A stretch of 64,000 bases of DNA from Okamejei kenojei (lineage: Eukaryota), in NCBI GenBank assembly GCA_035221665.1, contig JAVHYY010000112.1, positions 558,001 through 622,000 of the forward strand, written 5' to 3'. Positions within the stretch are counted from its first letter, which is position 1. Each line of letters begins with the position of its first letter. The notes beneath the pieces were generated by a model. It was not told where the DNA came from and did not search any database. It saw nothing but the letters and a program-made list of their open reading frames with translations. The position numbers and the translations under genes were made by a program. This document shows, in pieces, positions 1 through 64,000 of the stretch.

Positions 1-261
1 GTTAGCCGGTCCCTGTGAGACGGAGTCTGTGGCAGCGACACCTGCAATAATTTAATAACACATAAACATTTTATTCTCAATTAATACAGGCCAATATTCG
101 TGGAGGAGGATGGACATATTCAACTGAGATAGACCAAAGTCTATCCGGCAGGGAGGTTTTCGATATCAGCGACACCTGATAAGGGAACCCGTATATTTTG
201 CGAACTTACTTGTTTAAAGAGCTGCAGCGAAACAATATAAATGAGCAAGAACTGCGAACAT
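1..261 (-). pseudogene. TCR V segment 1 (alpha/delta-like): leader exon 261-210, V exon starts at 41 and runs off the window
   Basis: 52-nt phase-1 leader MFAVLAHLYCFAAAL*T followed by GTAAGT donor (209-204). Acceptor TTGCAG, then VAATDSVSQGPAN (typical V FR1 start). In-frame TAA in the leader. Confidence 0.75.
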
Positions 262-699
262 GTCGGCCGGCGACCGTTCTGAACAAAGAGGACTGACTCT
301 GAAATTGTTTGCAGTGAAGATACTGTGCGACATCCGGCCTCGCTGCAGATTGCGTCCCTGCTGGCTTTGAATTAAGCATCCAATCAGCTTGCAGCTTCGA
401 TCCACCAAATGGAAAATTAGGCCGTTTGCATTCATCTAATCCGCTCGCAATAATTTGACCATACCTCAAAATATAATTGGTTCCGAGCAATGAAACGACC
501 CGAAAGATAAAATAACTAAATCTCTTGGCCTTTCCATAGGTCTAAATTGTGAGGTGAAGGTAAGTTACATGGTCCCCTCTCAACGTTCAACACTCCAAAA
601 CAACTATTTACTGTTTTCCTTATTAGGTATAAATATAGACAATCCGCAGAATCTCAGCACAATGTCGATATGCGGGTCGACCTCCCACAAGAAGATTAT

Positions 700-1150
700 A
701 GAGGCTTTAGAGAGTGCAGAAGAGGTTTACCAGATTGTGCCTGGATTAGATGGCAATACTGAGAGGAAGAGGTTGGACAAACGTGGATTGTTTTCTCTGG
801 AAAGTTTGTTGTGGGAGACGTGGTAGAGGTATACACAATTATAAAAAAAAAACATATATAGGCAGAAACCTTTACCGAGGGTGCAAATGCCAAAGGCGGG
901 AGGCATAGTTTCAAGATGAGAGGGACAGCGTTTAAAGGACGTGAGCTGGACAAGTGTTTTTGACGATAAGTGGTAGAACGCGCTGCCAGGAGTGGTGGTT
1001 TGCGCAGATGCGATATTTGCAAGTAAGAAACTTTTAGCTGGGCAAGTGGATATGTAGGGCGTGAGGGATATGAATCACGTGCAGGCAGAGACGTTTAGTT
1101 TGACTTGGCATCGTGTTGGGAGCAGACGTTCCGTGCTGAAGCGCCTGTTA
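700..1150 (+). mobile_element. Decayed CR1 LINE 3' fragment
   Basis: LERVQRRFT-like / RLDKRGLFSLE motif typical of the CR1 ORF2 C-terminus; boundaries approximate. Confidence 0.65.
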
Positions 1151-1571
1151 TTGTACTCTTTGGATTTTTGTATTGTATGACATATGTGATATGTTCTCCC
1201 GGAGACTGAAACACAGAAATCATGTATTTGTCCAAATGGTCTTAACATCCTTAATCGGTTATATCATTGAATTCAGGATTTTCACTCAGATACGGTGGAC
1301 CGAGAGGGCTTCCTGTTTAATGCACGAAATGAAGATGCAGCTGCCTGCCGTGAGGACCCGAAAGCCAGTGATGCAGGTTTACGCAGGTAGAGTGGTTCCT
1401 ATCCCTAACGCCTGCGTTATTATTAATGGAAATAATATGAAACCTAATTCGGTAATCGATGGAAATTGAAGGGACGGATAGAACGATTTCTGAAACGACA
1501 GAGGATCAAGAAGCTTTCTTTGCGCATAAAATGAATTGGAACCGAAACCCCAAGATCTGCTGAGCTATTGG

Positions 1572-1610
1572 ACTTTTTGTACGAGAATTTTACTGGTTTT
1601 GAACACCGTG
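1572..1610 (-). other. 23-RSS of V2
   Basis: CACGGTG + 23 nt + ACAAAAAGT. Confidence 0.92.
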
Positions 1611-2137
1611 AGCGTCGCTGCACACATATAAACCGCATAGTCGCTCAGCTGCAATTCTAAGATAGTCAGACTTGCGAATTTCGCCGAGTTCTCGTGGACT
1701 GCAGAGAAACGTGTTTTCGCAAAATCTGCCTTGTCGGCAGTTCCGCTGGTTTATTTCACCAGAATAAACTCAATCTGTGCATCTGAGTGTTGCCCATACC
1801 AGAGCAGATTATTGGTGCCGCTCCATGTTGTTTGGTAGGTACAGTTTAAAGTGACATTTCCTCCTTTCATCTCCACGACAGAAGACAACGGATTAGTGGC
1901 AGGATCCCCGTGGCCTCGACCTGAAAAGGCGTTTAAAACAATAATACGTGAGTGCGGCGAATATAACATACGGTAGAAATCGGCATCCGTGGAAAACAAC
2001 GATAAGGAAATGTGTGTGTTGCAAGTTTGGAAGAATGGATTCCTCGCGGTGGCAGGGTTAACATTATTTTTACCGCGAATAAAATCCTTACCAAAGAGGG
2101 ATGCAATGACGAGCAACGTCGCGAGGATATTGTGCAT
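1611..2137 (-). pseudogene. TCR V segment 2 (alpha/delta-like), in-frame stop
   Basis: 46-nt leader MHNILATLLVIASLF/G (2137-2092) with GTAAGG donor and TTTTCAG acceptor. V exon 1920-1611 reads GGNVTLNCTY...LLWYGQH...ILVK*TSGTADKADFAKTRFS...LTILELQLSDYAVYMCAAT, with TAA at 1753-1751. Confidence 0.9.
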
Positions 2138-2559
2138 GATGTTCTCAGAGTCTGTCATTTTTCTGTCTCAGAGCCAACCATTTTCAAGTGGAAATACTTA
2201 TGGTCGCACCATTCGCCCAGCCGAGAAGTTAATAGATGGCAAGCGGGCAGCAGTGCCAGCTGCCGCTCCGATTACACAGGTTATATAACAATAAGGCTTA
2301 GAGCAGTAAACTGGACCTGATGGCGAGTCGGCCACTGTATTCACACTGAACGGATTGCAAGTGTTGAAACCCCATGGGACGTTGGCGCTGCCTCCCATTA
2401 GTCGCATCCGCTGTTGAAATGACAGAGCCCGCTGGATTTGTGCCAGTGGCCAAAATTCATTGGTCGTGAAGCAAGCTGGCGGGCTTCGCCGTGCTTCGCC
2501 AATCTATCTACGTCAGATAGCCGGATTCGATCCTAACCTCGGGTGTTGCTGTCATTTCT

Positions 2560-3100
2560 CCCTTGCAACCTACGTGTAAACGCTTTCCTCTCACACCAAA
2601 TAACCGTCTACAGACGCATCATAGAAAGCATGCTATCGGCTAGCACCAGAACATCGTTTGAGAATAGCCCAAGACTACATGAATTTTCAAAGCGTTAAAG
2701 ATGTAGCACAATCTATTACATAGACCAGGCATTCCTCCATTAACCCTTCACTCTGCCTTAGAAAAGCAGCAGCCAACATATTCAAAATCCAGTCCCAAAC
2801 CTGTAATTCCTGATTCTCCTTGCTCCCGTCGGGCAGAGGGCACGTACGTTCGAAAGTCGTGCCACCAGACTACGGTGCTTTCATAAGCAAGGCTACTGTC
2901 TGATGCACCTCTACCCGATTGCAGACTGTGACTTTCTTGCGACAATGCTCTCTTATAAACTATGTACCCTTCCATTGTTCAATGTACTTTGCTTGCGTCT
3001 GACTGGTTTGATTGTTTCATGTGTGTTTATATCTGATCTGTTTTGATCACAAAACAATAATTTTCATTCTACCTTCACGTACAAAAATAAATCTCAACCT
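2560..3100 (+). mobile_element. Decayed Rex1/Babar-like LINE 3' end
   Basis: Broken frames resembling IIESML...FSLLPSGR, followed by a 3' UTR with AATAAA; similar in type to 33100-33960. Confidence 0.45.
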
Positions 3101-4118
3101 AAAGCAAAGACAAGGGGGTTTGTGAGTTAATTCGACTTTGTAAATATCCTCTGGATGCAAAAGAACGATGACATCGAACTGGTATGAACGCATAATTAAT
3201 GATGGGGGTGCTATGCTGTGCCCATGCTGTGTTTTTCAATGACAACAATTAAACTTTAATAAGATAGAAATGAAGACCTGCCCGAGATCGCGATCTAATG
3301 ACATTCTAACGATCATATAGATAATGATGATCATCATCACTTATTGTCATGTAGCTGGTACAGTGAAATTCTTTGCTTTGCATGCAATGAAGTAAAACAC
3401 GAAAGGTACAGTACGTAAAATACTACAACGATTATAGTGTAATAGTTACCTTCACCGAATCGGTAGAGACAAAGAGTCGTCATGTTTCTGGCGCCAACAA
3501 AGCTTCAAAGTGCTTAACAGTACAGATCTGTTTTGGCGAAAACGACCGATTGTCCTAGCGGCAACTCCTTCTTCCGACACCATATTGGATACGGCCAACG
3601 TCCGCCGCCATCGCCGACTCACTCCTACCTCCCCACCTGTTCCGTGTCACCGGGAACGCGCAGGAGACGAGTCTCGGATAGTTCCAGGTCGCTGGCGGGC
3701 TAGCCAGTCCTTTTGTTGGGATATGGTCATACCTCGCAGGCAGCTACTGCCCCGCATGACTCATCGGTATAGTTTGTCTTTACCGCGCTCTGCCTCCGAC
3801 GAGGGAAAGGAAATCCATGAACAAAATCTGCCGAATATACCAGACTACAAATAGGATTGTCTACGGTGTTATTTATTTAGTATGACTTTAATTTAGTTCC
3901 ACTGCATATATTATCCCTTCTTTGCTGCGCATGAACTGGTTCACCAAAGGTTTACTGTAACCATTGCCGAGATCTTTGTTGTAGCTGTGTTTCAACGGTG
4001 CCTCCCTCATCGGAATATTAATTATTAATGAAATGGATGAAGCGGCGGGCTGGTGGTAGTGGCATGGATGGATGTGCAAATAGAATGTAATATTTGCGTG
4101 AAGGAAATCTAAGGTCTT

Positions 4119-4134
4119 CCACTAGATGGCAGCA
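4119..4134 (+). promoter_or_regulatory. CTCF-like binding motif
   Basis: CCACTAGATGGCAGCA matches the CCASYAGRKGGCRS consensus; lies between divergent V2 and V3. Confidence 0.6.
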
Positions 4135-4172
4135 AAGCGACAGCAACCATCTGAAATGAACTCGGGTTCTTT

Positions 4173-4180
4173 ATTTGCAT
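4173..4180 (+). promoter_or_regulatory. Octamer motif ATTTGCAT
   Basis: Exact octamer 40 bp from the CTCF motif and about 870 bp upstream of the V3 ATG; could be chance. Confidence 0.3.
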
Positions 4181-5046
4181 GGATGCTGTCGGGCGAGCTG
4201 TTTCTATATTCCATGTTCATACATCTATATTCTATTGTCATGTTCGTATACACTGTGTCAATGGGTCGATTGTAATCATGTATTGTCTTTCTGTTAACTG
4301 GTTAGCACGCAACACAAAGCTTATTGTCACGTACACGTGAGAATACATTAAACTAAGCAAGTCTTACCAAAATGGTCTGCTCTTGTATTTATCGCTAACC
4401 TTAAAAGTTGAGCTCTTTTTTTTTTCTGCGGAACTGATGACCAAGCCACACTTTGGGTCAAATTGCCGCTCTGGTTACCTACGCATCAACATGTTACTTC
4501 CATTCGAATGAGGATATAGCTTTCACCTGGGTCAACGCGATTTATATTTCAGGATGTCAGGCTATATCTCCGGTCCCTGATATTATTGAACCTTATTAAG
4601 TTTTAGGACTCCTACCTTTAAACCAGCAAAGTTATTTTTCACGAGTTTGAGTTTCAGTGCAGTTGATCATCACATGTACCGAGGTACAATTAAAAGCTGT
4701 TGTTGCGTGTTAACCAGTCAACTGATAGATTGCTCATAATTGCAATTGAGCCATCCACTCTGTATAGATACACGATAAAGGGAATTTCATGAATAATGTT
4801 CAGTGCAAGATAAAGTCTAATGCAGTCCGATCAAAGATAGTCCAATAGGCACTGACATTATCTGTATTCCCTCACTAAGCATACGTCATAATTTGGAGCA
4901 GATAGGCAGGTCAAACCACGACCAGGCAGACCTACGCCTTCGTTCTGTCGATTATCAGCAGGAGTTCCGTTGCTCCAGCACATCACCCGTTCTCCACACA
5001 CTACAAGCGATGTTGCACAGATGTCTGACTTCTGGAAATAGTAAAA

Positions 5047-6455
5047 ATGGGAGTTCTTGTACTCGTTGTACTGTGGATGAGGTTCATCGTAGGTAAGGCA
5101 GTTATGATTTTCCCCAATATAACTAACGTCCTGGGGGCTGGAGAGCAGACGAATTTCACAGTCACAGAGATTCAGAGGAAAGACACAGATATATAGAAAA
5201 CCCTGGATTGTCTGACCACTGGTCGGATCTGTTGGGGTGAGTAGCTTTCCCGTTGGTTAGGAAAGCCGTAGGCACCAATCACAAAATGAAATTATGATTG
5301 CATGGAGATGAAGACAATGCATTCACCTGTGCGTTATTGGCAGCAAATACAATGGAGCATCAAACTAGTTGGTCCCTGATAAACTGCGCGAATTGTGGAG
5401 TAACTTATTCATTGTCAATGGAAATATAAATATGCCAGTCGGCTGGAAAAGATGCAGCTATCACTTGCGACGAAATTGCCATGAATCGAGAGCCTGAGCT
5501 ACAGGGATAGTTTAGGCAGTCGTCAATTGTATTCCTTGGAGCGCAGAAGGTGAGTGGTAATAGTCGGACGTGTATACATTAGGAGGGGCATTGAGAGTAG
5601 CAGGAGAATGAAGATTCCGAGCGTAGGTTTTAGGTGCGAGCATAAATGGCCACTTCTTCCAAAACGGGCAGTGTGTATATGGACCGAGCTACAAAATGAT
5701 GTAGGTGAAACTGATAGCTGAATCTGGTGTCAGGGGTCATGTGGGGAATTCAGAATAATGGGTTAGGAGGGAGAGATATATCAACCGTGATCGAATGGCG
5801 GAGTACACTTGATGGACCGAATGGCCCAATAGTGTTCCCATCACTTATGACCTGATGCGCTTATGACAATAACAGCATTCAGAATAATTTTGAACTGGCA
5901 ACGACAAGACAACTTTTAGAGGGATTTGAGGCAAACATGGATACAAAGATCATGTTAAGATTGGGCAGCTCGATCGAGTGGTTGTGTCTGTGTTGTTTGA
6001 TTCAATGGATCTCCGCATCAGATCCACTCGTGGAGTAACACATATGCTATCATCTGCACTGTAATGAAGTATGTTAACTTGTATGTCAATATAATTGCGC
6101 GCTTTCCCGCCGATGAGGATTGTATTCAAGTTACGACTAATGTTCTTATTTCGTGTCCCAGATCTCAGCAATGCCGATTCAGTGACACAACGAGAGCCCG
6201 CCGTCAGGCGGATGGAGGGCGATCATGTCACTTTTATTTGCCAGTGAAGCTTATTATTTATACTGGTATCGTCAGTACCCAGGAAGAAGGCCCGAATTCG
6301 TCATGTGGAGAGACACTGACAGCAAGTATGACTTTCAAGCGGATTTCGATAAAGGCCGCTTTGTTGATGTGATGGATAAGACAGCGAGAGAGTATAGACT
6401 GACCATTCCTGGGCCACGGTTGTCCGATACAGCGGTATATTACTGCGCTGGGGCT
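5047..6455 (+). pseudogene. TCR V segment 3 (delta/alpha-like), frameshifted
   Basis: 46-nt leader MGVLVLVVLWMRFIV/G (5047-5092) with GTAAGG donor; acceptor at 6160-6161. V exon DLSNADSVTQREPAVRRMEGDHVTFICQ, then a frameshift near 6245, then SEAYYLYWYRQYPGRRPEF...KGRF...YRLTIPGPRLSDTAVYYCAGA. Confidence 0.92.
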
Positions 6456-6494
6456 CACAATGATGGGTGCGAGCTAAATCCTCGTACAATAATT
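6456..6494 (+). other. 23-RSS of V3
   Basis: CACAATG + 23 nt + ACAATAATT. Confidence 0.88.
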
Positions 6495-6909
6495 GTCGTT
6501 TTCGCGTTACAGCTGTTGTATGTTGCGGGCAACATGCAACCGCTGCGGCGGCACTAACAGTAGAATGCAATTACTGAGCGCACAGAATGCAAGCGGAAAC
6601 CTCAGCGACTAGACTTAAAACAATTCAGACGGAGTCCTGCATTCCAACGCTTGTTGCAGTTAATGTATGAGCCGGTGCTGTCACTTCCTGCAGCTCAGAA
6701 CCTCAATTGTTAATGTCAGTTGCTTCGCTTGTTCCAACAACCTGTTGTCACTGGGCTCCTCTTGATCAGCGGCAGCTTTCGTTAAACGTGGAAATGAATC
6801 TCGGTTAAGTCGTTAAACTGCTATTTGATGAAGAGAGGGCAGGTGGAGCACAGACAACATTTAATGTTTAAAGTAAAAATCGCTTGTCCAGTGGTGATGT
6901 GGCGCTGCT

Positions 6910-7550
6910 GCATGCTGTGAAGTAAGCGAATGGCATGTTGGCCTTCATCACAAGAGGATTTGAGAAGAGGAGCAAAGAGGTCCCTCTGCAATTGTACAGG
7001 GCCCTAGTGAGACCACACCTAGACTATGGTGTGCAGTTTTGCTCCCTTAAATTAAAAGGACATTCTTCCTATTGAGGGAGTGCAACGTACGACCACAAGG
7101 TTAATTTCCGGGATAGCGGGACTGTTAAATGCTGAGAGAATGGAGCGGCTGGGCTTGTATACTCTGGAATTTAGAAGGACGAGAGGGAATCTGCTTGAAT
7201 CATGTAAGATCATTAATGGTTTGGACGCGCTAGAGGAAGGAAACAAATTCCCGATTTTGCGGACGTCCAGAACCAGGGCCACATTTTCAAAATAAGGGGT
7301 TGGCCATTTAGAACGGAGATGAGGATGCGCTTTTTCACAGAGATTTGTGAGTGTGAAATTCTCAGCTTCAGAGGGCGGTGGAGGCCGGTTCTCTGGATAC
7401 TTTCAAGAGCGAGCTAGATAGGGCTCTTAAGATAGCGGAATCAGGGGATATGGGGAGAAGGCAGGAACGGGGAACTGATTGTGGATGATCAACCATGATC
7501 ACATTGAATGGCGGTGCCGGCTCGAAGGGCCGAATGGCCTATTCCTGCAT
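6910..7550 (+). mobile_element. CR1 LINE 3' fragment
   Basis: ERMERLGLYTLEFRR...RTRG motif plus conserved CR1 3' UTR (GATCAGCCATGATCACATTGAATGGCGG-like). Confidence 0.85.
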
Positions 7551-7554
7551 CTGC

Positions 7555-10500
7555 AAGCGAGGAGGTGGGTGACGGTGAGAAAGGGAGGGAAACGTGGAAT
7601 GCACAGGTTCACGGGTGTTGTACCTCTTGTGAACATGTTCACTCACTTAAAAGCTGTCGGGACGGAAGACGTAATCAGACTGAGCGGCGGACTGACTTGC
7701 GAAGCAAAAAGGACCGTTGAGCCTAAACCAAATAGGCCAATGTCAGGAAACGCCGTTGTAGTTGGAGACTCCATTATGAGAGGTACGGGCCATGGCTTTC
7801 TGCAGGAACAGATGGCATTCGAGGAATGTGTGCTGCCTTCCTGGTGCCAGGATCCAGCATGTCATGGACAGAGTGCAGAAAATCCTCAAGGGCGAAGGTG
7901 AACAGCTGGACGTGGTGGTGCATGTCGGCACAAACGATGTCGGAAAGAAGGGGATGAATATTCTGCAGCGTGACTTTAGAGAGCTCGGAAAAATGCTGAA
8001 AAGCAGGACCTCCAGGGTTGTTATCTCCGGTTTGCTTCCAGTTCCTCGTGCTGGTGTGAGCAGGAACAGGGAGATACGGGACCTGAATGTGTGGCTGAGG
8101 AACAGGTGCAGGGCGCATGGATTTAGATTTTTAGATCACTGGGATCTGTTTTGGAGTAAGGGGGAACTGTACAAAAGGGACATGGATTGCATCTTAACAG
8201 GGGGGGGGGGGCAAAATTCTGGCAGGCAGGTTTGCCACTGTTACACGGGTGATTGTAATCTGAATAAGAGGGGTGGGGTGGCAAATGGAATAGTCGAGGT
8301 CAGAGTTAAAGGAAAAGAGTAAAGGGATGGTTAATGACCCCAGAATTAACGGGAAAGGAAGCTCATAAACGGTTAGGAGGCTATGGCCAAATGTAATAGG
8401 GATCGATGTGAAAGGTGAGATGCGTAAGGAGTTAAACGTATTGTAATTGAATGCGCGAAGTATAAGAAGTAGGGTAGATGAGCTTGAGGCTCGGTTAGAG
8501 GTTTGTAGATATGACATTGTGGGGATTACTGAGACGTGGCTGCAGGAGGATCGGGCCTGGGGACTTAACATTCAGGGTTATACATCCTATTGAAAGGACA
8601 GACAGGTGCGCAGAGGAGGGGGGGGGTTAGCTCTGCTGGTGTGGGATGGAATGCAATCCCTTGCGAGGGAAGACATAGGGACTGACGAGGTAGCTTCACA
8701 ATGGATTGAGTTGAGGAATTGTGAAGGCAAGAAGACACTAATTGGTGTTATCTACAGACCACAAATAGTAGTCTGGATGTAGGGTGTAAGTTGTAGCAGG
8801 AGTTAAAACTGGCATGTAACACAGGCAATGTCACTGCGGTGATGGGGGATTTCAATCTGTAGTTTGATTGGGAAAATCAGGTTGGTTCAGGACCCCAAGA
8901 AATGGAGTTTGTAGAATGCCTCCGAGATGGATTCTTAGAACAGCTTGTAATGGAGCCGACGAGAGAAAAGGTAATTCTGGATTTATTGTTGTCCAATGAA
9001 CCAGATATGATAAGAGAACTCGAGGTAGAGGAACCGCTTGGAGATAGTGACCATAATATGATTAGTTTTAATCGGCAATTTGAGAGGGAGGAGGTTAATT
9101 TGGAAGTGTCAGTTTTGCAGTTCAACAAAAGTGACTATGAAGGCATGAGCGGGGAGCTGGCCAAGGTAGACTGGAACGGGATCCTAGCAGGATTGACGGT
9201 GGAACAGCAATGGCAGGATTTTCTGGTATTCCGGAAGACGCAGGATCATTTCATTCCAAAAACGAAGAAATCGTCTAAGGGGAGTAGGAGGCAACCGTGG
9301 CTAACAAGATAAGTTAGTGATAGAATACAACTAAAAGAAAATATGTATAACGCAGCAAAGAGTAGCCGGAAGCCAACGGATTGGGAAACGTTCATAGGAC
9401 AGCAGAAAGAAACAAAACGGCAATAGGGGCTCAAAAGATGAAGTACGAAGGGAAGCTGGCCAGGAATATAAAGAAGGACAGTAAAAGCTTCTTTAGATAT
9501 GTTAAGGGAAAAAAGTAGCAAAGTCAAATGTGGTCCCTTGAAGGCAGACACGGGTGAAATTATTATGGGCAACAAGGAAATGACAGAAGAATGGAATAAG
9601 TACTTCGGATATGTCTTCACAAAGAAGACACAAACAATCTCAAAGATGTACTGGAGAGGATCTAAGGGGGTAGATGAACTGAAATGACGTTTCAGTAGGC
9701 GAGAAATAGTATTGGGTAGGCTAATGGGACTGAAGGATGATAAATCCCCTGGGCCTGATGGTCTGCTTCCCAGGGTCCTCAGGGTGGGCTCTGGAAATAG
9801 TGGACGCATTGGTGATTATTTTCCAATATTCAATAGATTCAGGATCAGTTCCTGTGGATTGGAGGATAGCTAATGTTAGCCCACTTTTCAAGAAAGGGGG
9901 CGAGAGAGAAAAGCGGGAATTACAGACCTGTTAGCCTGACTTCGGTGTTGGGAAAGATGCTGGAGTCAATTATTAAAGAGGTAATACTGGGGCATTTGGA
10001 TAGCAGCAAAAGGAATAGCAAGTCAACATAGATTTATGGAAGGGAAATCATTCTTGTCTAATCTTCTGGAATTGTTTGAGCATGTGACAAGTAAAATGGA
10101 TGAATGGGTGCCAGTGGATGTAGTGTATCTAGACTTTCAGAAATCCTTTGATAATGTCCCCCACGGGAGACTGGTGATTAAAATTAGAGCACATGGTATT
10201 GGGGGCAAGGTCTTGGCATGGATAGAAAATTGGTTGGCAGACCGGTAGCAAAGAGTAGGAGTGAACGGGTCCTTTTTAGAATGGCAGGCTGTGGTGAGTG
10301 GAATGCCACAAGGCTCGGTGTTGGGGCCGCAACAGTTTACCATATATTTTAATGATTTGGAAGAGAGGATTAAGAGCAACTTTAGCAAGTTTGCGGATGA
10401 CACAAAGCTGGGACGCAGTGTAAACTGTGAAGAGGATGTTAGGAGGTTGCTGGGTGACCTGGACAGGTTCAGTGAATGGGCAGATGCGTGGCAGATGCAG

Positions 10501-11335
10501 TATAATATAGATAACTGTGAGGTTACCTACTTTGGCGGCAAAAACAAGGGGGCAGATTATTATCTCAATTGGGTTAGGTTAGGTAAGGGGGAGGTGCAAC
10601 GAGACCTGGGCGTCCTTGTACGCAGGTCACTGAAAGTTGGCTTACAGCTACAGCAGGCAGTGAAGAAAGCTAATGGAATATTGGCCTTCATAACAAGAGG
10701 ATTTCAGTATAGGAGTAAATAGGTTCTCCTGTAGTTGTCTAGGGCTCTGGTGAGCCCACGTCTGAAGTCTTGTGTACAGTTTTGTTCTCCTAATTTGAGG
10801 AAGGACAAGCTTGCGATTGAGGCAGTAGGTTCAGGTAGGTTCACGAGATTGATCCCTGGGATGGCGGTACTGTCATATGAGGAAAGATTGGAAAGACTAG
10901 GCTTGTAGTTGGAAGGATGAGGGGGAAACTTATAGAATCATATACAATTATAAAACGAGTGGACAATCCAGATGCAGGAAAACTGTTCCCAATGTTGGGT
11001 GAGTCCGGAACCATGGGCCACAGTCTCAGAATAAAGTGGAGGTCATTTAAGACTGAGGTGAGAAAAAAAAACATTTTCACCCAGAGAGTTGTGAATTTAT
11101 TGAATTCCCTGCCTCAGAGGGCAGTGGAGGCCAAGTCACTGGATGGATTTAAGTGTGAGTTAGATAGAGCTCGAGGGGCTAGTGGAGTCAAGGGCTATGG
11201 GGAGAAGGCAGTCACGGGTTATTGATAGGGGACGATCAGCCATGATCACAATGAATAGCGGAGCTGGCTCGTAGGGCCGAATGGGCCATCCTGCACCTAT
11301 TTACTATGTTTCTATATTTCTATGTTTCTATGGTC
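7555..11335 (+). mobile_element. Near full-length CR1 LINE (ORF1 SGNH-esterase part, ORF2 APE endonuclease and RT), degenerate
   Basis: VVGDSIMRG / CLPGA / VHVGTND (ORF1 esterase); ITETW, GDFN, SDHN (APE); YLDFQK, PQGSVLGP, KFADDTK (RT); (TTTCTATG)-like tail; many stops. Confidence 0.95.
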
Positions 11336-11929
11336 TATTATCTCTAGTCAAGCATGATGAAGTAGACCATGGGACCAATTTGCTGCCATCGCATCACTAC
11401 AATTGGATAAATCCACGGACTTACGTCCCTAAAGTTTCCGGATATTTTGAAGAGCTGGTGAGCAAATGTCCAATAATCAGACACGATGATAATTATGCGT
11501 TCTGCGGAGCGGAGCAAAGAAGGGACATTTTAAATAAGATAGTATGCAAGTCTAAATCTGGAAAATGGATCGTGCGATCGTATGGTGTGAATTAATAGAA
11601 TTACAGTTCCCATGTTAACTCAAATATTTAATTGATTCAACGTTTTGAGCTCAGTTAGAATCGTTTGCATGCATCGAAATATTGTGTTAGGAGGAACTGC
11701 AGATGTTGGTTTCAACCGAAGATAGACACAAAAAGCTGGAATAACTCAGCGAGGACAAGCAGCAATCCTGTTAAGTGGGAATGCGTGATGTTTCGGATCG
11801 AAACCTTTCTTTAAAAATAGAATTGAATACAACGTCAACCCTTTTATGGCAATAGTCCTGGCCTCGATGTTTTAAATAGATGTTTTCGATATGTCATAAA
11901 ATGTCCAAACCAGACGATGCATTGGGTGA

Positions 11930-12165
11930 TTTAACATACATTGTGACGGCCAGCAGAGCCCGCAAGAGGTTCAGGGCCCAACACAATGGAGAGAAGCAGA
12001 GGGACCCAGAAATGGAAAAGTTCATAATTTTACTCATGGCAATCTCTGGCAGTTTCCTCCTGTTAAGGTTGACATATGTTGTGAATTTTCTATTTGTGTA
12101 ATTTCCAAGCAATGACTATACCAACGTGTCTAATACCACTGACCCGAAGTTTATACTCCAAAAAA
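11930..12165 (+). pseudogene. GPR139-like GPCR fragment (ICL3-TM6-ECL3)
   Basis: YIVTASRARKRFRAQHNGEKQRDPEME..IILLMAISGSFLLLRLTYVVNFLFV*...DPKFILQ, near-identical to the matching part of the 24788-25761 exon. Confidence 0.88.
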
Positions 12166-12169
12166 GATA

Positions 12170-14411
12170 ATAGACAGAGAATAAAGGATGGTGGGTTTAT
12201 AAAATGTGCATATTTTAATGCTAGGAGCATTGTAAGTAAGGTGGATGACCTTAGAACCTGGATTGACACCTGGAAATATGATGTTGTGGCAATGAGTGAA
12301 ACATAGTTGCAGGAGGGCTGTGATTGGAAACTAAATATTCCAGGATTTCGTTACTTCCGGGGTGATAGAATTGGAGGGATGGAGGTGTTGCATTGCTTGT
12401 CAGAGAGGATATTACAGCAGTGCTTTGGCAGGGTAGATTAGAGGGTTCGTCTAGGGAGGCTATTTGGGTGGAACTGAGAAGTGGGAACGGTGTAGCAACA
12501 CTTTTAGGGGTGTACTATAGACCGCCAAATGGGGAGCGTGATGTGAAGAGCAAATATGTAAGGAGATAGCAGATATTAGTAGTAAGCACAAGGTAGTGAT
12601 TGTGGGAGATTTCAATTTCCCAAAAATAGACTGGGAAACACATTCTGTAAATGGGCTGGATGGTTTGGAGTTTGTAAAATGTGTGCAGGATAGTTTTTGC
12701 AGCAGTACATATTGTCAATGTATCTGACGGAGGTATGCGTTGGTGAGCACTTCGGGACCAGTGATCACAATACCATTAGTTTCAATATAATTATGGAGCG
12801 AGTCAGAACAGGACCTAGAGTGGAGATTTTTGATTGGAGAAAGGCTAACTTTGAGGGAATGCGTGAGGATTTTAAATGAGTGAATTGGGACACTTTGTTT
12901 CATGGGAAGGATGTAGATGAGAAATGGAGGACATTTAAAGGGGGTAAGAGTACAGAATCTTTATGTCCCTGTTAGGTTGAAAGGAAATAGTAAAATTGGA
13001 AAGAGCCATGGTTTTCAAGGGAAATTAGACACTTGTTTCGAAAAAAAAAGAGATATCTACAATAATTATAGGAGGCATGGAGTAAATGAGGTGCTAGAGG
13101 AGTATAAAGAATGTAAAAAAATCTTAAGAAAGAAATTAGGAAGGCTAAAAGAAGATATGAGGTTGCAAGAAAGGTGAAAGTAAATCCAAAGGGTTTCTAC
13201 AGCTTTATTAATAGCAAAAGGATAACGAGGGATAAAATTGGACCATTAGAGAACCAGAATGGACAGCTATCTGCAGAGCCAAAAGAGATGGGGGAGATAT
13301 TGAACAATTTATTTTCTTCGGTATTCACCAAGGAGAAGGATATTGAACTCTGTGAGGTAAAGGGAAAAAAGTAGAGTAGCTATGGAAACTATGAGATTCA
13401 AAGAGGAGGAAGTACTGACACTTTTGAAAAATATAAAGGTGGATAAGTCTCCAGGTCCTGACAGGATATTCCCTAGTACATTGAGGGAAGTTAGTGTAGA
13501 AATAGCAGGAGCTATGACAGAAATATTTCAAATGTCATTAGAAACGGGAATAGTGCCGGAGGATTGGCGTACTGCGCATGTTGTTCCATTGTTTAAAAAG
13601 GGTTCAAAGAATAAACCTAGCAATTATAGACCTATTAGTTTGACGTCAGTGGTGGGCAAATTAATGGAAATTATACTTAGAGACATCTGGATAAACAGGG
13701 TCTGATCAGGAACAGTCAACATGGATTTGTGCCTGGAAGGTCATGTTTGACAAACCTTCTTGAATGTTTTGAAAACTAGGGAAATTGATGAGGGTAAAGC
13801 AGTGGATGTTGTCTATATGGATTTCAGTAAGGCCTTTGACAAGGTTCCCCATGGAAGGTTGGTTCAGAAGGTTCAATCTTTGGGTGTTAATGGCGGAGTA
13901 GCAAGATGGATTCAACAGTGGCTGAATGGGAGATGTCAGAGAGTAATGGTGGATGGCTGTTTGTCAGGTTGGAAGCCGGTGACCAGTGGGGTGCCTCAGG
14001 GATCTGTGTTGGTCCACTTTTGTTTGTCATGTACATCAATGATCTGGATGATGGGGTGGAAAATTGGATAAGTAAGTATGCAGATGATACTAAGATAGGT
14101 GGTATTGTGGATAATGAAGTAGATTCTCAAAGTCTACAGAGAGATTTGGGCCATTTGGAAAAGTGGGCTGAAAGATGGCAGATGGAGTTTAATGCTGATA
14201 AGTGTGAAGTGCTACATCTTGGCAGGACAAATCAAAATAGGACGTACATGGTAAATGGTAGAGAATTGAGGAATGCTGTGGAACAGAGGGATCTAGGAAT
14301 AACTATGCATAGTTCCCTGAAGGTGGAATCGCATGTAGATAGGGTGGTAAAGAAAGCCTTTGGTGTGCTGGCCTTTATAAATCAGAGCATTGAATATAGG
14401 TGTAGGGAAGT
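12170..14411 (+). mobile_element. CR1 LINE ORF2 (3'-truncated), inverted partner of 14805-16463
   Basis: APE and RT motifs (NARS, SDHN, YMDFSKAFDKVPH, YADDTK); high identity to the minus-strand copy. Confidence 0.93.
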
Positions 14412-14666
14412 AAAACGCTGAAACGTTTGTAAATTGTCCACAGTGTGTCAGATGGTATTAGTGTGTGGAGTATTTGATGGTGGGTGTGGGTTCGATGGGC
14501 AGAGCGGGCTACTACCGCAGTTTTTCTCAAAAATAAATTAAAGTACACTGCGTTCGTTTAGTTGCCATCTCATATTCGATGGACTATCGGCGATACATTG
14601 ACAATAGACGCTATTTCCATCATTCTTCGTCATTATTATTGAAACCTGATATAGAATGTTTTCACA

Positions 14667-14800
14667 TCAGATCCGCATTTGGAAGCATCTAGCAACCAGT
14701 TTCAAGGGGTATTTAAACACATCCCACAACTCCTCCCTGAATTTAGTTTGCATCCCAGCAGAAATGCATGAGTTGTACAGGAACTGAGAAGCTCCAGCTT
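14667..14800 (-). pseudogene. GPR139-like GPCR 3' fragment (TM7-helix 8)
   Basis: LELLSSCT / NSCISAGMQTKFREELWDVFKYPLKLVARCFQMRI*. Confidence 0.85.
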
Positions 14801-14804
14801 TAAT

Positions 14805-16463
14805 CATATAACAATTACAGCACGGAGACAGGCCCTCTCGGCCCTTCCATTCCGTGCCGACCATTTGTTTTCCCCTAGTCCCATCTACCTGCACTCAGAC
14901 CATACCCCTCCATTCCCTTCACGTCCATATACCTATCCACTTTACTCTTAAATGTTAAAATCGATCCTGCCTCCACCACTTCTGCTGGAAGCTCATTCCA
15001 CACAGCCACCACCCTCTGAGTAAAGAAGTTCCCCCTCACGTTACCCCGAAACTTCTGTCCCTTAATTCTCATGTCATGCCCTCTTGTTTGAATCTTCCCT
15101 ACCCCAATGGGAAAAAACGTATCCACGTTAACTCTGTCTATCCCTTTCATCATTTTAAAGACCTCAATCAAGCCCCCCTTAACCTTCTCCGCTCCAAAGA
15201 ATAAAGACCTAACTTGTACAACCTTTGTCTGTAACATAGTTGCTGGAACCCTGGCAACATTCTAGTAAATCTCCTCTGTACTCTCTCTATTTTGTTGACA
15301 TCCTTCCTATAACTTGGCGACCAAAATTGTACACCATACTCCAGAATTGGTCTTACGAATGCCTTGTACAATTTTAACATTACTTCCCTACTCCTATATT
15401 CAACAGTCTGATTTATAAAGGCCAGCACAACAAAGGCTTTCTTTACCACCCTATCTACATGCGATTCCATCTTCAGGGAACTATGCACAGTTATTCCTAG
15501 ATCCCTCTTTTCCACAGCATTCCTCAATTCCCTACCATTTACCATGTACGTCCTATTTTGATTTGTCCTGCCAAGATGTAGCACTTCACACTTAACAGCA
15601 TTAAATTCCATCTGCCATATTTCAGCCCACTTTTCCAAACGGCCCAAATCTCTCCGTAGAGTTTGAAAATCTACTTCATTATCCACAGCACCACCTATAT
15701 TAGTATCATCTGCATACTTACTTATCCAATTTTCCACCCCATCATCCAGATCATTGATGTACATGACAAACAACAGTGGACCCAACACAGATCCCGAGGC
15801 ACCCCACTGGTCACCGGCTTCCAACCTGACAAACAGCCATCCACCATTACTCTCTGACATCTCCCTTTCAGCCACTGTTGAATCCATCTTGCTACTCCGC
15901 CATTAACACCCAAAGATTGGAACCTTCTTAACCAACCTTCCATGGGGAACCTTGTCAAAGGCCTTACTGAAATCCATATAGACAACATCCACTGCTTTAC
16001 CCTCATCAATTTCCCTAGTTACCGCTTCAAACAATTCAAGAAGGTTTGTCAAACATGACCTTCCAGGCACAAATCCATGTTGACTGTACCTGATCAGACC
16101 CTGTTTATCCAGATGCTTATATATATTATCTCTAAGTATCCTTTCCATTAATTTGCCCACCACTGACGTCAAACTAATAGGTCTATAATTGCTAGGTTTA
16201 TTCTTTGAACCCTTTTTAAACAATGGAACAACATGCGCAGTACGCCAATCCTCCGGCACTATTCCCGTTTCTAATGACATTTGAAATATTTCTGTCATAG
16301 CTCCTGCTATTTCTACACTAACTTCCCTCAATGTCATAGGGAATATCCTGTTAGGACGTGGAGACTTATCCACTTTTATATTTTTCAAAAGTGTCAGTAC
16401 TTCCTCCTCTTTGAATCTCATAGTTTCCATAGCTACTCTACTTTTTCCCCTTAACTCACAGAG
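14805..16463 (-). mobile_element. CR1 LINE RT and 3' tail (5'-truncated)
   Basis: RT ORFs 15903-16430, 15168-15887 and 14875-15237; tail TGTTATATG abuts the GPCR TM7 fragment. Confidence 0.95.
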
Positions 16464-16464
16464 T

Positions 16465-16509
16465 CACATCTCTGACCGACTCCGCCCTGTATTACTGCAC
16501 TTTCCAAGG
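16465..16509 (+). pseudogene. TCR V segment 4, 3' remnant only
   Basis: TSLTDSALYYCTFQG directly followed by a 23-RSS; the 5' part is replaced by CR1. Not in the ORF track. Confidence 0.85.
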
Positions 16510-16548
16510 CACAGCGATGGAAAGTAGCTTCATATCAGTACGAAAACT
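16510..16548 (+). other. 23-RSS of V4
   Basis: CACAGCG + 23 nt + ACGAAAACT. Confidence 0.85.
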
Positions 16549-16746
16549 CCAATTGCCTGTGGCACAGAACAGCTGCCTGTTGCAGGTTTTGTCAACGCAT
16601 GCCAAATGCAACCGCAACGCTTAGGCCACGCCGACAGGAAACCGTGGGTACCTCGGTTCAAACTGTCATCAACCGTTCCCATTAGCACCGTAGCCACGAA
16701 GCCGATTCAAAATCGTGGACATTGTTGCAAGATTCACCATGGTATC

Positions 16747-16948
16747 TGTAGATGTTTTATATGCAACCAATAATATAGTTACCTCAGTCCCATTAACCCC
16801 GCCTAGTTAACATTAATCATAACGCCTTCCCCTTCCTGGGTACAGCTCAGTAGAAGAATGTAGCCAGTGCTTGAAGATGTATGTAATACCCTGTGCTATC
16901 ATTAAAAGATGTTGCACACTTTAAGAGTTTGTGAATTGCTTATTTACA
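16747..16948 (+). repeat. Gypsy 5' LTR
   Basis: TG...CA termini; 5 differences from the 3' LTR by manual comparison. Confidence 0.95.
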
Positions 16949-19900
16949 TGGTGTCGAAGCTGGAAGACACTTGCGTCTCCTGTCTATCGGGTTTTATTTC
17001 TTTTTTTTGATTTGTGCTTTTTGTGCTTAATCTCTCTGGCCATGGCGTCCTCTTGCAGAAAGCCCGCGCAGCTTGTCTTTGATGCTGACATCTCTGAGCG
17101 CTGGGCCACGTTTGAATTTTGTCAACGTCGCACACCACGCTGATCCTGACTCCCTTAAAGCCTCCCTCCTACTCAACCTTGTCGGACCTGATGCCATGAA
17201 GAGAGCCAGAACTTTCACCTACGCTCCAGCGGTCCTGGAAGACAACAACGTGGTGATTACTCCTGCAGAATCTGCCAGCGACCCCGCTTGCCTGCTACGT
17301 AAGTTCAGGGAGATTTGTGACCTGCCTTCGAACCGCATTCTAGAGAGGGCACGGTTTTTTACAAGGAGACAGTTGCCGGATGAACCTGTTGAATGTTTTA
17401 TTGCTGATTTGCGTTATCTCGCCCAGCGGTGCCGCTTTGGTGACATGACAGACCAGCTCACTAGAGACATTTTAGTAACTGGCATGCATGACCAGAAGCT
17501 GCGATGTGAGTTTTTAAGGTATCCGGATCTAACGTTGGAAAAAGCCATGCATGCCTGCAGATTGTCTGAGGTCGTTGTATTGCCAGATGACCATCGGGAC
17601 TCGGGCAATAAATCTGTCCACCTGGCTGGGTTTGGGAGACCACAGCCTCGGACGGGAAACAATGCTTTTCTGCCACGCACCAACCCTGGTCCTGGTGAAG
17701 TGCCCCCCAAAAGGTGCCAAACTGTAACTACATGCACCACAGACTGTCGACGTGCCCCGCCTATGGCAAGGCCTGTAACGTTTGTAAAAAAACTAAATCA
17801 CTTCTCTGCCGCCTGTCGTTTATTCCGTTCCCGTGGGAGACAGGCACAGATGTCCAGACCCAGTCTAAAAATGCTGAGACAATCTGATATCTGTTACCAC
17901 TCACAGCCCAACATAGCTGAATCCTATGATGCAGATCCAATTAATCCTCCCGAGGACTCGATGTGTTTACCCTCCTACAGACACCCGCCCACCGACCTGA
18001 TCCCTCCGTATCTGTGACTGTCATTGATGTAACCTTCCTTGCAAAGTTAGACACAGGTGCGAAGGTCAACGTTTTGTCAATGAATCTTTTCAACTAGATA
18101 AGGAATAATGAGCCCCTGGTTGCTGACAATGCTACCCTGCACGCCTATGGTGGAGAAATTCTAAGGCCTGCGGGGAGGGCCACTTTAACTTGCGTGCTGC
18201 AAAAGGCCACGGGAAACCTGGTTTTCTATGTTTTGAACTCTGACTGTGTAACCCTGCTGGGCAACCGTGCGTGCCAAGATCTTGGCCTGGTGTCCTTCGA
18301 CCGCACGGTCCACAAAGTGCAACTGTCGTTCAACCCGGTTGCAGAATACCAGGACCTGTTCAACAATGACCTGGGGAAGTTACCACTGACATACCATATT
18401 TCCATTGACCCAAATATACAACCCGTGGTCCGCGCACCTCACAGGGTGTCTCACGCCATGAAAGACAGGGTCGAGGCGATGCTTAACAAGATGGTCGAAA
18501 ATGGCGGTGCTAGAAGCGGTTAGCGAGCCCACCGATTGGGTCTCCACCATGGTTGCCACGATAAAGAAAGACAAGAACGAAATACATGTGTGTATCAACC
18601 TGAAGGACTTAAACCTTGCCATCAGGCGACCACACTACCCCATGCGGTCTGTTGAGGACGTGGCGGCTCAGGTCGGGCAAGCCAACCATCTTTTCGGTCC
18701 TAGACGCTAAGAACTCGTTTTGGCAGATCCCGTTGGACAAAGCATCTTCTGACCTCACGACCTTCGCCACACCGTTTGGCAGATTCAAGTTCCTGCGAAT
18801 GCCATTCGGCATCAATTCCGCTAGCGAGGTGTTCCAGCGAACGATGGAGCAGATATTCTCAGACCTGCCATGTGCCATCATCGTGGATGATATCCTGGTT
18901 TATGGGAAGGACATTGCCGTGCACGACCTGACCCTCCGCCGCGTCCTGGAACGGGCGCGGAAGGCGAACGTGAAGCTGAATCTCAAGAAGTGCCGGTTTC
19001 GTGTCTCAGAGGTCACGTATGTTGGACATGTTTTCACCTCTAATGGACTAAAACCCGACCCCTTGAAGGCAGCTGCCATCTCCGAGATGGCAGCCCCCAC
19101 CGACGTGCCAGGTCTACAACGATTCTTGGGCATGGTGAACTACCTTGGAAGTTTGTACCAAACCTCAGTGAGCTGAGTGCTCCCCTGCGGCAGCTGACAA
19201 AAAAGGTTATCGCCTGGGTCTGGCTCCCACATCACCAGCAGGCCTTTGACTGCCTCACGTCAAAACTGATTAGCACTCCGACGTTGCGGTTCTTCGACAT
19301 GGGTCGCCCCATCACCGTCACCTGTGACGCTTCCAAGTTCGGCCTGGGTGCGGCTTGCCTTCAGTCCGTCGACGGAGCGTTACACCCTGTCTCCTATGCC
19401 TCCCGCACCATGACGGACACCGAGTAGCGGTACGCTCAGATCGAGAAGGAGCTGCTCGCGGTGGTGTTCGCCTGCTCCAAGTTCAGAGACTTCCTGTTCG
19501 GCAACAGAGTTACGGTCGAAACCGACCACCAGCCACTGGTGACAATCCTGAATAAGCCGATTCATGCTGCCCCCGCCAGGCTGCAGCGTATGATGCTGCA
19601 GCTCCAGCGTTTCGACTTCGATATAATCTACAAGATGGGCACCGAGATGCACATTGCGGACACCCTATCGCGCGCCCCGCGGACCTCCTGCGCTCGCCAC
19701 GCCTACGAAACAGAGGATTTGCTCGTACTGGGCGTTAACTTTATTCCCACCAAGCAGCTACAGGTTTTGGCCGAGCACACCGCTGCCGATCCAGTTTTGC
19801 AGCAGCTTGCCTCTGTGATTAAAGCAGGGTGGCCAACAAAGCGATCCGCAGCGCCGTCTGAAACACCGCCTTTCTTCCTGGTCCGCGACGAACTGGTGCT

Positions 19901-21239
19901 CCAGGATGGCGTTATCGTCAAGGGATATAAAGTTGTAGTCCCGTCCTCCCTGTTTGACTTTTACATTTGTGCAGCCCATAGCGGACACCCTGGGGTCGAT
20001 GCAACACTCGCCCACGCTCAGTGCCAATTCTACTGGCCAGGAATGGCCAAATATATCCGAGACCGAGTTTCTGCCTGCTCCACGTGCAATAGTCTTGCTC
20101 CACACCAGCAGCGACAGCCCCTGCTGCAACAACCAGCTCCTGCCTTGGCTTGGTCCTCGCTGGCTGCCGACATTTTCAAGTGGCGTGGTGACCACTACCT
20201 TGTCCTGGTCGACTCGTACTCAAACTGGTTCGAAGTGGATTTACTGACATCCCTCACGTCGGAGATGGTGATCCGAAAGCTGCGGAAACACTTCTCCACT
20301 TTTGGGACCCCTGTCAGGCTGCAGACTGACAACGGCAGGCAGTTTACCAGCCGAGAATTCAAAAGTTTTGCCGACAAGTGGAATTTTGTGCATTTCACCA
20401 GCAGCCCAGACTACCCACAGAGCAACGGCCTGGCAGACGGGCCGTCCGCTGCGCCAAGCTTCTGATGGAACAGGCGAGACTATCCAACTCTGATTTGTAT
20501 TTGGACCTCCTGAACCTCATGAATGTTTCCAGGGATCCGGCCATGGGATCACCTGCTCAGCGTCTGATGTCCAGAACTACCAGATCTACCATCCCGATTG
20601 CCAAGCGCCAGCTGAAACCTCGGGTGCTGGAGCCTGCCTCCGTGCAGAGGCGAATTCAGGAGAAACATGACAGCCAGCGGCGTTCCCACGATCGGTCGTG
20701 CAGACCACTCGATCCTCTGTTGCCTGGACAAGTTGTTCGGTTGCAGACCGCCGGTGGTCACTCCCGTCTGGCTACCGTGATTGGGGTGGCCGACTCACCT
20801 TGTTCGTATCTGGTCGACTATGAAGGTACCATCTACCGAAGAAGCCGACAACACCTGCTTGCGGTTAATGAGCCGAAGCCGCAGCACCCGGGGCCCTATG
20901 CCCCGCCACTCTCCTACCAGCAGCCGGCTGCCGTCCGAGCCAGTTTTCCCTGCATGCCTCGATCCCCATCTCGAGCGCCTGGTTCCCCTCTGCGCGGATC
21001 CCCTGTTGCCGGTCGCGGTTTTCCCTCTCCTGTTTCTCCCACCCCACTGCCCTTCCCTGGTTCCCCAGCTGCCTCGCGTCCTCCTGTTTCTTCTGCTCTT
21101 TCGGGGGAAGGGGGAGACATCCGTACGCGCTCGGGCCGGGTCAGCAAGCCTCCTGTTCGTTACGGCGATTTTGTTTAATTCTGCTGTTTAATTCTGTTGT
21201 CGTGACAACAATCTGTTTTTGATTTTCTAAGGGGAAGGA

Positions 21240-21441
21240 TGTAGATGGTTTATATGCAACCAATAATATAGTTACCTCAGTCCCATTAACCCCGCCTAGT
21301 TAACATTAATTATAACGCCTTCCCCTTCCTGGGTACAGCTCAGTAGAAGAATGTAGCCAGAGCTTGAAGATGTATGTAATACCCTATGCTATCATTAAAA
21401 GATGTTGCACACTTTAAGAGTTTGTGAATTGCTTATTTACT
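21240..21441 (+). repeat. Gypsy 3' LTR
   Basis: TG...CT termini, follows the PPT and is followed by TSD GTATC. Confidence 0.95.
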
Positions 21442-22000
21442 GTATCTTTACGCAAATATCAATGAACAAACAAAAGCATCAATTAAGCATCGATGGCAGA
21501 TGTCGAGCAAATAATCTTTGTAAAATCAATCCGCGTTGACGTCCAACTGTCAATCCATGTGCATGCTGAACGTACTACAGTCCACATATCTACTGACTGT
21601 GCCCGGCGGAGCGTTTGTACTTGAATGCAGGGTGGGAGGGCTGCTGCGATTTGTACAGCTGGTTAGTGTCAACGTGGAAGCATAGCCGTGGCAGTTTCAT
21701 TAAACACCGGAGATGGCTTTAAAACATTCCAATATAATTGAACCGGGGGCGAAGCAAATCAGGACATTCCGACGTGTACAGACATTTTGGGCACCAGCAT
21801 CAGTCTGGTTAACTCCGCAAGACTTAATACAGAAGCAGTCCGTAACTGCGTGCCATTTTAATTCCGCATCACATTCCAACATGAAGGCCTCCATGATTCC
21901 TGCAATATCAGGGTGAAGCCAAACTCAAACTAATGGAACATCCCACTGAGATAGACACAAAAAGCTGGGACAAGTAGCATCTCTGGAGAGAAGGAATTAG

Positions 22001-22031
22001 TGACGTTTCTGGTCGAGACCCTTCTTCAGAC
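22001..22031 (-). ncRNA. Minimal hammerhead ribozyme-like core in a Penelope-derived repeat
   Basis: Minus strand reads CTGAAGA-AGGGTCTCGACCA-GAAACGTC. Confidence 0.55.
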
Positions 22032-22369
22032 GATTCCCCCTGGATAGTTTATATCAGCAACGTAAATATTTTACTCTCCAATAACATGCCACACGCTTCC
22101 CCTCTCGCCCTTTCTCTTTCTTTCTTATTTATTCAGGTACTGTCATACCATTTCTTCCGATACTCCCGTGTCTAACACACGGTTCCTACTCCTACCGGCA
22201 TAGCACTAGGCCCCTGTCCACTCTATTCCTGTGCGCCACCATCACTCCCTTACTTAATTCCACTTTTAATTTCTTATCAGGTTTGATCACCTGCAGTCTT
22301 CGGAATTACCCACTTATCCCTCACGATTCGCTGCTCCCACTGTTCACAAGTTCCCACGACCACAAGTTA

Positions 22370-24560
22370 AAGTAGATATAGTCCATTCGGCTCATCGAAT
22401 CTACTCCGCCATTCAATCATGGCTGAACCCTGTCTCCAAATCCAAGTTTATTGGCTTCTCCCCATAACCCTTGACACCCTTTCTAATCAAGAAATTGTCT
22501 GAGTTCAGCAAATATTCAGTGACTTGACCTCCACAGCCCCCTGTGGCAGTGAGTTCCACAGATTAATTACCCTCTGACTAAACAAATGTATCCTTACATC
22601 CTTTCCAAAAGAGCACCCTTTAATTCTGAGGCTATGACTTCTAGTCCCAAGACTCTCCCAACTGTGGAGACCACCTTTCCACATCCAATCTATCTATGCT
22701 TTTCATTATTCTGCAATTTTCGATGACCCACCTCAACCTTCTAAATTCCAGCTAGTAGAAGCCCAGTGCTGTGAAACGCGTATCGTATGCTAACCGTATT
22801 ATTCAATAGACTACAAACAATAGACTATAGACAAGTCGCAGGAGTAGGCCATTCGACCCTTCTCTTGAAAGCATCTAACTATCTTCTGAAAGCATCCAGA
22901 ATATTGGCCTCCATTACTTTCTGAGGCAGAGAATTCAACTGATTCATAACTTCTGGGTGAAATTTTTATGACATCTCCGTTCAAAATGGCCAACCCATAA
23001 TACTCAAACTGTGGTCCCTGGTTCTGGACTCCCCCAACATCGGGAACACGTTACCTGCCTCCATCGTGTCCAGTCCATTAATAATCTTATATGTTTCATA
23101 ATATCCTCCCCCATCCTTCTAAATTGCAGTGTATACAATTCCAGTCGCTCCATTCTTTCAACGTATGACAGTCCCGCCGCCCCGGGAATTACCCCCGTGA
23201 ATCTACGCTGCACTCCCCCAAGAGCAAGATTAGTGACAAAAACTACACACAATATCCCAGGCGTGATCTCACTGGGGGCCTGTAGAACTACAGAAGGACC
23301 TCTTTGCTGCTATACTCAACTCCTCTTGTTCTGAAGGCCAACATGCCATTCGCTTTCTTCATTGACTGCTGAACCTGCATGCTTAATTTCAGAGACTAAT
23401 AAACAAGGACACACAGATCTCGTTGTACCTCCCCTTTTCCTAACTTGACAACATTCAGGTAATAATCTGCCTTCCTGTTCTTGCCACCGAAGTGGATAAT
23501 CTCAAATGCGTCCACATTAAACTTCACCTGCCATGCATCATCCCACTCACCAAACCTGTCCAAATCACCTTGCATCATCATAGCATCCTCCTCGCAGTTC
23601 ACACTGCCACCCAGCCTTGTGACATCTCCAAATTTGCTAATGTTAATTTTAATCCCTTCATCGAAATCATGAATTTACATTTTAAATATATGTGGTCCCA
23701 GCACCGAGCCATGCGGTACCCAACTAGTCACTGCACCCCTTTCTGCAGAGGACCCATTAATCCATACTCTTTGTTTTTCTGTCTGCCAACCAATGCTCTA
23801 TCCATGTCAGTACCCTACTCCAATACCATGTGCTCTAATTTTGCCCACTAATCACGTTTGTGGGAAATTATCACAAGCTATCTGAAAGTCCAGGTCACTA
23901 CATCTACTGGCTCTCACTTCTCAATTTTCCTAGTTACATCCTCAAAAAAATCTAAAAGATTAGTCAAGCATGATTTCCCCATCGTAAACCATGCTTATTC
24001 AGAACGAGCTTGTTACTGCTCTCCAAATGTGCCGCTATTTAATATTTTATAGAATCTAATATATAATATAACATTTAATGTAACTGAATATAATTATAAG
24101 CTTTTATGATATCTTCCCCACCACCGATGTTACGCTAACTGGTCTATAATTCCCTATTTTCTCTCTCCCTCCTTTCTTAAACAGTGCGATATCAATAGCC
24201 TACAACGCACAGTAACTGATCCTGAATCTATAGAACATTGGGGAATGATCACCAATGCGTCCACGATTTCTAAAGCCATTTCCTTAAGTGCTCTGGGATG
24301 CAGACAATCAGGCCGTAGGGATTTCTCAACCTTCAGTCCCACAAGTCTACCCAACACCATTTCCTGCCGAATTTCCTTCAGTTCTTCCGTTACTCATTAT
24401 TCTCTGGCTACGATATCAGGAAATTTGATTGTGTCCTGCATAGTGAAGACGGATCCATAGTACCTGTTCAACTCATCTGCCATGTCCTGTTCCCCATAAT
24501 AAATTCCCCCTTTTTAGTCTTCAAGGATCCAACTTTGGTCTTAACTATTTGTTTTTCCTA
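22370..24560 (-). mobile_element. Two adjacent degenerate CR1 fragments
   Basis: RT fragments (QGDLDR, ERMERLELY, LKEMALEIVD) and CR1 3' tails near 22370 and 22810. Confidence 0.85.
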
Positions 24561-24626
24561 CGCAGCGGCTCAGGGAGAACCCACATCAACGTTGATACTG
24601 ACAGAAAATAGACATCACTAGCACTC

Positions 24627-24766
24627 GTGTTAACGAAGGAACTGCAGATGCTGGAGAATCGAGGGTACACAAAAGGCTGGAGAAACTCAGCGGGTTAAAC
24701 GTCGCCTATCTCCTTCGCTCCTTAGATGCTGCTGCACCCGCTGAGTTTCTCCAGCCTTTTGTATAC
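24627..24766. mobile_element. Fold-back Penelope-derived mini-element with 14-bp TSD
   Basis: TSD CATCACTAGCACTC at 24613-24626 and 24767-24780; inverted arms (GGCTGGAGAAACTCAGCGGGT / ACCCGCTGAGTTTCTCCAGCC). Confidence 0.8.
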
Positions 24767-24787
24767 CATCACTAGCACTCACCTATT

Positions 24788-27700
24788 TCAAATCATATCA
24801 ACTTTATAATTTTCAGTCGTGGAATATAAGACAGAAACTATCGGTAATGCGTAAGATTTGAACCATGTTTTAATTAGATTGAATGGGTATTGAACAGCGC
24901 CCTTCAATTGTCTTCTGAACTTAATTTGCGTCCCCGCGTAAATGCACGAGTTGGTGCAAGAACTGAGAAGCTCCAGCATGTATCCGCTTTCCTGTAGGAT
25001 AAACTTTGGGTCAGCGGAATTGGAGCCGCTGGCATAGTTATTGCTGGTCAATTGCACAAACAGAAAATTCACGACATACGTCAATCGCAGCAGGAGAAAA
25101 CTACCCGATATCGCCATGAGTAAAATGATAGACTTTCTCCTGTTCTCCATCTCCGTGTCATTCTGTCGGTCTCCATTGCTCTGGGCCCGGAGCCTCCTGC
25201 GGGCTTTATTCGCCGTTAGGATGTATCTGATCGTCAGAACATTGAGCAGAAAAATGAGAAGGAACGGGACACATGGGTTTAACATCCGGTGCAGCCAGTC
25301 ATATACCCTCCATGCAATGGAAGAGTAGTACATTTCGTTTATCGTGCAGAACCAGGGCACGTTATCAACCACGTACACTGGCTCGTATATAAAGTAAGAA
25401 GGGACGTTTTTGAAACAACCCACCGCACATACAGTTGCAATAACGGCTGCCGCGGTTTTTTCCGTGCAATATCTAAGCTTCCGTCGGTGACAGCAAATGG
25501 CGATGAATCGATCGAAAGTGAAGGCGACGGTCAACCAAACAGACGTGTCCTTGGATGCCCAGCTGAGGAGAATAATAAGTTTGCAGGCGGGAATGGTGGA
25601 CAAAAAACTAACAGGGAAATAAATAGCACGTAGCCGACTCAGTATCACTGCGGTGATAATAACGAGGAGATCCGTCACCGCCATGAATACAAGGTAGCGG
25701 GTGATACACTTCGTGAGGCCGCATCTTCCTTGCGCCAGGATCACAATGGTCAACGCGTTCGCTGTTTGAAAGAGATGAAGAGATAGAAAATCCAGTAAAA
25801 TTGCTCTTAAATAACAGAGAGAAAGAAATAAGGCTTAAAAGGAAATTAAGGCGTGGAATTTCAAAACGAACAATATTGGCAATAATGTGCAGGGAGGAAT
25901 TGCAGATGCTGGTTTAAACCGAAAGAAGACACACAATGCTGGAGTAACTCTGCGGGACAGGCAGCATCTCTGGAGTGGAATTCCAGATATGCTGCCTGTT
26001 CCGCTGTGTTACTCCAGCACTTTGTGTCTAATATTGGCAAAACGCCTGGCGAGAGTTATAATCGTCTGCGACTTAACTTCAAGTGAATTTACAGAAGCTT
26101 ACAAAACCACTCATAGTAGTATTTAAAGGACACGAGGGTCTGCACATCAATGGTATTGTGAAGCGTATGATCGGAAAGGGCACACCAGATCACAGGAGAT
26201 CACATGTTTAAGAAGGTACTGCAGATGCTGGAAAATCGAAGGGAGACAAAAATACCAGAGAAACTCAGCGGGTGAGGCAGCATCTGTGGAGCGAAGGAAA
26301 TAGGCAACGTTTCGGGTCTGAAGAAGGGTTTCGGCCCGTTACCTATTTCCTTCGCTTCATAGATGCTGCCTCACCTGCTGAGTTTCTCCAGCATTTTTGT
26401 CGACAGGAGTTCACATGATTGATTGTAGTGATGTTCATTCTCGTGGAGGACAGTAAGTTTTGCAAAGGTAATACAACTTGAAAATTCTTCCGGCATTTAC
26501 TATGCGCAGTTATGCGGACGAGTGATGAGTCCACACGGGGAACGAACATGAAAAACGCATTGTATCCATGGAATCATTTAGCCAAAGCCAAGCGGAAAAT
26601 CCCAGTGCTACATTTCGTCTGAAGAAATGACAGATCGCTCAGTACTCAGCAAAGACAGAAATATAGAAGCGCGAAATGCACTGAATAATTGCGCTCAATG
26701 CACGTTGTATTTGCATACGAGCAAAAGAACGTTCACTCTCATACAAAAGCTGGAAAAAAGTTATTTTTCTGTCTCACTGTCGACCTTTACTGCCACACGA
26801 TGTTAAGCACGGAAATGCATTATCACGATAACCAATTACTGCAGAACATCAGCGGCAGCATTATCGGTCTGAATATCATCAATGAAATATAATTAATACA
26901 AAATGTCTTCAATCAGGAAACACCCGCGGAATGGGAACCGGAAAGGCATGCACGTATATACAATTAAGGAGAAGTAATGTTAGTGTCGGTTATTGGTTTA
27001 ATAAATTTGCATTTATGGTTCAATACTATTCTTAATTTGTTTATTAAACGCCATTGCCAAATCCAAAAGATAGATGCATATATTAAATGCCGCAAAGCAG
27101 GATACTCTGAGTGAGCCCTTCTGGAGGTGCAACCAAAAAAAACGATCTGATCCAGGAAAGAGTACAAAATTAACGGTTTAAACGGTTTAAGGCTCCGTAT
27201 CTTGTCACTTTAGTTTCGTTTACGTTTTAGTTTAGTTTAGTTTAGTTTACTACTCCATGTACCGTTGAAAAGTGAAAAGGCTTTTTTTGTTTGCGCGGTA
27301 TGGCGTCAGCAGAAGTACTAAACATAATTGAAATCAAGCCGTTCACGAAGTGCAGCTACAAGATGAAGAGCATAACGGTTAGTGCAATAAAAAGTCCAAT
27401 AATGTCCGATCATTGGTAGTGTCCGATTAAAATGCAGTCCAATTAATTATTATGACAGGATATATACCGTTATAGAATTACAAGCATTAGACAAATGCTG
27501 CGCTCGATGTTAGCTGATCAGTGCAGTGTAGAGGAAACCAGCGTGGGCATAGAGTCATACAGTGTGGAAACAGGCCCTTCGACCCAACTCGCCCACACCG
27601 GCCATCAATGTCCCAGCAACCCGAGTCCCACTTGATTGCGCTTGGTCCAAACCAGTCCTGTTCATGTACCTGTCCAACTGTTTCTTAAACGACTAGGTAG

Positions 27701-29509
27701 TTCCAGCCTCAACTACCTCCTCTGGCAGCCTGTTCCATACACCCACCATCCACTGTGTGAAAAAGTTACCTCTCGGATTCCTAGTAAATATTTTCCCCTT
27801 CACCTTGAACCTATGTCATCTGGTCCTCGATTCCCCTACTGTGGGTAAAAGACCCGGTAAAAGACATCTACCCGATCTATTCCTCTCATGATTTTATACT
27901 CCTCTATAGAATCTCCCCTACTCGTCCTACGCTCTATGGGATATAGACCCAGCCTACTCAACCTCTCCCTAAAGCTCACACATTCTAGTCCTGGCAATAT
28001 CCTCGTATATCCTTTCTGAACCCTTTCAAGCTGACGATACATTTCCTATAACATGGTGCCCAGAACTGAACACAACATGCTAAATGCCGTCTCACCAAAG
28101 TCGTATACAACTGCAACATGACATCCCAATTATATATTCAATACTCTGACTGATGAAGGCCACAGTGCCAAAAGCCTTTTTGAACACCTTATCAACCTGC
28201 GACTCGACCTTCATGGAAGCATGTACTTGTGCTCCTAGATCCACTGCTCTATAACACTACCCAGCCTACCATTTACTGCGTAGGTCCTACACTTGCTTAC
28301 GTCCCAAAATGCAAAACCTCACACTTCTCTGTATTACATTGCATCAACCATTCCTCAGCCCACCTGGCCAATCGATCCAAATCCTGCTGCAGTCTTTCAC
28401 AACCATCTTCACTAATTGTTGCTAATCTTACACTCTATGTTCTCATCCAAATCATAGATGACAAACAGTAACGGGCCCAACCCTGTGGCACACCACTAAT
28501 CGCAGGCCTCCATTCTGAGATGCAACCTTCCACCACCACCCTCTACTTCCTCCCATGGAGCCAATTTGCGTTCCATTCAGCTATCTCTCCTTGAATGCCG
28601 TAAGATCTAACCTTCCAGAACAGCCTACCATGCTGCGCCTTGTCGAACGCCTTAATATAGTCCTTCTACACGACATGTACACTTACTGCCTTCAGCGTTT
28701 TTGCTCGCCTCTTCAAAAAACTCAATCAGATTTGTGAGACAGAACCTCCCATGTAGAAATCCATGCTCACTGTCCCGAATCAGCCCTTGACATCCAAATG
28801 CCTGTATATCATATCCCTCGGAATACTCTCCAGTAATATACGAACTACAGATGATAATCTCACCGGCCTCTATATCCCAACATTTTCCTTCCAGCCCTTC
28901 GACAAAAGAGGCACAACATTTGCCACCCTACAATCCTCCAGCATCTCTGCTGTATTTAAGGACGTTTCATAAATTTCAACCAGGGCTCCCGCAATGTCCT
29001 CTCTAGTTTCTCGCAGAGCCCGCGGATGTATCTGATCAGGCCCTGGATATTTGTCTACCTTCAAACACGACAGTACCTTCAGTACTTCCTCGACGATTAC
29101 CCTGGCTGCTCTTCTAAATAGATCTGTAAATAGTTAAGAAATAGTTAAAATATGTTCATGGCACCTCGAGAACATCGATAGATTTTAGTAGATTTTGAGC
29201 AAATAAAACAACGTAAAATAGGTAAATATTCAAACAATGAGATCTGAAGCATTATTGTGGCATCGTCGGTTTTATGTTAGGTATCGATTCCATATCAAGT
29301 CTTCAGGGATCACCGCGGAGGCACGATGGTAGGAAGTGTACAATAGCCATGCTGTGCATGGTAAGGAGGCAAAACATATAATTAACACAAAGTTAAATAT
29401 GCTACTTTGGACTGATCGTCCTCAATCGTCAAACGTTACCTGGAACACCGAAAGCTGCAAGAGCAGAATAGTAAACTGCAAAAACCAGGCCATTCCCAGG
29501 CGCGTGCAT
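24788..29509 (-). CDS. Intact two-exon GPR139-like class A GPCR (347 aa): exon 1 29509-29440, exon 2 25761-24788
   Basis: Exon 1 MHAPGNGLVFAVYYSALAAFGVP + G|GTAAC. Acceptor AAACAG continues in frame as ANALTIVIL..CGLTKCITRYL..MAVTDL, FTFDRFIAIC, ECL2 PWFC, TM7 LSSCTNSCIY. No stops. Confidence 0.9.
25883..26029. mobile_element. Fold-back Penelope-derived mini-element with 11-bp TSD (intronic)
   Basis: TSD AATATTGGCAA at 25872-25882 and 26030-26040; inverted arms. Confidence 0.75.
26207..26402. mobile_element. Fold-back Penelope-derived mini-element with 15-bp TSD and a partial hammerhead core in the loop
   Basis: TSD ACAGGAG(A/T)TCACATG at 26192-26206 and 26403-26417; about 65-bp inverted arms; CTGAAGAAGGGTTTCGGCCCG in the loop. 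Confidence 0.8.
27550..29110 (-). mobile_element. Degenerate CR1 LINE (intronic)
   Basis: KVDKYPGPDQIHPR, LERVQKGYTRILPGL, CR1 3' tail. Confidence 0.85.
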
Positions 29510-29567
29510 TTTCCTTGTGAACGCAGTGCTGATCACTTGCACTCTGAAGCAAGCACCTTGCCCCATC

Positions 29568-29575
29568 TATTTATG
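29568..29575 (-). promoter_or_regulatory. TATA-like box of the intact GPCR
   Basis: CATAAATA about 60 bp upstream of the ATG; similarly placed TATA motifs precede two paralogous first exons. Confidence 0.5.
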
Positions 29576-29844
29576 CCAGGCGGCCGTCCCTGGGGTGGCT
29601 GTTGCCATGGATCATTAGTGTTGTTAGCCACAATTCTCCGAACAAATAGATTCTCGCTGTTTTTAGTGCTGATCCGAATTAATCGACTAGAAAACTCTTA
29701 CAGCAATGATAACCGTGTTTGAAGACGTTTTGGATATTTTAGTGTATAAATGCAAATCGTATGTGTAAGAAGGAAAAACGGCTGCTGGTTTAAACCGAAG
29801 ATATACATAAAACGCTGGAGTTACTCAGTGGGACAGACAATACC

Positions 29845-30175
29845 TTAGTTTAGTTTAGTTTGGTTTGGAGAGACAGCGCGGAAACAGGCCCATCCGCCCA
29901 ACAGGTCCGCGCCGACCAGCGATCCCTGCACATCAACATATTGCCACTATCCAACACCCAATAGGAACAATATTTAAATTCACTAAGCCAATTAACCAAC
30001 ACACCTGTACGTCTTTGGAGTGTGGAGGTAACCGATGATATCGGAGATAATCCACGCAGGTGACGGGGAAAGCATACATGCTCCGTACAGACAGCACCCG
30101 TAGTCGGAATCCAACCCGGGTCTCCGGCGCTGCATTCGATGTAAGGCAGCTACTTTACCACTGCGCCACCGTGAC
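29845..30175 (-). mobile_element. tRNA-derived V-SINE (HE1-like)
   Basis: tRNA-like head (CACGGTGGCGCAGTGGTAAAG), V-domain-like core, (CTAAA)n tail. Confidence 0.75.
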
Positions 30176-30469
30176 CAGCATCTTCTCTGGAGAGAAGGGG
30201 TGTGTGACGTTTCGTGTCAGGCCCTTCTTCAGCCAGACATTGCCTAATGTAAATCATATCATAATTTAAGCACAAATTAAGAAGATGTTATGGATTACAA
30301 TAAGAATTTCGCATGAAAGAAAAAAAATTACAAGCGAAGCTAAACCATGTTGGGTGTAAAAAGACGCGGAGGTGCGCTTACTAAATTGGTTTAAGAGTCA
30401 AAACGTAAAGGTGAACAGTTGTTTATCGGACCGGAGGGAAGTTTTCAGTGCCGCCACCTTTAGTGTTGT

Positions 30470-30830
30470 GTTAAGGGGTTGGACAGACTAGATGCAGGAA
30501 GATTGTTCCAGATTTTGGGGAAGTCCAGAACAAGGGGTCACTGTTTAAGGATCAGGCGGAAATTTTTTACGACCGAGATGAGAAATTCATTTTTCACACC
30601 GAGAGTGGTGAATCTGTGGAATTCTCTGCAACATAAGGTAGCTGAAGCCAGTTAATTGGCTATATTTAAGGAGTGAGATGTGACCCTTGTGGCTAAAAGC
30701 ATCAAGTGGTATGGAGAGAAGGCAGGTGCAGGATACTGAGTTGGATGATCAGCCATGATCATATTGAATGGTGGTGTAGTCTCGAACGGCCAATGGCCTA
30801 CTCCTGCACCTATTTATTATGTTTCTATGA
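30470..30830 (+). mobile_element. CR1 3' fragment
   Basis: Homologous to the young CR1 tails at 38111 and 44833. Confidence 0.8.
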
Positions 30831-31279
30831 TAAGAACCTTTCTTCTTGCTTTCGTACTTGCCAATGACTAGCCTTTAGCCTCACACGACTAATATATAGG
30901 AGGCGAAAAAACGCACGGACACGGTCGATATTCTTTCTGTCTAAATAACTGCTAATCCGATAATGTATTAGGTCCATGATTTCTCTCGAGTACGGATTAC
31001 AGGTCGAAGAAGGACTGAGAGTTGCACCACAGAAAAGAGTACGTTGGTCAAATCAGTGCGTACTGTCCCACAACCAGTATTCTACCCTAATCCTCCATTG
31101 ATCCCGATATCCCTACATTCCAGTTTTCATTTCGCAACCGTCCCTTCTCGAAACAGCAATGCCTAATCAGCTTGCCGGAGCGCAGACAGAATAATATCGG
31201 AGGAAACAGTAGCGCCCAGAAGAACCCCAAGTGGCTAAGGAAACAATGTAGAAATATGAATTAAGCACTACACAACGCT

Positions 31280-31860
31280 GAGGCAGAAGGTTCAACAGGT
31301 TCACAATTTTCTGGGTGAAAAAGATTGTTCTCATCTAGTTTCTAAATGGCCTACCCCTCATTCTTAAACTATGGCTCCTGGTTTTGGCCTCCGCCAACAA
31401 AATCGTTATGATCTTTCCTGCCTCCACCGTGTCCAATCCCTTAATAAGCTTATACGTTTCAATAAGATGCCCACTCATTCTTCTGAATTCCACGGTTAAC
31501 AAGCCCAGTCGCTCCATTCTTTCAACATATGACAGTCCCACCGTCCCGGGAATTACCTGGTGAACCTACGCTGCACTCCCTCAATAGCAGGAATATCCTT
31601 CCTCAAATTTGGAGACGAAAACTGCACACAACACTCCAGGTGTGGTCGCACTAGGGCCCTGTATAGCTGTAGAAGGACATCTTTGCTCCAATACTCAACT
31701 GCTCTTGTTATGCACGCCAACACACCAATCGCGATCTACATTGCCTGCTATACCTGCATGCGTACTTTCAGTGACTGATGAATAAGGACATCCAGATCAC
31801 GTTGTACTTCCATTTTCCTAACATGGCACCATTCAGATACCAATGTACCTTCCTGTTTTA
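31280..31860 (-). mobile_element. CR1 3' fragment
   Basis: GLSYVERMERLGLLTVEFRRM motif. Confidence 0.8.
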
Positions 31861-31864
31861 GCGC

Positions 31865-32572
31865 TGTGTTTCTAGTGCTGTGGCGGTTCTCCTCCAGCTG
31901 CACCACAGGGATGGCCCACTTCGCAGATAAAAGCTACGCATGCCTAACGCATAGTCAGTTTCATCGAAAGGTAGTGTTCCGGTTACTTACCATGAAAGAG
32001 CATGACCTTCCTGCCTGGTTTGTGTACCTGGGATTCCACTCTTCGACTATGGATGCGGCTCTCAGCAGCATCTCTTGTAAATCACGTAGCTCTCACTCCC
32101 CATTCCACACTCGTAACAAGGGCACAATCGTTCCTGTCCTCACCTTCTACCCTACCAGCCGTCACATGCAATAGATAATCCTCCGACATTTTCGTCACAT
32201 GGAACGGGATCCCAGCACTGGCCAAATCTTTCCATCTCTTCCCTGTCCAATTTGTCCCTTCCCACAAAAAAACACCCTCTCCCCGGTTTTTCCCATGCAG
32301 CAGCATAAACATGCTTCACTTGTCGCTTTACCTTCCTATTGACTCCAGTCTTTCAAGGTCCGGCAGAGGTTCACCTGCACCTTCTCAACCTCATCTATTG
32401 CATCCGCTGCTCTATGTGTCAGCTGCTCTACATCGGTGAGAACAAGTGTAGGCTTGGGGATCGCTTCGTCCAACAGATTCGCTAAGCTCGCAATTCCCAC
32501 CCAGTTTTCCCGGTGACTCAGTACTTCAACTCCCCCTCTCATTCTGAATCCGACATTTCTCCACCATGGGCA
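31865..32572 (+). mobile_element. Penelope-like element fragment (RT C-terminus and GIY-YIG endonuclease)
   Basis: RQRFTCT..., LIYCIRC, LLYIGENKCRLGDRF in broken frames. Confidence 0.75.
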
Positions 32573-32639
32573 AGGCCAGTTCATCATCGAGAGCATCGAA
32601 CCCGCCGACCCGGCGGTGTATTATTGCGCGACATATGTA
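32573..32639 (+). pseudogene. V segment 5, 3' remnant
   Basis: GQFIIESIEPADPAVYYCATYV followed by a 23-RSS; 5' part replaced by the Penelope fragment. Confidence 0.85.
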
Positions 32640-32678
32640 CACACTGAAAGAAACCGCGGGGGGCCCCACACAAAAACG
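32640..32678 (+). other. 23-RSS of V5
   Basis: CACACTG + 23 nt + ACAAAAACG. Confidence 0.88.
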
Positions 32679-32720
32679 TTTCTCCTGTTTACAGCTGCTG
32701 CCGGCCCTGATAGCGCCGGT

Positions 32721-32759
32721 TGTTTTTGTGCAGGGACAGCCAAACTACTTGCCTCCGTG
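32721..32759 (-). other. 23-RSS of V6
   Basis: CACGGAG + 23 nt + ACAAAAACA. Confidence 0.8.
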
Positions 32760-33048
32760 GGACTCAACCCGCCGTCAAACACCACGGAGTCTCCCAGCTG
32801 CGTTCCAGACATTGTTCGCGAGATGGTTAACTTCGAAAGATCAAGCGGCGTCGAAAACCGTGTCCCTGTATGTTTCGCCACCTCGCTATACTTGTGTAGG
32901 AGCAGAGGAAATACTATGGAGTCACCGGAAATCTGTCGGTAACAGAATATATTCGGCTGGGTGCTGATAGTTGTGTAATAGCAGTGGATCTGGATATCGG
33001 CCCCTTCATTTGCACTGATGGCAGACGCGTTCTGTTGCACGTAGTCTC
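32760..33048 (-). pseudogene. TCR V segment 6 (alpha-like), open frame but core Trp and second Cys lost
   Basis: GDYVQQNASAISANEGADIQIHCYYTT..NIFCYRQ...RFSTPLDLSKLTISRTMSGTQLGDSVVFDGGLS; leader not identified. Confidence 0.82.
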
Positions 33049-33099
33049 CTGTACCGTACAAATTAATGAAAGAATGAATGAATATGTTTACTGGCCAAG

Positions 33100-33960
33100 C
33101 ATTCACATAAAAAGAATTTGCCTTGGTGCTACGCCCGCAAGTGCCAACATGACATGCAGTGACAGTTAATAATGCCACATAAAATATTAAACATTAATAA
33201 AAAAACATTATCGATTAGACGTGTGAATTAAATAAAATACCGGAGCAAAAGGAGGCTACAGATTATTGAGTAGAGCTACTGGTTATTGAGTAGAGCTACT
33301 ACTCGTGGGAAAAAAAACTGTGTTTATGCCTGGCTGTGGCTGCTTTGAGTTTCCGGAGTCGCCTTCCAAAGTGATATAAAGAATTTGTGGTCAGCATGAG
33401 AGGGGTCAGAGATGATCTTTCCCGCTCGCTTCCTGGCCTTTGCAGTGCACAATTCGTCAATGGAGGTAAGGTTGCAGACAATAACCTTCTCTGATCGGAC
33501 GAATCGCTGCAGGCTCCTGATGTCGTGCTTGGTGGCTGAGCCAAACCAGGCCATGATGGAGAAGGTGAGGACAGACTCTGCCTTGGCCATAGAGAATTGG
33601 ACTATCATTGCCCGTGGCAGATTGTACTTCCTCATCTGCCGTAGTAGGTACATCCTCCGTTGTGCCCTTTTGTCTGTGGATTCGATGGTAGCGTCCCATT
33701 TATGGTTCTTGGATATTATTGTTCCCAGGAACTTAAAAGACTCCACAGATGGGACGGCGGTTTGTTAATGATGAGTGGGATGAGGGGAGGAGGAGCTCTC
33801 CTAAAGTCCACAATCAATGTCACTGTCTTATGAGCATTCAGCGATGGCACCAAGCGCCAACTGTGTCATTTCCTGTCTGTAGGCAGATTCCTCCACATCC
33901 TGGATCGGTACAATGAGGCTTGTGTCATCCAGGTGGTACAGGGACATAGATTATAGCCAA
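33100..33960 (-). mobile_element. Rex1/Babar-like LINE 3' part
   Basis: YADDT-like ..PDDTS, ESFKFLGTIIS...KRAQRRMYLLRQMRK...ESVLTFSIMAWFGS. Confidence 0.7.
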
Positions 33961-34429
33961 CAATGTCACTTCGGCTGCTCACCGGGAAAACATAGAGACA
34001 TAGAAAATAGGTGCAGGAGGAGGCCATTCGGCCCTTCGAACCAGTACCGCGGGCTCGAAACCATTTACAGTGTGTTGTTCTTTGAAATACGAAGTTATTT
34101 CGAACAATAAACATTCGAATTATAGATCTAAACAATCGATGAACTCAGTGCACAGGAGAACCAGCGTTGTGAGTAATGAAGAATTATTCTTTAATTTATT
34201 CAATAATTGTGTTCCATGTCTGAAATGTGATATAGGCAGAAGTTGCTATAGGTGTTATTTCACTCTTGTCACGTGCCGTGTTGAAATGAAAACATTGTTT
34301 TGCGTGCCATCTAGTTGAACCATCCATTCATGATTACAAAATACCTGCAGAATATAGCGTCACCGCCTCAGAGAGCGTTCAGATGTAATAGATTTTCAAG
34401 GGGCGCATCTAAGATAGAATAAATGGGAG

Positions 34430-35610
34430 GTTATTTAAGAGTGAGGTGACAAAAAACTTTTCACCCTGAGAGTTGTGAATTTATGGAATTCCCTGCCACA
34501 GTGGAGTGGGGGCCATGTCACTGGATGTATTTAAGAGAGAGTTAGATAGAGCTATCGGGGTTAGTGGAGTCAAAGGATATGGGCAGAAGGCAGGCTCGGG
34601 TTATTGATGTGGGGCGATCAGCCATGGCCGCAATGAATGGCGGTGCTGCCTCGAGGGGCCGAATGGCCTCCTTCTGCACCTATTTTTTATGTTTCTATGT
34701 TTCTATGACAGAGTGGGTGGGCGTTCGTAAAAAAACGCCCCGCTGTTAAACGCAACCGTGACTTGAAAATATATCAACGGCCTTCTTTCATTAATTTGCA
34801 TAAATGTGAAGTTATCCACTTTGGTAGCAAATACAAGAAGACAGATTATTATCTAAATGGTATCAAATTGGGAAAAGGGGAAGTACAACGGGATCTGGGG
34901 TTCGTTGTTCATTAGTCAATGCCAGTAATCATGCAGCTACAGCGGGCAGTGAAGAATACGAATGGCATGCTGGCCTTCATAACAAGAGTATAGGAACAAA
35001 GAGGACCTTCTGTAGTTGTATAAGGCCCTAGTGAGACCATATTTTGAGTAATGTGTGCAGTTTTGGTCCCCTAATTTGAGGAAGGACATGGTTGCTATTC
35101 AACGAGTGCCGTGTATGTTTATAAGGTTTATTCCGGGATGGCGGGAATGTCATCTGCTGTGAGAATGGAACGACTGAGCTTGTCTACTCTGGAATTTAGA
35201 AGGATGAGAGGGAATCTTACCGAAACATGTAAGATTATTAAGGGTTTGGACACGCTGGAGGCAGGAAACATGTTCCCGATGTTAGAGGAGTCCAGAACCA
35301 GGGGTCACAGTTTAAGAATACGGGGTAAGCCATTTGGAACGGAAATGAGGAAACACTTTTTTTACACAATGATTTGTGAGTATGTGGAATTATCTGCTTC
35401 AGACGGCGGTGGAGGCCAGTTCTCTGGATACTTTCAGGAGAACGCTAGATAGGGCTCTTAACGATATAGGGAGACGGGGATCTGGGGAGAAGGCATGAAC
35501 CGGGTACTGATTGGGAATGATCAGCCATGATCACATTGAATGGCGGTGCTGGCGCGAAGTGCCGAACGGCCAACCCCACCACCTATTGTCCATTGTTTAT
35601 TGTCTATTGT
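34430..35610 (+). mobile_element. Two CR1 3' fragments
   Basis: RMERLSLSTLEFRRMRG motif; (TTTCTATG) and (ATTGTCT) tails. Confidence 0.85.
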
Positions 35611-37299
35611 CCACCCTCCCACATACCCTCCTGATTGTGTGACCAATGCTGTGCTTCTGAAAACGGCGATTTGAACATTACGGTTCGTCATCTATGTCAA
35701 CGGTTGGGAAGTAAAGATAATGATGAATACGTTTGAGCCTAACACATGAATTGGCGGTGTTGGGCGGCTTAAACAGGGAAATCAAAGGAACAGAGACGGA
35801 TCATGAGCAACTGGAAAAAAAAATCTAATGGATAACTAATGGAATTTATGTGCTATGAGTTGCATAATTGTAATTAAATCAGGGGAAGACCGACTCAATA
35901 AATAGCAGGACCCCGGGTAATGCTGTGGAACATTGGGACGAAGGGGTACAGGTGTATATAATTTCATGAATGAAGCTACAAAGATAGACAAAATGTCCTA
36001 GATAAATTAATTGGCCTGATTTCCTTCATCTTTCTTCCCACTGCGTACAAGAATAAGTTGGAACATCTTGTTCTAGTGGCGCAAGAGGTGAGTCCACATC
36101 GGGAGTTTTCTGATCAGTTCAGGTCATCTTCGGCTAATTTTGTTAACACTTATGCAAACTGCATTTCAGTCGCCCCCTCCGCTCCGGGAACCAAAGAGTT
36201 TCTGTGTAGCAACGCACCAATATTTTGCCCAATGCATGCACCAAAAAGCCCTCTCCTTGGGATACTTAGTGTGGATATGATGGACGGCAGTTCAATACCA
36301 ACCAGGTTAATGCTGCGGCAAATATCCCCGAATGTCGAGTACAGGTGATAACCTACTACTTCGTATCTATGTTGTGTTGATTTTCACACCCGTGCCGATC
36401 CTGCTGCGATGTTTCCATCCACTCTATGAAGGCCATTTCATTTGAATACATATTTCTGAAAATGCACATCAGCCATTATCGTCAGTTAATTATTTATTTG
36501 TGTTCTTATATTTAAGTTGCCAGTTTATTTTGTTTCTTCACGTTTTATTTCATCGAGTGACGTTCCTTTTTAGTAGTTTGTTGTGAAGCGGCTCCCTCAG
36601 AAAATCGTGGGAAGTTATTTGTCATCCAGGAATGAAAGGTACAAGAGTGCTGATGGGAAATCGATCTTTCCGCGATTTACATGGATGCACACTCACGCAT
36701 GTACGCACGAACGTCATCGCTTAGTTAGACAAACATTGTGCGCAATGATGCTTTTTAATCAAAGTCAACTGATGAGCCTTCGCCCCTCGGCCACCGACCA
36801 TTGAACGAAACACACAGGAATCTATGCAGGTATTTGAATTGTTAAAAGTTCTGTTCTCAAATGTAAAGCAATCAACGATCAGTTAATCTAACAAGATAAT
36901 TCCATCTCTGTTTTAATGGACCGTTAACAAACAAAGAGGCATTGTAGACAAGACAGAAACGCGCAATGTGACTTGCTGGAAGGCTTGACAAGAAAATTTA
37001 ACGGCTCAGGATGTATGAGAAGAGGAAATATAGGGGAATCAATGTCCATAGGTTTCGTTCATGGCGCATGATTACACGGCAGACCTATATGGGAAGGAAA
37101 GTGTAGCCTCGGTAATGCTTACATAGGGTGCCCAGAGGTCGATGTGGGTATTACGAATACACTGTAGGACTTATGTCGGAGAATTAATAACATGTGCGGA
37201 GTTAAATGTTGGCCAAGCCACTTAGGGAAGCTTGACCAGACAGGGCCATGTTGATTTGGGTTCTGATACAATACGAAGCTCGATTAACTATATCCGAAT

Positions 37300-38844
37300 A
37301 AACGCATATATTTGAATCGTGCAGCAAATCTGCCCTGAACCTCCTCTGGGTCACCATGTAAATGTCTGTGTTTGTGCAGGAGCTCAGCAGGTGAAGCACA
37401 ACCCCAATATCTTCAAACATTACAGAGGTCTGATCCAGGTCCTGTGTGCAAAGGCTTTCACCAAGCTATGAAATGTGCCATAAATGTCGCGCAGAGTACG
37501 ATAAAGGTGATGGTAATAGGTAGGAGTAAAATGATGGACCGTCTGCGGTTCACCGACTCTGGATCCATCTCCGTCACTTTACCTCCGAGGTCCCGGAGAT
37601 TTCGTCGGTCCCGACTGGCCACGACGATACGTCTGACGATGAGCGCGTTAAGGAACAAAATAACACAGAGTGGGGCAACTGGGGTTAACAACTGTTCGGT
37701 CCACGAACATGCTGCCCCTGTCTATACTGTACCTGCCGGCACAGTATAGACAAACGTGGATATAGCGCAACTCAGCTGGCTACGCTCATTGTAGATATTG
37801 AAAACTAAAGGCCAGGCGATGTTTTGTAAATGGAAGAGCGCGCTGACGTTCACTATAACCACCGCCGCCGTTCTTTCAGTGCAATATTTGTTTATCATAG
37901 TCTGTGTGGAAATGGTCTCAAGCGATCAAACGTGAAATCGACCGTGAACCAAACTGAGCAGTCCATGGCCACCGGAGAGAGGAAGCGAATGAATCTGCAC
38001 ACAGCGGTGTAGGATAAGAAAGACTTCAGCCAATAAAGCTCCGTAATCTGATGTAATATCACCCCGCAGACAATAGCCGAGAGGTCCGCTGTCGCCATGG
38101 ACACCATGTAGAAACATAGAAACATAGAAACATAGAAATTAGGTGCAGGAGTAGGCCATTCAGCCCTTCGAGCCTGCACCGCCAGTCAATATGATCATGG
38201 CTGATCATCCAACTCAGTATCCCGTACCTGCCTTCTCTCCATACCCTCTGATCCCCTTAGCCACAAGGGTCACATCCAACTCACTCTTAAATATAGCCAA
38301 TGAACTGGCCTCAACTACCCTCTGTGGCAGAGAGTTCCAGAGACTCACCACTCTCTGTGTGAAAAAAGTCTTTCTCATCTCGGTCTTAAAGGATTTCCCC
38401 CTTATCCTTAAGCTGTGACCCCTTGTCCTGGACTTCCCCAACATCGGGAACAATCTTCCTGCATCTAGCCTGTCCAACCCCTTAAGAATTTTGTAAGTTT
38501 CTATAAGATCCCCTCTCAATCTCCTAAATTCCAGAGAGTATAAACCGAGTCTATCCAGTCTTTCTTCATAAGACAGTCCTGACATCCCAGGAATCAGTCT
38601 GGTGAACCTTCTCTGCACTCCCTCTATGGCAATAATGTCCTTCCTCAGATTTGGAGACCAAAACTGTACGCAATACTCCAGGTGTGGTCTCACCATGACC
38701 CTGTACAACTGAAGTAGAACCTCCCTGCTCCTGTACTCAAATCCTTTTGCTATGAAAGCTAACATATGTTAGCTATGTACCGCGTGATGCATTTCGAGAG
38801 ACGGCACTTTCTGCGCGACAGGACAACAATCCCCAACAGGTTCA
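37300..38844 (-). pseudogene. GPR139-like GPCR exon 2 pseudogene (second subfamily), interrupted by CR1
   Basis: Acceptor CTTCCAG, then VNLLGIVVLSRRKCRLSKCITRY | CR1 | MVSMATADL..FTFDR.., LTPVAPLCVILFLNAL, LLSSCTNTDIY; frameshifts. Exon 1 not found. Confidence 0.88.
38111..38774 (-). mobile_element. Young 5'-truncated CR1 inserted in GPCR exon
   Basis: Uninterrupted 183-aa RT C-terminal ORF, perfect (TTTCTATG)n tail, TSD ATGTA at 38106-38110 and 38775-38779. Confidence 0.93.
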
Positions 38845-38899
38845 CTGGAAGAACAAGAGAGAATGTATTATGGGACGAGCGAAACATATGACCAACTTC

Positions 38900-39670
38900 A
38901 AAACTGTCAATGCTGCAAAACATTCCGAAGTTGAGGATATGCCCTTCAACTCAGTAAGGACTGGAGAGTGCCCACTTGTTCCTTGGTTTAAGAAGGGAAA
39001 TTGAGGGAATCCAGATAATCACGATGTTGGGTCTCACGTCAGTGGTGAAGAAGTAGTTGGTGGGGATATTTCCCGATATAATTTATTTCCATAAGAAAGA
39101 GAATGGACTAATTAGGAACAGTCAACATGGCTGTGTTCAACAAAGAGGACATGTGTTATTGACTTGTCGAGTGGTTTGGAGATGTGTAAAAGGGAATAGA
39201 TGACAGTAATAATGGTGATGTGTCTACATTGACTTAATTTCGGCATTTGATGAAGTCTGATGTGAGGATGATGCGGAGGATTAGGATGCACGGAATTTAC
39301 AGTGACTCGGTCGTATCGATTCGGGATGCCTTGTTAATAGAAGAGAGAGGTTTGTAGTGGACGCGCGTTTTTTGGCTGAGTATTTGTGCTGGTGGAGTAA
39401 CGTAGAGTCGTGCGCTGGAAGCTGTGTTGTTTGTGGTATGCATAAATTACATGGATATCAATGCAGATAGGTTGGCTAGTATGTTTGCAGACGGCATTAA
39501 AATCGCTGGAGTTGCGGAATATGAGGAAGGCTGTCAAAATATAGAGTGGGATATGGATCAGCTACAGAAATGGGCTAGGAAATGGCAGAAGATGGCAAAC
39601 AAGTGTGAGCTGTTGCTCTTTGAGATGTCGAATTGAAAGCGCAATTATACAGTTAATGGCAAGACTCTTA
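38900..39670 (+). mobile_element. Old decayed CR1 RT fragment
   Basis: LASMFADGIKIAGVAEYEEGCQNIEWDMDQLQKWARKWQ. Confidence 0.7.
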
Positions 39671-40957
39671 ACCACGCTAGTGTACATACTCAATTGACGT
39701 GATGTGCCATGGGATTCTTCTGAGAGGCAGGTCAGATACAGACGCGGTACAGTGCATGATCAAATATCTCTGTGCCCCTAAACATCTTCCACACACATAT
39801 ATGCACATATACCTACGCAGACCCACAAGGACCAAAGTGACAGAGCATCGGCGCTGATTCTGCTGAGTCGATCGCATAATCAATAGGACTTGCTGTAATT
39901 ACGCTCTTGAGAAAGACACAACGGAGACATATTCCCAACATGAGAAAGAAGAAAGAGTCAAAATACATTAATCTACTATGTGAGATAAAATTCTAGTTTG
40001 CTGGATGGATGTAGCGCTTTCGGGAAAATGTTGGCAATGAAACCGCCATTTAAGTTGAGCAGGAAGCAACAATTCACCAATTTTAAATCCGCCCATCACT
40101 CACTGTCGTTCGCCTCCTCCAAAACACAAACCAATTTTGAATCCACTTTGCCGAATCGCCTTGGACCACTGTGTTTCAACGTCTGGCCGAACTTATCACA
40201 AATATCGCGAAGAGCCTTCCCATAGTCCAGGAATACCGCGTATTTTGCTCTGCCGTCATATATTGTCTTCGATGTATGGCCACTTCAAAATGATGAAAGT
40301 TGATAGTCAGTTTATTTTAAAAGAAGGGCTTCAAAGTTGTGTGGGATCTCGTGTGAAATTTAGAGAGTGAGGAAATGGGCATGAACAAAGCAAGGCCCCA
40401 CACTGAGTTTGATAACAATAAGCTTAAAACTGATGTGGTCATTCGGTAATTTCCGGATGTAACTTTCTTCCTGCAGCGGATTCCGTGTGCAACGCTCTCG
40501 TACTTTCGGTCGTCCCAAATTGTGGCCAAATCACGTCGTCCTACATTTTCGACGCGACATCAGTGAACTACAAGCTCTAACCGTTCATCCTCGCGCTGAC
40601 GGTGAAATTTGGATTTGTGCTAACCATTAGGTCCCAGCAATTCCATGTGTGTAATGAGATCCCTCATCCATTGCAATAAAGAGCACGACAGGGGCGACGA
40701 ACCCCTCGGTTACTCGTTTTCAGTTGTTGCGTCGTACAATCATATCCACGTGTCTAATGCATTAGGCCCATTCTAAGGCGCTTTCAGCACATCGCTGACA
40801 AGGGGCGTGATCAGAGCAAGTTCCTCGTGGTGCAAACGTCCAATTACTGCACATTTTAATACGAAAGGGAAAACGAAGCCTTTTGCGGTTAACAGTTTAT
40901 GATCTGTTATTCCCGGATTGCCTGCTACAGATCCGAAGCTATTCGCGTTTCAAAGCA

Positions 40958-40961
<4 letters not shown>

Positions 40962-41033
<72 letters not shown>

Positions 41034-41072
41034 TGGTGAGAGAGAAAGACAGACAGGCAGACAGACAGATAT
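40962..41072 (+). repeat. (AG)n / (AGAC)n microsatellite flanking a gap
   Basis: Direct reading. Confidence 0.98.
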
Positions 41073-41483
41073 NNNNNNNNNNNNNNNNNNNNNNNNNNNN
41101 NNNNNNNNNNNNNNNNNNNNNNNNNNNNNNNNNNNNNNNNNNNNNNNNNNNNNNNNNNNNNNNNNNNNNNNNNNNNNNNNNNNNNNNNNNNNNNNNNNNN
41201 NNNNNNNNNNNNNNNNNNNNNNNNNNNNNNNNNNNNNNNNNNNNNNNNNNNNNNNNNNNNNNNNNNNNNNNNNNNNNNNNNNNNNNNNNNNNNNNNNNNN
41301 NNNNNNNNNNNNNNNNNNNNNNNNNNNNNNNNNNNNNNNNNNNNNNNNNNNNNNNNNNNNNNNNNNNNNNNNNNNNNNNNNNNNNNNNNNNNNNNNNNNN
41401 NNNNNNNNNNNNNNNNNNNNNNNNNNNNNNNNNNNNNNNNNNNNNNNNNNNNNNNNNNNNNNNNNNNNNNNNNNNNNNNNNNN
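41073..41483. other. Assembly gap
   Basis: Run of N. Confidence 1.
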
Positions 41484-42235
41484 ATGTATGCACCTGCATA
41501 GCGAACATTTCCGCCTATGTATTGTGTAGTAGTCTGCACGCTGCTGAGGTGTTGAAATAACTAGGACAATAATCTTTCGCCATGTTTAAAGTATGGGGCA
41601 TACCCACTGTTTACTTGCAGTATTCACTGTTTCAATTCGGCAAAGCGCCGCATTTTCCATTTGCAGTTTAAAACGAGGAATCTGTATATTAGAAGAACAT
41701 TTAATAATGAAAGGATAATTTATCGTTACGGAGGATAACATGTGAGGGCGTAATATGATAAAAAATCAAGCTTAATTTAATATATCGGGTATGGTGTAAC
41801 ATATACCAAGCTATCTGGAGAAAACCAGTCGTTCCCAATGCTAACGGGTCATATCCCCACATCAGTTGTAGCATTCTCCATGCTACTGGATAGTACTGGC
41901 CAAAGTTGCACGACGCCTTCCAAAAAAATGGATTATCATTTATATCCATTACATAAGTTCCAGGGATGATTTATTTCAAATGCCTTCACAATAGAAGAGC
42001 ATGTGGTCGCACCATTATTCATAGAGTGATGCATTGTGGAAACAGACTATTCGGCCCAACTTGCTAAACCGGGCAACATGTCCCAGCTACATATGTCCGA
42101 ACTGCCAGCATTTGTTCTATATACCTCCAAACCTGTCGTATCCATGTAACCCCCTCCTAAATGTTCTTAAACGTTGGGATAGTTCCTGCCTCAACGACCT
42201 TCTCTGACAACTTATTCAATACAACCACCACCTTT

Positions 42236-42370
42236 NNNNNNNNNNNNNNNNNNNNNNNNNNNNNNNNNNNNNNNNNNNNNNNNNNNNNNNNNNNNNNNNN
42301 NNNNNNNNNNNNNNNNNNNNNNNNNNNNNNNNNNNNNNNNNNNNNNNNNNNNNNNNNNNNNNNNNNNNNN
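42236..42370. other. Assembly gap
   Basis: Run of N. Confidence 1.
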
Positions 42371-44682
42371 ACTTCCTTCCTCTAACAAATTTTGTAGATT
42401 CTGCAAGAAATCAAGAACCACCTACAACCCGATCAATCCCACTTAATTCATTTCTCATCAGCAGAAGGTACAAATGTTTGAAAGCCGTGGCCATCATAAT
42501 CAAGAACAACTTATTTCCGTCCGTTACCAGACTACGCCACTGTTTCGTTTTGTTTATCTAAATGTCACGTATACCGAGACGCAGTGAAAAAATCTTTTGT
42601 TGCATACGAACCAGTCAGCCGAATGACAATACGTGATTAGAAGCGATCAATTTATGGTGTATAGATGCAAGATGAGGCAATAACGTTCAGTGCAGAATAA
42701 AGCCAGCACAAGTCCAATCAAATATAGTCCGTGGTCACGTAAGAGGTAGATAGTAGTTTTGCACTGCTCTCTGACTGTGGGAAGATTATACACAATAGAC
42801 AATAGCCAATAGACAATCTACAATAAGCACAGGAGTAGGCCATTCGACCCTTCGAGCGAGCACCGCAATTTACTGTGATCATGGCTGATCATCCTCAATC
42901 CGTACGCCGTGTAGTGGACATTTTGCTTGTTTTGTGTGCCAATGATTAAGGCATGTGTCTTTAAATGTTATACTGCCCGTTATATTGTGCGTGGGATTCG
43001 TGACGTATTTTAGGGCGTGTTTGGAGATGGGTTTCTTGCACAGAAGTTTAGTATTAAGTTTAGTTTTGGACCAGCATGGGGAAGGTTTCCCCTCTCACCA
43101 TGCGAAGCATAACGGAGACACGAGGATATTTCTGACCTTTGAAGCGATACGCTGGAGTTCGATGAAGATCATAGTGTACGAGTCGGAAGACGTTTGGATG
43201 CACCTTATTGCTTTTATCAACAATACATACATTATTAATCAAAATACTGTGTTTTGAAGATTTACCTGTGAAGAAGCTCCCCGACAGAGAGCTTGCATGC
43301 GTACAAATACTTTCCCTATAACCATGTATGCCGTTTAGCGACTAGAAGGAGTAAACTCTTGAACAATGTAAACATCTGCCGCTACATTAAGTGAAAGGAT
43401 ACCTCCTATGGGGGGTGAATGCCAGTCCCAGAGAGTGGGACAGGAGTATTAGCCCGGATCTAGAAAGAGGTTTTGGCCAGAATGCCAGTTCCAGCCGAGG
43501 AACTGAAGTCAATTGATCTCGGCCAGGGATGGCCTCGCGGTCCTTTAGACAGCGACACGACCTATCTGACGATCTGAAGACACTATCACCGAAATTGTGA
43601 GTAGAAATTGACTATTGTTCTTTTAAATTTTGATGCTGAAACGCTTTAATTTTAAACGGCGTCTGTAAGAAGAGCCAGAAAACCACTAGCTTGGAGGATA
43701 GCAAAAACATATTTTTCCACTTTTTGTACTCTTGATAACACGCATTCCTTTCGAACTATCGTAATCTTTAATCCCATGGATGTTTGAGAGATTTGTTTTG
43801 AAATTAGCCACTAAATGTTTACACAAAGTTGGAGCAGAATTCAGAGAATACTTTGTTCGTTCAATTTAAATACTTGGCAATCTGCCAATAACTCTTTAAA
43901 ATCATGGAGTCAGAAGATGAGGAAAGCGTCACGCCAGAACAACCACAAAATGGCGAACTCAAGCTTAGACAAGGCCAACCTGCCTGCCTGAGAGAAACGA
44001 AGAAAGAGGAAAACTCGATATGGAAGCAAGTTAACGAGTCAATTTAAAGCTACAGAAAACTCATGTACCGACAAGAAACAGATCACACACAACCTGCCTG
44101 CCTGAAAGAAACCGAGAAGGAGAAAAACAATTTATGGGAACAGGTTACCAGATTAATTGAGAAACAGAATAAACTAATGGAATCGGTACAGAAGACGATC
44201 AAAGTGAAATCTAATATGAAACAACTATGGAACCTCTGTTATGAGGTTGGAAAGAAATATAATTCACTGATGGACTCAGAGTCTGGAAGAACGTATACGA
44301 CTCTGGTTTCCTCTGGAAGAACGCATGACACACACAGTGGTGGGAAGAAAAAGTGAAGATATTCAAGGATTTCATGGATAAGGCAGAGGAGTGCTTATCT
44401 GAAGTTATACCACAACTTAAGGTGACAGAAAGGAAGATGACATTATACCACGAGATAATATGTCGAAAGTATCAACACGAATATCAGGACACATATCTGG
44501 TTCTACAGCCAATTTGGTATCAAGGGTTACTGCTCGATTGAAGGAGATATTGCTGCTCACTCAATAGAAGCGGATGCCTTGAAGATGAAACATGATATGG
44601 AGCAAGAAGAGGAAGAATGAGACGACGGGACGATCAGAGGAAAGAGGAGATATGACGGAAAAAAGAAGAGATAAGACGACAA

Positions 44683-47245
44683 GAAGAAACAAAGAAACAT
44701 AGAAAATAGGTGCAGGAGGAGGCCATTCGGCCCTTCGAGGCAGCACCGCCATTCAGTGTGATCATGGCTGATCATCCACTATCAATAACCCGTGCCTGCC
44801 TTCTCCTCACATCCCTTGACTCCACTAGAGCTGCCGAGACTTACAAAATTCTTAAGGGGTTGGACAGGCTAGATGCAGGAAGATTGTTCCCGATGTTGGG
44901 GAAGTCCAGGACAAGGGGTCACAGCTTAAGGATAAGGGGGAAATCCTTTAAGACCGAGATGAGAAATACTTTTTTCACACAGAGAGTGGTGAGTCTCTGG
45001 AACTCTCTGCCACAGAGGGTAGTTGAGGCCAGTTCATTGGCTATATTTAAGAGTGAGTTGGATGTGGCCCTTGTGGCTAAGGGGATCAGAGGGTATGGAG
45101 AGAAGGCAGGTACGGGATACTGAGTTGGATGATCAGCCATGATCATAATGAATGGCGGTGCAGGCTCGAAGGGCTGAATGGCCTACTCCTGCACCTAATT
45201 TCTATGTTTCTATGAGAGCTCTATCCAACTCTCTCTTAAATCCAACCAGTGATTTGGTTTCCACTGCCCTCTGTGGCAGTGAATTTCATAAATTCACAAC
45301 TCTCTGGGTAAAAAAGTGTTTTCTCAGCTCAGTCATAAATGACCTCCACATTATTCTAAGACTGTGGCCCTGGTTTTGGACTCACCCAACATTGGGAACA
45401 TTTTTCCTGCATCAAGCTAGTCCAGTCCTTTTATAATTGTATGTGTTTCTATAAGATCCCCCCTAATCCTTCAAAACTCTAGTGACTACAAGCCCAGTCT
45501 TTTCAATCATTCCTCTTATGACAGTCCCGCCATTCCAAGGATCAATCTCGTGAACCTACGCTGCACTGCCTCAATCATAAGGATGCCCTTCCTCAAATTA
45601 GGAGACCAAAACTGTACACAATACTCCAGATGTGGTCTCACCAGAGCCCTATACAACTGCACATGAACCTCTTTACTCCTCTATTCAAAATCTGCTTGTA
45701 AAGAAGGCCAAAATCCCATTAGCTTTCTTCACTGCCTGCTGTACCTGCACGCTAACTTTCAGTAATTGGTATACAAGGACACCCAGATCTCGCTGTACCC
45801 CCCACTTACCTAACCTAACCCCATTGGGATAATAATCAATTCATTATTATCCCAATGGCAAACAATTGAGCGCCCAAACACCGATCCTTGCGGCACTCCA
45901 CCCGCCACTGCCTGCCATTCTGAAAATGACCCGTTCACTCTTACTCTTTGGTTCCTGTCTGCCAACCAATTTTCAATCCATGTCAACACCCTATCCCCAA
46001 TACCGTGTGCTCTAATTTTAGTCACCAGTCTCCCGTGCGGGACCTTATCAAAGGCTTTATGAAAGTCTAGATACACTACACCCACTGGCACCCCTTCGTC
46101 CATTTTACTTGTCACATCCTCAAAAAACTCCAAAAGATTTTCCCTTTTATGTTGACTTGGACTAATCCTTTTACAGCTATTCAAATGCTCCTTTATTACC
46201 TCTTTAATAATTGACTCCAGCATCTTTCCCACCACCGAATTCAGGCCAACTGGTCTGTAACTCCCCGTTTTCTCTCTCGCTCATTTCTTGAAAAGTAGGA
46301 TAACATTAGCTATCCTCCAATCCACAGGAACTGATCCAAAATCTATTGAACATTGGAAAATGATCACCAAATCGTCCACTATTTCTAGAGCCACCTCCCT
46401 GAGGACGCTGGGATGCAGACCATCAGGCCCAGGGAATTTATCATCCTTCAGTCCCATTAGCCTACCCAATACTATTTATCGCCTAATCAAAATGTATTTC
46501 AGTTCCTCGACCCCCTTAGATCGTCTGTGCTCCAGTACATCTGGGAGATTGTTTGTGTTCTCCTTAGTGAAGACAGATCCGAAGTATCTATTCAACTCTT
46601 CTGCTATTTCCTTGTTGCCCATAATTATTTCACCCTTGACTGCCTTCAAGGGACTGTGCTACTCTTTTTCCCTTAACGTATCTAAATACGCTTTTACTGT
46701 CCTTCCTTATATTCCTGGCCAGCTTCCCCTCGTACTTCATCTTTTCAGTCCGTGTTGCCCGTTTTGTGTCCTTCTGTTGTCCTTTGAATGTCTCCCAATC
46801 CTCCAGCTTCCGGCTATGCTTTGCTGTGTTATACATATTTTCTTTTAGTTTTATTTTATCCCTAACATCTCTTGTCAGCCACGGTTACCTCCTACTCCCC
46901 TTAGAATCGTTCTTCCTTTTTGGAATGAAATGATCCTACGTCTTCCGCATATGCCCAGAAATTCCTGCCATTGCTGTTCCACCGTCTTTCCTGCTAGGGT
47001 CAATTTCCAGTCTACGTTGGCCAGCTCCCCTCTCATGCCTTCATAGTCCCCTTTGTTCAACTGCATCACTACCACTTCCAATTTAACATTCTCCTTCTCA
47101 AATTGCAGATGAAAACTAAGCATATTATGATCACTACCTCCAAGCGTTTCCCTTACCTAGAGTTCTCTTATCATAGCTGGTTCATTGGACAACACTAAAT
47201 CCAGAATTGCCGTTTCTCTGGTCGGCTACATTGTAAGCTGCTCTG
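44683..47245 (-). mobile_element. CR1 LINE nested in the BEL remnant
   Basis: APE/RT fragments (YLDFHKAFDKVPH, PQGSV) and CR1 tail at 44683. Confidence 0.9.
44833..45214 (+). mobile_element. Young CR1 3' end nested in an older CR1
   Basis: TSD AGAGCT at 44827-44832 and 45215-45220; nearly identical to the 38111-38774 copy. Confidence 0.9.
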
Positions 47246-48191
47246 AGTAGAGGTAAGACGACGGGACGATCAGAGATAAGAAGAGATAAGACGTCAAATG
47301 GAACAGATGAGGCGACGAAAAGAACAACTGGAACGAGACACAAAGATGGCGGTGGCCAAATCAAAGAAGAAGTTACTGGACAGTGCGGGGTCAAGATGCA
47401 GTTCTAGAACATCGAAGACGATGAACTCATATTAGGGATGACAGACAGCTCGAAGTGAATTAGCAGTTGGATCAATTCCACGATCGAGTTCCAACGGATT
47501 TCTTGGTTTTTGAAAACTATTGGAACAGAGTAAGATGTGTAAAACTTAATCTCAGTAACTCAGTGCTAGATCGAATCGAGCGTTTGTGGATGCTCAAGAC
47601 AAATCAATAGCTGACCACGCTTTTCCGGGACCTGATGAACAGGCTCGAACAGGCCAATTTAAGTCACAAAGGCCTGTATATCAACAGGTGGAGCCTAGTC
47701 AAGGTTATCAGGATGGGTTATTGGCACTGTTGAATAGTCAAGTTGAATTCAACCAGATCAAAGCTCGACAAAATACCTCTCTCGTTCTACCACCAGCAGA
47801 AATTCCAACATAAGATGGAGATCCTTTGAGTATGAAGCTTTTGTAAGTTCGAGTGCACGAGTCAGAAGATGTTTGAATGTACCTAATTGTTTTTCATTAA
47901 AATAAATAATTTCTTAATCAGAAGACTGATTTTAATCTTTTTCTGCGAATAAGTTCTGAAGGTCCTCGACAGAGAGCTAGCATACGTGCAAAGACATCCC
48001 CCTTAAACATGTAGTTCGTTTAGCGGCAAGAGGGAGTAATCTCTTGAACGAGTTTTCCCTCATCTCCGTTATAAATGGCTAATCCGTTATTCTTAAACTG
48101 TCTGGCATTGGGCTCCTGGTTCAGGATTCCCACAGCATCGGGAACATATTTCCTGCCTCCGGCGTGTCCAATACCTTAATAATTCTATATG

Positions 48192-50228
48192 TAGAGCAGG
48201 ATATTTTGAAATCTCTGAAATAGGCAGGCGAAAAGGCACGGATAGGCACGAAAAGTCATTTATTGACAAGAAAAGCAAATTTCCACCACCAAAATAACGG
48301 TAAATTGATAATAAAAACTTTGTCTATATTAAATGATCAAAGTTGCCTGGTTGCACATTAATACTAGCATTTTGATCAAATTATCCGGTGTTAATCTATG
48401 CTGTCTGTCAGACAGAATATGCTCAGGTTGTGAAAAAACGTATTTCTCCCTCAACTGAGGTCACTGGTGCATAACCGAAACAAGCTACAGACTCTATATG
48501 CATTACAACTCCTTTCAGAACTTCAGCTCTGTTTCTGTATTTTTCAAGATCTGTGTTAGCAAATATTACTCTCTCACATTTCCCTTGTATATATTTACTT
48601 ACATCGCCACGAATGTTACGGATATCGTCAGTTACTTTATTGAAATCCTGCAAGTTATTCAATAATGTTTCGCCACGTTTTTCAAGGGAAGTGATAGCTT
48701 GTGGGAGGTTTGCAAAATTGGAAGCAATAAACACAAGATCGCAGTGGAGGGAATTGTTTGCAGGATTTTACTGGCGATCCTGTCTGCAGCAGATTCTACT
48801 TCTTCAAAACAATTGACAATATATTTTATATTTTCAAAATTTGCAGAATAGTAGAGTTCAGCAGAGAGCCAATTATCTCACCTAGTCTAAACGGGCTCAT
48901 GAGGTAGCGGGATCTCGGGTGCCGTGTCCTTGAACAACTGCACACGTTAATAGTACTTTGTGGAATATTTTCTTGACATAGAAAACTAGGCAATCGGCAT
49001 TTGGAATCAAGCTACGTATGTGCTTGACAAGTCTATGCAGTCCATGAGCTAAACATGTCAAATGCAACATTTTGGGGAATAAAACTTCAAAACGACGAGC
49101 TTTTTTTCATATGCGGAGCTGCATCAGTCACAATCAGAAGAACATTCTTATGTTTTATGCCATTTGGCCAAAGTACAGCAAGTGAAGGTGTAAACAACTG
49201 AGCAATAGTTGAGCTGTTTGACTTCTCCAATACTTCTGATATCAACAAATACTCCTTTGATGGTTGACTTTCCTCCAGTGTACCGATTATCATATTGCCA
49301 ACATATCTCTCCACAGCATCGGTTGTCTCCTCCACTGAGATTCATATTTTGTTGCATGCAACCTCATCTCTAATTTCTGCACAACAATGTTGAAGTTGCT
49401 GTCAACAGTTGCGAGTCATCATTTTTTTCTGTAATGATGACTCGCTTGGTATATGTTCCTCCTAGTATTTCTATTAAAAACACACACTGAGAGATTTGTT
49501 TTCCAATTTCCACAGTGGAATTCCAGCATCAATGAATGCTTACATAGATCACTGGAAAACTCAGATGTACAACTGGAGCCAGCAGTAAATGTAGTAAGGA
49601 GACAAACTTGAGTATTTGGCTTGGGTATTCTACACCCCAGCGGTATCAACATTGACTTCTCTAATTTTCGATAGCCCTTGTCTTTTCCCTCCTCCCCGTC
49701 ACCGTTCCCAGCTCTCCTTCTAGTCCTACTGTCTACGCCACTTCCTTTCTTTTTCCCGCCTCCCCACATCAACCTGAAGAAGGGTCTTGACCCGAAATGC
49801 CGCCTATTCGTTCCCTCCATAGATGCTGCCTCACCCGTTGAGTTGCTCCAGCCTCTTTTTTGTCTATCTTTGATTTTTCCTGCATCTGCAGTTCTTCTAA
49901 AATAAATCTTGGAGAACGCTGAACAAGCGGGCAGCGGCTCGAACGAATGAACAAGCGACGATGGCGCTTCCGGTTTTGCCCGGTGGTGTAAATATTCTTG
50001 TAAGTTATACTCTGTTAACAAATTAATTATAACATTAACATTAACGTATTAACATAGAAAACGTCATTGCAATCACGGCACAATTAGAGAAAATAGCACG
50101 AACTTGTTTTCAAAACGGCAAAAAAAGGCTGATTTAGGCACTCGATCGTGGAAAAGGCATTATCATCGTGAAATCATCAAAACAGGCATCAAAAGGCACA
50201 TATCATTTATGGCAAAATTCTGGCTGTA
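48192..50228 (-). mobile_element. hAT-like DNA transposon (degenerate transposase) inserted in a CR1
   Basis: ETTDAVERYVGN, VTDAAPHM, HLTCLAHGLHR, YAPVTSVE motifs. Imperfect TIRs (TAGAGCAGGATATTTTG / TACAGCCAGAATTTTG) and a degenerate 8-bp TSD TCTATATG / CTTATATA. CR1 sequence resumes on both sides. Confidence 0.75.
49600..49905 (+). mobile_element. Penelope 3' end (GIY-YIG tail and pseudo-LTR) nested in the hAT element
   Basis: LGILHPSGINIDFSNFR* followed by a pyrimidine tract and CTGAAGAAGGGTCTTGACCCGAAA (49774-49797). Confidence 0.75.
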
Positions 50229-51309
50229 CTTATATATTTCAATAAGATACCACTCATCCTTTTAAATTCTAATGTATACATGCCCAGATGCTCCATTCAT
50301 TCAACATCTGACCGTCCCGCCATTCCGGGAACCTACTCCCTCAATAGCAAGAATGTTCTTACTCACGTTTGGAGACGAAAACTGCACACTATACTTCAGG
50401 TGTGGTGTCACCAGGGTCCTGTGCACCGATACAGATAGCGCAACGAACGTGGATTGTTTTAGCTGGACTGTCAGTGGCTAAGGAGCGAACTGCTCAAACC
50501 ATATTGTCCCAGATTGTCAATTAGTCCTTTCCCCAGAGTGGTATGTCATTTTCTAGAGGACGCATGTTAAATGTAATCTGGGGAAACGTCCAAAGCAAAT
50601 TTACGGAGCAAGGTTTGACATGGAGTGCGGGATGTACTTCAAAGCAGAACCATTCGCAATGATTTGAAGCATTTAGGTAGGCTCTTGAATAGGTAGGATA
50701 TTCAGGAGTATCGACTATGCGCGGCCATATGTCATGCGATCAACTGGCATCAGAGTCGGCAGCGACATCGCTCATTGCCGCCAACACGACAATTGGCTTT
50801 ATGGCAGATAAAAGCCCCTTTTTTAAACTATGAAAATGAAGGGATAAGATGACACCAACAAAACGCTGACGCTCGTGTACTGACTCAATGTACTCGACTA
50901 CCTTACATTCTCGTATTTACTATGATTGTGCCTCTTCTATAAATGGATTGTCACAGAACTGTATGTCAAACATTAAGGGCCTGTGCTTTTGCCTTACTGC
51001 TGTCTTTTCGAAGCTTATGTTAGGGATAGTCTCGCTTCTCATTAACTTGAAGGGACTTTCTTCAATGACCTCCATATTATTAGAAACCTTGTGGAGGTCG
51101 TGTCATATAACTTTAAATCATTCAATTTTATACAACGACTGGTACACGTTCATTCCGACGACAGGATGATAACACCAATAGTTTAAACTATTAATTTGGA
51201 CCTGAAAATAACGTGGTTTATTTGTAAAAAAATATTGATTAACAGAAAAAATGATCCCAGCGAAATCTCGCCTTCCCCAATTCTCCAGATGTGATAACAG
51301 ACCACTTAA

Positions 51310-52810
51310 TTATAGAATCATAGAACCATATAAAATAGGTGCAGGATTAGGCCATTCGGCCCTTCGTTCCTGCACCGCCATTCAGTATGATCATGGCTGA
51401 TCATCCAACTCAGTATCTTGCACCTGCCTTCGCTCCACACCCCCTGATCCCTTTAGCCGCAAGGGCCACATCTAACTCCCTCTTAAATATAGCCAATTAA
51501 CTCATTGGGCCTCAGCTACCACCTGTGGCAGAGAATTCCACAGATTCACCACTCTGTGTGTGAGAAAAGATCTTCTCATCTCGATCCTAAAAGACTTCCC
51601 CCTTACCCTTAAACTGTGATCCCTTGTTCTGGAGTACCCCAACATCGTAAACAATCTTCCTGCATCTAGCATGTCCAATCCCTTAATAATTTTGTATGTC
51701 CCTATAATATCCCCCCCTCAATCTCCTAAATTCCAGCGAGTACAAGCCGAGTTTATCCAGTCATTCTTCATATGGAAGTCCTGCCATCCCAGGAATCATT
51801 CTGGTGAACCTTCTCTGTACTCCTTCTATGGCAAGAATGTCTTTCTTCACATTAGGAGACCAAAACTGTACTCAATACTCCAGGTGTGGCCTCACCAAGA
51901 CCCTTTACAAATGCAGTAGAACCTCCCTGCTCTTGCACTCAAATCCTTTTGCTATGAATGCCAACATACCATTCGCTTTCTTCACAGCCAGCTGCACCTG
52001 CATGCCTGCTTTCAATGACTGGTGCATCATGACACCCAGGTCTCGTTGCATCTCCCCTTTTCCTAATCGGCCACCATTCAGATAATAATCTACCCTCCTG
52101 TTTTGCCGCCAAAGTGGAGAACCTCACATGTATCCACATTATACTGCATCTGCCATGCATTTGCCCACTCACCCAACCTATCGAAGTCACCTTGCAGCCT
52201 CCTAGCATCCTCCCAACAGCTAACACTGGTCCCCAGCTTCGTGTCATCCGCAAACTTGGTGAAGTTGCATTCAATTCCCTCGTCCAGATCATTAATATAT
52301 ATTGTAAATAGCTGGGCTCCCAGCACTGACCCTTGCGGTACCCCACTAATCGCTGCCTGCCATTCTGAAAATGACCCGTTTACGTCTACGCTTTGCTTCC
52401 TGTCTGGCAGCCAGTTCTCTATCCACATCAAGGCTGAACCCCCAATACCGTGTGCTTTATGTCTGAATGCTTTATCTCTTATGTGGGACCTTGTCGAAAG
52501 CCTTATGTATGTCCAGATATAATATACCCACAGGTTCTCCCTTATCCACTCTACTAGTTACACCCTCAAAAAATTCTATAAGATTCGTCAGGCATGATTT
52601 ACCTTTCATAAATCCATACTGAATTCGTCCAATGATTTCACCTCTTTCCAAATGTGCTGCTTTCCTATCTTTAATAACTGACTCAAGCATTTTCACCAGT
52701 ACCGATGTTACACTAACTGGTCTGTAAATCCCCGTTTTCTCTCTCCCTGCATTTTTAAAAATTGGGGTTACATTAGCTACCCTCCAATCCTCAGGAAATA
52801 CACCAGAATC
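51310..52810 (-). mobile_element. CR1 LINE RT and tail
   Basis: PQGSVLG, KFADDTK, YLDIHKAFDKVPH. Confidence 0.9.
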
Positions 52811-53499
52811 AATTAACCCAGCAAATTGTGTTTCTTTCATATTCACTAACGGAAGGATGATGCAATCTGATTGATGATGAAGGGAGTCATATCAGGTATA
52901 AGTAGAAAGATTATTTTAGAGGCCGCAGCTTGACTGTTGTGTATTGCGTATGCTCATTTTGTGTATGACGGAAAATGCACGCGCCGGGAAAGGGCCGTCA
53001 TTTGCTGTATACTGCACTGCTCGTGCTGTTTTCGGTGTCCCAGGTAAATTACGCGTCTAAATCCGTGAACAACTAACACTGCTATGCTTGAGTAATTTTC
53101 TGCAATTTATGCTTTTTAATCTTTCTTTTTCAGCCGCCGTATATTATATTGAAGGTAATATCCTCAAATCCTCACATATTTTATCGCTGCGACGTCTGTT
53201 TAAAAACTACGAACATGATCATGTTTCTGATCATTGGAACAGGTATATAAATTCGCACCCTTTTCGAACACAAGCTCTTTTCCTTTCACATCGCGCCCTG
53301 AATCCTGCCTGATATGTGTTCTAATACAGCTGACTATTATTATTAATATTAATGTCAATTAATGGCAGCCCCGCCGACAGTTTGTCTCTCCTTTTCATAT
53401 GTTTTCTTGTTATGTTTACTGTGTTGAAAAAGTTTGTGTTAATGTTCTCTGCTTTGTTTTATGTTAGGGCTGGGCAGGGGGTCACGGGGGAGAATTTTG

Positions 53500-54112
53500 T
53501 TACATCACCTTGCCGGAGATGCGATTCATTTCAGGCTCATATCTCCGGTTGCTCTGCGGCCAAACATCGTGGTGCTGGAGGCGTTGCTCGGGACTGACTT
53601 TGAGCCCCACCTCGAATCATCGACTTGACATCGGAGCCGATCCTTTGCCTTGGATCGACGCTCGAAACGCGGCCTGCGGATTTATCATCCGAAACACTTG
53701 GTCTAGGGTTGAGACCGACATCGGTAGCTCCGAAAGCAACATGACGTTCGACAAACACCGACCAGCGGTCAGATCGCCTGGCGCGGGGAGCTGACATCCC
53801 CCGATGAATGAGCTTTATCGCCCGGATGAGCTGGCCCGCCGCCGGCCACGAGAGGTAAGATCGTCCCGACAACAGAAGGTTAGAGGCTCCCGAGCGCTGG
53901 AGGACAAACAATGAAAAAGAGTGAACATTTTTCACCTTCCAACACAGTGAGAAATGTGGAGGAGTCACCGTGGTGGATGTTTATGTTAAAATGTATTTCG
54001 TGTTTTTGGTTGCTTTGTACTAGTATTACTGTAAGGCAAATCAAATTCCTCATATGTTGCAAAACTTACTTGGCTAATAAAGCATGATTATTATAATTAT
54101 TATAATTATGAT
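53500..54112 (+). repeat. Interspersed repeat with LINE-type 3' end
   Basis: GC-rich body, then AATAAA and an (ATTATA/G)n tail; family not assigned. Confidence 0.45.
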
Positions 54113-55837
54113 ATTCTTGTTTTTGATCATTTCTCTTAAGGCCTCCTGATTCATTCTACGCCTATTCACAAACCAAGAGTGAGCAGCATAAAATAGGAAC
54201 AATTTGTATGATAAAATGACACCAATACAGTCGCTATAACGAACGTTGTGTAAGACGACATTGTTTTAATAGGTTATTATTTTGTATACGTTTCTGCGTC
54301 GTTTTCCCTCTCCGTAGATGCTCTCGGAGCCACATTTACTGTGCATAGTTTGAGACTATTTGCATCTTGGTTTATATTTCATCAATCATACTTCGCGCAA
54401 TTAACAGTCAGTATGAGAATATATAGTTGTAAATGCACGCTTGTCAATACGTGTAAATATAAATACACCGTTTATACGTTACATTTCATGGATGCTGCAA
54501 AAAATATACAAATGCTCATTTCAGGTTGCGCGCGATTTTCATGAGCAGAACGTGTTCTCTTTGATAACGTATATTTTTATTTCGGTTCGTAAACAGATTA
54601 TTATTTGGAATGATAGCATCGCTTTAAATCGTCGTGTATTTTATATGAACGATTGCGTTGGTCCAAGTTACTGGTTAATTGACGAGATCAATCCTGCCTG
54701 GATTCCCACTTTTGCAATGAAATGTTTAACTGAGATGTTAAAATGTTCCCGTTAACTACTTGGAAAATCACTGGGATCACCCCAGAATGCCTCCCTAAAA
54801 CACCAGCAGACAATTGATGAACCTCTCTCTGTTGATTTCCAGTTGCCGGCTCTCACAGACCTTAACACATCCACAGATACCATCCACTTCTCTTTGAGTC
54901 ACTGCATTTAGCAAAGTTGCAAAATGTTTAGATGTAAAACATCAAGTCTGCAATTTATCCCATCAGATAATGCATAAAAATAAGATTTGACACCAAATTC
55001 ACTTTCATATCTTCAGTATTAAAACAATTATTGACATTTAAATACTTGGAAATTAGCATCTTGTTCCCTATTGCTTTTCCATTAACTTAACACAAATGCT
55101 GTGATCGAGGACAGTCAAAAGTTTATAGGTTTCTTAATAAATAAGACACCTGAAATAAATTTCCAGTTGTTATAGAGTGAAACATTCGGAAACAAATATG
55201 AAACATTCTTACTCGGATGACCTGGAATTAAAGCATATAATTAGTTACATAATTGTAGGCAATTACAATATTCAATTACTAGATCCAAACATCTATCCAG
55301 TTCTTAAGAAAAATATAACATTTTTAAATAGCCCGTGTCCAAATAGCATTCGCGCAATAATTCACAATATAACATGATGTTTAAATCTCATTGTCATGAA
55401 TTTATAGGCCAAATGGAAGAATTTAGTGTTTAATTCTGGAAAATTAATGGCCATTGCGAGTGGAATATTGTGGAACGCGATCGTTTGAAACGTTTTTAAT
55501 AAACCACATAGAACGGATGTCGGAGCGATTTCTCTGCAGCAGGTGAACAGCCTGAGAAAGACCGACTCCGACACGCAGGTGAAATCGGCATTTTAATACC
55601 GCCGCCCTCTCAAAGGCGCACACGGTCAGTGGCAGAACTGCAGCGCCGCTGAAGGTAAGTTTTATAACATACCTACTGCATTGATCTTTACTTCAGCCTT
55701 ACTTCTTGACAGGTTGGTGTGATCATACGCTCTAAGTGGCTGAGTGGGTAAGGCATTCGCTTTAATATCCAATACATGGACGTTTACCTTTGTGCTGGCG
55801 CAATTCCCGGTCATTCAAAGCGATTACCTTATTTTCG

Positions 55838-56128
55838 CGGCGGAACGGTGGCCCTCCTGCCTTATAGCGCCAGAGACGCGGGTTCGACCCTGACTGGTGG
55901 TGCAGTCTGTACGGAGTTTATATGTTTTGCCGTGACCGAGTGGGTTTCTTCCGGGAGCTCCGGTTTCCACCCACATTCCAAATATGCACACGTTTCTAGA
56001 TGATGGCTTTGGCAAAAAAATGTTAACTTGCCAATTTGTCTGGTATATTGCTGCTGCTCGATGATCGCTTGTCGGCGCTGATTTGGTGGGACGAAGGTTC
56101 TGGTTCACCGCTGCATTATAAACTAAAC
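55838..56128 (+). mobile_element. tRNA-derived V-SINE (HE1-like)
   Basis: B-box-like GGTTCGACCC, core GTACGGAGTTT..GGGTTTC..CTCCGGTTTCC..CCACA, AAACT tail. Confidence 0.75.
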
Positions 56129-57914
56129 TGTGGCACGTACTTGATGAGACACTGCAACTACGCCAGTGTTATGTTTAACATAATTCGGCACTTGAAAACG
56201 ATCAGATGAATACCCGTTTCGCCTTTGCAATCCAAAGAAGGGTCTCGACTCGGAACATCACCCATTCCATCATTCCAGAGCCGCTGCCTGCTCCGCCGAG
56301 TCATTCCAGAAATTCGTCTTTAAAATGAACGAAATATGCAAAGGCACAATGTTTACATTGAGTAAATCACGCCGCTGCATGAACTCGTCAGCAAACATGT
56401 TTCCATTGGGAAAAGGCCACATAAACAAATACTCTCCCCAGAAAATACTTGCATACTTAAATACAATTTAATAATGTTATTTACTTTAAGTAAATCATTT
56501 GTTTCATTGACTGATATAAAATACTTGAATTAATACTTCAAGAAAATACACATATACTGACCGAAAACTAGGCGGTGGCAAGGCTTGAGAGATACGTTTT
56601 ATCACTACTCACAATCTGTTTCCATCTGTCCTACAGCGAATTTGATGACGATTGTGATACGATCACAGGGAAGATGCGGACTCTCAAAATGTATCAGCCG
56701 CTATCTGTTGTCCATGGCGGTGATGGACTTCCTCGCCATCGTTGCCGCAGTGATATTAAGTCGTCTTCGAGCTATTTATTTCCCCGTTAGCTTACTATCC
56801 ACCACTCCCGGCTGCAGTCTCCTTATCGCGTTCAGTTTGTTTTCCAAAGACACTTCCGCCTGGTGAACGGTGGTGTTGACCTTCGATCGTTTCATCGCCA
56901 TTTGCTACCCACATCTGAAAGACCGATATTGCACGGAGAAAATCGCGACTGTCGTCATCGGAACGGTGTGTGTATTGTACTGTGGAAAAAAAACATACCT
57001 TTCTTTTTTACATATGTGTTGGATAATATACCTTGGTACTGCAACATAAAGGATGAAATATTATACTTTACTCGCATGGAAGATATATGACTGGCTACAT
57101 TGTATGTGTGCCGTTCATGCTAATTTTGCTGGTCAATGTTTTGACGGTCCGGCACATTCTAGCGGTCAGTGGAGCCCGCAAGAGACTGCGAGCTCAGAGC
57201 CATGGAGATAAACAGAATGACCCAGAGATACAGAGCAGGAAAAAGTCCATCATTATACTATTCGCCATTTCGGGCAGATTCCTGCTCTTGCATCTCAGAT
57301 TTACTAATGTTGTGAATTTTGTTATGGTGCAATTTTCTATCAAGGATTATGCGAACAATTCTGATTCCACCAACCCAATGTTTATAGTCCAAGAAAGCGG
57401 TTACATGATGGAACTGCTCAGTTCATGCACCAACACGTGCATCTATGCGGGTACGCAGACTACATTCAGAGAACAGTTGAAGAATCTGGTCAAATATCCC
57501 TAGTAGGTAATTTGCAATCGATTCAAACAAAGGAACGACTGAAATATTTGGTCTCATATTCCTAATAAACAAGTAGGAAGTTAATTGCCAACGGAGTAGT
57601 AGTTGTTTATTTTAATTTTTTTTTTAGATACACAGTCTATGTTCTGAATGATGAGTACTGTGAACTCGCGGCAATCGTTGGTGCGACGCGAAAGGGTTGT
57701 AAACTCGCTAACATTTATAGACAATAGGTGCAGGAGTAGGATATTCCGCCCTGCGAGCCAGCACCGCCATTCAATGTGATCATGGCTGGTCATCGCCAAT
57801 CAGAACCCCGTTCATGCCTTCTCCCCATATACCCTGACTCCGCTATCTAATTAATGATATTTAATAATATTGCACCTCGTTCTCGGTTCACTTTCTGTTC
57901 GACTTCTGGAACAT

Positions 57915-59040
57915 AAAGCAGTGGATGTTGTCTATATGGATTTCAGTAAGGCCTTTGACAAGGTTCCCCATGGAAGGTTGGTTAAGAAGGTTCAATCTTT
58001 GGGTGTTAATGGCGGAGTAGCAAGATGGATTCAACAGTGGCTGAATGGGAGATGTCAGAGAGTAATGGTGGATGGCTGTTTGTCAGGTTGGAAGCCGGTG
58101 ACCAGTGGGGTGCCTCAGGGATCTGTGTTGGGTCCACTGTTGTTTGTCATGTACATCAATGATCTGGATGATGGGGTGGAAAATTGGATAAGTAAGTATG
58201 CAGATGATACTAAGATGGGTGGTGTTGTGGATAATGAAGTAGATTTTCAAAGTTTACAGGGAGATTTGGGCCATTGGGAAAAGTGGGCTGAAAGATGGCA
58301 GATGGAGTTTAATGCTGTTAAGTGTGAAGTGCTACATCTTGGCAGGACAAATCAAAATAGGACGTACATGGTAAATGGTAGGGAATTGAGGAATGCTGTG
58401 GAACAGAGGGATCTAGGAATAACTGTGCATAGTTCCCTGAAGGTGGAATCGCATGTAGATAGGGTGGTAAAGAAAGCCTTTGGTGTGTTGGCCTTTATAT
58501 ATCAGAGCATTGAATATAGGAGTAGGGAAGTAATACAAAATAGAGAGAGTACAGAGGAGATTTACTAGAATGTTGCCAGGGTTCCAGCAACTATGTTACA
58601 GAGAAAGGTTGAACAAGTTAGGTCTTTATTCTTTGGAGCGCAGAAGGTTAAGGGGGGACTTGATTGAGGTCTTTAAAATGATGAAAGGGATAGACAGAGT
58701 TGACGTGGATACGTTTTTCCCATTGAGGGTAGGGGAGATTCAAACAAGAGGGCATGACATGAGAATTACGGGACAGATGTTTAGGGGTAACGTGAGGGGA
58801 AACTTCTTTACTTAGTGGCTGTGTAGAATGAGCTTCCAGCAGAAGTGGTGGAGGCAGGATCGATTTTTAACATTTAAAAGTAAAGTGGATAGGTATATGG
58901 ACGTGAAGGGAATGGAGGGGTATGGTCTGAGTGCAGGTAGATGGGAGTAGGGGAAAACAAATGGTCGGCACGGACTGGAAGGGCCGAGAGGGCCTGTTTC
59001 CGTGCTGTAATTGTTATATGGTTATATGGTTATATATGGT
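57915..59040 (+). mobile_element. CR1 RT and tail, same subfamily as the 12170 and 14805 copies
   Basis: Near-identical RT peptide; (GTTATATG) tail; short internal deletion near 58533. Confidence 0.93.
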
Positions 59041-59755
59041 TACCTCCTGTGGCAGCTTGTTCCACACACTAACTATCCTTCGTGTGAAAATGTTTCCCTA
59101 CGGTTTCCTATTAAATATGTTTCCCTTCTCCTTGAACCTATGTCCTCTGGTAGTCGATTCTTTCGGCAAAGGACTGTGCATCTATCCGAATCTATTCCTC
59201 TCATGATTTTATATGTCTTGCTCATTTCACCTATAGCTTTACTTTCGATAGGAGTTTTCCGCATAGAGAAGGTAGTTTAAGCACGGTATCTGTTTGGAAC
59301 TTTACACAATCTATATCATCCGCTGCTAAAACAGTAGATTCTCTTTAATCCGAAAACCTCGTCAATGAGCAAAGATACGTTGTTTCAATGATTAAAGGAA
59401 ATCATCAATACAACTCGTTGCACCTATTCAATTGAAAATCTTCGCTCGTTTCGAAAACAATATATTCCAGGCATATGTATACATATTCATGAAATCACAG
59501 AAGTTGAATTATTGAACGGGCCACATGGGAATGCGTAGATGAGGCGAGGCTGTACCAAGCAGCTGGGCGTGAACGACAGGGCGAATGGGCATAACATGTC
59601 TACCCATTAAATGCTGTCTTTTCATTTAAACCCTGAAGCTTAGCTGGTCACTCGTTTGTGTTATATTATTCTAACTATCACTTTACCAATGTAATTAGTT
59701 TTCCAGTGCAATTGATCGGATATGGTAGCACGCGGTACAGCTCCTCCCTGAACTT

Positions 59756-59871
59756 AGCTGGTAGAAGGGTGTCTGTCAGTCTGAAGAAGGGTCTCGACCC
59801 GAAACGTCGCCTATCTCCTTCGCTCCTTAGATGCTGCTGCACCCGCTGAGTTTCTCCAGCTTTTTGTGTAC
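59756..59871 (+). mobile_element. Penelope pseudo-LTR fragment inserted in GPCR helix 8, 13-bp TSD
   Basis: TSD CCTCCCTGAACTT at 59743-59755 and 59872-59884. Confidence 0.85.
59777..59813 (+). ncRNA. Minimal type I hammerhead ribozyme-like motif
   Basis: CTGAAGA-A-GGGT(CTCG)ACCC-GAAA-CG-TC: core boxes, perfect stem II, palindromic ACGT in place of stem III, GUC cleavage triplet; stem I weak. Confidence 0.65.
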
Positions 59872-62067
59872 CCTCCCTGAACTTGCGCTGTGTCACGGTG
59901 TAAATGGCCGTGTTGGTGCAGGAGCTCAGCAGCTGAAGCATCAATCCAGCCCTTTCCAATTCTGCTGCAGGGTTTCTCCATGCCTTGTACACAAAGAGTC
60001 TCAAACTTCGAACCGCAATAAAATGTGCAACACGTGTGGCCTAGAGCAGGATGAAGCAGCTCGAGATTGCCGGTAGTAAAACGACCGACCGTCTGCGGTT
60101 TACCATCTCCATGTCTTTCTTTTTCTCCCTACCCCTGTTGTCCCAGAGACTCCTGCGGATCCGACTGACAACGGAAATTCGCCTGACCGTGAGCGCGTTA
60201 CACAACAAAATCAGGCAGAATGTAATCACCGGAGTGAACAACTGTTCAGTCCAAGAGAACACCACCCATTCGGGTTGAGTGTAAAAATATACGAATTTCA
60301 GGCAGCCCAGTTCTCTACACGTTCCCACGATAAAAAGAGTATGCAAAGGGAAAGGGTATGTTTATGAGTCAGACGAAAGGGATCACTGTCAGGATAGCAA
60401 TCGACGCGGATCTCTCGGTGCAACATTTGGTTTTCTTTTTCTGAGTAGAAATCGCAACAAAGCGATCAAAGGTGAAAGGGAGTGAGAACCATACAGAACA
60501 ATTCACCGTGACGGATGCCAGGAAAATCGTTAAGTTGCACACCGGAGTGCAGGGCAAGGAAGCATTCCACCAATACAGATCAGCAATCCGGTGAAATATC
60601 ACCTCACCGAGAATCTCAGAGAGGTCCGCGGTCGCCATGGCTAGCATGTAACGAGTGATACACTTGGAAAGGCCGCACTTGCCACAACACAGGATCACAA
60701 TCACCATCAGATTCACTGGGAAATAATGAAAACAGAAACGGATTAATTGTGTGGTGCACGCGTTGGTGGGCGGGAGCAGACAGAGTAATGTAAACATGTG
60801 TCGCCAGTAGTAGAGACTATTTGTTTAACGAATCAATATTTGGGACAATCATCCGTCAAACGTTTGGCAGAAAGATGTTCATTCAGTAAATTATTCAAGT
60901 CCTGATTACCAAAATGAGTGGGATTGCCTTATGTATAGACGTATGACATAAAGATGGAAATATCAGTACAAAAGGCAATCTAATTTTGGTATCCTGGAAT
61001 TTAATCTGAAAATGATTGAAATCCTGTTTACCAAAATTAGTGGGATTGCCTTTTGTACTAATCGTCACACCATTATGTGAATCGTTTGATTGTTGATGGA
61101 AAATATAACACATTTTCAAGGTCCTCTTGAAAATGGACAGTGTATCTCAAAAAAGAAATTAATAATCCAAATTACGGTCGATCAAATAAGAATTAAGAGG
61201 GGATCCTCCCAATATCAATTATCTGATTTCATTTTTATAACGCTAAATTCATATTTTATTGCAGCGTTATTTTTTGTTGCTGAGACGTGAGCAAATTTGC
61301 ATCGCGGGCATTGAGTCAATCGAGTTCTGGATTAACGCGGACTGTTTTGCATTGGACTTTCGAGAATGCATTTCCGAACATGAGACCAAGGAAAGCATTT
61401 CAGTGCAACGCTGCAAATATAATTACAAACACCCTTCACAAACACGGTTAACAACATAACGGACACGTATTTCCTGCCGTACAGCGGGCGGCTTCCGTAC
61501 TGTAAGTGAAAAGAACAGGTGCTGGAGTATCTCAGTGGCTCAAGAAATGTCTCTGGAGGGCATAGATAGGCGACGTATCAGCTCGAGGCCCTTTTTCAGA
61601 CTCCGATCGGAAGAATGATCCCAACCCGATACGTCGACTGCGTTGGTCCTCCAGAGATGCTGCAAGACTAGCTTAGATTAACGAGATCTTTGTTGTCACG
61701 GCACGATCGCTGCATTTGTAGTTTATATTATCTGTATTCCTAGTTTGTCGAGCAGGTTGTTCGTACGACCTTCAAATCTGTCTCTGCGAAATTATCCCGA
61801 AGCAAATTTAAGAGTGATACAGAAAATGCATTGCCAAATGACTGGACGGGGTGTGTTTATCGTTCTGCCAAGTGCAGTATCACATTGGAAATTAAACTAC
61901 CACTCACAGCGAGGACGAAATTGCGCTTCACCTCGCAACAGCGCAAGTACGGGCATTGATTTTAGTAAAAAGCCGCCAGGGCTACATTTCTGCCAGCTTC
62001 AATGAGCGGCATCCATTAAAGATACCAACGCGCTTCCTCGCTCCTAAGATGCACATCGCTTATTTTT

Positions 62068-62300
62068 CTTTAGTTTAGGGATACAGCGCGAAAACACGAC
62101 CACCGGCCCACCTAATCCGCACCGCTCACGCACACTAACAGTAGCCTACACACACACGGGACAACTGATTTTACTTTTATGGAGCTTGGGAGGAAACCGA
62201 AGATCTCGGGGAAACCCCAAAAGGATAGGGGGAGAACATATGAAATCCGTACAGACAAGCGCTGTAAGACAATTGCTCAAGCGCTGCGCCAGCGTTCCGC
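62068..62300 (-). mobile_element. Degenerate V-SINE
   Basis: Homologous to 29845-30175. Confidence 0.6.
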
Positions 62301-62774
62301 CCTAACCCCTGCTGGGCTACTCGGTATGTTCTCTTAATCTTTAATATTGTACGCTTTTCAAACAGTCTTTGTTAGTTCCATGCGATGTGCCCACAATTAC
62401 CTAGCAGGTACACCGATTGCTGCCAGAATCGGATAATACACAAGTCCTATTATTTCTTCGATCGGATTATCATGCATTTTAATGCACCGGTCCAGGCGTT
62501 CACTCCTTGTGCAGCCGCTCAGCTGTTGTCAGCGATGCAAACAAATAACTGGCATATTTATAAAGTAAATAAAGGGAGAAACAGGCAACGAGAGTACATC
62601 CCTGTGGACATTACGTACACACTTTGAACAAACATCTACTGTTTTCCATGTAATATTAAAAATAACCTTATTCTGAAGAAAAAGGTCCGAAGAAGGGGTT
62701 CGGACCGAAACGTTGCCTATTTCCTTCGCTCCATAGATGCTGCTGCACCCGCTGAGTTTCTCCAGCCCTTTTGT

Positions 62775-64000
62775 CAACCTTATTCTGAAACTGTGGCCCC
62801 TGGTTCTGGACTACCCCAATATCGGGATCATGGTTCGTGCCTCTAGCGTGTCCAAACCCTTAATAATCGTATATGTTAAAATAAGGAATCCTCTCAGCCT
62901 TCTAAATTCCAGAGTATACATACCCAGCCGCTCCATCTTTCAGCATTTAACAGCCCCACCATCCCTGGATATAAAACCATGTGAACCTAAGCTCCATTCC
63001 CTCGGAAGCAAGACTATTGCGCGGCTAGATGCAGTAAAACGATTCCGGATATTGAGATAGTCCAGAAACAGAGGTCACAGTTTCCGAATGAGGGTTATTT
63101 TGGAAACATAGAAACAGAAAATTCGATACACTCGGCCCCTCGAGCCAGCAACGCCATTCAATATGATCATGGATGATCATCTAAAATTATTATGTTTATT
63201 CCACTGTTCCTGTTTATTCCACATATCTCTTGACTAATTCTTTGAAACATCCAACGAATTGTCATCCGCTGTATTCTGTGGTCGAATATTCCACAGATTC
63301 ACAACTCCTGGGTGAATTACATTTTCCCTCATCACAGTCCTAAATAGGCATATCCTTATCCATAAATGTTGACCCCTTGCTCTGGACTGCACGAACATCG
63401 GGAACACGTTCCCTGCATCTAGTTTGTGTCCAATCGTTTGATAATATTATATGTTTCTATCAGATCCCCTCTTATTATTCTAATTGCCAGTGAATACAAG
63501 GCGACTCAACCATTTATTTTACCATCTGTCAGTCCCGCCATCGCGGGAATTAACCTGGAGTACCGGCGCTGCACTTCCTCAATAGCAATCATCTCCTTTC
63601 TCAAATTAGGAGACCAAAATCGCTCACAAATGCGGTGTCACCAGGGCCCAACGCAACTTAGGAATGCGATGAGGAAAATCTGACGAAGAGAGTTGTGAAT
63701 CTGTGGAATGCACTACCACAGAAAGCAGTGGAGGCCAATTCATGGGAAGATTTCACGAAAGAGTTAAATTTAGCTCTTAGGACTTAAAGTAAATAAGGGA
63801 TATGGGGAGAAGGCAGGAGCGGGTACTGATTTTAAATAGAGACATCGAAACATAGACAATAGGAGCAGGTGGAGTCCATTCGGCCGTTGAACTGCCATTC
63901 ATGTGATCATGGCTGATGAGCCACTATCAGTGATCCGTGCCTGACGTCTCCCCATGAAATGTGATTCTCCCAGTGGCAAGAGCACTATCTAGTTCTCTTT
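62775..64000. mobile_element. Mosaic of CR1 3' fragments in both orientations
   Basis: Multiple CR1 RT C-terminal and 3' UTR pieces. Confidence 0.75.

Follow-up and report, generated by a model that had tools for sequence, protein, structure and literature searches.

V segments of TCR type and genes of a GPR139-like GPCR family are truly intermixed in a 64-kb stretch of the genome of the skate Okamejei kenojei (64,000 nucleotides, hereafter the window). Along the window the elements follow one another in the order V V G V G V V G and, beyond the assembly gaps, G G (where G denotes a GPCR). For five items of each kind this alternation gives six runs, which equals the expectation for a random mixture, and the arrangement is thus not a border between two blocks. 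The alternation is complete within the gap-free positions 1–41072, where three changes from V to GPCR and two from GPCR to V are found. We consider it probable that the whole represents a decayed V region with an old GPCR array intermixed, the two having a shared location and not a history of coupled duplication.

A preliminary description of this DNA listed five GPCR and six V elements. The five GPCR loci and their order were recovered using tblastn; the sixth V was not. An unfiltered search of every six-frame ORF of at least 20 aa with a V-domain HMM derived from 89 V domains picked out exactly five V elements, and a weak FR3-like stretch at approximately 133–237 (plus strand) possesses neither an RSS nor a V-domain HMM match. 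The placing of an intact GPCR gene between RSS-bearing V segments holds for the order of the elements, yet all five V are defective.

The intact GPCR gene and its family

The one intact GPCR gene (24788–29509, minus strand) was defined from its ORF, tblastn and a reading of the splice sites, and specifies 347 codons in two coding exons. Exon 1 (29509–29440), which was located by tblastn with a horn-shark family member, encodes MHAPGNGLVFAVYYSALAAFGVP plus 1 nt, and is separated by a 3.7 kb, repeat-filled, phase-1 GT-AG intron (29439–25762) from exon 2 (25761–24788, stop included). The exon 2 product matches Pfam 7tm_1 over profile positions 2–260 of 260 (61.2 bits, cut-off 30.5; E 1.4e-16), and the predicted protein is classed as a rhodopsin-like (class A) GPCR. 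Its identity is 94% with a protein of Leucoraja erinacea, 73% with one of Heterodontus and, more widely, 72–78% with proteins of Amblyraja, Pristis, Heterodontus and Mobula; every family-invariant column is retained. In the tree it nests in a well-supported clade with chondrichthyan proteins carrying the RefSeq family name 'probable GPR139', and the gene is assigned by its sequence to this chondrichthyan expansion. Exon 2 differs by 2.6–3.8% from DNA contigs of related species, as against 7–9% in the intron and flanks; these contigs passed a 90% likeness filter and may represent paralogues. Judged by this difference between exon and intron and by the 73% protein identity to the shark member, the gene is kept under constraint.

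The existence of a large cartilaginous-fish expansion annotated as GPR139-like, mentioned in the preliminary description, was borne out by a database search with the skate GPCR. The search returned 1416 matches, and among the best 120 of the 1416 all 120 are chondrichthyan. Members of the family share a start (MHAPGNG...GVP|AN) and a gene structure in which the first coding exon is short and an intron interrupts TM1. None of the papers covered by the literature search deals with this expansion or with where its genes lie.

GPR139, an amino-acid-sensing receptor, is the only clear solved relative of the skate GPCR (E 1e-10, ~30% identity over TM1–5), and the two have in common a DRY-region motif, DR(F/Y)IA(I/V)C. 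The match to human GPR139 (44.6 bits, ~30% identity) covers residues 1–198 of 324 only and fades after TM5. In other vertebrates GPR139 is found as a single-copy, strongly conserved brain gene (PMC12208981), whereas the GPR139-like family numbers many hundreds of copies across sharks, skates and rays. Orthology was rejected on the weak, partial similarity and the hundreds of paralogues; these comparisons make the skate GPCR a relative of GPR139 and not its orthologue. Membership in the olfactory receptor (OR) family was also rejected, as Pfam 7tm_4, the olfactory model, has no match at E 0.01 or better in the window and an OR structure appeared only at E 0.003 among generic class-A matches. 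From the size of the family, its birth-and-death pattern and its kinship to GPR139, one may guess at a chemosensory or neural role.

GPCR pseudogenes

The other four of the five GPCR loci detected by tblastn are pseudogenes. The first (11937–14774) is split between the strands, with residues ~203–281 on a plus-strand piece (11937–12164) and residues ~294–322 (at 14774–14688) on a minus-strand piece (14774–14679); a CR1-like LINE interrupts the locus, part of which is inverted, and the tree groups it with the intact gene. The second (37325–38851, minus strand; tblastn, ORF frames and tree) belongs to a second deep lineage. It carries several frameshifts, and self-BLAST revealed a LINE fragment inserted at ~38114–38766. 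The third (52975–57530, plus strand), placed by the same three means in the lineage of the intact gene, has an exon 1 (52975–53043) of 69 nt instead of 70, that is, 1 nt short, an intron of ~3.6 kb, and an exon 2 (56637–57530) with two in-frame stops and a frameshift. The fourth (59846–62477, minus strand) was recognised by tblastn, ORF frames, a Pfam 7tm_1 match (1.3e-07) and the tree, in which it joins the second lineage. Its exon 1 (62477–62402; MHDNPIEEIIGLVYYPILAAIGVPA) contains 4 extra nt before the donor and its body (60719–59846) is frameshifted. The copies in the window thus fall into two anciently separated lineages in the tree, one of which has shark members at 73% identity.

V elements and recombination signals

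The V-domain HMM matches all five V elements with E values from 7e-20 to 0.008, and each of them ends directly in a CAC-heptamer, a spacer of exactly 23 bp and an A-rich nonamer. Heptamers match at 5–6 of 7 positions and nonamers at 6–8 of 9. An RSS scan of the window gave nine matches against 3.35 expected from shuffles, five of the nine lying exactly at V ends, so that the RSSs claimed for these elements in the preliminary description proved to be TCR-type 23-RSSs in every case. None of the five in the window is a functional V with an open frame, both canonical cysteines and Trp41: there is one with an in-frame stop, one with a frameshift, one lacking the second Cys, and two 3' stubs cut by transposons. 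Orientations are mixed, with three on the plus and two on the minus strand.

The element at 1572–2158 (minus strand) is a TRAV-like V pseudogene with a leader exon (2158–2092), an intron and a V exon (1921–1611) interrupted, on reading the sequence, by an in-frame TAA at 1753–1751. Both halves match Pfam V-set and the V HMM (E 4e-10 and 5e-10), the best PDB matches are TCR alpha chains, and the RSS scan placed the heptamer CACGGTG at 1610–1604 and the nonamer ACAAAAAGT at 1580–1572. At 6162–6494 (plus strand) lies a VH-like V pseudogene of the TAILV/VH-delta type, with a frameshift and stop at ~6243–6247 in CDR1. It matches Pfam V-set (2.9e-07) and the V HMM (E 1.6e-19), its best PDB matches are antibody VH domains (E 1e-12 to 1e-25), and its RSS consists of CACAATG at 6456–6462 and ACAATAATT at 6486–6494.

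The third element (16445–16548, plus strand; V HMM E 0.0015) is a 3' stub reading ...SLTDSALYYC..., with the 23-RSS CACAGCG/ACGAAAACT; LINE reverse-transcriptase sequence stands in place of its 5' part (RVT_1 match at 15906–16430, minus strand). The fourth (32560–32678, plus strand; V HMM E 0.008) is likewise a 3' stub, ending in ...IEPADPAVYYCATYV, with transposon-like sequence in place of its upstream part; the RSS scan gave CACACTG at 32640–32646 and ACAAAAACG at 32670–32678. It lies tail-to-tail with the fifth element (32721–33049, minus strand; V HMM E 7e-20), the nonamers of the two being 42 bp apart. This last V is TRAV-like and continuous in frame and lacks the second cysteine in its V sequence at 33049–32760 (...GDSVVFDGG); its heptamer is CACGGAG at 32759–32753 and its nonamer ACAAAAACA at 32729–32721. 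TCR alpha chains are its best PDB matches, and the best of its 73 sequence-library matches is named 'T-cell receptor alpha chain V region'.

Transposons and assembly gaps

Self-BLAST showed that the long repeats in the window are all LINE or LTR elements, and elements bearing reverse transcriptase abut the breaks in V and GPCR genes. Two inverted LINE copies (13347–14413 and 16464–15380) are 94.8% identical. A Ty3/gypsy-type LTR retrotransposon (16747–21440, plus strand) possesses 201-bp LTRs that are 98% identical by self-BLAST, an RVT_1 domain (18616–19173), and RNase H and integrase domains (19461–20465); it is a young insertion lying just behind the V stub at 16445–16548.

There are two assembly gaps, at 41073–41483, following a (GA)n run, and at 42236–42370, in transposon-like DNA, separated by 752 bp of read sequence. 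With the closest features at 38851 and 52975, neither gap interrupts a frame or an element, and the scaffold is needed only to link the last two GPCR pseudogenes to the remainder of the window.

Nature of the locus and alternative explanations

Among the five V elements, two resemble TCR alpha and one resembles VH (TAILV type), a mixture that would fit the V region of a TCR alpha/delta locus. TRAV-like V with a 23-RSS beside VH-like V with a 23-RSS have been reported for shark TCR delta (PMC12227049). As no J or C element and no J-like motif was found within the 64-kb window, the assignment rests on V type, from which we infer that the window is part of the skate TCR alpha/delta locus. The same 64 kb devoid of J and C, together with the defects of all five V, two of them mere stubs, and their mixed orientations (three plus, two minus), would also suit an orphon cluster, in which the V would be relics lying away from the functional TCR alpha/delta locus, dispersed through a GPCR array and taking no part in recombination. 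We regard this as unlikely, for real TRA V arrays run for hundreds of kb with no J or C and contain many pseudogenes, and a single stop codon is the sole lesion of the V at 1572–2158. Misjoining of V-bearing and GPCR-bearing sequences through shared repeats has an extremely small probability in our estimation. The window is rich in LINE copies of 94–98% identity, contains the two gaps, and is covered in related species by contigs too short to confirm long-range order, but five V/GPCR changes lie within the gap-free 1–41072, and several junctions are transposon insertions inside V or GPCR genes with the matching gene halves nearby, which looks like a real insertion history.

The preliminary description held that V and GPCR duplicate together as units, and that V(D)J recombination would give each T-cell clone its own, functionally meaningful GPCR content or expression. 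The families are indeed intermixed, and the recognisable RSSs would make RAG-mediated deletion or inversion across GPCR genes mechanistically possible. Co-duplication is nevertheless not supported within the window, where self-BLAST found no repeat unit holding both a V and a GPCR; with five copies per family in 64 kb, it may still have occurred elsewhere in the locus. The V are of different types, and there is no DNA similarity among the five beyond one weak match between 1572–2158 and 6162–6494 (nhmmer E 1e-9, with no blastn match). The old GPCR copies divide between the two lineages, four of the five GPCRs and all five V are dead, and neither the OR genes in TRA nor the trypsinogens in TRB have a known T-cell function. 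The proposal as a whole therefore appears very improbable.

Proposed history

Under the reading that we prefer, the window would be a degenerate portion of the skate TCR alpha/delta V region, rich in transposons, and an old tandem array of cartilaginous-fish-specific, class-A GPR139-like GPCRs would be intermixed with it. The two families would evolve by independent birth and death, leaving one of five GPCRs intact and all five V dead, and insertions of LINE, LTR and other transposons and at least one inversion have broken genes of both kinds. Their neighbourhood would reflect a shared chromosomal location, as for OR genes among 5' TRAV or trypsinogens in TRB.

In V(D)J recombination the DNA between the V and the J used is deleted. 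Because this is standard mechanics, deletional joining of a functional V farther from J-C would remove the intervening GPCRs from that allele in that T cell, and somatic GPCR loss on rearranged alleles is to be expected if functional V lie distal. Such loss is most likely a side effect of no consequence, as the receptors probably act in non-lymphoid cells.

Comparison with other antigen-receptor loci

Non-immune genes are known in antigen-receptor loci, as the preliminary description had noted, and the literature confirms this for OR genes, which in human, mouse and sheep are scattered between the 5' TRAV genes (PMC4574546). They include human OR10G2 and OR4E2 and mouse Olfr1507–1509. As in the skate, these are class-A GPCRs of a large, clustered birth-and-death family standing between TCR alpha V (PMC4574546), and they can be lost when rearrangement uses a more distal V. 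Mammals have two or three such genes at the 5' edge only, whereas the skate window holds five copies in 64 kb, and the skate family differs in being GPR139-related, in matching Pfam 7tm_1 and not 7tm_4, and in its short first coding exon and TM1 intron. The interleaving resembles this mammalian case and looks like the decay of two old neighbouring arrays, not like a functional partnership.

Trypsinogens in TRB, and other genes in IG loci, lie between V and D-J-C and are deleted in lymphocytes as a by-product. These too are unrelated tandem families inside an antigen-receptor locus, but none consists of GPCRs, and instead of alternating with V as the skate GPCRs do, they are grouped in one or two blocks. 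For the elasmobranch TCR alpha/delta locus, with its NAR-TCR and TAILV (IgH-like) V, the text of PMC12227049 does not mention GPCR genes, and the skate window differs from that locus in that every V here is a pseudogene.

Implications

Taken alone, the window represents modest biology, namely one conserved receptor gene amid dead V segments and transposons. It is highly improbable that dozens of GPR139-like genes alternate with V throughout the locus and that thymocytes or T cells transcribe at least some of them, with clone-specific content, or share a one-gene-choice chromatin system with the V; either T-cell transcription or shared stochastic-choice chromatin, if true, would be a new link from antigen-receptor recombination to GPCR repertoires.

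Cartilaginous fishes are noted for their small number of classical olfactory receptors. Should the interleaving hold throughout the locus and in other elasmobranchs, it would point to a receptor family of very large size, so far undescribed, in these fishes, and a lineage-specific GPCR family of hundreds would live inside their TCR alpha/delta V region, making it the most "shared" antigen-receptor locus known. The pairing of OR genes with TRAV would then extend to the base of the jawed vertebrates as a recurring pattern, involving a different GPCR family.

V elements and recombination signals

The window was screened with an HMM derived from 89 V domains, which was applied unfiltered to every six-frame ORF of at least 20 aa, and exactly five V elements were recovered. 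The element at 2158-1572 (−) comprises a leader, an intron and a TRAV-like V exon, its defect being a single in-frame TAA. The VH-like element at 6162-6494 (+), the closest solved relatives of which are antibody VH domains (PDB), carries a frameshift in CDR1. Two elements are 3' stubs, one at 16445-16548 (+) cut by a LINE and one at 32560-32678 (+) in which transposon-like DNA stands in place of the 5' part; the last, at 33049-32721 (−), is TRAV-like with a continuous frame and lacks the second cysteine. For two of the V elements the best PDB matches are TCR alpha chains. In a full HMMER search against 1.8 billion representatives, the best-ranked model was named "T-cell receptor alpha chain V region"; V models of other vertebrates were returned in this search, elasmobranch V models being absent from the results. 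With V sequences as queries, two word-based protein searches yielded no matches.

All five elements possess a recombination signal sequence (RSS), consisting of a CAC-heptamer directly at the V end, a spacer of exactly 23 bp and an A-rich nonamer. Scanning for RSSs revealed nine sites, against 3.35 in shuffled sequences, and five of the nine are located at V ends. At 32640-32759 the final pair of V elements is arranged tail-to-tail, the 23-RSSs facing each other with 42 bp between the nonamers; since both spacers are 23 bp, the 12/23 rule bars their joining to each other. A resemblance to a Penelope GIY-YIG piece, noticed by eye upstream of the stub at 32.5 kb, gave no significant Pfam match.

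The VH-like element has a 23-RSS with no D segment behind it and is surrounded by TRAV-like V elements. It fits the TAILV or VH-delta type, the IgH-like V of elasmobranch TCR delta. The V types in the window argue for a TCR alpha/delta locus. No J-like motif was detected in the window, FGXG-type motifs occurring only inside a LINE.

The intact receptor gene

The only intact GPCR gene (29509-24788, −) was recognised from an ORF at 24.8–25.8 kb. Its best relative in database searches is the Leucoraja erinacea "probable G-protein coupled receptor 139" (94% identity); identically named proteins of other skates, rays, sawfish and sharks come next (60–78%). The search returned 1416 matches at E ≤0.001, and the best 120 of these 1416 are all chondrichthyan. 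These matches place the source of the DNA in a skate near to L. erinacea but distinct from it. The long ORF contains neither an ATG before TM2 nor the conserved start of the family, MHAPGNGPVFA. Tblastn and reading of the sequence placed the 23 codons absent from the ORF on the same strand, 3.7 kb further upstream, as exon 1 (29509-29440). This exon ends in G|GTAACG, and a pyrimidine tract and CAG|CG precede the exon 2 ORF, which together define a predicted phase-1 GT-AG intron (29439-25762), packed with high-copy repeats, and a gene of 347 codons.

The two exons were searched as separate queries. The protein encoded by exon 2 scores 61 bits against Pfam 7tm_1. Among solved structures, human GPR139 alone is a clear relative of it (E = 1e-10, ~30% identity over TM1–TM5), all other class-A receptors scoring E = 2e-4 or worse. 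Because GPR139 is the sole clear solved relative, the family is classed by homology as GPR139-related; it is not a GPR139 orthologue. L-Trp and L-Phe are known to activate GPR139.

The DNA matches, at ~95%, contigs from three related organisms. These contigs cross the border of exon 2 and the intron without splicing, and are for that reason genomic; no match to the gene was found in any run on record as RNA. Divergence from these contigs is 2.6–3.8% in exon 2 and 7–9% in the intron and flank, in a comparison from which pieces of less than 90% likeness had been filtered out. The protein shares 73% identity with a horn-shark protein and retains all columns that are invariant among eight relatives. 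Shark identity, invariant columns and the exon-to-intron difference hint at constraint on this receptor.

Directly 3' of the stop codon, ~163 bp (24627-24789) are missing from the contig of a related species. A very high-copy repeat lies next to it at 24577-24753. The missing segment most likely represents a SINE-like insertion within the 3' flank.

The intact gene has its orthologue in the Leucoraja erinacea RefSeq model P0001, in which ANALTIVILAQ, the residues that open exon 2, give way to 25 residues that include the LINE reverse-transcriptase motif VVYNDFSKAFDK. Automatic annotation has probably spliced a piece of an intron transposon into this model.

Other receptor copies and transposons

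Five GPCR loci were located by tblastn, the queries being the ORF of the window itself and a horn-shark family member. Stops and frameshifts occur among the four dead copies, one of which is interrupted by a LINE and another by a LINE together with an inversion. The pseudogene at 38851-37325 (−) contains the LINE insertion (38.1–38.8 kb), and insertion and inversion together mark the fragment at 11937-14774 (11.9–14.8 kb). Two pseudogenes keep a two-exon layout, that at 52975-57530 (+) with exon 1 short by 1 nt and the divergent copy at 62477-59846 (−) with 4 extra nt before the donor. As this layout recurs in the two copies, the intron is characteristic of the GPCR family.

A tree built with 88 family members unites the intact gene with the 56-kb pseudogene and the 12-kb fragment in one batoid clade, itself nested inside a clade to which shark proteins also belong; the pseudogenes at 37 kb and 60 kb constitute a separate deep lineage. 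By this phylogeny the GPCR copies of the window are old duplicates and not recent co-amplified cassettes.

Several long public models of the family (P0004, P0119, P0037, P0023 and others) contain two 7tm_1 domains. These are tandem neighbours that automatic annotation has fused, and they reveal tight head-to-tail arrays in Mobula and Heptranchias.

The repeats revealed by self-comparison are CR1-like LINE copies, with 72–98% likeness, and the two LTRs of a young Ty3/gypsy-type retrotransposon. The latter element (16747-21440) has 201-bp LTRs that are 98% identical, carries a gag-like ORF as well as RT, RNase H and integrase, and is inserted ~200 bp beyond the RSS that follows a V stub. Copies of the CR1-like LINE at 57.9–58.5 kb are 97.6% identical, and the family has therefore been active recently. 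Inverted copies at 13347-14413 and 16464-15380 (94.8% identical) flank an inversion that splits one GPCR exon into halves at 11937-12164 (+) and 14774-14679 (−).

Relationship of the two families

Along the window the order is V, V, GPCR, V, GPCR, V, V, GPCR, followed by assembly gaps and two further GPCR loci, with both families on mixed strands. This order makes six runs for five V and five GPCR elements, the number expected of a random mixture. V and GPCR genes are genuinely intermixed, and are not two arrays meeting at a border. Runs of N occur at 41073-41483, after a long (GA)n run, and at 42236-42370, within transposon-like sequence. No frame or feature spans a gap, the closest features ending at 38851 and starting at 52975. 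The alternation is fully present in the gap-free 1-41072, and scaffolding matters only for joining the final two GPCR pseudogenes to the rest.

The preliminary description had six V segments interleaved with the receptors. Its interleaving stands, and the V count is reduced to five. A candidate at ~133-237 (+) with an FR3-like "GRFSISATPDKG" showed neither an RSS nor an HMM match, and no sixth V was found in the window by motif scans, a Pfam scan of 47 candidate ORFs, the V-domain HMM, or searches from the five V elements by blastn and nhmmer at low stringency.

It had also been proposed that the two families co-duplicate. Self-comparison of the window revealed no repeat unit holding a V and a GPCR together. 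Beyond transposons there were just two small self-matches, one between two GPCR bodies (71.8% DNA identity) and one pairing exon 2 of the intact gene with the 11957-12166 GPCR fragment (75.8%). Among the V elements a single weak DNA match was obtained (1572-2158 with 6162-6494; nhmmer E ~1e-9, no blastn match). Long public gene models were checked for V-GPCR fusions as an indication of adjacency in other species, and none joins a V to a GPCR, the long GPCR models being GPCR-GPCR and the long V models V-V. With the GPCR copies being old duplicates and not co-amplified cassettes, co-duplication is unsupported within the window. The best reading, which we consider likely, is of two birth-and-death families co-resident in one transposon-rich region.

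Implications for V(D)J recombination

In deletional V(D)J joining, everything between the V and the J that are used is lost, and the trypsinogen genes in TRB are subject to such deletion. Were a functional V distal to the window used, the GPCR genes would be lost on that allele in that T cell, while with an oppositely oriented V the stretch would be inverted rather than deleted. To our knowledge, nothing points to a function for such by-product gene losses.

GPCR genes among TCR V segments are of a kind already known from mammals. In humans OR10G2 and OR4E2 are located between TRAV1-1, TRAV1-2 and TRAV2, and mouse Olfr1507-1509 and their sheep counterparts likewise lie among TRAV genes (PMC4574546). 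These olfactory receptor genes have the same exposure to V(D)J deletion as the GPCRs of the window. In the literature searched, no paper was found on the expansion of this GPCR family in cartilaginous fishes or on its location between V segments of a TCR locus; GPCRs go unmentioned in the text of a 2025 study of the elasmobranch TCR alpha/delta-IgH complex (PMC12227049), and a 2025 review of GPR139 evolution mentions neither sharks nor paralogues (PMC12208981). The scale and the GPCR family of the skate arrangement appear to be new, and the window taken alone is a decayed example of it. The putative action of the GPCR family probably lies outside lymphocytes; from the family's size, its turnover and its kinship to an amino-acid-sensing receptor, our guess would be a chemosensory or neural role.

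Follow-up and report, generated by a model that had tools for sequence, protein, structure and literature searches.

The window analysed here, a stretch of 64,000 nucleotides from the skate Okamejei kenojei, contains a single clearly intact gene, which encodes a GPCR and stands among broken relatives; the locus raises the question of which family this receptor belongs to, whether selection maintains it and what it may sense.

Gene Structure and Receptor Architecture

The gene lies on the reverse strand and comprises two coding exons separated by a long intron:

29440..29509 (-), exon 1 coding part, 70 nt (23 codons plus one base) from the ATG to a phase-1 GT, N-terminus and most of TM1
25762..29439 (-), phase-1 intron, 3678 nt, GT-AG, reading GTAACG...TTTCAAACAG
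24788..25761 (-), exon 2 coding part, 974 nt, end of TM1 to TM7, helix 8 and stop

The two exons (70 + 974 nt) join into 1044 nt, encoding 347 amino acids plus the stop, and the coordinates of the two-exon model proposed in the initial annotation are exact. Alternative in-frame acceptors upstream, at 25833 and 25803, would also keep the frame open; the chosen junction reads GVP|AN and equals that of the NCBI model of the Amblyraja radiata orthologue (P0417), and the true GPR139 of the skate genome has its exon junction at the same place. The intron carries short repeats and, at about 27550-29100, a LINE reverse-transcriptase remnant, identified by its resemblance to other reverse-transcriptase frames of the window, with high-depth repeat bins there. 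The 29440/25761 joint is absent among the joints listed for contigs of four runs; the three presumed-RNA runs barely cover exon 2, two of them are flagged as probably DNA, and the outcome is no evidence either way on splicing.

The protein is a class A receptor, with a PF00001 match of 60.8 bits against a cut-off of 30.5 (E = 1.9e-16), seven helices in the model of its orthologue, D-R3.50, N7.49xxxY7.53 and the TM3-ECL2 cysteines; the DRF and NSCIY motifs and the cysteine pair described previously are all present. The domain search of the receptor returned 7tm_1 only, with no match to 7tm_4, the domain of classical odorant receptors, and the coding region is split over two exons, unlike that of the intronless classical odorant receptors. 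The single-sequence fold is of low confidence (pLDDT 43.5), and the alignment-based structure model is that of the orthologue P0001, whose record carries a spurious insert. The Logan-derived family proteins P0014, P0075, P0096 and P0426 are read as unspliced genomic frames.

Family Size and Promoter Architecture

The skate genome contains at least 379 exact matches to one TM3 motif of the family (control, 0), and since this motif occurs in 34/64 sampled family genes, the family comprises roughly 700 copies, a rough figure that includes pseudogenes and possibly haplotype duplicates. Classical odorant receptor (OR) matches in the same genome amount, at E<=1e-15, to two pieces at one locus. Our literature searches found no description of this family of at least 379 copies, whose genes may be listed in the supplements of PMC11979771 and of the Squalomix preprint.

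Upstream of exon 1, the receptor gene displays a compact set of promoter words:

29641..29648 (-), forkhead-like word TATTTGTT; TGTTTGTT is the third de novo motif of the family promoters
29612..29617 (-), homeodomain-like TAATGA, located 15 nt ahead of the EBF-like site and here not contiguous with it
29587..29596 (-), EBF/O-E-like palindrome ACCCCAGGGA, 7/8 consensus positions, 11 nt before the TATA box
29568..29575 (-), TATA-like box CATAAATA, 66 nt before the ATG; TATAAATA is the second de novo motif

The TATA-like box had been reported and is present at 29575-29568; the module around it had escaped the initial annotation. Across the family, as judged from sequence, the EBF/O-E-like site lies mostly 9-15 nt before the TATA box. 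The promoter set derives from 84 first exons, minus eight with fewer than 1000 clean upstream bases and one false exon (C384), leaving 75 genes in 25 groups, which share ancestry and are not independent origins. The top de novo motifs are TctCcctGGaGATt, TATAAATA and TGtTTGTT. In leave-one-group-out scoring, the EBF-like motif beats its own shuffle in 22/25 groups and reaches 5.44 in proximal sequence versus 2.14 in distal, 2.00 in shuffled and 2.92 in V-segment promoters. Among 21 groups, 52% show a match of at least 6/8 at 9-15 nt before the TATA box, versus 0-14% in seven other bins, of which the 30-36 nt bin is not significantly lower (p = 0.08). In the held-out promoters, 5/17 of which are TATA-less by rule, all 12 with a TATA box place their best EBF-like match in the 9-15 nt bin, and 6/8 of those unlike the training set reach at least 6/8. 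The forkhead-like TRTTTRY is found at 0.53 in proximal versus 0.18 in distal sequence, and TAATTG at 0.36 in family promoters versus 0.08 in distal and 0.10 in shuffled sequence. A TATA box near the ATG is found in neither the true GPR139 nor the single-copy sister gene of the skate.

Several candidate elements were dropped as family traits, including (i) CRE, RUNX, ETS and E-box words; (ii) an RFX half-site (0.09 versus 0.03); (iii) the ATF/CEBP-like TGATGCAA (0.13, confined to one subfamily); and (iv) the Greek-Island Lhx2-Ebf composite (PMC5608512, PMC11643329), whose published pattern is not enriched in family promoters (0.20 versus 0.17 shuffled). The likeness to this composite consists of TAATTG beside a degenerate EBF site in several family promoters; the family spacing differs, however, being one base longer in 5/21 groups and one base shorter in two, the family element occurs in promoters and not in enhancers, and the composite is absent from this gene.

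O/E, homeodomain and TATA words are those enriched in mouse OR promoters as described in PMC3247239, and the same words occur in the proximal promoters of the skate family; given this promoter signal, like that of smell-receptor genes, the family likely represents overlooked chemical sensors. It further resembles the mammalian OR family as a very large, clustered, high-turnover repertoire with many pseudogenes and a variable pocket side, but belongs to an unrelated class A branch, carries an intron inside the coding region, holds its O/E site at a fixed spacing to the TATA box, and has an olfactory role that is predicted from sequence. We therefore hold, at about even confidence, that the gene encodes a selected class A GPCR of a several-hundred-copy elasmobranch family that is likely chemosensory and probably constitutes an olfactory repertoire.

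Phylogenetic Position

In the tree, the branch uniting GPR139 and GPR142 (SH-aLRT 100) excludes the receptor, whose family forms a branch of its own (99). A first tree had been computed after removal of one frameshifted gene (C176:339687) and 18 near-duplicates. The initial annotation had described a GPR139-related expanded family and named placement outside the GPR139/142 clade as one refutation; outside, in the strict sense, is where the gene falls, and what stands is a two-exon class A receptor that selection maintains, in an expanded family related to GPR139. By its shared intron position and branch placement the receptor belongs to the GPR139/142-related superfamily, in a clade that the tree places as sister to GPR139/GPR142. 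Single-copy genes of the coelacanth, a teleost, salamanders and the skate itself (C24) fall in one clade with the expanded family (SH-aLRT 99) and share with it the exon junction and both cysteines, at 31-35% identity; the coelacanth-type gene is matched in the skate by a separate single orthologue (62%) and is thus not the direct counterpart of the expansion.

The nearest non-vertebrate look-alikes are the protostome FMRFamide, MIP-sex peptide and myosuppressin (Srw-type) receptors, which keep the cysteine pair, but show only about 25-29% identity to the skate family and form a separate clade. Srw-type receptors have expanded as chemoreceptors in nematodes and molluscs. Vertebrate sequences lie on one side of the branch to the invertebrate relatives with support 94, in a quick, unrooted tree whose invertebrate rows are mostly unnamed; an origin of Srw-type peptide receptors in common with GPR139/142 is reported in PMC8514136.

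This ancestry bears on the strongest alternative, that the family is a repertoire of sensory or central EBF-positive neurons in tissues other than the nose (skin, gill, taste, lateral line, gut or brain) and binds endogenous peptides or external chemicals. The FMRFamide/Srw-type relatives with their retained TM3-ECL2 cysteines, fold matches that are peptide receptors, and the brain expression of GPR139 described in PMC5430874 all point in this direction; nevertheless, hundreds of fast-turnover copies would be better suited to an open-ended set of environmental ligands than to a small number of endogenous peptides, and homeodomain, O/E and TATA words together are the OR-promoter combination. 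We consider this alternative unlikely.

V-Segment Neighbourhood

The receptor gene sits among V segments bearing recombination signals (RSS), a context that had gone unremarked:

1570..1950 (-), broken V segment with a 23-nt-spacer RSS, heptamer at 1610
6186..6500 (+), broken V segment, 23-RSS, copied with the receptor gene to C362 and C955
16450..16550 (+), V-segment 3' remnant, 23-RSS, heptamer at 16510
32575..32680 (+), V-segment 3' remnant, 23-RSS, heptamer at 32640
32720..33060 (-), decayed V segment, 23-RSS, heptamer at 32759

V-set exons and RSS are present; a PDB search returned antibodies only, protein and Atlas searches returned no names, and a search for a T-cell receptor (TCR) C gene or the TCR-alpha C family found neither. 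By resemblance, these neighbours may be TCR alpha/delta segments.

EBF is a B-cell factor that also acts in many neurons and in fat cells. The family could accordingly be one of lymphocyte or other immune-cell receptors, with EBF1 driving members in B cells, sensing microbial or host peptides, with the V/Ig linkage reflecting co-regulation. Besides the EBF-like site itself, this explanation draws on 43 V+RSS segments among the 25 receptor loci of the 576 kb examined on the same contig (C176), receptor clusters around C1-set genes on C15, C10, C17, C26 and C30, and a mild excess of octamer-like words in family promoters (0.18 versus 0.10). However, E2A, PU.1, ETS, RUNX, IRF, NF-kB and CRE words are not enriched in family promoters, and the neighbouring V promoters differ in their TATA-less make-up, with a TATA box in 1/17 and at least 7/8 EBF positions in 1/17. 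That V promoters also have at least 6/8 positions in 9/17 (shuffle 0.29) counts against the olfactory reading. In addition, many receptor clusters lie near scaffold ends with no C1-set match listed, and mammalian OR genes are likewise interspersed with TRAV segments (PMC2275272). The immune explanation is thus rather improbable, and, by analogy with mammals, the location likely reflects a shared duplication-prone neighbourhood, not a role in TCR assembly.

Ligand-Site and Switch Residues

GPR139 and GPR142 provide the closest solved relative by sequence, share His5.43, the phase-1 intron after G[LV]P and the lack of Pro7.50 with the receptor, and lend the family its NCBI automatic name, 'probable GPR139'. 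In contrast, the receptor keeps the TM3 and ECL2 cysteines that both lack in the alignment, is without Pro6.50 and Arg6.51, and belongs to a family of hundreds of copies versus one. GPR139 orthology is ruled out by an identity of 20-31% to GPR139 and GPR142, the separate clade and the presence of a true GPR139 on C22 (91% to ray GPR139).

The initial annotation had extended aromatic-amino-acid sensing from GPR139/142 to this receptor, a view compatible with the best solved-structure match by sequence (GPR139, E = 4.5e-10), the common intron position and the retained His5.43. According to PMC5430874, activation by Trp/Phe requires four residues, F3.33, H5.43, W6.48 and N7.38; only that histidine is kept, the others being Trp, Arg and Tyr; together with the low identity, the separate clade and the genome's own GPR139, this makes such a sensor very doubtful.

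Two residues set the receptor apart:

25085..25087 (-), Arg249 at position 6.48, where GPR139/142 and 85% of the family have Trp
24971..24973 (-), Glu287 at position 7.42, co-occurring with Arg6.48

DRF is present in 84% of 218 family sequences and N[TS]xxY is likewise family-wide; in the alignment, DRF and the absent Pro7.50 are family traits and not peculiarities of this receptor, whose own oddity is the Arg6.48/Glu7.42 swap, common to a batoid subfamily. Glu or Asp7.42 accompanies Arg or Lys6.48 in 16/17 sequences and occurs in 0/201 others, a co-occurrence that represents one evolutionary event. We propose that Arg6.48 and Glu7.42 would form a pair that replaces the usual Trp toggle in this subfamily, a putative pairing read from sequence.

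Column entropy is 1.55 in the outer and 0.77 in the inner helix halves, variability on the pocket side being roughly double that on the G-protein side. GPCR paralogues commonly vary more in their outer halves.

Turnover and Selection

The window's other receptor copies, like its five V segments, are all broken, in agreement with the earlier description of a sole intact gene:

11937..12164 (+), paralogous receptor fragment
37325..38851 (-), broken paralogous receptor gene
52975..57530 (+), broken paralogous receptor gene, exon 1 near 52975, exon 2 at 56603-57530
59711..62477 (-), broken paralogous receptor gene, exon 1 near 62477-62403

This says little in itself, since exon 2 is open in 11/25 receptor loci of the same contig. 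The gene is nevertheless under purifying selection: the suggested comparison with paralogues gives a dN/dS of 0.11-0.22 against nine of them, and against a whole-exon contig of a related animal, the closest outside contig, 19 synonymous and 10 nonsynonymous changes are counted (29 changes listed of 32; Fisher p = 3e-6). That the receptor is instead a recent duplicate, its frame still open by accident, which travelled as a passenger with V-segment duplications, might be argued from the copying of a V-plus-receptor block of about 18 kb to C362 and C955, both with frameshifted receptor copies, and from a stop at codon 260 in one low-depth contig of a related animal, but is extremely improbable given open orthologues in other skates (P0001, P0416, P0417), intact promoter words, the synonymous excess and a dN/dS that largely refutes it. 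Three near-copies, 91-97% identical to the receptor, are frameshifted or contain stops.

Possible Implications for Elasmobranch Chemosensation

Under the preferred olfactory reading, EBF-family factors would activate individual members in sensory neurons with the aid of forkhead and homeodomain factors. Every receptor would recognise a water-borne ligand of its own, and all would couple to a common G protein, with Arg6.48 pairing with Glu7.42 where the Trp toggle is replaced.

According to the literature, cartilaginous fishes have few GPCRs and olfactory receptors (PMC8455134, PMC10116579), sharks only about 10-50 known olfactory receptor genes (PMC10116579). In the catshark, all seven probes together label about 13 cells per mm of a nearly continuous neuron layer, and many of its neurons would thus be without an assigned receptor. 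A catshark brain and olfactory library shows no GPCR among the top 50 genes given in PMC11979771, which is expected for sparse receptors and lends no support to the olfactory reading.

More tentatively, and somewhat short of even confidence, we suggest that sharks, skates and rays smell mainly through this unrecognised olfactory receptor family, whose several hundred members are masked by the automatic name 'probable GPR139', descend from a lineage of neuropeptide receptors that is sister to GPR139/142, are driven by an EBF-TATA module and lie among T-cell-receptor V segments as mammalian ORs do. If true, this would explain large noses with few known olfactory receptors. An olfactory role would mean that a smell-receptor repertoire arose independently once more in vertebrates, and would overturn the view that shark olfaction favours 'sensitivity over discrimination'; if immune or neural, this would still be a very large uncharacterised receptor family. 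The Arg6.48/Glu7.42 subfamily lets the class A toggle switch be studied as a natural experiment.

Gene model and protein

The focal gene encodes a 347-aa class A GPCR in two exons, with exactly the boundaries and intron proposed in the initial annotation. The features of this region comprise:

29509-29440, minus strand: exon 1
between exons 1 and 2, minus strand: GT-AG intron of 3678 nt
25761-24788, minus strand: exon 2, scoring over the Pfam 7tm_1 cut-off
24788-24855, within exon 2: C-terminal extension of ~20 residues past the usual family stop, also in the little-skate orthologue
upstream of the ATG, minus strand: promoter words TATTTGTT, TAATGA, ACCCCAGGGA and CATAAATA
17031-21178, plus strand: Gypsy-type LTR retrotransposon, identified by resemblance, whose frames, broken by stops and frameshifts, resemble gag, protease, RT/RNase H and integrase

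The little-skate protein, 94% identical, has seven helices in an alignment-based model (mean pLDDT 76), and the NCBI model of the thorny skate orthologue (P0417) places the exon junction identically, this junction being computed and not proof of splicing. Identities of this order suggest that the source animal is itself a skate. The little-skate records P0001, P0416 and P0009, models of the focal orthologue and a paralogue, include LINE-derived intron pieces spliced in, which in P0416 replace exon 1; database annotation of the family is probably often wrong.

Family size and sequence motifs

A genome search returned 2724 candidates, of which 124 were scored. The protein search returned 1414 matches, and every named one among the best 120 was elasmobranch, mostly auto-named 'probable GPR139'; the family genes are already in databases, under an automatic name. 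The literature searched contained no description of the family, although subscription papers and two supplements could still hold one. A single exact TM3 pattern has 379 matches in the genome (control, 0) and is present in 34 of 64 sampled family genes, which suggests ~700 copies, pseudogenes counted. The clusters are spread over many scaffolds, frequently close to scaffold ends, and the odorant-receptor domain retrieves only 2 pieces, at one locus, from the same genome at E<=1e-15.

The DRF motif and the cysteine pair highlighted in the initial annotation are present but not peculiar to the focal gene: of 218 family sequences, 84% have DRF, 98-99% have both cysteines and 9% have Pro7.50, so that DRF, the cysteine pair and the missing Pro7.50 are family traits. 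The peculiarity of the focal gene itself is Arg at 6.48. Arg or Lys occupies this position in 17/218 sequences, 16 of which also carry Glu/Asp7.42, Trp3.33 and Lys3.36, with an acid at 7.42 in 0/201 of the remainder. These 16 sequences, from skate, ray and sawfish where named, fall in one tree branch, which makes this one evolutionary event. Since positions 6.48 and 7.42 are known to be close to each other, an Arg6.48-Glu7.42 salt bridge may stand in place of the Trp toggle.

Promoter architecture

Among 84 family first exons gathered, 75 were tested, in 25 groups of promoters not alignable to each other. De novo motif search disclosed (i) an EBF/O-E-like palindrome, (ii) TATAAATA, and (iii) a forkhead-like word. 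Matches of at least 7/8 to TCCCNNGGGA, taken here as the EBF/O-E consensus, occur in 0.34 of groups (0.02 distal, 0.03 shuffled), and TAATTG in 0.36 (0.08 distal, 0.10 shuffled). Leave-one-group-out training found the same palindrome again, held-out promoters scoring 5.44 versus 2.14 for distal sequence, 2.00 for shuffled sequence and 2.92 for 17 V promoters. The EBF-like site peaks 9-15 nt before TATA (at least 6/8 in 52% of 21 groups; the seven other bins give 0-14%), and a further group of sites lies at 30-36 nt. Of 17 newly fetched promoters, 12 display a TATA box, with the best EBF-like match in the 9-15 bin for 12/12; of the 8 that are unlike the training set, 6 match at least 6/8. Against an olfactory reading, V promoters match at least 6/8 in 9/17, and octamer-like words are slightly raised in family promoters.

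True GPR139 and the sister gene of the family on scaffold C24 display no TATA near the ATG, which is the reference point here in place of the transcription start. The V-gene promoters at G000:C176:131000-189000, on the focal contig, are TATA-less, often with CCAAT and AACGCCCC words in common. In several focal-subfamily promoters (G000:C176:370566, 553068, 611044) the word TGATGCAAT, an ATF/CEBP-like composite, directly precedes the homeodomain word; the focal gene has lost it.

The OMP site of the PMC5608512 supplement agrees with TCCCNNGGGA, and the words enriched in mouse OR promoters are likewise of O/E, homeodomain and TATA type (PMC3247239, PMC12547500). Also against an olfactory reading, the family promoters are not enriched in the published Greek-Island composite pattern (PMC11643329). 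That the family instead serves other EBF-positive neurons or sensory cells is rather unlikely.

V-segment neighbourhood

In the window, five V segments, all of them broken, carry recombination signals with a 23-nt spacer, and four receptor paralogues are broken as well. The 576 kb of C176 examined hold 43 V segments with recombination signals, of which 29 are open, and 25 receptor loci, of which 11 have an open exon 2; the two kinds are interleaved from ~297 kb on. The V segments presumably resemble TCR alpha/delta V; naming searches on them gave no named match. On scaffold C15, IgH-like constant exons and a V accompany a receptor cluster of 2.4 Mb, and C1-set (Ig-constant-type) genes lie in or next to family clusters at G000:C15:56.94 and 57.05 Mb, C30:1.3-9.0 Mb and C17:25.4-26.0 Mb, so that the immune-locus link is wider than V segments. 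In thorny skate, the focal-subfamily orthologues are on one 59.9-Mb chromosome. These neighbours favour service in B cells or other immune cells, which we nevertheless judge unlikely; mammalian OR genes are also interspersed among TRAV segments (PMC2275272).

Relation to GPR139 and GPR142

The genome has its own GPR139 on scaffold C22 (91% identity to a ray GPR139 over the part tested), and elasmobranch GPR142 proteins exist as a separate set. The focal protein displays 20-31% identity to 14 GPR139/GPR142 proteins and is left out of the GPR139+GPR142 branch in two trees, the outcome that the initial annotation listed as refuting its reading; together with the separate GPR139, this rules out that the focal gene is GPR139. 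At G000:C22:1174500-1233290 the exon 2 start of true GPR139 is present twice, ~31 kb apart, and the copy that was read has a frameshift, either an assembly error or a broken duplicate.

Single genes of salamanders, coelacanth and a teleost, and one further record, join the family in one branch of the tree (SH-aLRT 99). The coelacanth-type gene, also in a teleost, has a conserved single-copy skate orthologue (G000:C24:32834656-32838013; 62% identity to the coelacanth protein), apparently an unnamed third vertebrate GPR139/142 relative. The intron position common to the family and true GPR139 shows common descent and, with His5.43 kept, would suit a GPR139-type amino-acid sensor. However, Trp/Phe activation of GPR139 needs four residues (PMC5430874), three of which are replaced in the focal protein. 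Given also its tree position, the aromatic amino-acid sensing initially suggested by analogy finds little footing, and such a sensor is very unlikely.

Selection and turnover

The dN/dS comparison with paralogues called for by the initial annotation gives 0.11-0.22 over nine paralogues (dS 0.84-1.58), well off the neutral value of 1. A contig of a related animal covers exon 2 gap-free, with 19 synonymous and 10 nonsynonymous among the 29 listed of 32 changes (p=3e-6). Both results make it scarcely credible that the focal gene is a passenger, despite the duplication of the block of the V at 6186 and the focal gene to scaffolds C362 and C955 (89-98% identity), the broken near-copies on C362, C955 and C988 (91-97% identity), and a stop at codon 260 (window 25054) in one low-depth contig of another related animal (run X5). 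This stop, not found in a second sample under that organism code, is possibly a null allele or an error. Taken together, the data depict the focal gene as kept by selection within a family of rapid gene birth and death.

A candidate chemoreceptor repertoire

Variability in the outer helix halves (1.55 bits per column) is roughly double that in the inner ones (0.77). Because the family is large, clustered and of fast turnover, and because its pockets vary and its promoters combine an EBF-like site with TATA, it reads as a candidate chemoreceptor repertoire, probably olfactory, which we hold with about even confidence. Cartilaginous fishes have ~10-50 known olfactory receptor genes and thorny skate perhaps <10 V2Rs, and in catshark, where the neuron layer is almost continuous, the seven probes label ~13 cells per mm (PMC10116579), from which we infer that many neurons have no assigned receptor.

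Follow-up and report, generated by a model that had tools for sequence, protein, structure and literature searches.

Two V segments that lie tail to tail in the genome of Okamejei kenojei, with facing 23-RSSs a few dozen nucleotides apart, raise the question whether such a pair is kept as a unit or has been carried along as its array was duplicated. The preliminary description of the locus had suggested a conserved paired V cassette. The window, i.e., the whole stretch of 64,000 nucleotides that was analysed (G000:C176:558001-622000), was scanned in six frames and for RSSs. Contig C176 was fetched whole (726 kb), as were C988 (532 kb) and C1046 (98 kb), together with 90 of the 526 kb of C241, and genome searches covered 2.76 Gb. 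From other samples, contigs of 4 of the 19 listed runs were compared with the window, the differences being those in the rows listed. They include run X4, which shares its organism label with the best-matching runs and comes from a different sample and study, and runs X7 and X10, which carry two other organism labels.

The facing signals and the state of the two segments

The locus is composed of the following features (window positions):

32311..32560, no strand: high-copy interspersed repeat adjoining the plus-V stump upstream; 3978 candidates genome-wide, depth up to about 1e6
32559..32573, plus strand: left side of the deletion junction, with GG microhomology, as compared with C988:483798-484488
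32574..32639, plus strand: 3' stump of the plus V, 66 nt, 22 codons, end of FR3, from a very divergent V
32640..32678, plus strand: 23-RSS of the plus V, CACACTG/23/ACAAAAACG, heptamer at 32640, nonamer end at 32678 (heptamer CACAGTG in the C988 copy)
32679..32720, no strand: spacer of 42 nt, gap-free homologue of the 3' flank of a paralogous minus V, with one CAGCTG E-box
32721..32759, minus strand: 23-RSS of the minus V, CACGGAG/23/ACAAAAACA, heptamer at 32759, nonamer end at 32721
32760..33058, minus strand: TRAV-like minus-V exon, a pseudogene with an open frame that has lost Trp41 and Cys104
33051..33272, no strand: high-copy repeat, by depth, at the expected site of the minus-V leader

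The RSS scan recovered both signals as described, the plus-strand YYCATYV-CACACTG-23-nonamer ending at 32678 and the minus-strand CACGGAG-23-nonamer starting at 32721, and the gap between the nonamers is the claimed 42 nt. Since the 12/23 rule bars two 23-RSSs from joining each other, the two signals cannot recombine with one another, which the preliminary description had also stated. Its phrase "two V segments" is not borne out in the sense of two V genes: both 23-RSSs are real, and the segments themselves are a 66-nt stump on the plus strand and an exon without Trp41 and Cys104 on the minus strand.

Measured against the features of a functional V (leader, full exon, Cys23, Trp41 and Cys104), the plus V of the window falls short. 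Relative to C988:483798-484488, the window lacks 691 nt, comprising the remainder of the repeat, the leader, the intron and FR1 to mid-FR3, so that a putative deletion would have taken most of the plus V. None of the X4 contigs listed has the stump's own letters; the only listed plus-V contig of this run has the C988 letters and continues past 32574, and the plus-V contigs of X7 and X10 likewise continue past this point. The DNA upstream of the stump was also considered as a decayed V, which is ruled out by its identity as a high-copy repeat: positions 32300-32560 gave 3978 first-look candidates in the 2.76-Gb genome, 40 of which were scored at 81-89%. No Pfam family matched the repeat at 32311..32560, which resembles a Penelope-type GIY-YIG end. 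At 16472-16548 (+) the window has one more V that is reduced to a short 3' stump and its 23-RSS; the C988 counterpart of this V (465194-465499) is open.

The minus V reads CYRQ for WYRQ and FDG for YYC; without Trp41 and Cys104 it does not qualify as a functional V, and its letters are identical in the contigs of X4. No leader exon was found for it by a test that is weak, having also missed the leaders of some open relatives. In X7 and X10 the minus V retains Trp and Cys, but a base is missing at 33015 from the one contig that covers it in each of the two runs. We considered whether the open frame of the window had been restored after a frameshift shared by all copies, and rejected this, as the deletions differ (33015 in X7/X10, about 33032 in C988).

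The coding ends are 122 nt apart in the window and 92 nt apart in the C988 copy, which makes these the tightest of 23 convergent neighbours; the others are one RSS-less fragment at 210 nt and 20 pairs at 1.1-44 kb. On C176 alone, the window pair is the tightest of 11, the next having 1105 nt between coding ends. Under a rough exponential null drawn from the 20 wider gaps (mean 10.4 kb), a gap this small would be expected with about 12% probability among 11 junctions, and one such gap among 23 with about 24%, so that by this rough null the tightness is unusual but not extreme. The smallest gap between tandem V neighbours is 636 nt. Tandem neighbours would need room for a promoter, a leader and an intron, which convergent ones would not, and tail-to-tail neighbours can be this close because none of these must fit between them.

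Copies of the pair and the reach of the layout

On C988, positions 484138-484922 are colinear with the window pair and 87-89% (about 90%) identical to it. There the plus V is full length, with a leader, a GTAAGT donor, a 97-nt intron, an acceptor, Cys/Trp/Cys and CACAGTG/23/ACAAAAACG, and its only lesions are two +1 insertions, both in homopolymers. These frameshifts may be assembly errors, and given that the assembly is rich in homopolymer indels, the segment may be a functional, very divergent V; as a possibly intact member of a family without a close protein record, it is the best lead to come from this locus. The facing minus V of C988 has lost 27 nt of its RSS and one base in FR1 (at about window position 33032). 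Another contig of X4 shows the 23 substitutions and 27 gaps that set C988 apart from the window, and the C988 copy agrees with X4 records 10 and 12 in the number of differences.

How much weight a single indel can bear is a general matter in these contigs. Among the 141 Vs with a scored RSS, 83 are open with Cys/Trp/Cys and 58 are broken; 37 of the 58 have a close open relative, and in these 57 of 87 one-nucleotide indels sit in homopolymers. Some broken Vs show 7-12 small indels each and many show clusters of one-base indels, a pattern that fits uncorrected long-read error; pseudogene calls from indels alone are therefore unsafe here. Such clusters, resembling long-read error, occur in many Vs of C176, C988, C1046 and C241. 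Between them, these four contigs contain the V array in no fewer than three overlapping versions, with 88-98% identity and nested duplications. For hundreds of kb C988 runs parallel to C176 with an identity of about 88-90%, and it additionally carries two copies of the far end of C176; for both reasons we judged a simple allelic relationship unlikely and a duplicated block more likely.

In a second, older pair, a relative of the minus V has a decayed plus relic opposite it; a DNA search finds only two copies of this pair, C176:325.68-326.35k and C988:314.15-314.74k. The acceptor and FR1 of the relic match the plus V at 71% over 63 nt, and for its first 110 nt the plus V is the best of 197 V loci in both copies (57.5 vs 41 for the next, and 48.5 vs 40). 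In 300 shuffles the highest score is 70, which the C176 relic exceeds with 83; the C988 relic, at 51.5 against 55.5, does not beat its shuffles, and at full length it does not have the plus V among its top five V loci. The plus RSS of the relic is deleted. A remnant plus-RSS in the flanks of the CACGGAG family as a whole was also considered; one member scored 30.5 as compared with up to 28 for unrelated RSSs, which does not support it. On C176, the facing minus V has an open exon and an RSS, and a clean leader was not found. It is identical to the minus V of the window at 184 of 308 positions; a pairing of the two (the older one at 326038) as sisters is weak in the tree (88/6, long branches). 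From this DNA identity of about 60%, it follows that the layout predates a duplication old enough to have eroded about 40% of the DNA.

The spacer points the same way. Compared with the minus-V flanks of the older pair, that of the window is identical at 25/42 and 27/42 positions without gaps (median 11 over 141 flanks), its length is 42 and 43 nt in the two old lineages, and its CAGCTG E-box, a motif found in only 10 of 100 flanks, is retained in the older pair too. Between C176 and C988 the spacer is identical at 41 of 42 positions. The list of motif matches holds no CTCF-core motif within the 42 nt.

As possible grounds against a conserved cassette, the preliminary description had named uniqueness to this site, a local deletion and misassembly. 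Uniqueness does not hold: there is a copy on C988, an older paralogue of the pair exists, and X7 and X10 carry both RSSs. Misassembly fails as an account of the spacing: contigs of X4 equal the window at 307/307 (32681-32987) and 166/166 (32965-33130) positions, those of X10 cross 32664-32800 and those of X7 tile 32574-32828 without gaps, and in X7 and X10 both RSSs stand at the same spacing. Nor does a local deletion explain the spacing, though one may account for the putative loss of 691 nt from the plus V. Genome-wide, a pattern of nonamer, gap and reverse RSS gave 5 matches at 4 loci, with the window locus matched on both strands, against 1+1 in the control; this pattern misses copies without an RSS, and the other three loci are counted by the pattern alone.

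What was proposed as a conserved paired cassette is thus inherited and recurrent as a layout; a conserved cassette in a functional sense is not supported, since at least one partner is broken in each copy seen. Three of the four genomic copies no longer have the RSS pair and none of the four has both partners intact, while in X7 and in X10 the only contig that covers the minus V shows it frameshifted. The lesions differ by copy, with the Trp and Cys losses in the window, a -1 nt change and the RSS deletion in C988, and another -1 nt change, at 33015, in X7/X10. The organisms of the other runs are close (contigs 83-95% alike to the window), and the spacing shared with X7 and X10 therefore shows inheritance, not deep conservation.

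Origin of the pair and class of its members

We consider it most probable (roughly 70%) that this is a broken TCR alpha/delta V pair, likely set by one old germline rearrangement and then carried along passively when blocks of the array were duplicated. A single inversion or deletion in the germ line would have brought the plus-V nonamer to the end of the minus-V flank; because the whole spacer corresponds to flank of the minus-V family, the breakpoint probably lies at the end of the plus-V nonamer, about 40 nt past that of the minus V. RAG cuts at heptamers, and a break at a nonamer thus makes a RAG joint unlikely. In their intact state, the two Vs would have joined to a D or J with a 12-RSS independently of each other, one by deletion and the other by inversion, like the Vs of Ig kappa. 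After duplication, the partners would have decayed independently. In the window lineage the minus V would have been lost and the plus V kept longest, until the later 691-nt deletion also took most of it in the window, while in the lineage of the older pair the plus V and its RSS would have been lost and the minus-V exon retained. In favour of passive copying, mixed orientation is the rule in the array, and the V at 16472-16548 of the window is also cut to a stump. A trend that leans toward constraint, and against passive copying, comes from the plus 3' end, RSS and spacer, which show 8 differences in 147 positions as compared with 170 in 1718 for the flanks (p=0.08, not significant). The possibly functional plus V of C988 also weighs against this reading, as do the C988 relic's failure to beat its shuffles, the weak sister pairing of the two minus Vs and the absence of the stump among the X4 contigs listed.

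The strongest alternative, in our estimate an unlikely one, is a selected two-V unit in which the facing RSSs either compete for RAG or share a short accessibility element, the CAGCTG E-box, such that the spacing is kept and duplicates resolve to one partner. It would account for a spacer length that stays at 42 and 43 nt in the two old lineages and recurs under three organism labels, for the near-identity of the spacer between C176 and C988, for the E-box in both pairs and for the reciprocal retention of V exons. However, no copy has two intact partners, the organisms compared are close, conservation above the flanks is not significant, CAGCTG occurs in only a tenth of the flanks in any case, and reciprocal loss has even odds by chance. 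Slightly less probable again is a compound proposal: that the plus V belongs to a functional, single-copy and deeply divergent TCR alpha/delta family, that the unit is ancient in elasmobranchs, and that 23-RSSs about one RAG footprint apart share an accessibility element and exclude each other, so that each duplicate keeps one partner. If true, it would offer a natural test of competition between neighbouring RSSs.

For the minus V, the description as alpha-like is borne out: the 60 listed of 119 PDB matches are TCR alpha chains, and in a tree of 83 open Vs plus the two pair members (97 columns) it falls within a local TRAV-like family at 91/99; against the Pfam V-set model it reaches an E value of 0.0076, below the curated cut-off. 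The two segments do belong to different families, as had been thought, the plus V being about 27% identical to the minus-V family and standing in a separate place in the tree. No intact relative of the plus V was found in the fetched contigs or in the search of its own genome, no close match in protein searches, where word-based searching with short pieces is weak, and no named family could be assigned to either V. Five of its 10 weak remote matches were looked up: one TCR alpha V, one TCR beta V and three unnamed or Ig-like.

That the plus V came from another receptor class (TRGV, IgH-like TAILV or NAR-TCR supporting V delta) and moved into the array is doubtful, and a shade less probable than the compound proposal. 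A supporting V delta of NAR-TCR has a NAR V-D-J directly upstream and no leader of its own; the plus V has its own leader, at 97 nt, and no NAR-like V upstream in our catalogue. Its identity of about 30% to any local V and its long branch (1.61) would suit an outside origin, as would its joining a supporting-V-delta-like clade at 97/88, a placement that is unsafe given the long branch in a tree of local Vs. Of the remote matches, the best that aligns well, at 47% over 41 aa, is a named TCR alpha V and the top-scoring one a TCR beta V array, which argues against that origin. Both Vs have the 3' 23-RSS and the setting, a V array with NAR-TCR-like cassettes, by which TCR alpha/delta Vs are assigned. 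V domains of intermediate type are reported in the antigen-receptor complex (PMC12227049) and would again suit an outside origin.

That an assembly error, or a local deletion confined to this site, produced the facing RSSs is very improbable: the contigs are small and repeat-rich with many indels, and the stump form is absent among the X4 contigs listed, but X4 is identical to the window over both stretches, X7 and X10 cross the spacing gap-free, and the C988 copy has its counterpart in X4 records 10 and 12.

The surrounding array and known systems

The window sits in an elasmobranch TCR alpha/delta V array. The fetched contigs hold 197 V-like loci, 150 on the plus and 47 on the minus strand, with the 23 convergent neighbours among them. 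A NAR-type V, D and J with a supporting V lie at C176:507-510k, in the order that NARTCR has in the TCR delta of cartilaginous fish. NAR-TCR-like cassettes, which combine a NAR V, D and J with a supporting V whose CDR1 contains a cysteine, are present at C176:507.3-510.5k and 663-676k, on opposite strands, and at C988:429-432k and C241:442-468k. NARTCR belongs to cartilaginous-fish TCR delta (PMC6795676, PMC12227049). Conventional TCR D, J and C segments were not found on C176, C988, C1046 and the 90 kb of C241 by a J scan that overlooked NAR Js and is not exhaustive, and PF09291 had no match in the genome.

Several other segments of the array deserve mention. Two more Vs lie in the window at 1572-1940 (-) and 6160-6494 (+), one with an in-frame stop and one frameshifted with a weak RSS. 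At C176:315320-315603 (L069:5320-5603) there is another open V, very divergent (branch of 2.2) and apparently single, whose RSS is perfect and which faces a decayed V 1.1 kb off. As judged by a CTCF core motif, 50 of the 141 V RSSs have a predicted CTCF-core-like site no more than 50 nt past the nonamer. In 42 cases the site stands at +29 to +31, and the orientation is always the same, with none reversed (background 90/50000); many of these Vs are related. The sites lie at C176 18-177k, 359k and 701k, C988 95-246k and 327k, C1046 1-5k and C241 430k (e.g., L056, L153, L159-L172). In mouse, CTCF placement near the RSS is typical of Igh and not of Tcra (PMC5859386, Table 2).

The layout is thus real and inherited, its segments are broken, and the V array around it is an ordinary one of mixed orientation. 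What the pair illustrates is that elasmobranch TCR alpha/delta V arrays are of mixed orientation and evolve by block duplication and decay, for which the pair serves as a marker. More useful may be the by-products, a divergent and possibly functional V family and a CTCF-like motif at a fixed position behind many V RSSs. If distant sharks had kept both partners intact at the 42-nt spacing, this would point to RSS-level co-regulation of V usage.

Among the titles and abstract openings of the literature searched, none concerns so tight a V pair. The locus resembles the elasmobranch TCR alpha/delta translocon with NARTCR in its array of 23-RSS Vs, its NAR-type V-D-J with a supporting V and its divergent V types, whereas the portions of those accounts consulted (PMC12227049, PMC6795676) say nothing on how the Vs are oriented or on a tail-to-tail pair this tight. 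With the V families of nurse shark TCR alpha/delta (PMC5931798), it shares a TRAV-like minus V, and it differs from them in a plus V without a close protein match. Ig kappa and zebrafish IgL are established cases of arrays whose Vs point both ways, and in the Ig kappa arrays of mouse and human about half of the Vs are inverted (PMC5859386 and PMC3014032). As in Ig kappa, Vs of both orientations here carry RSSs of the same type, and facing neighbours would join by deletion or inversion; unlike Ig kappa, this is a cartilaginous-fish TCR alpha/delta array, in which the facing RSSs are only 42 nt apart and both partners in the window are broken.
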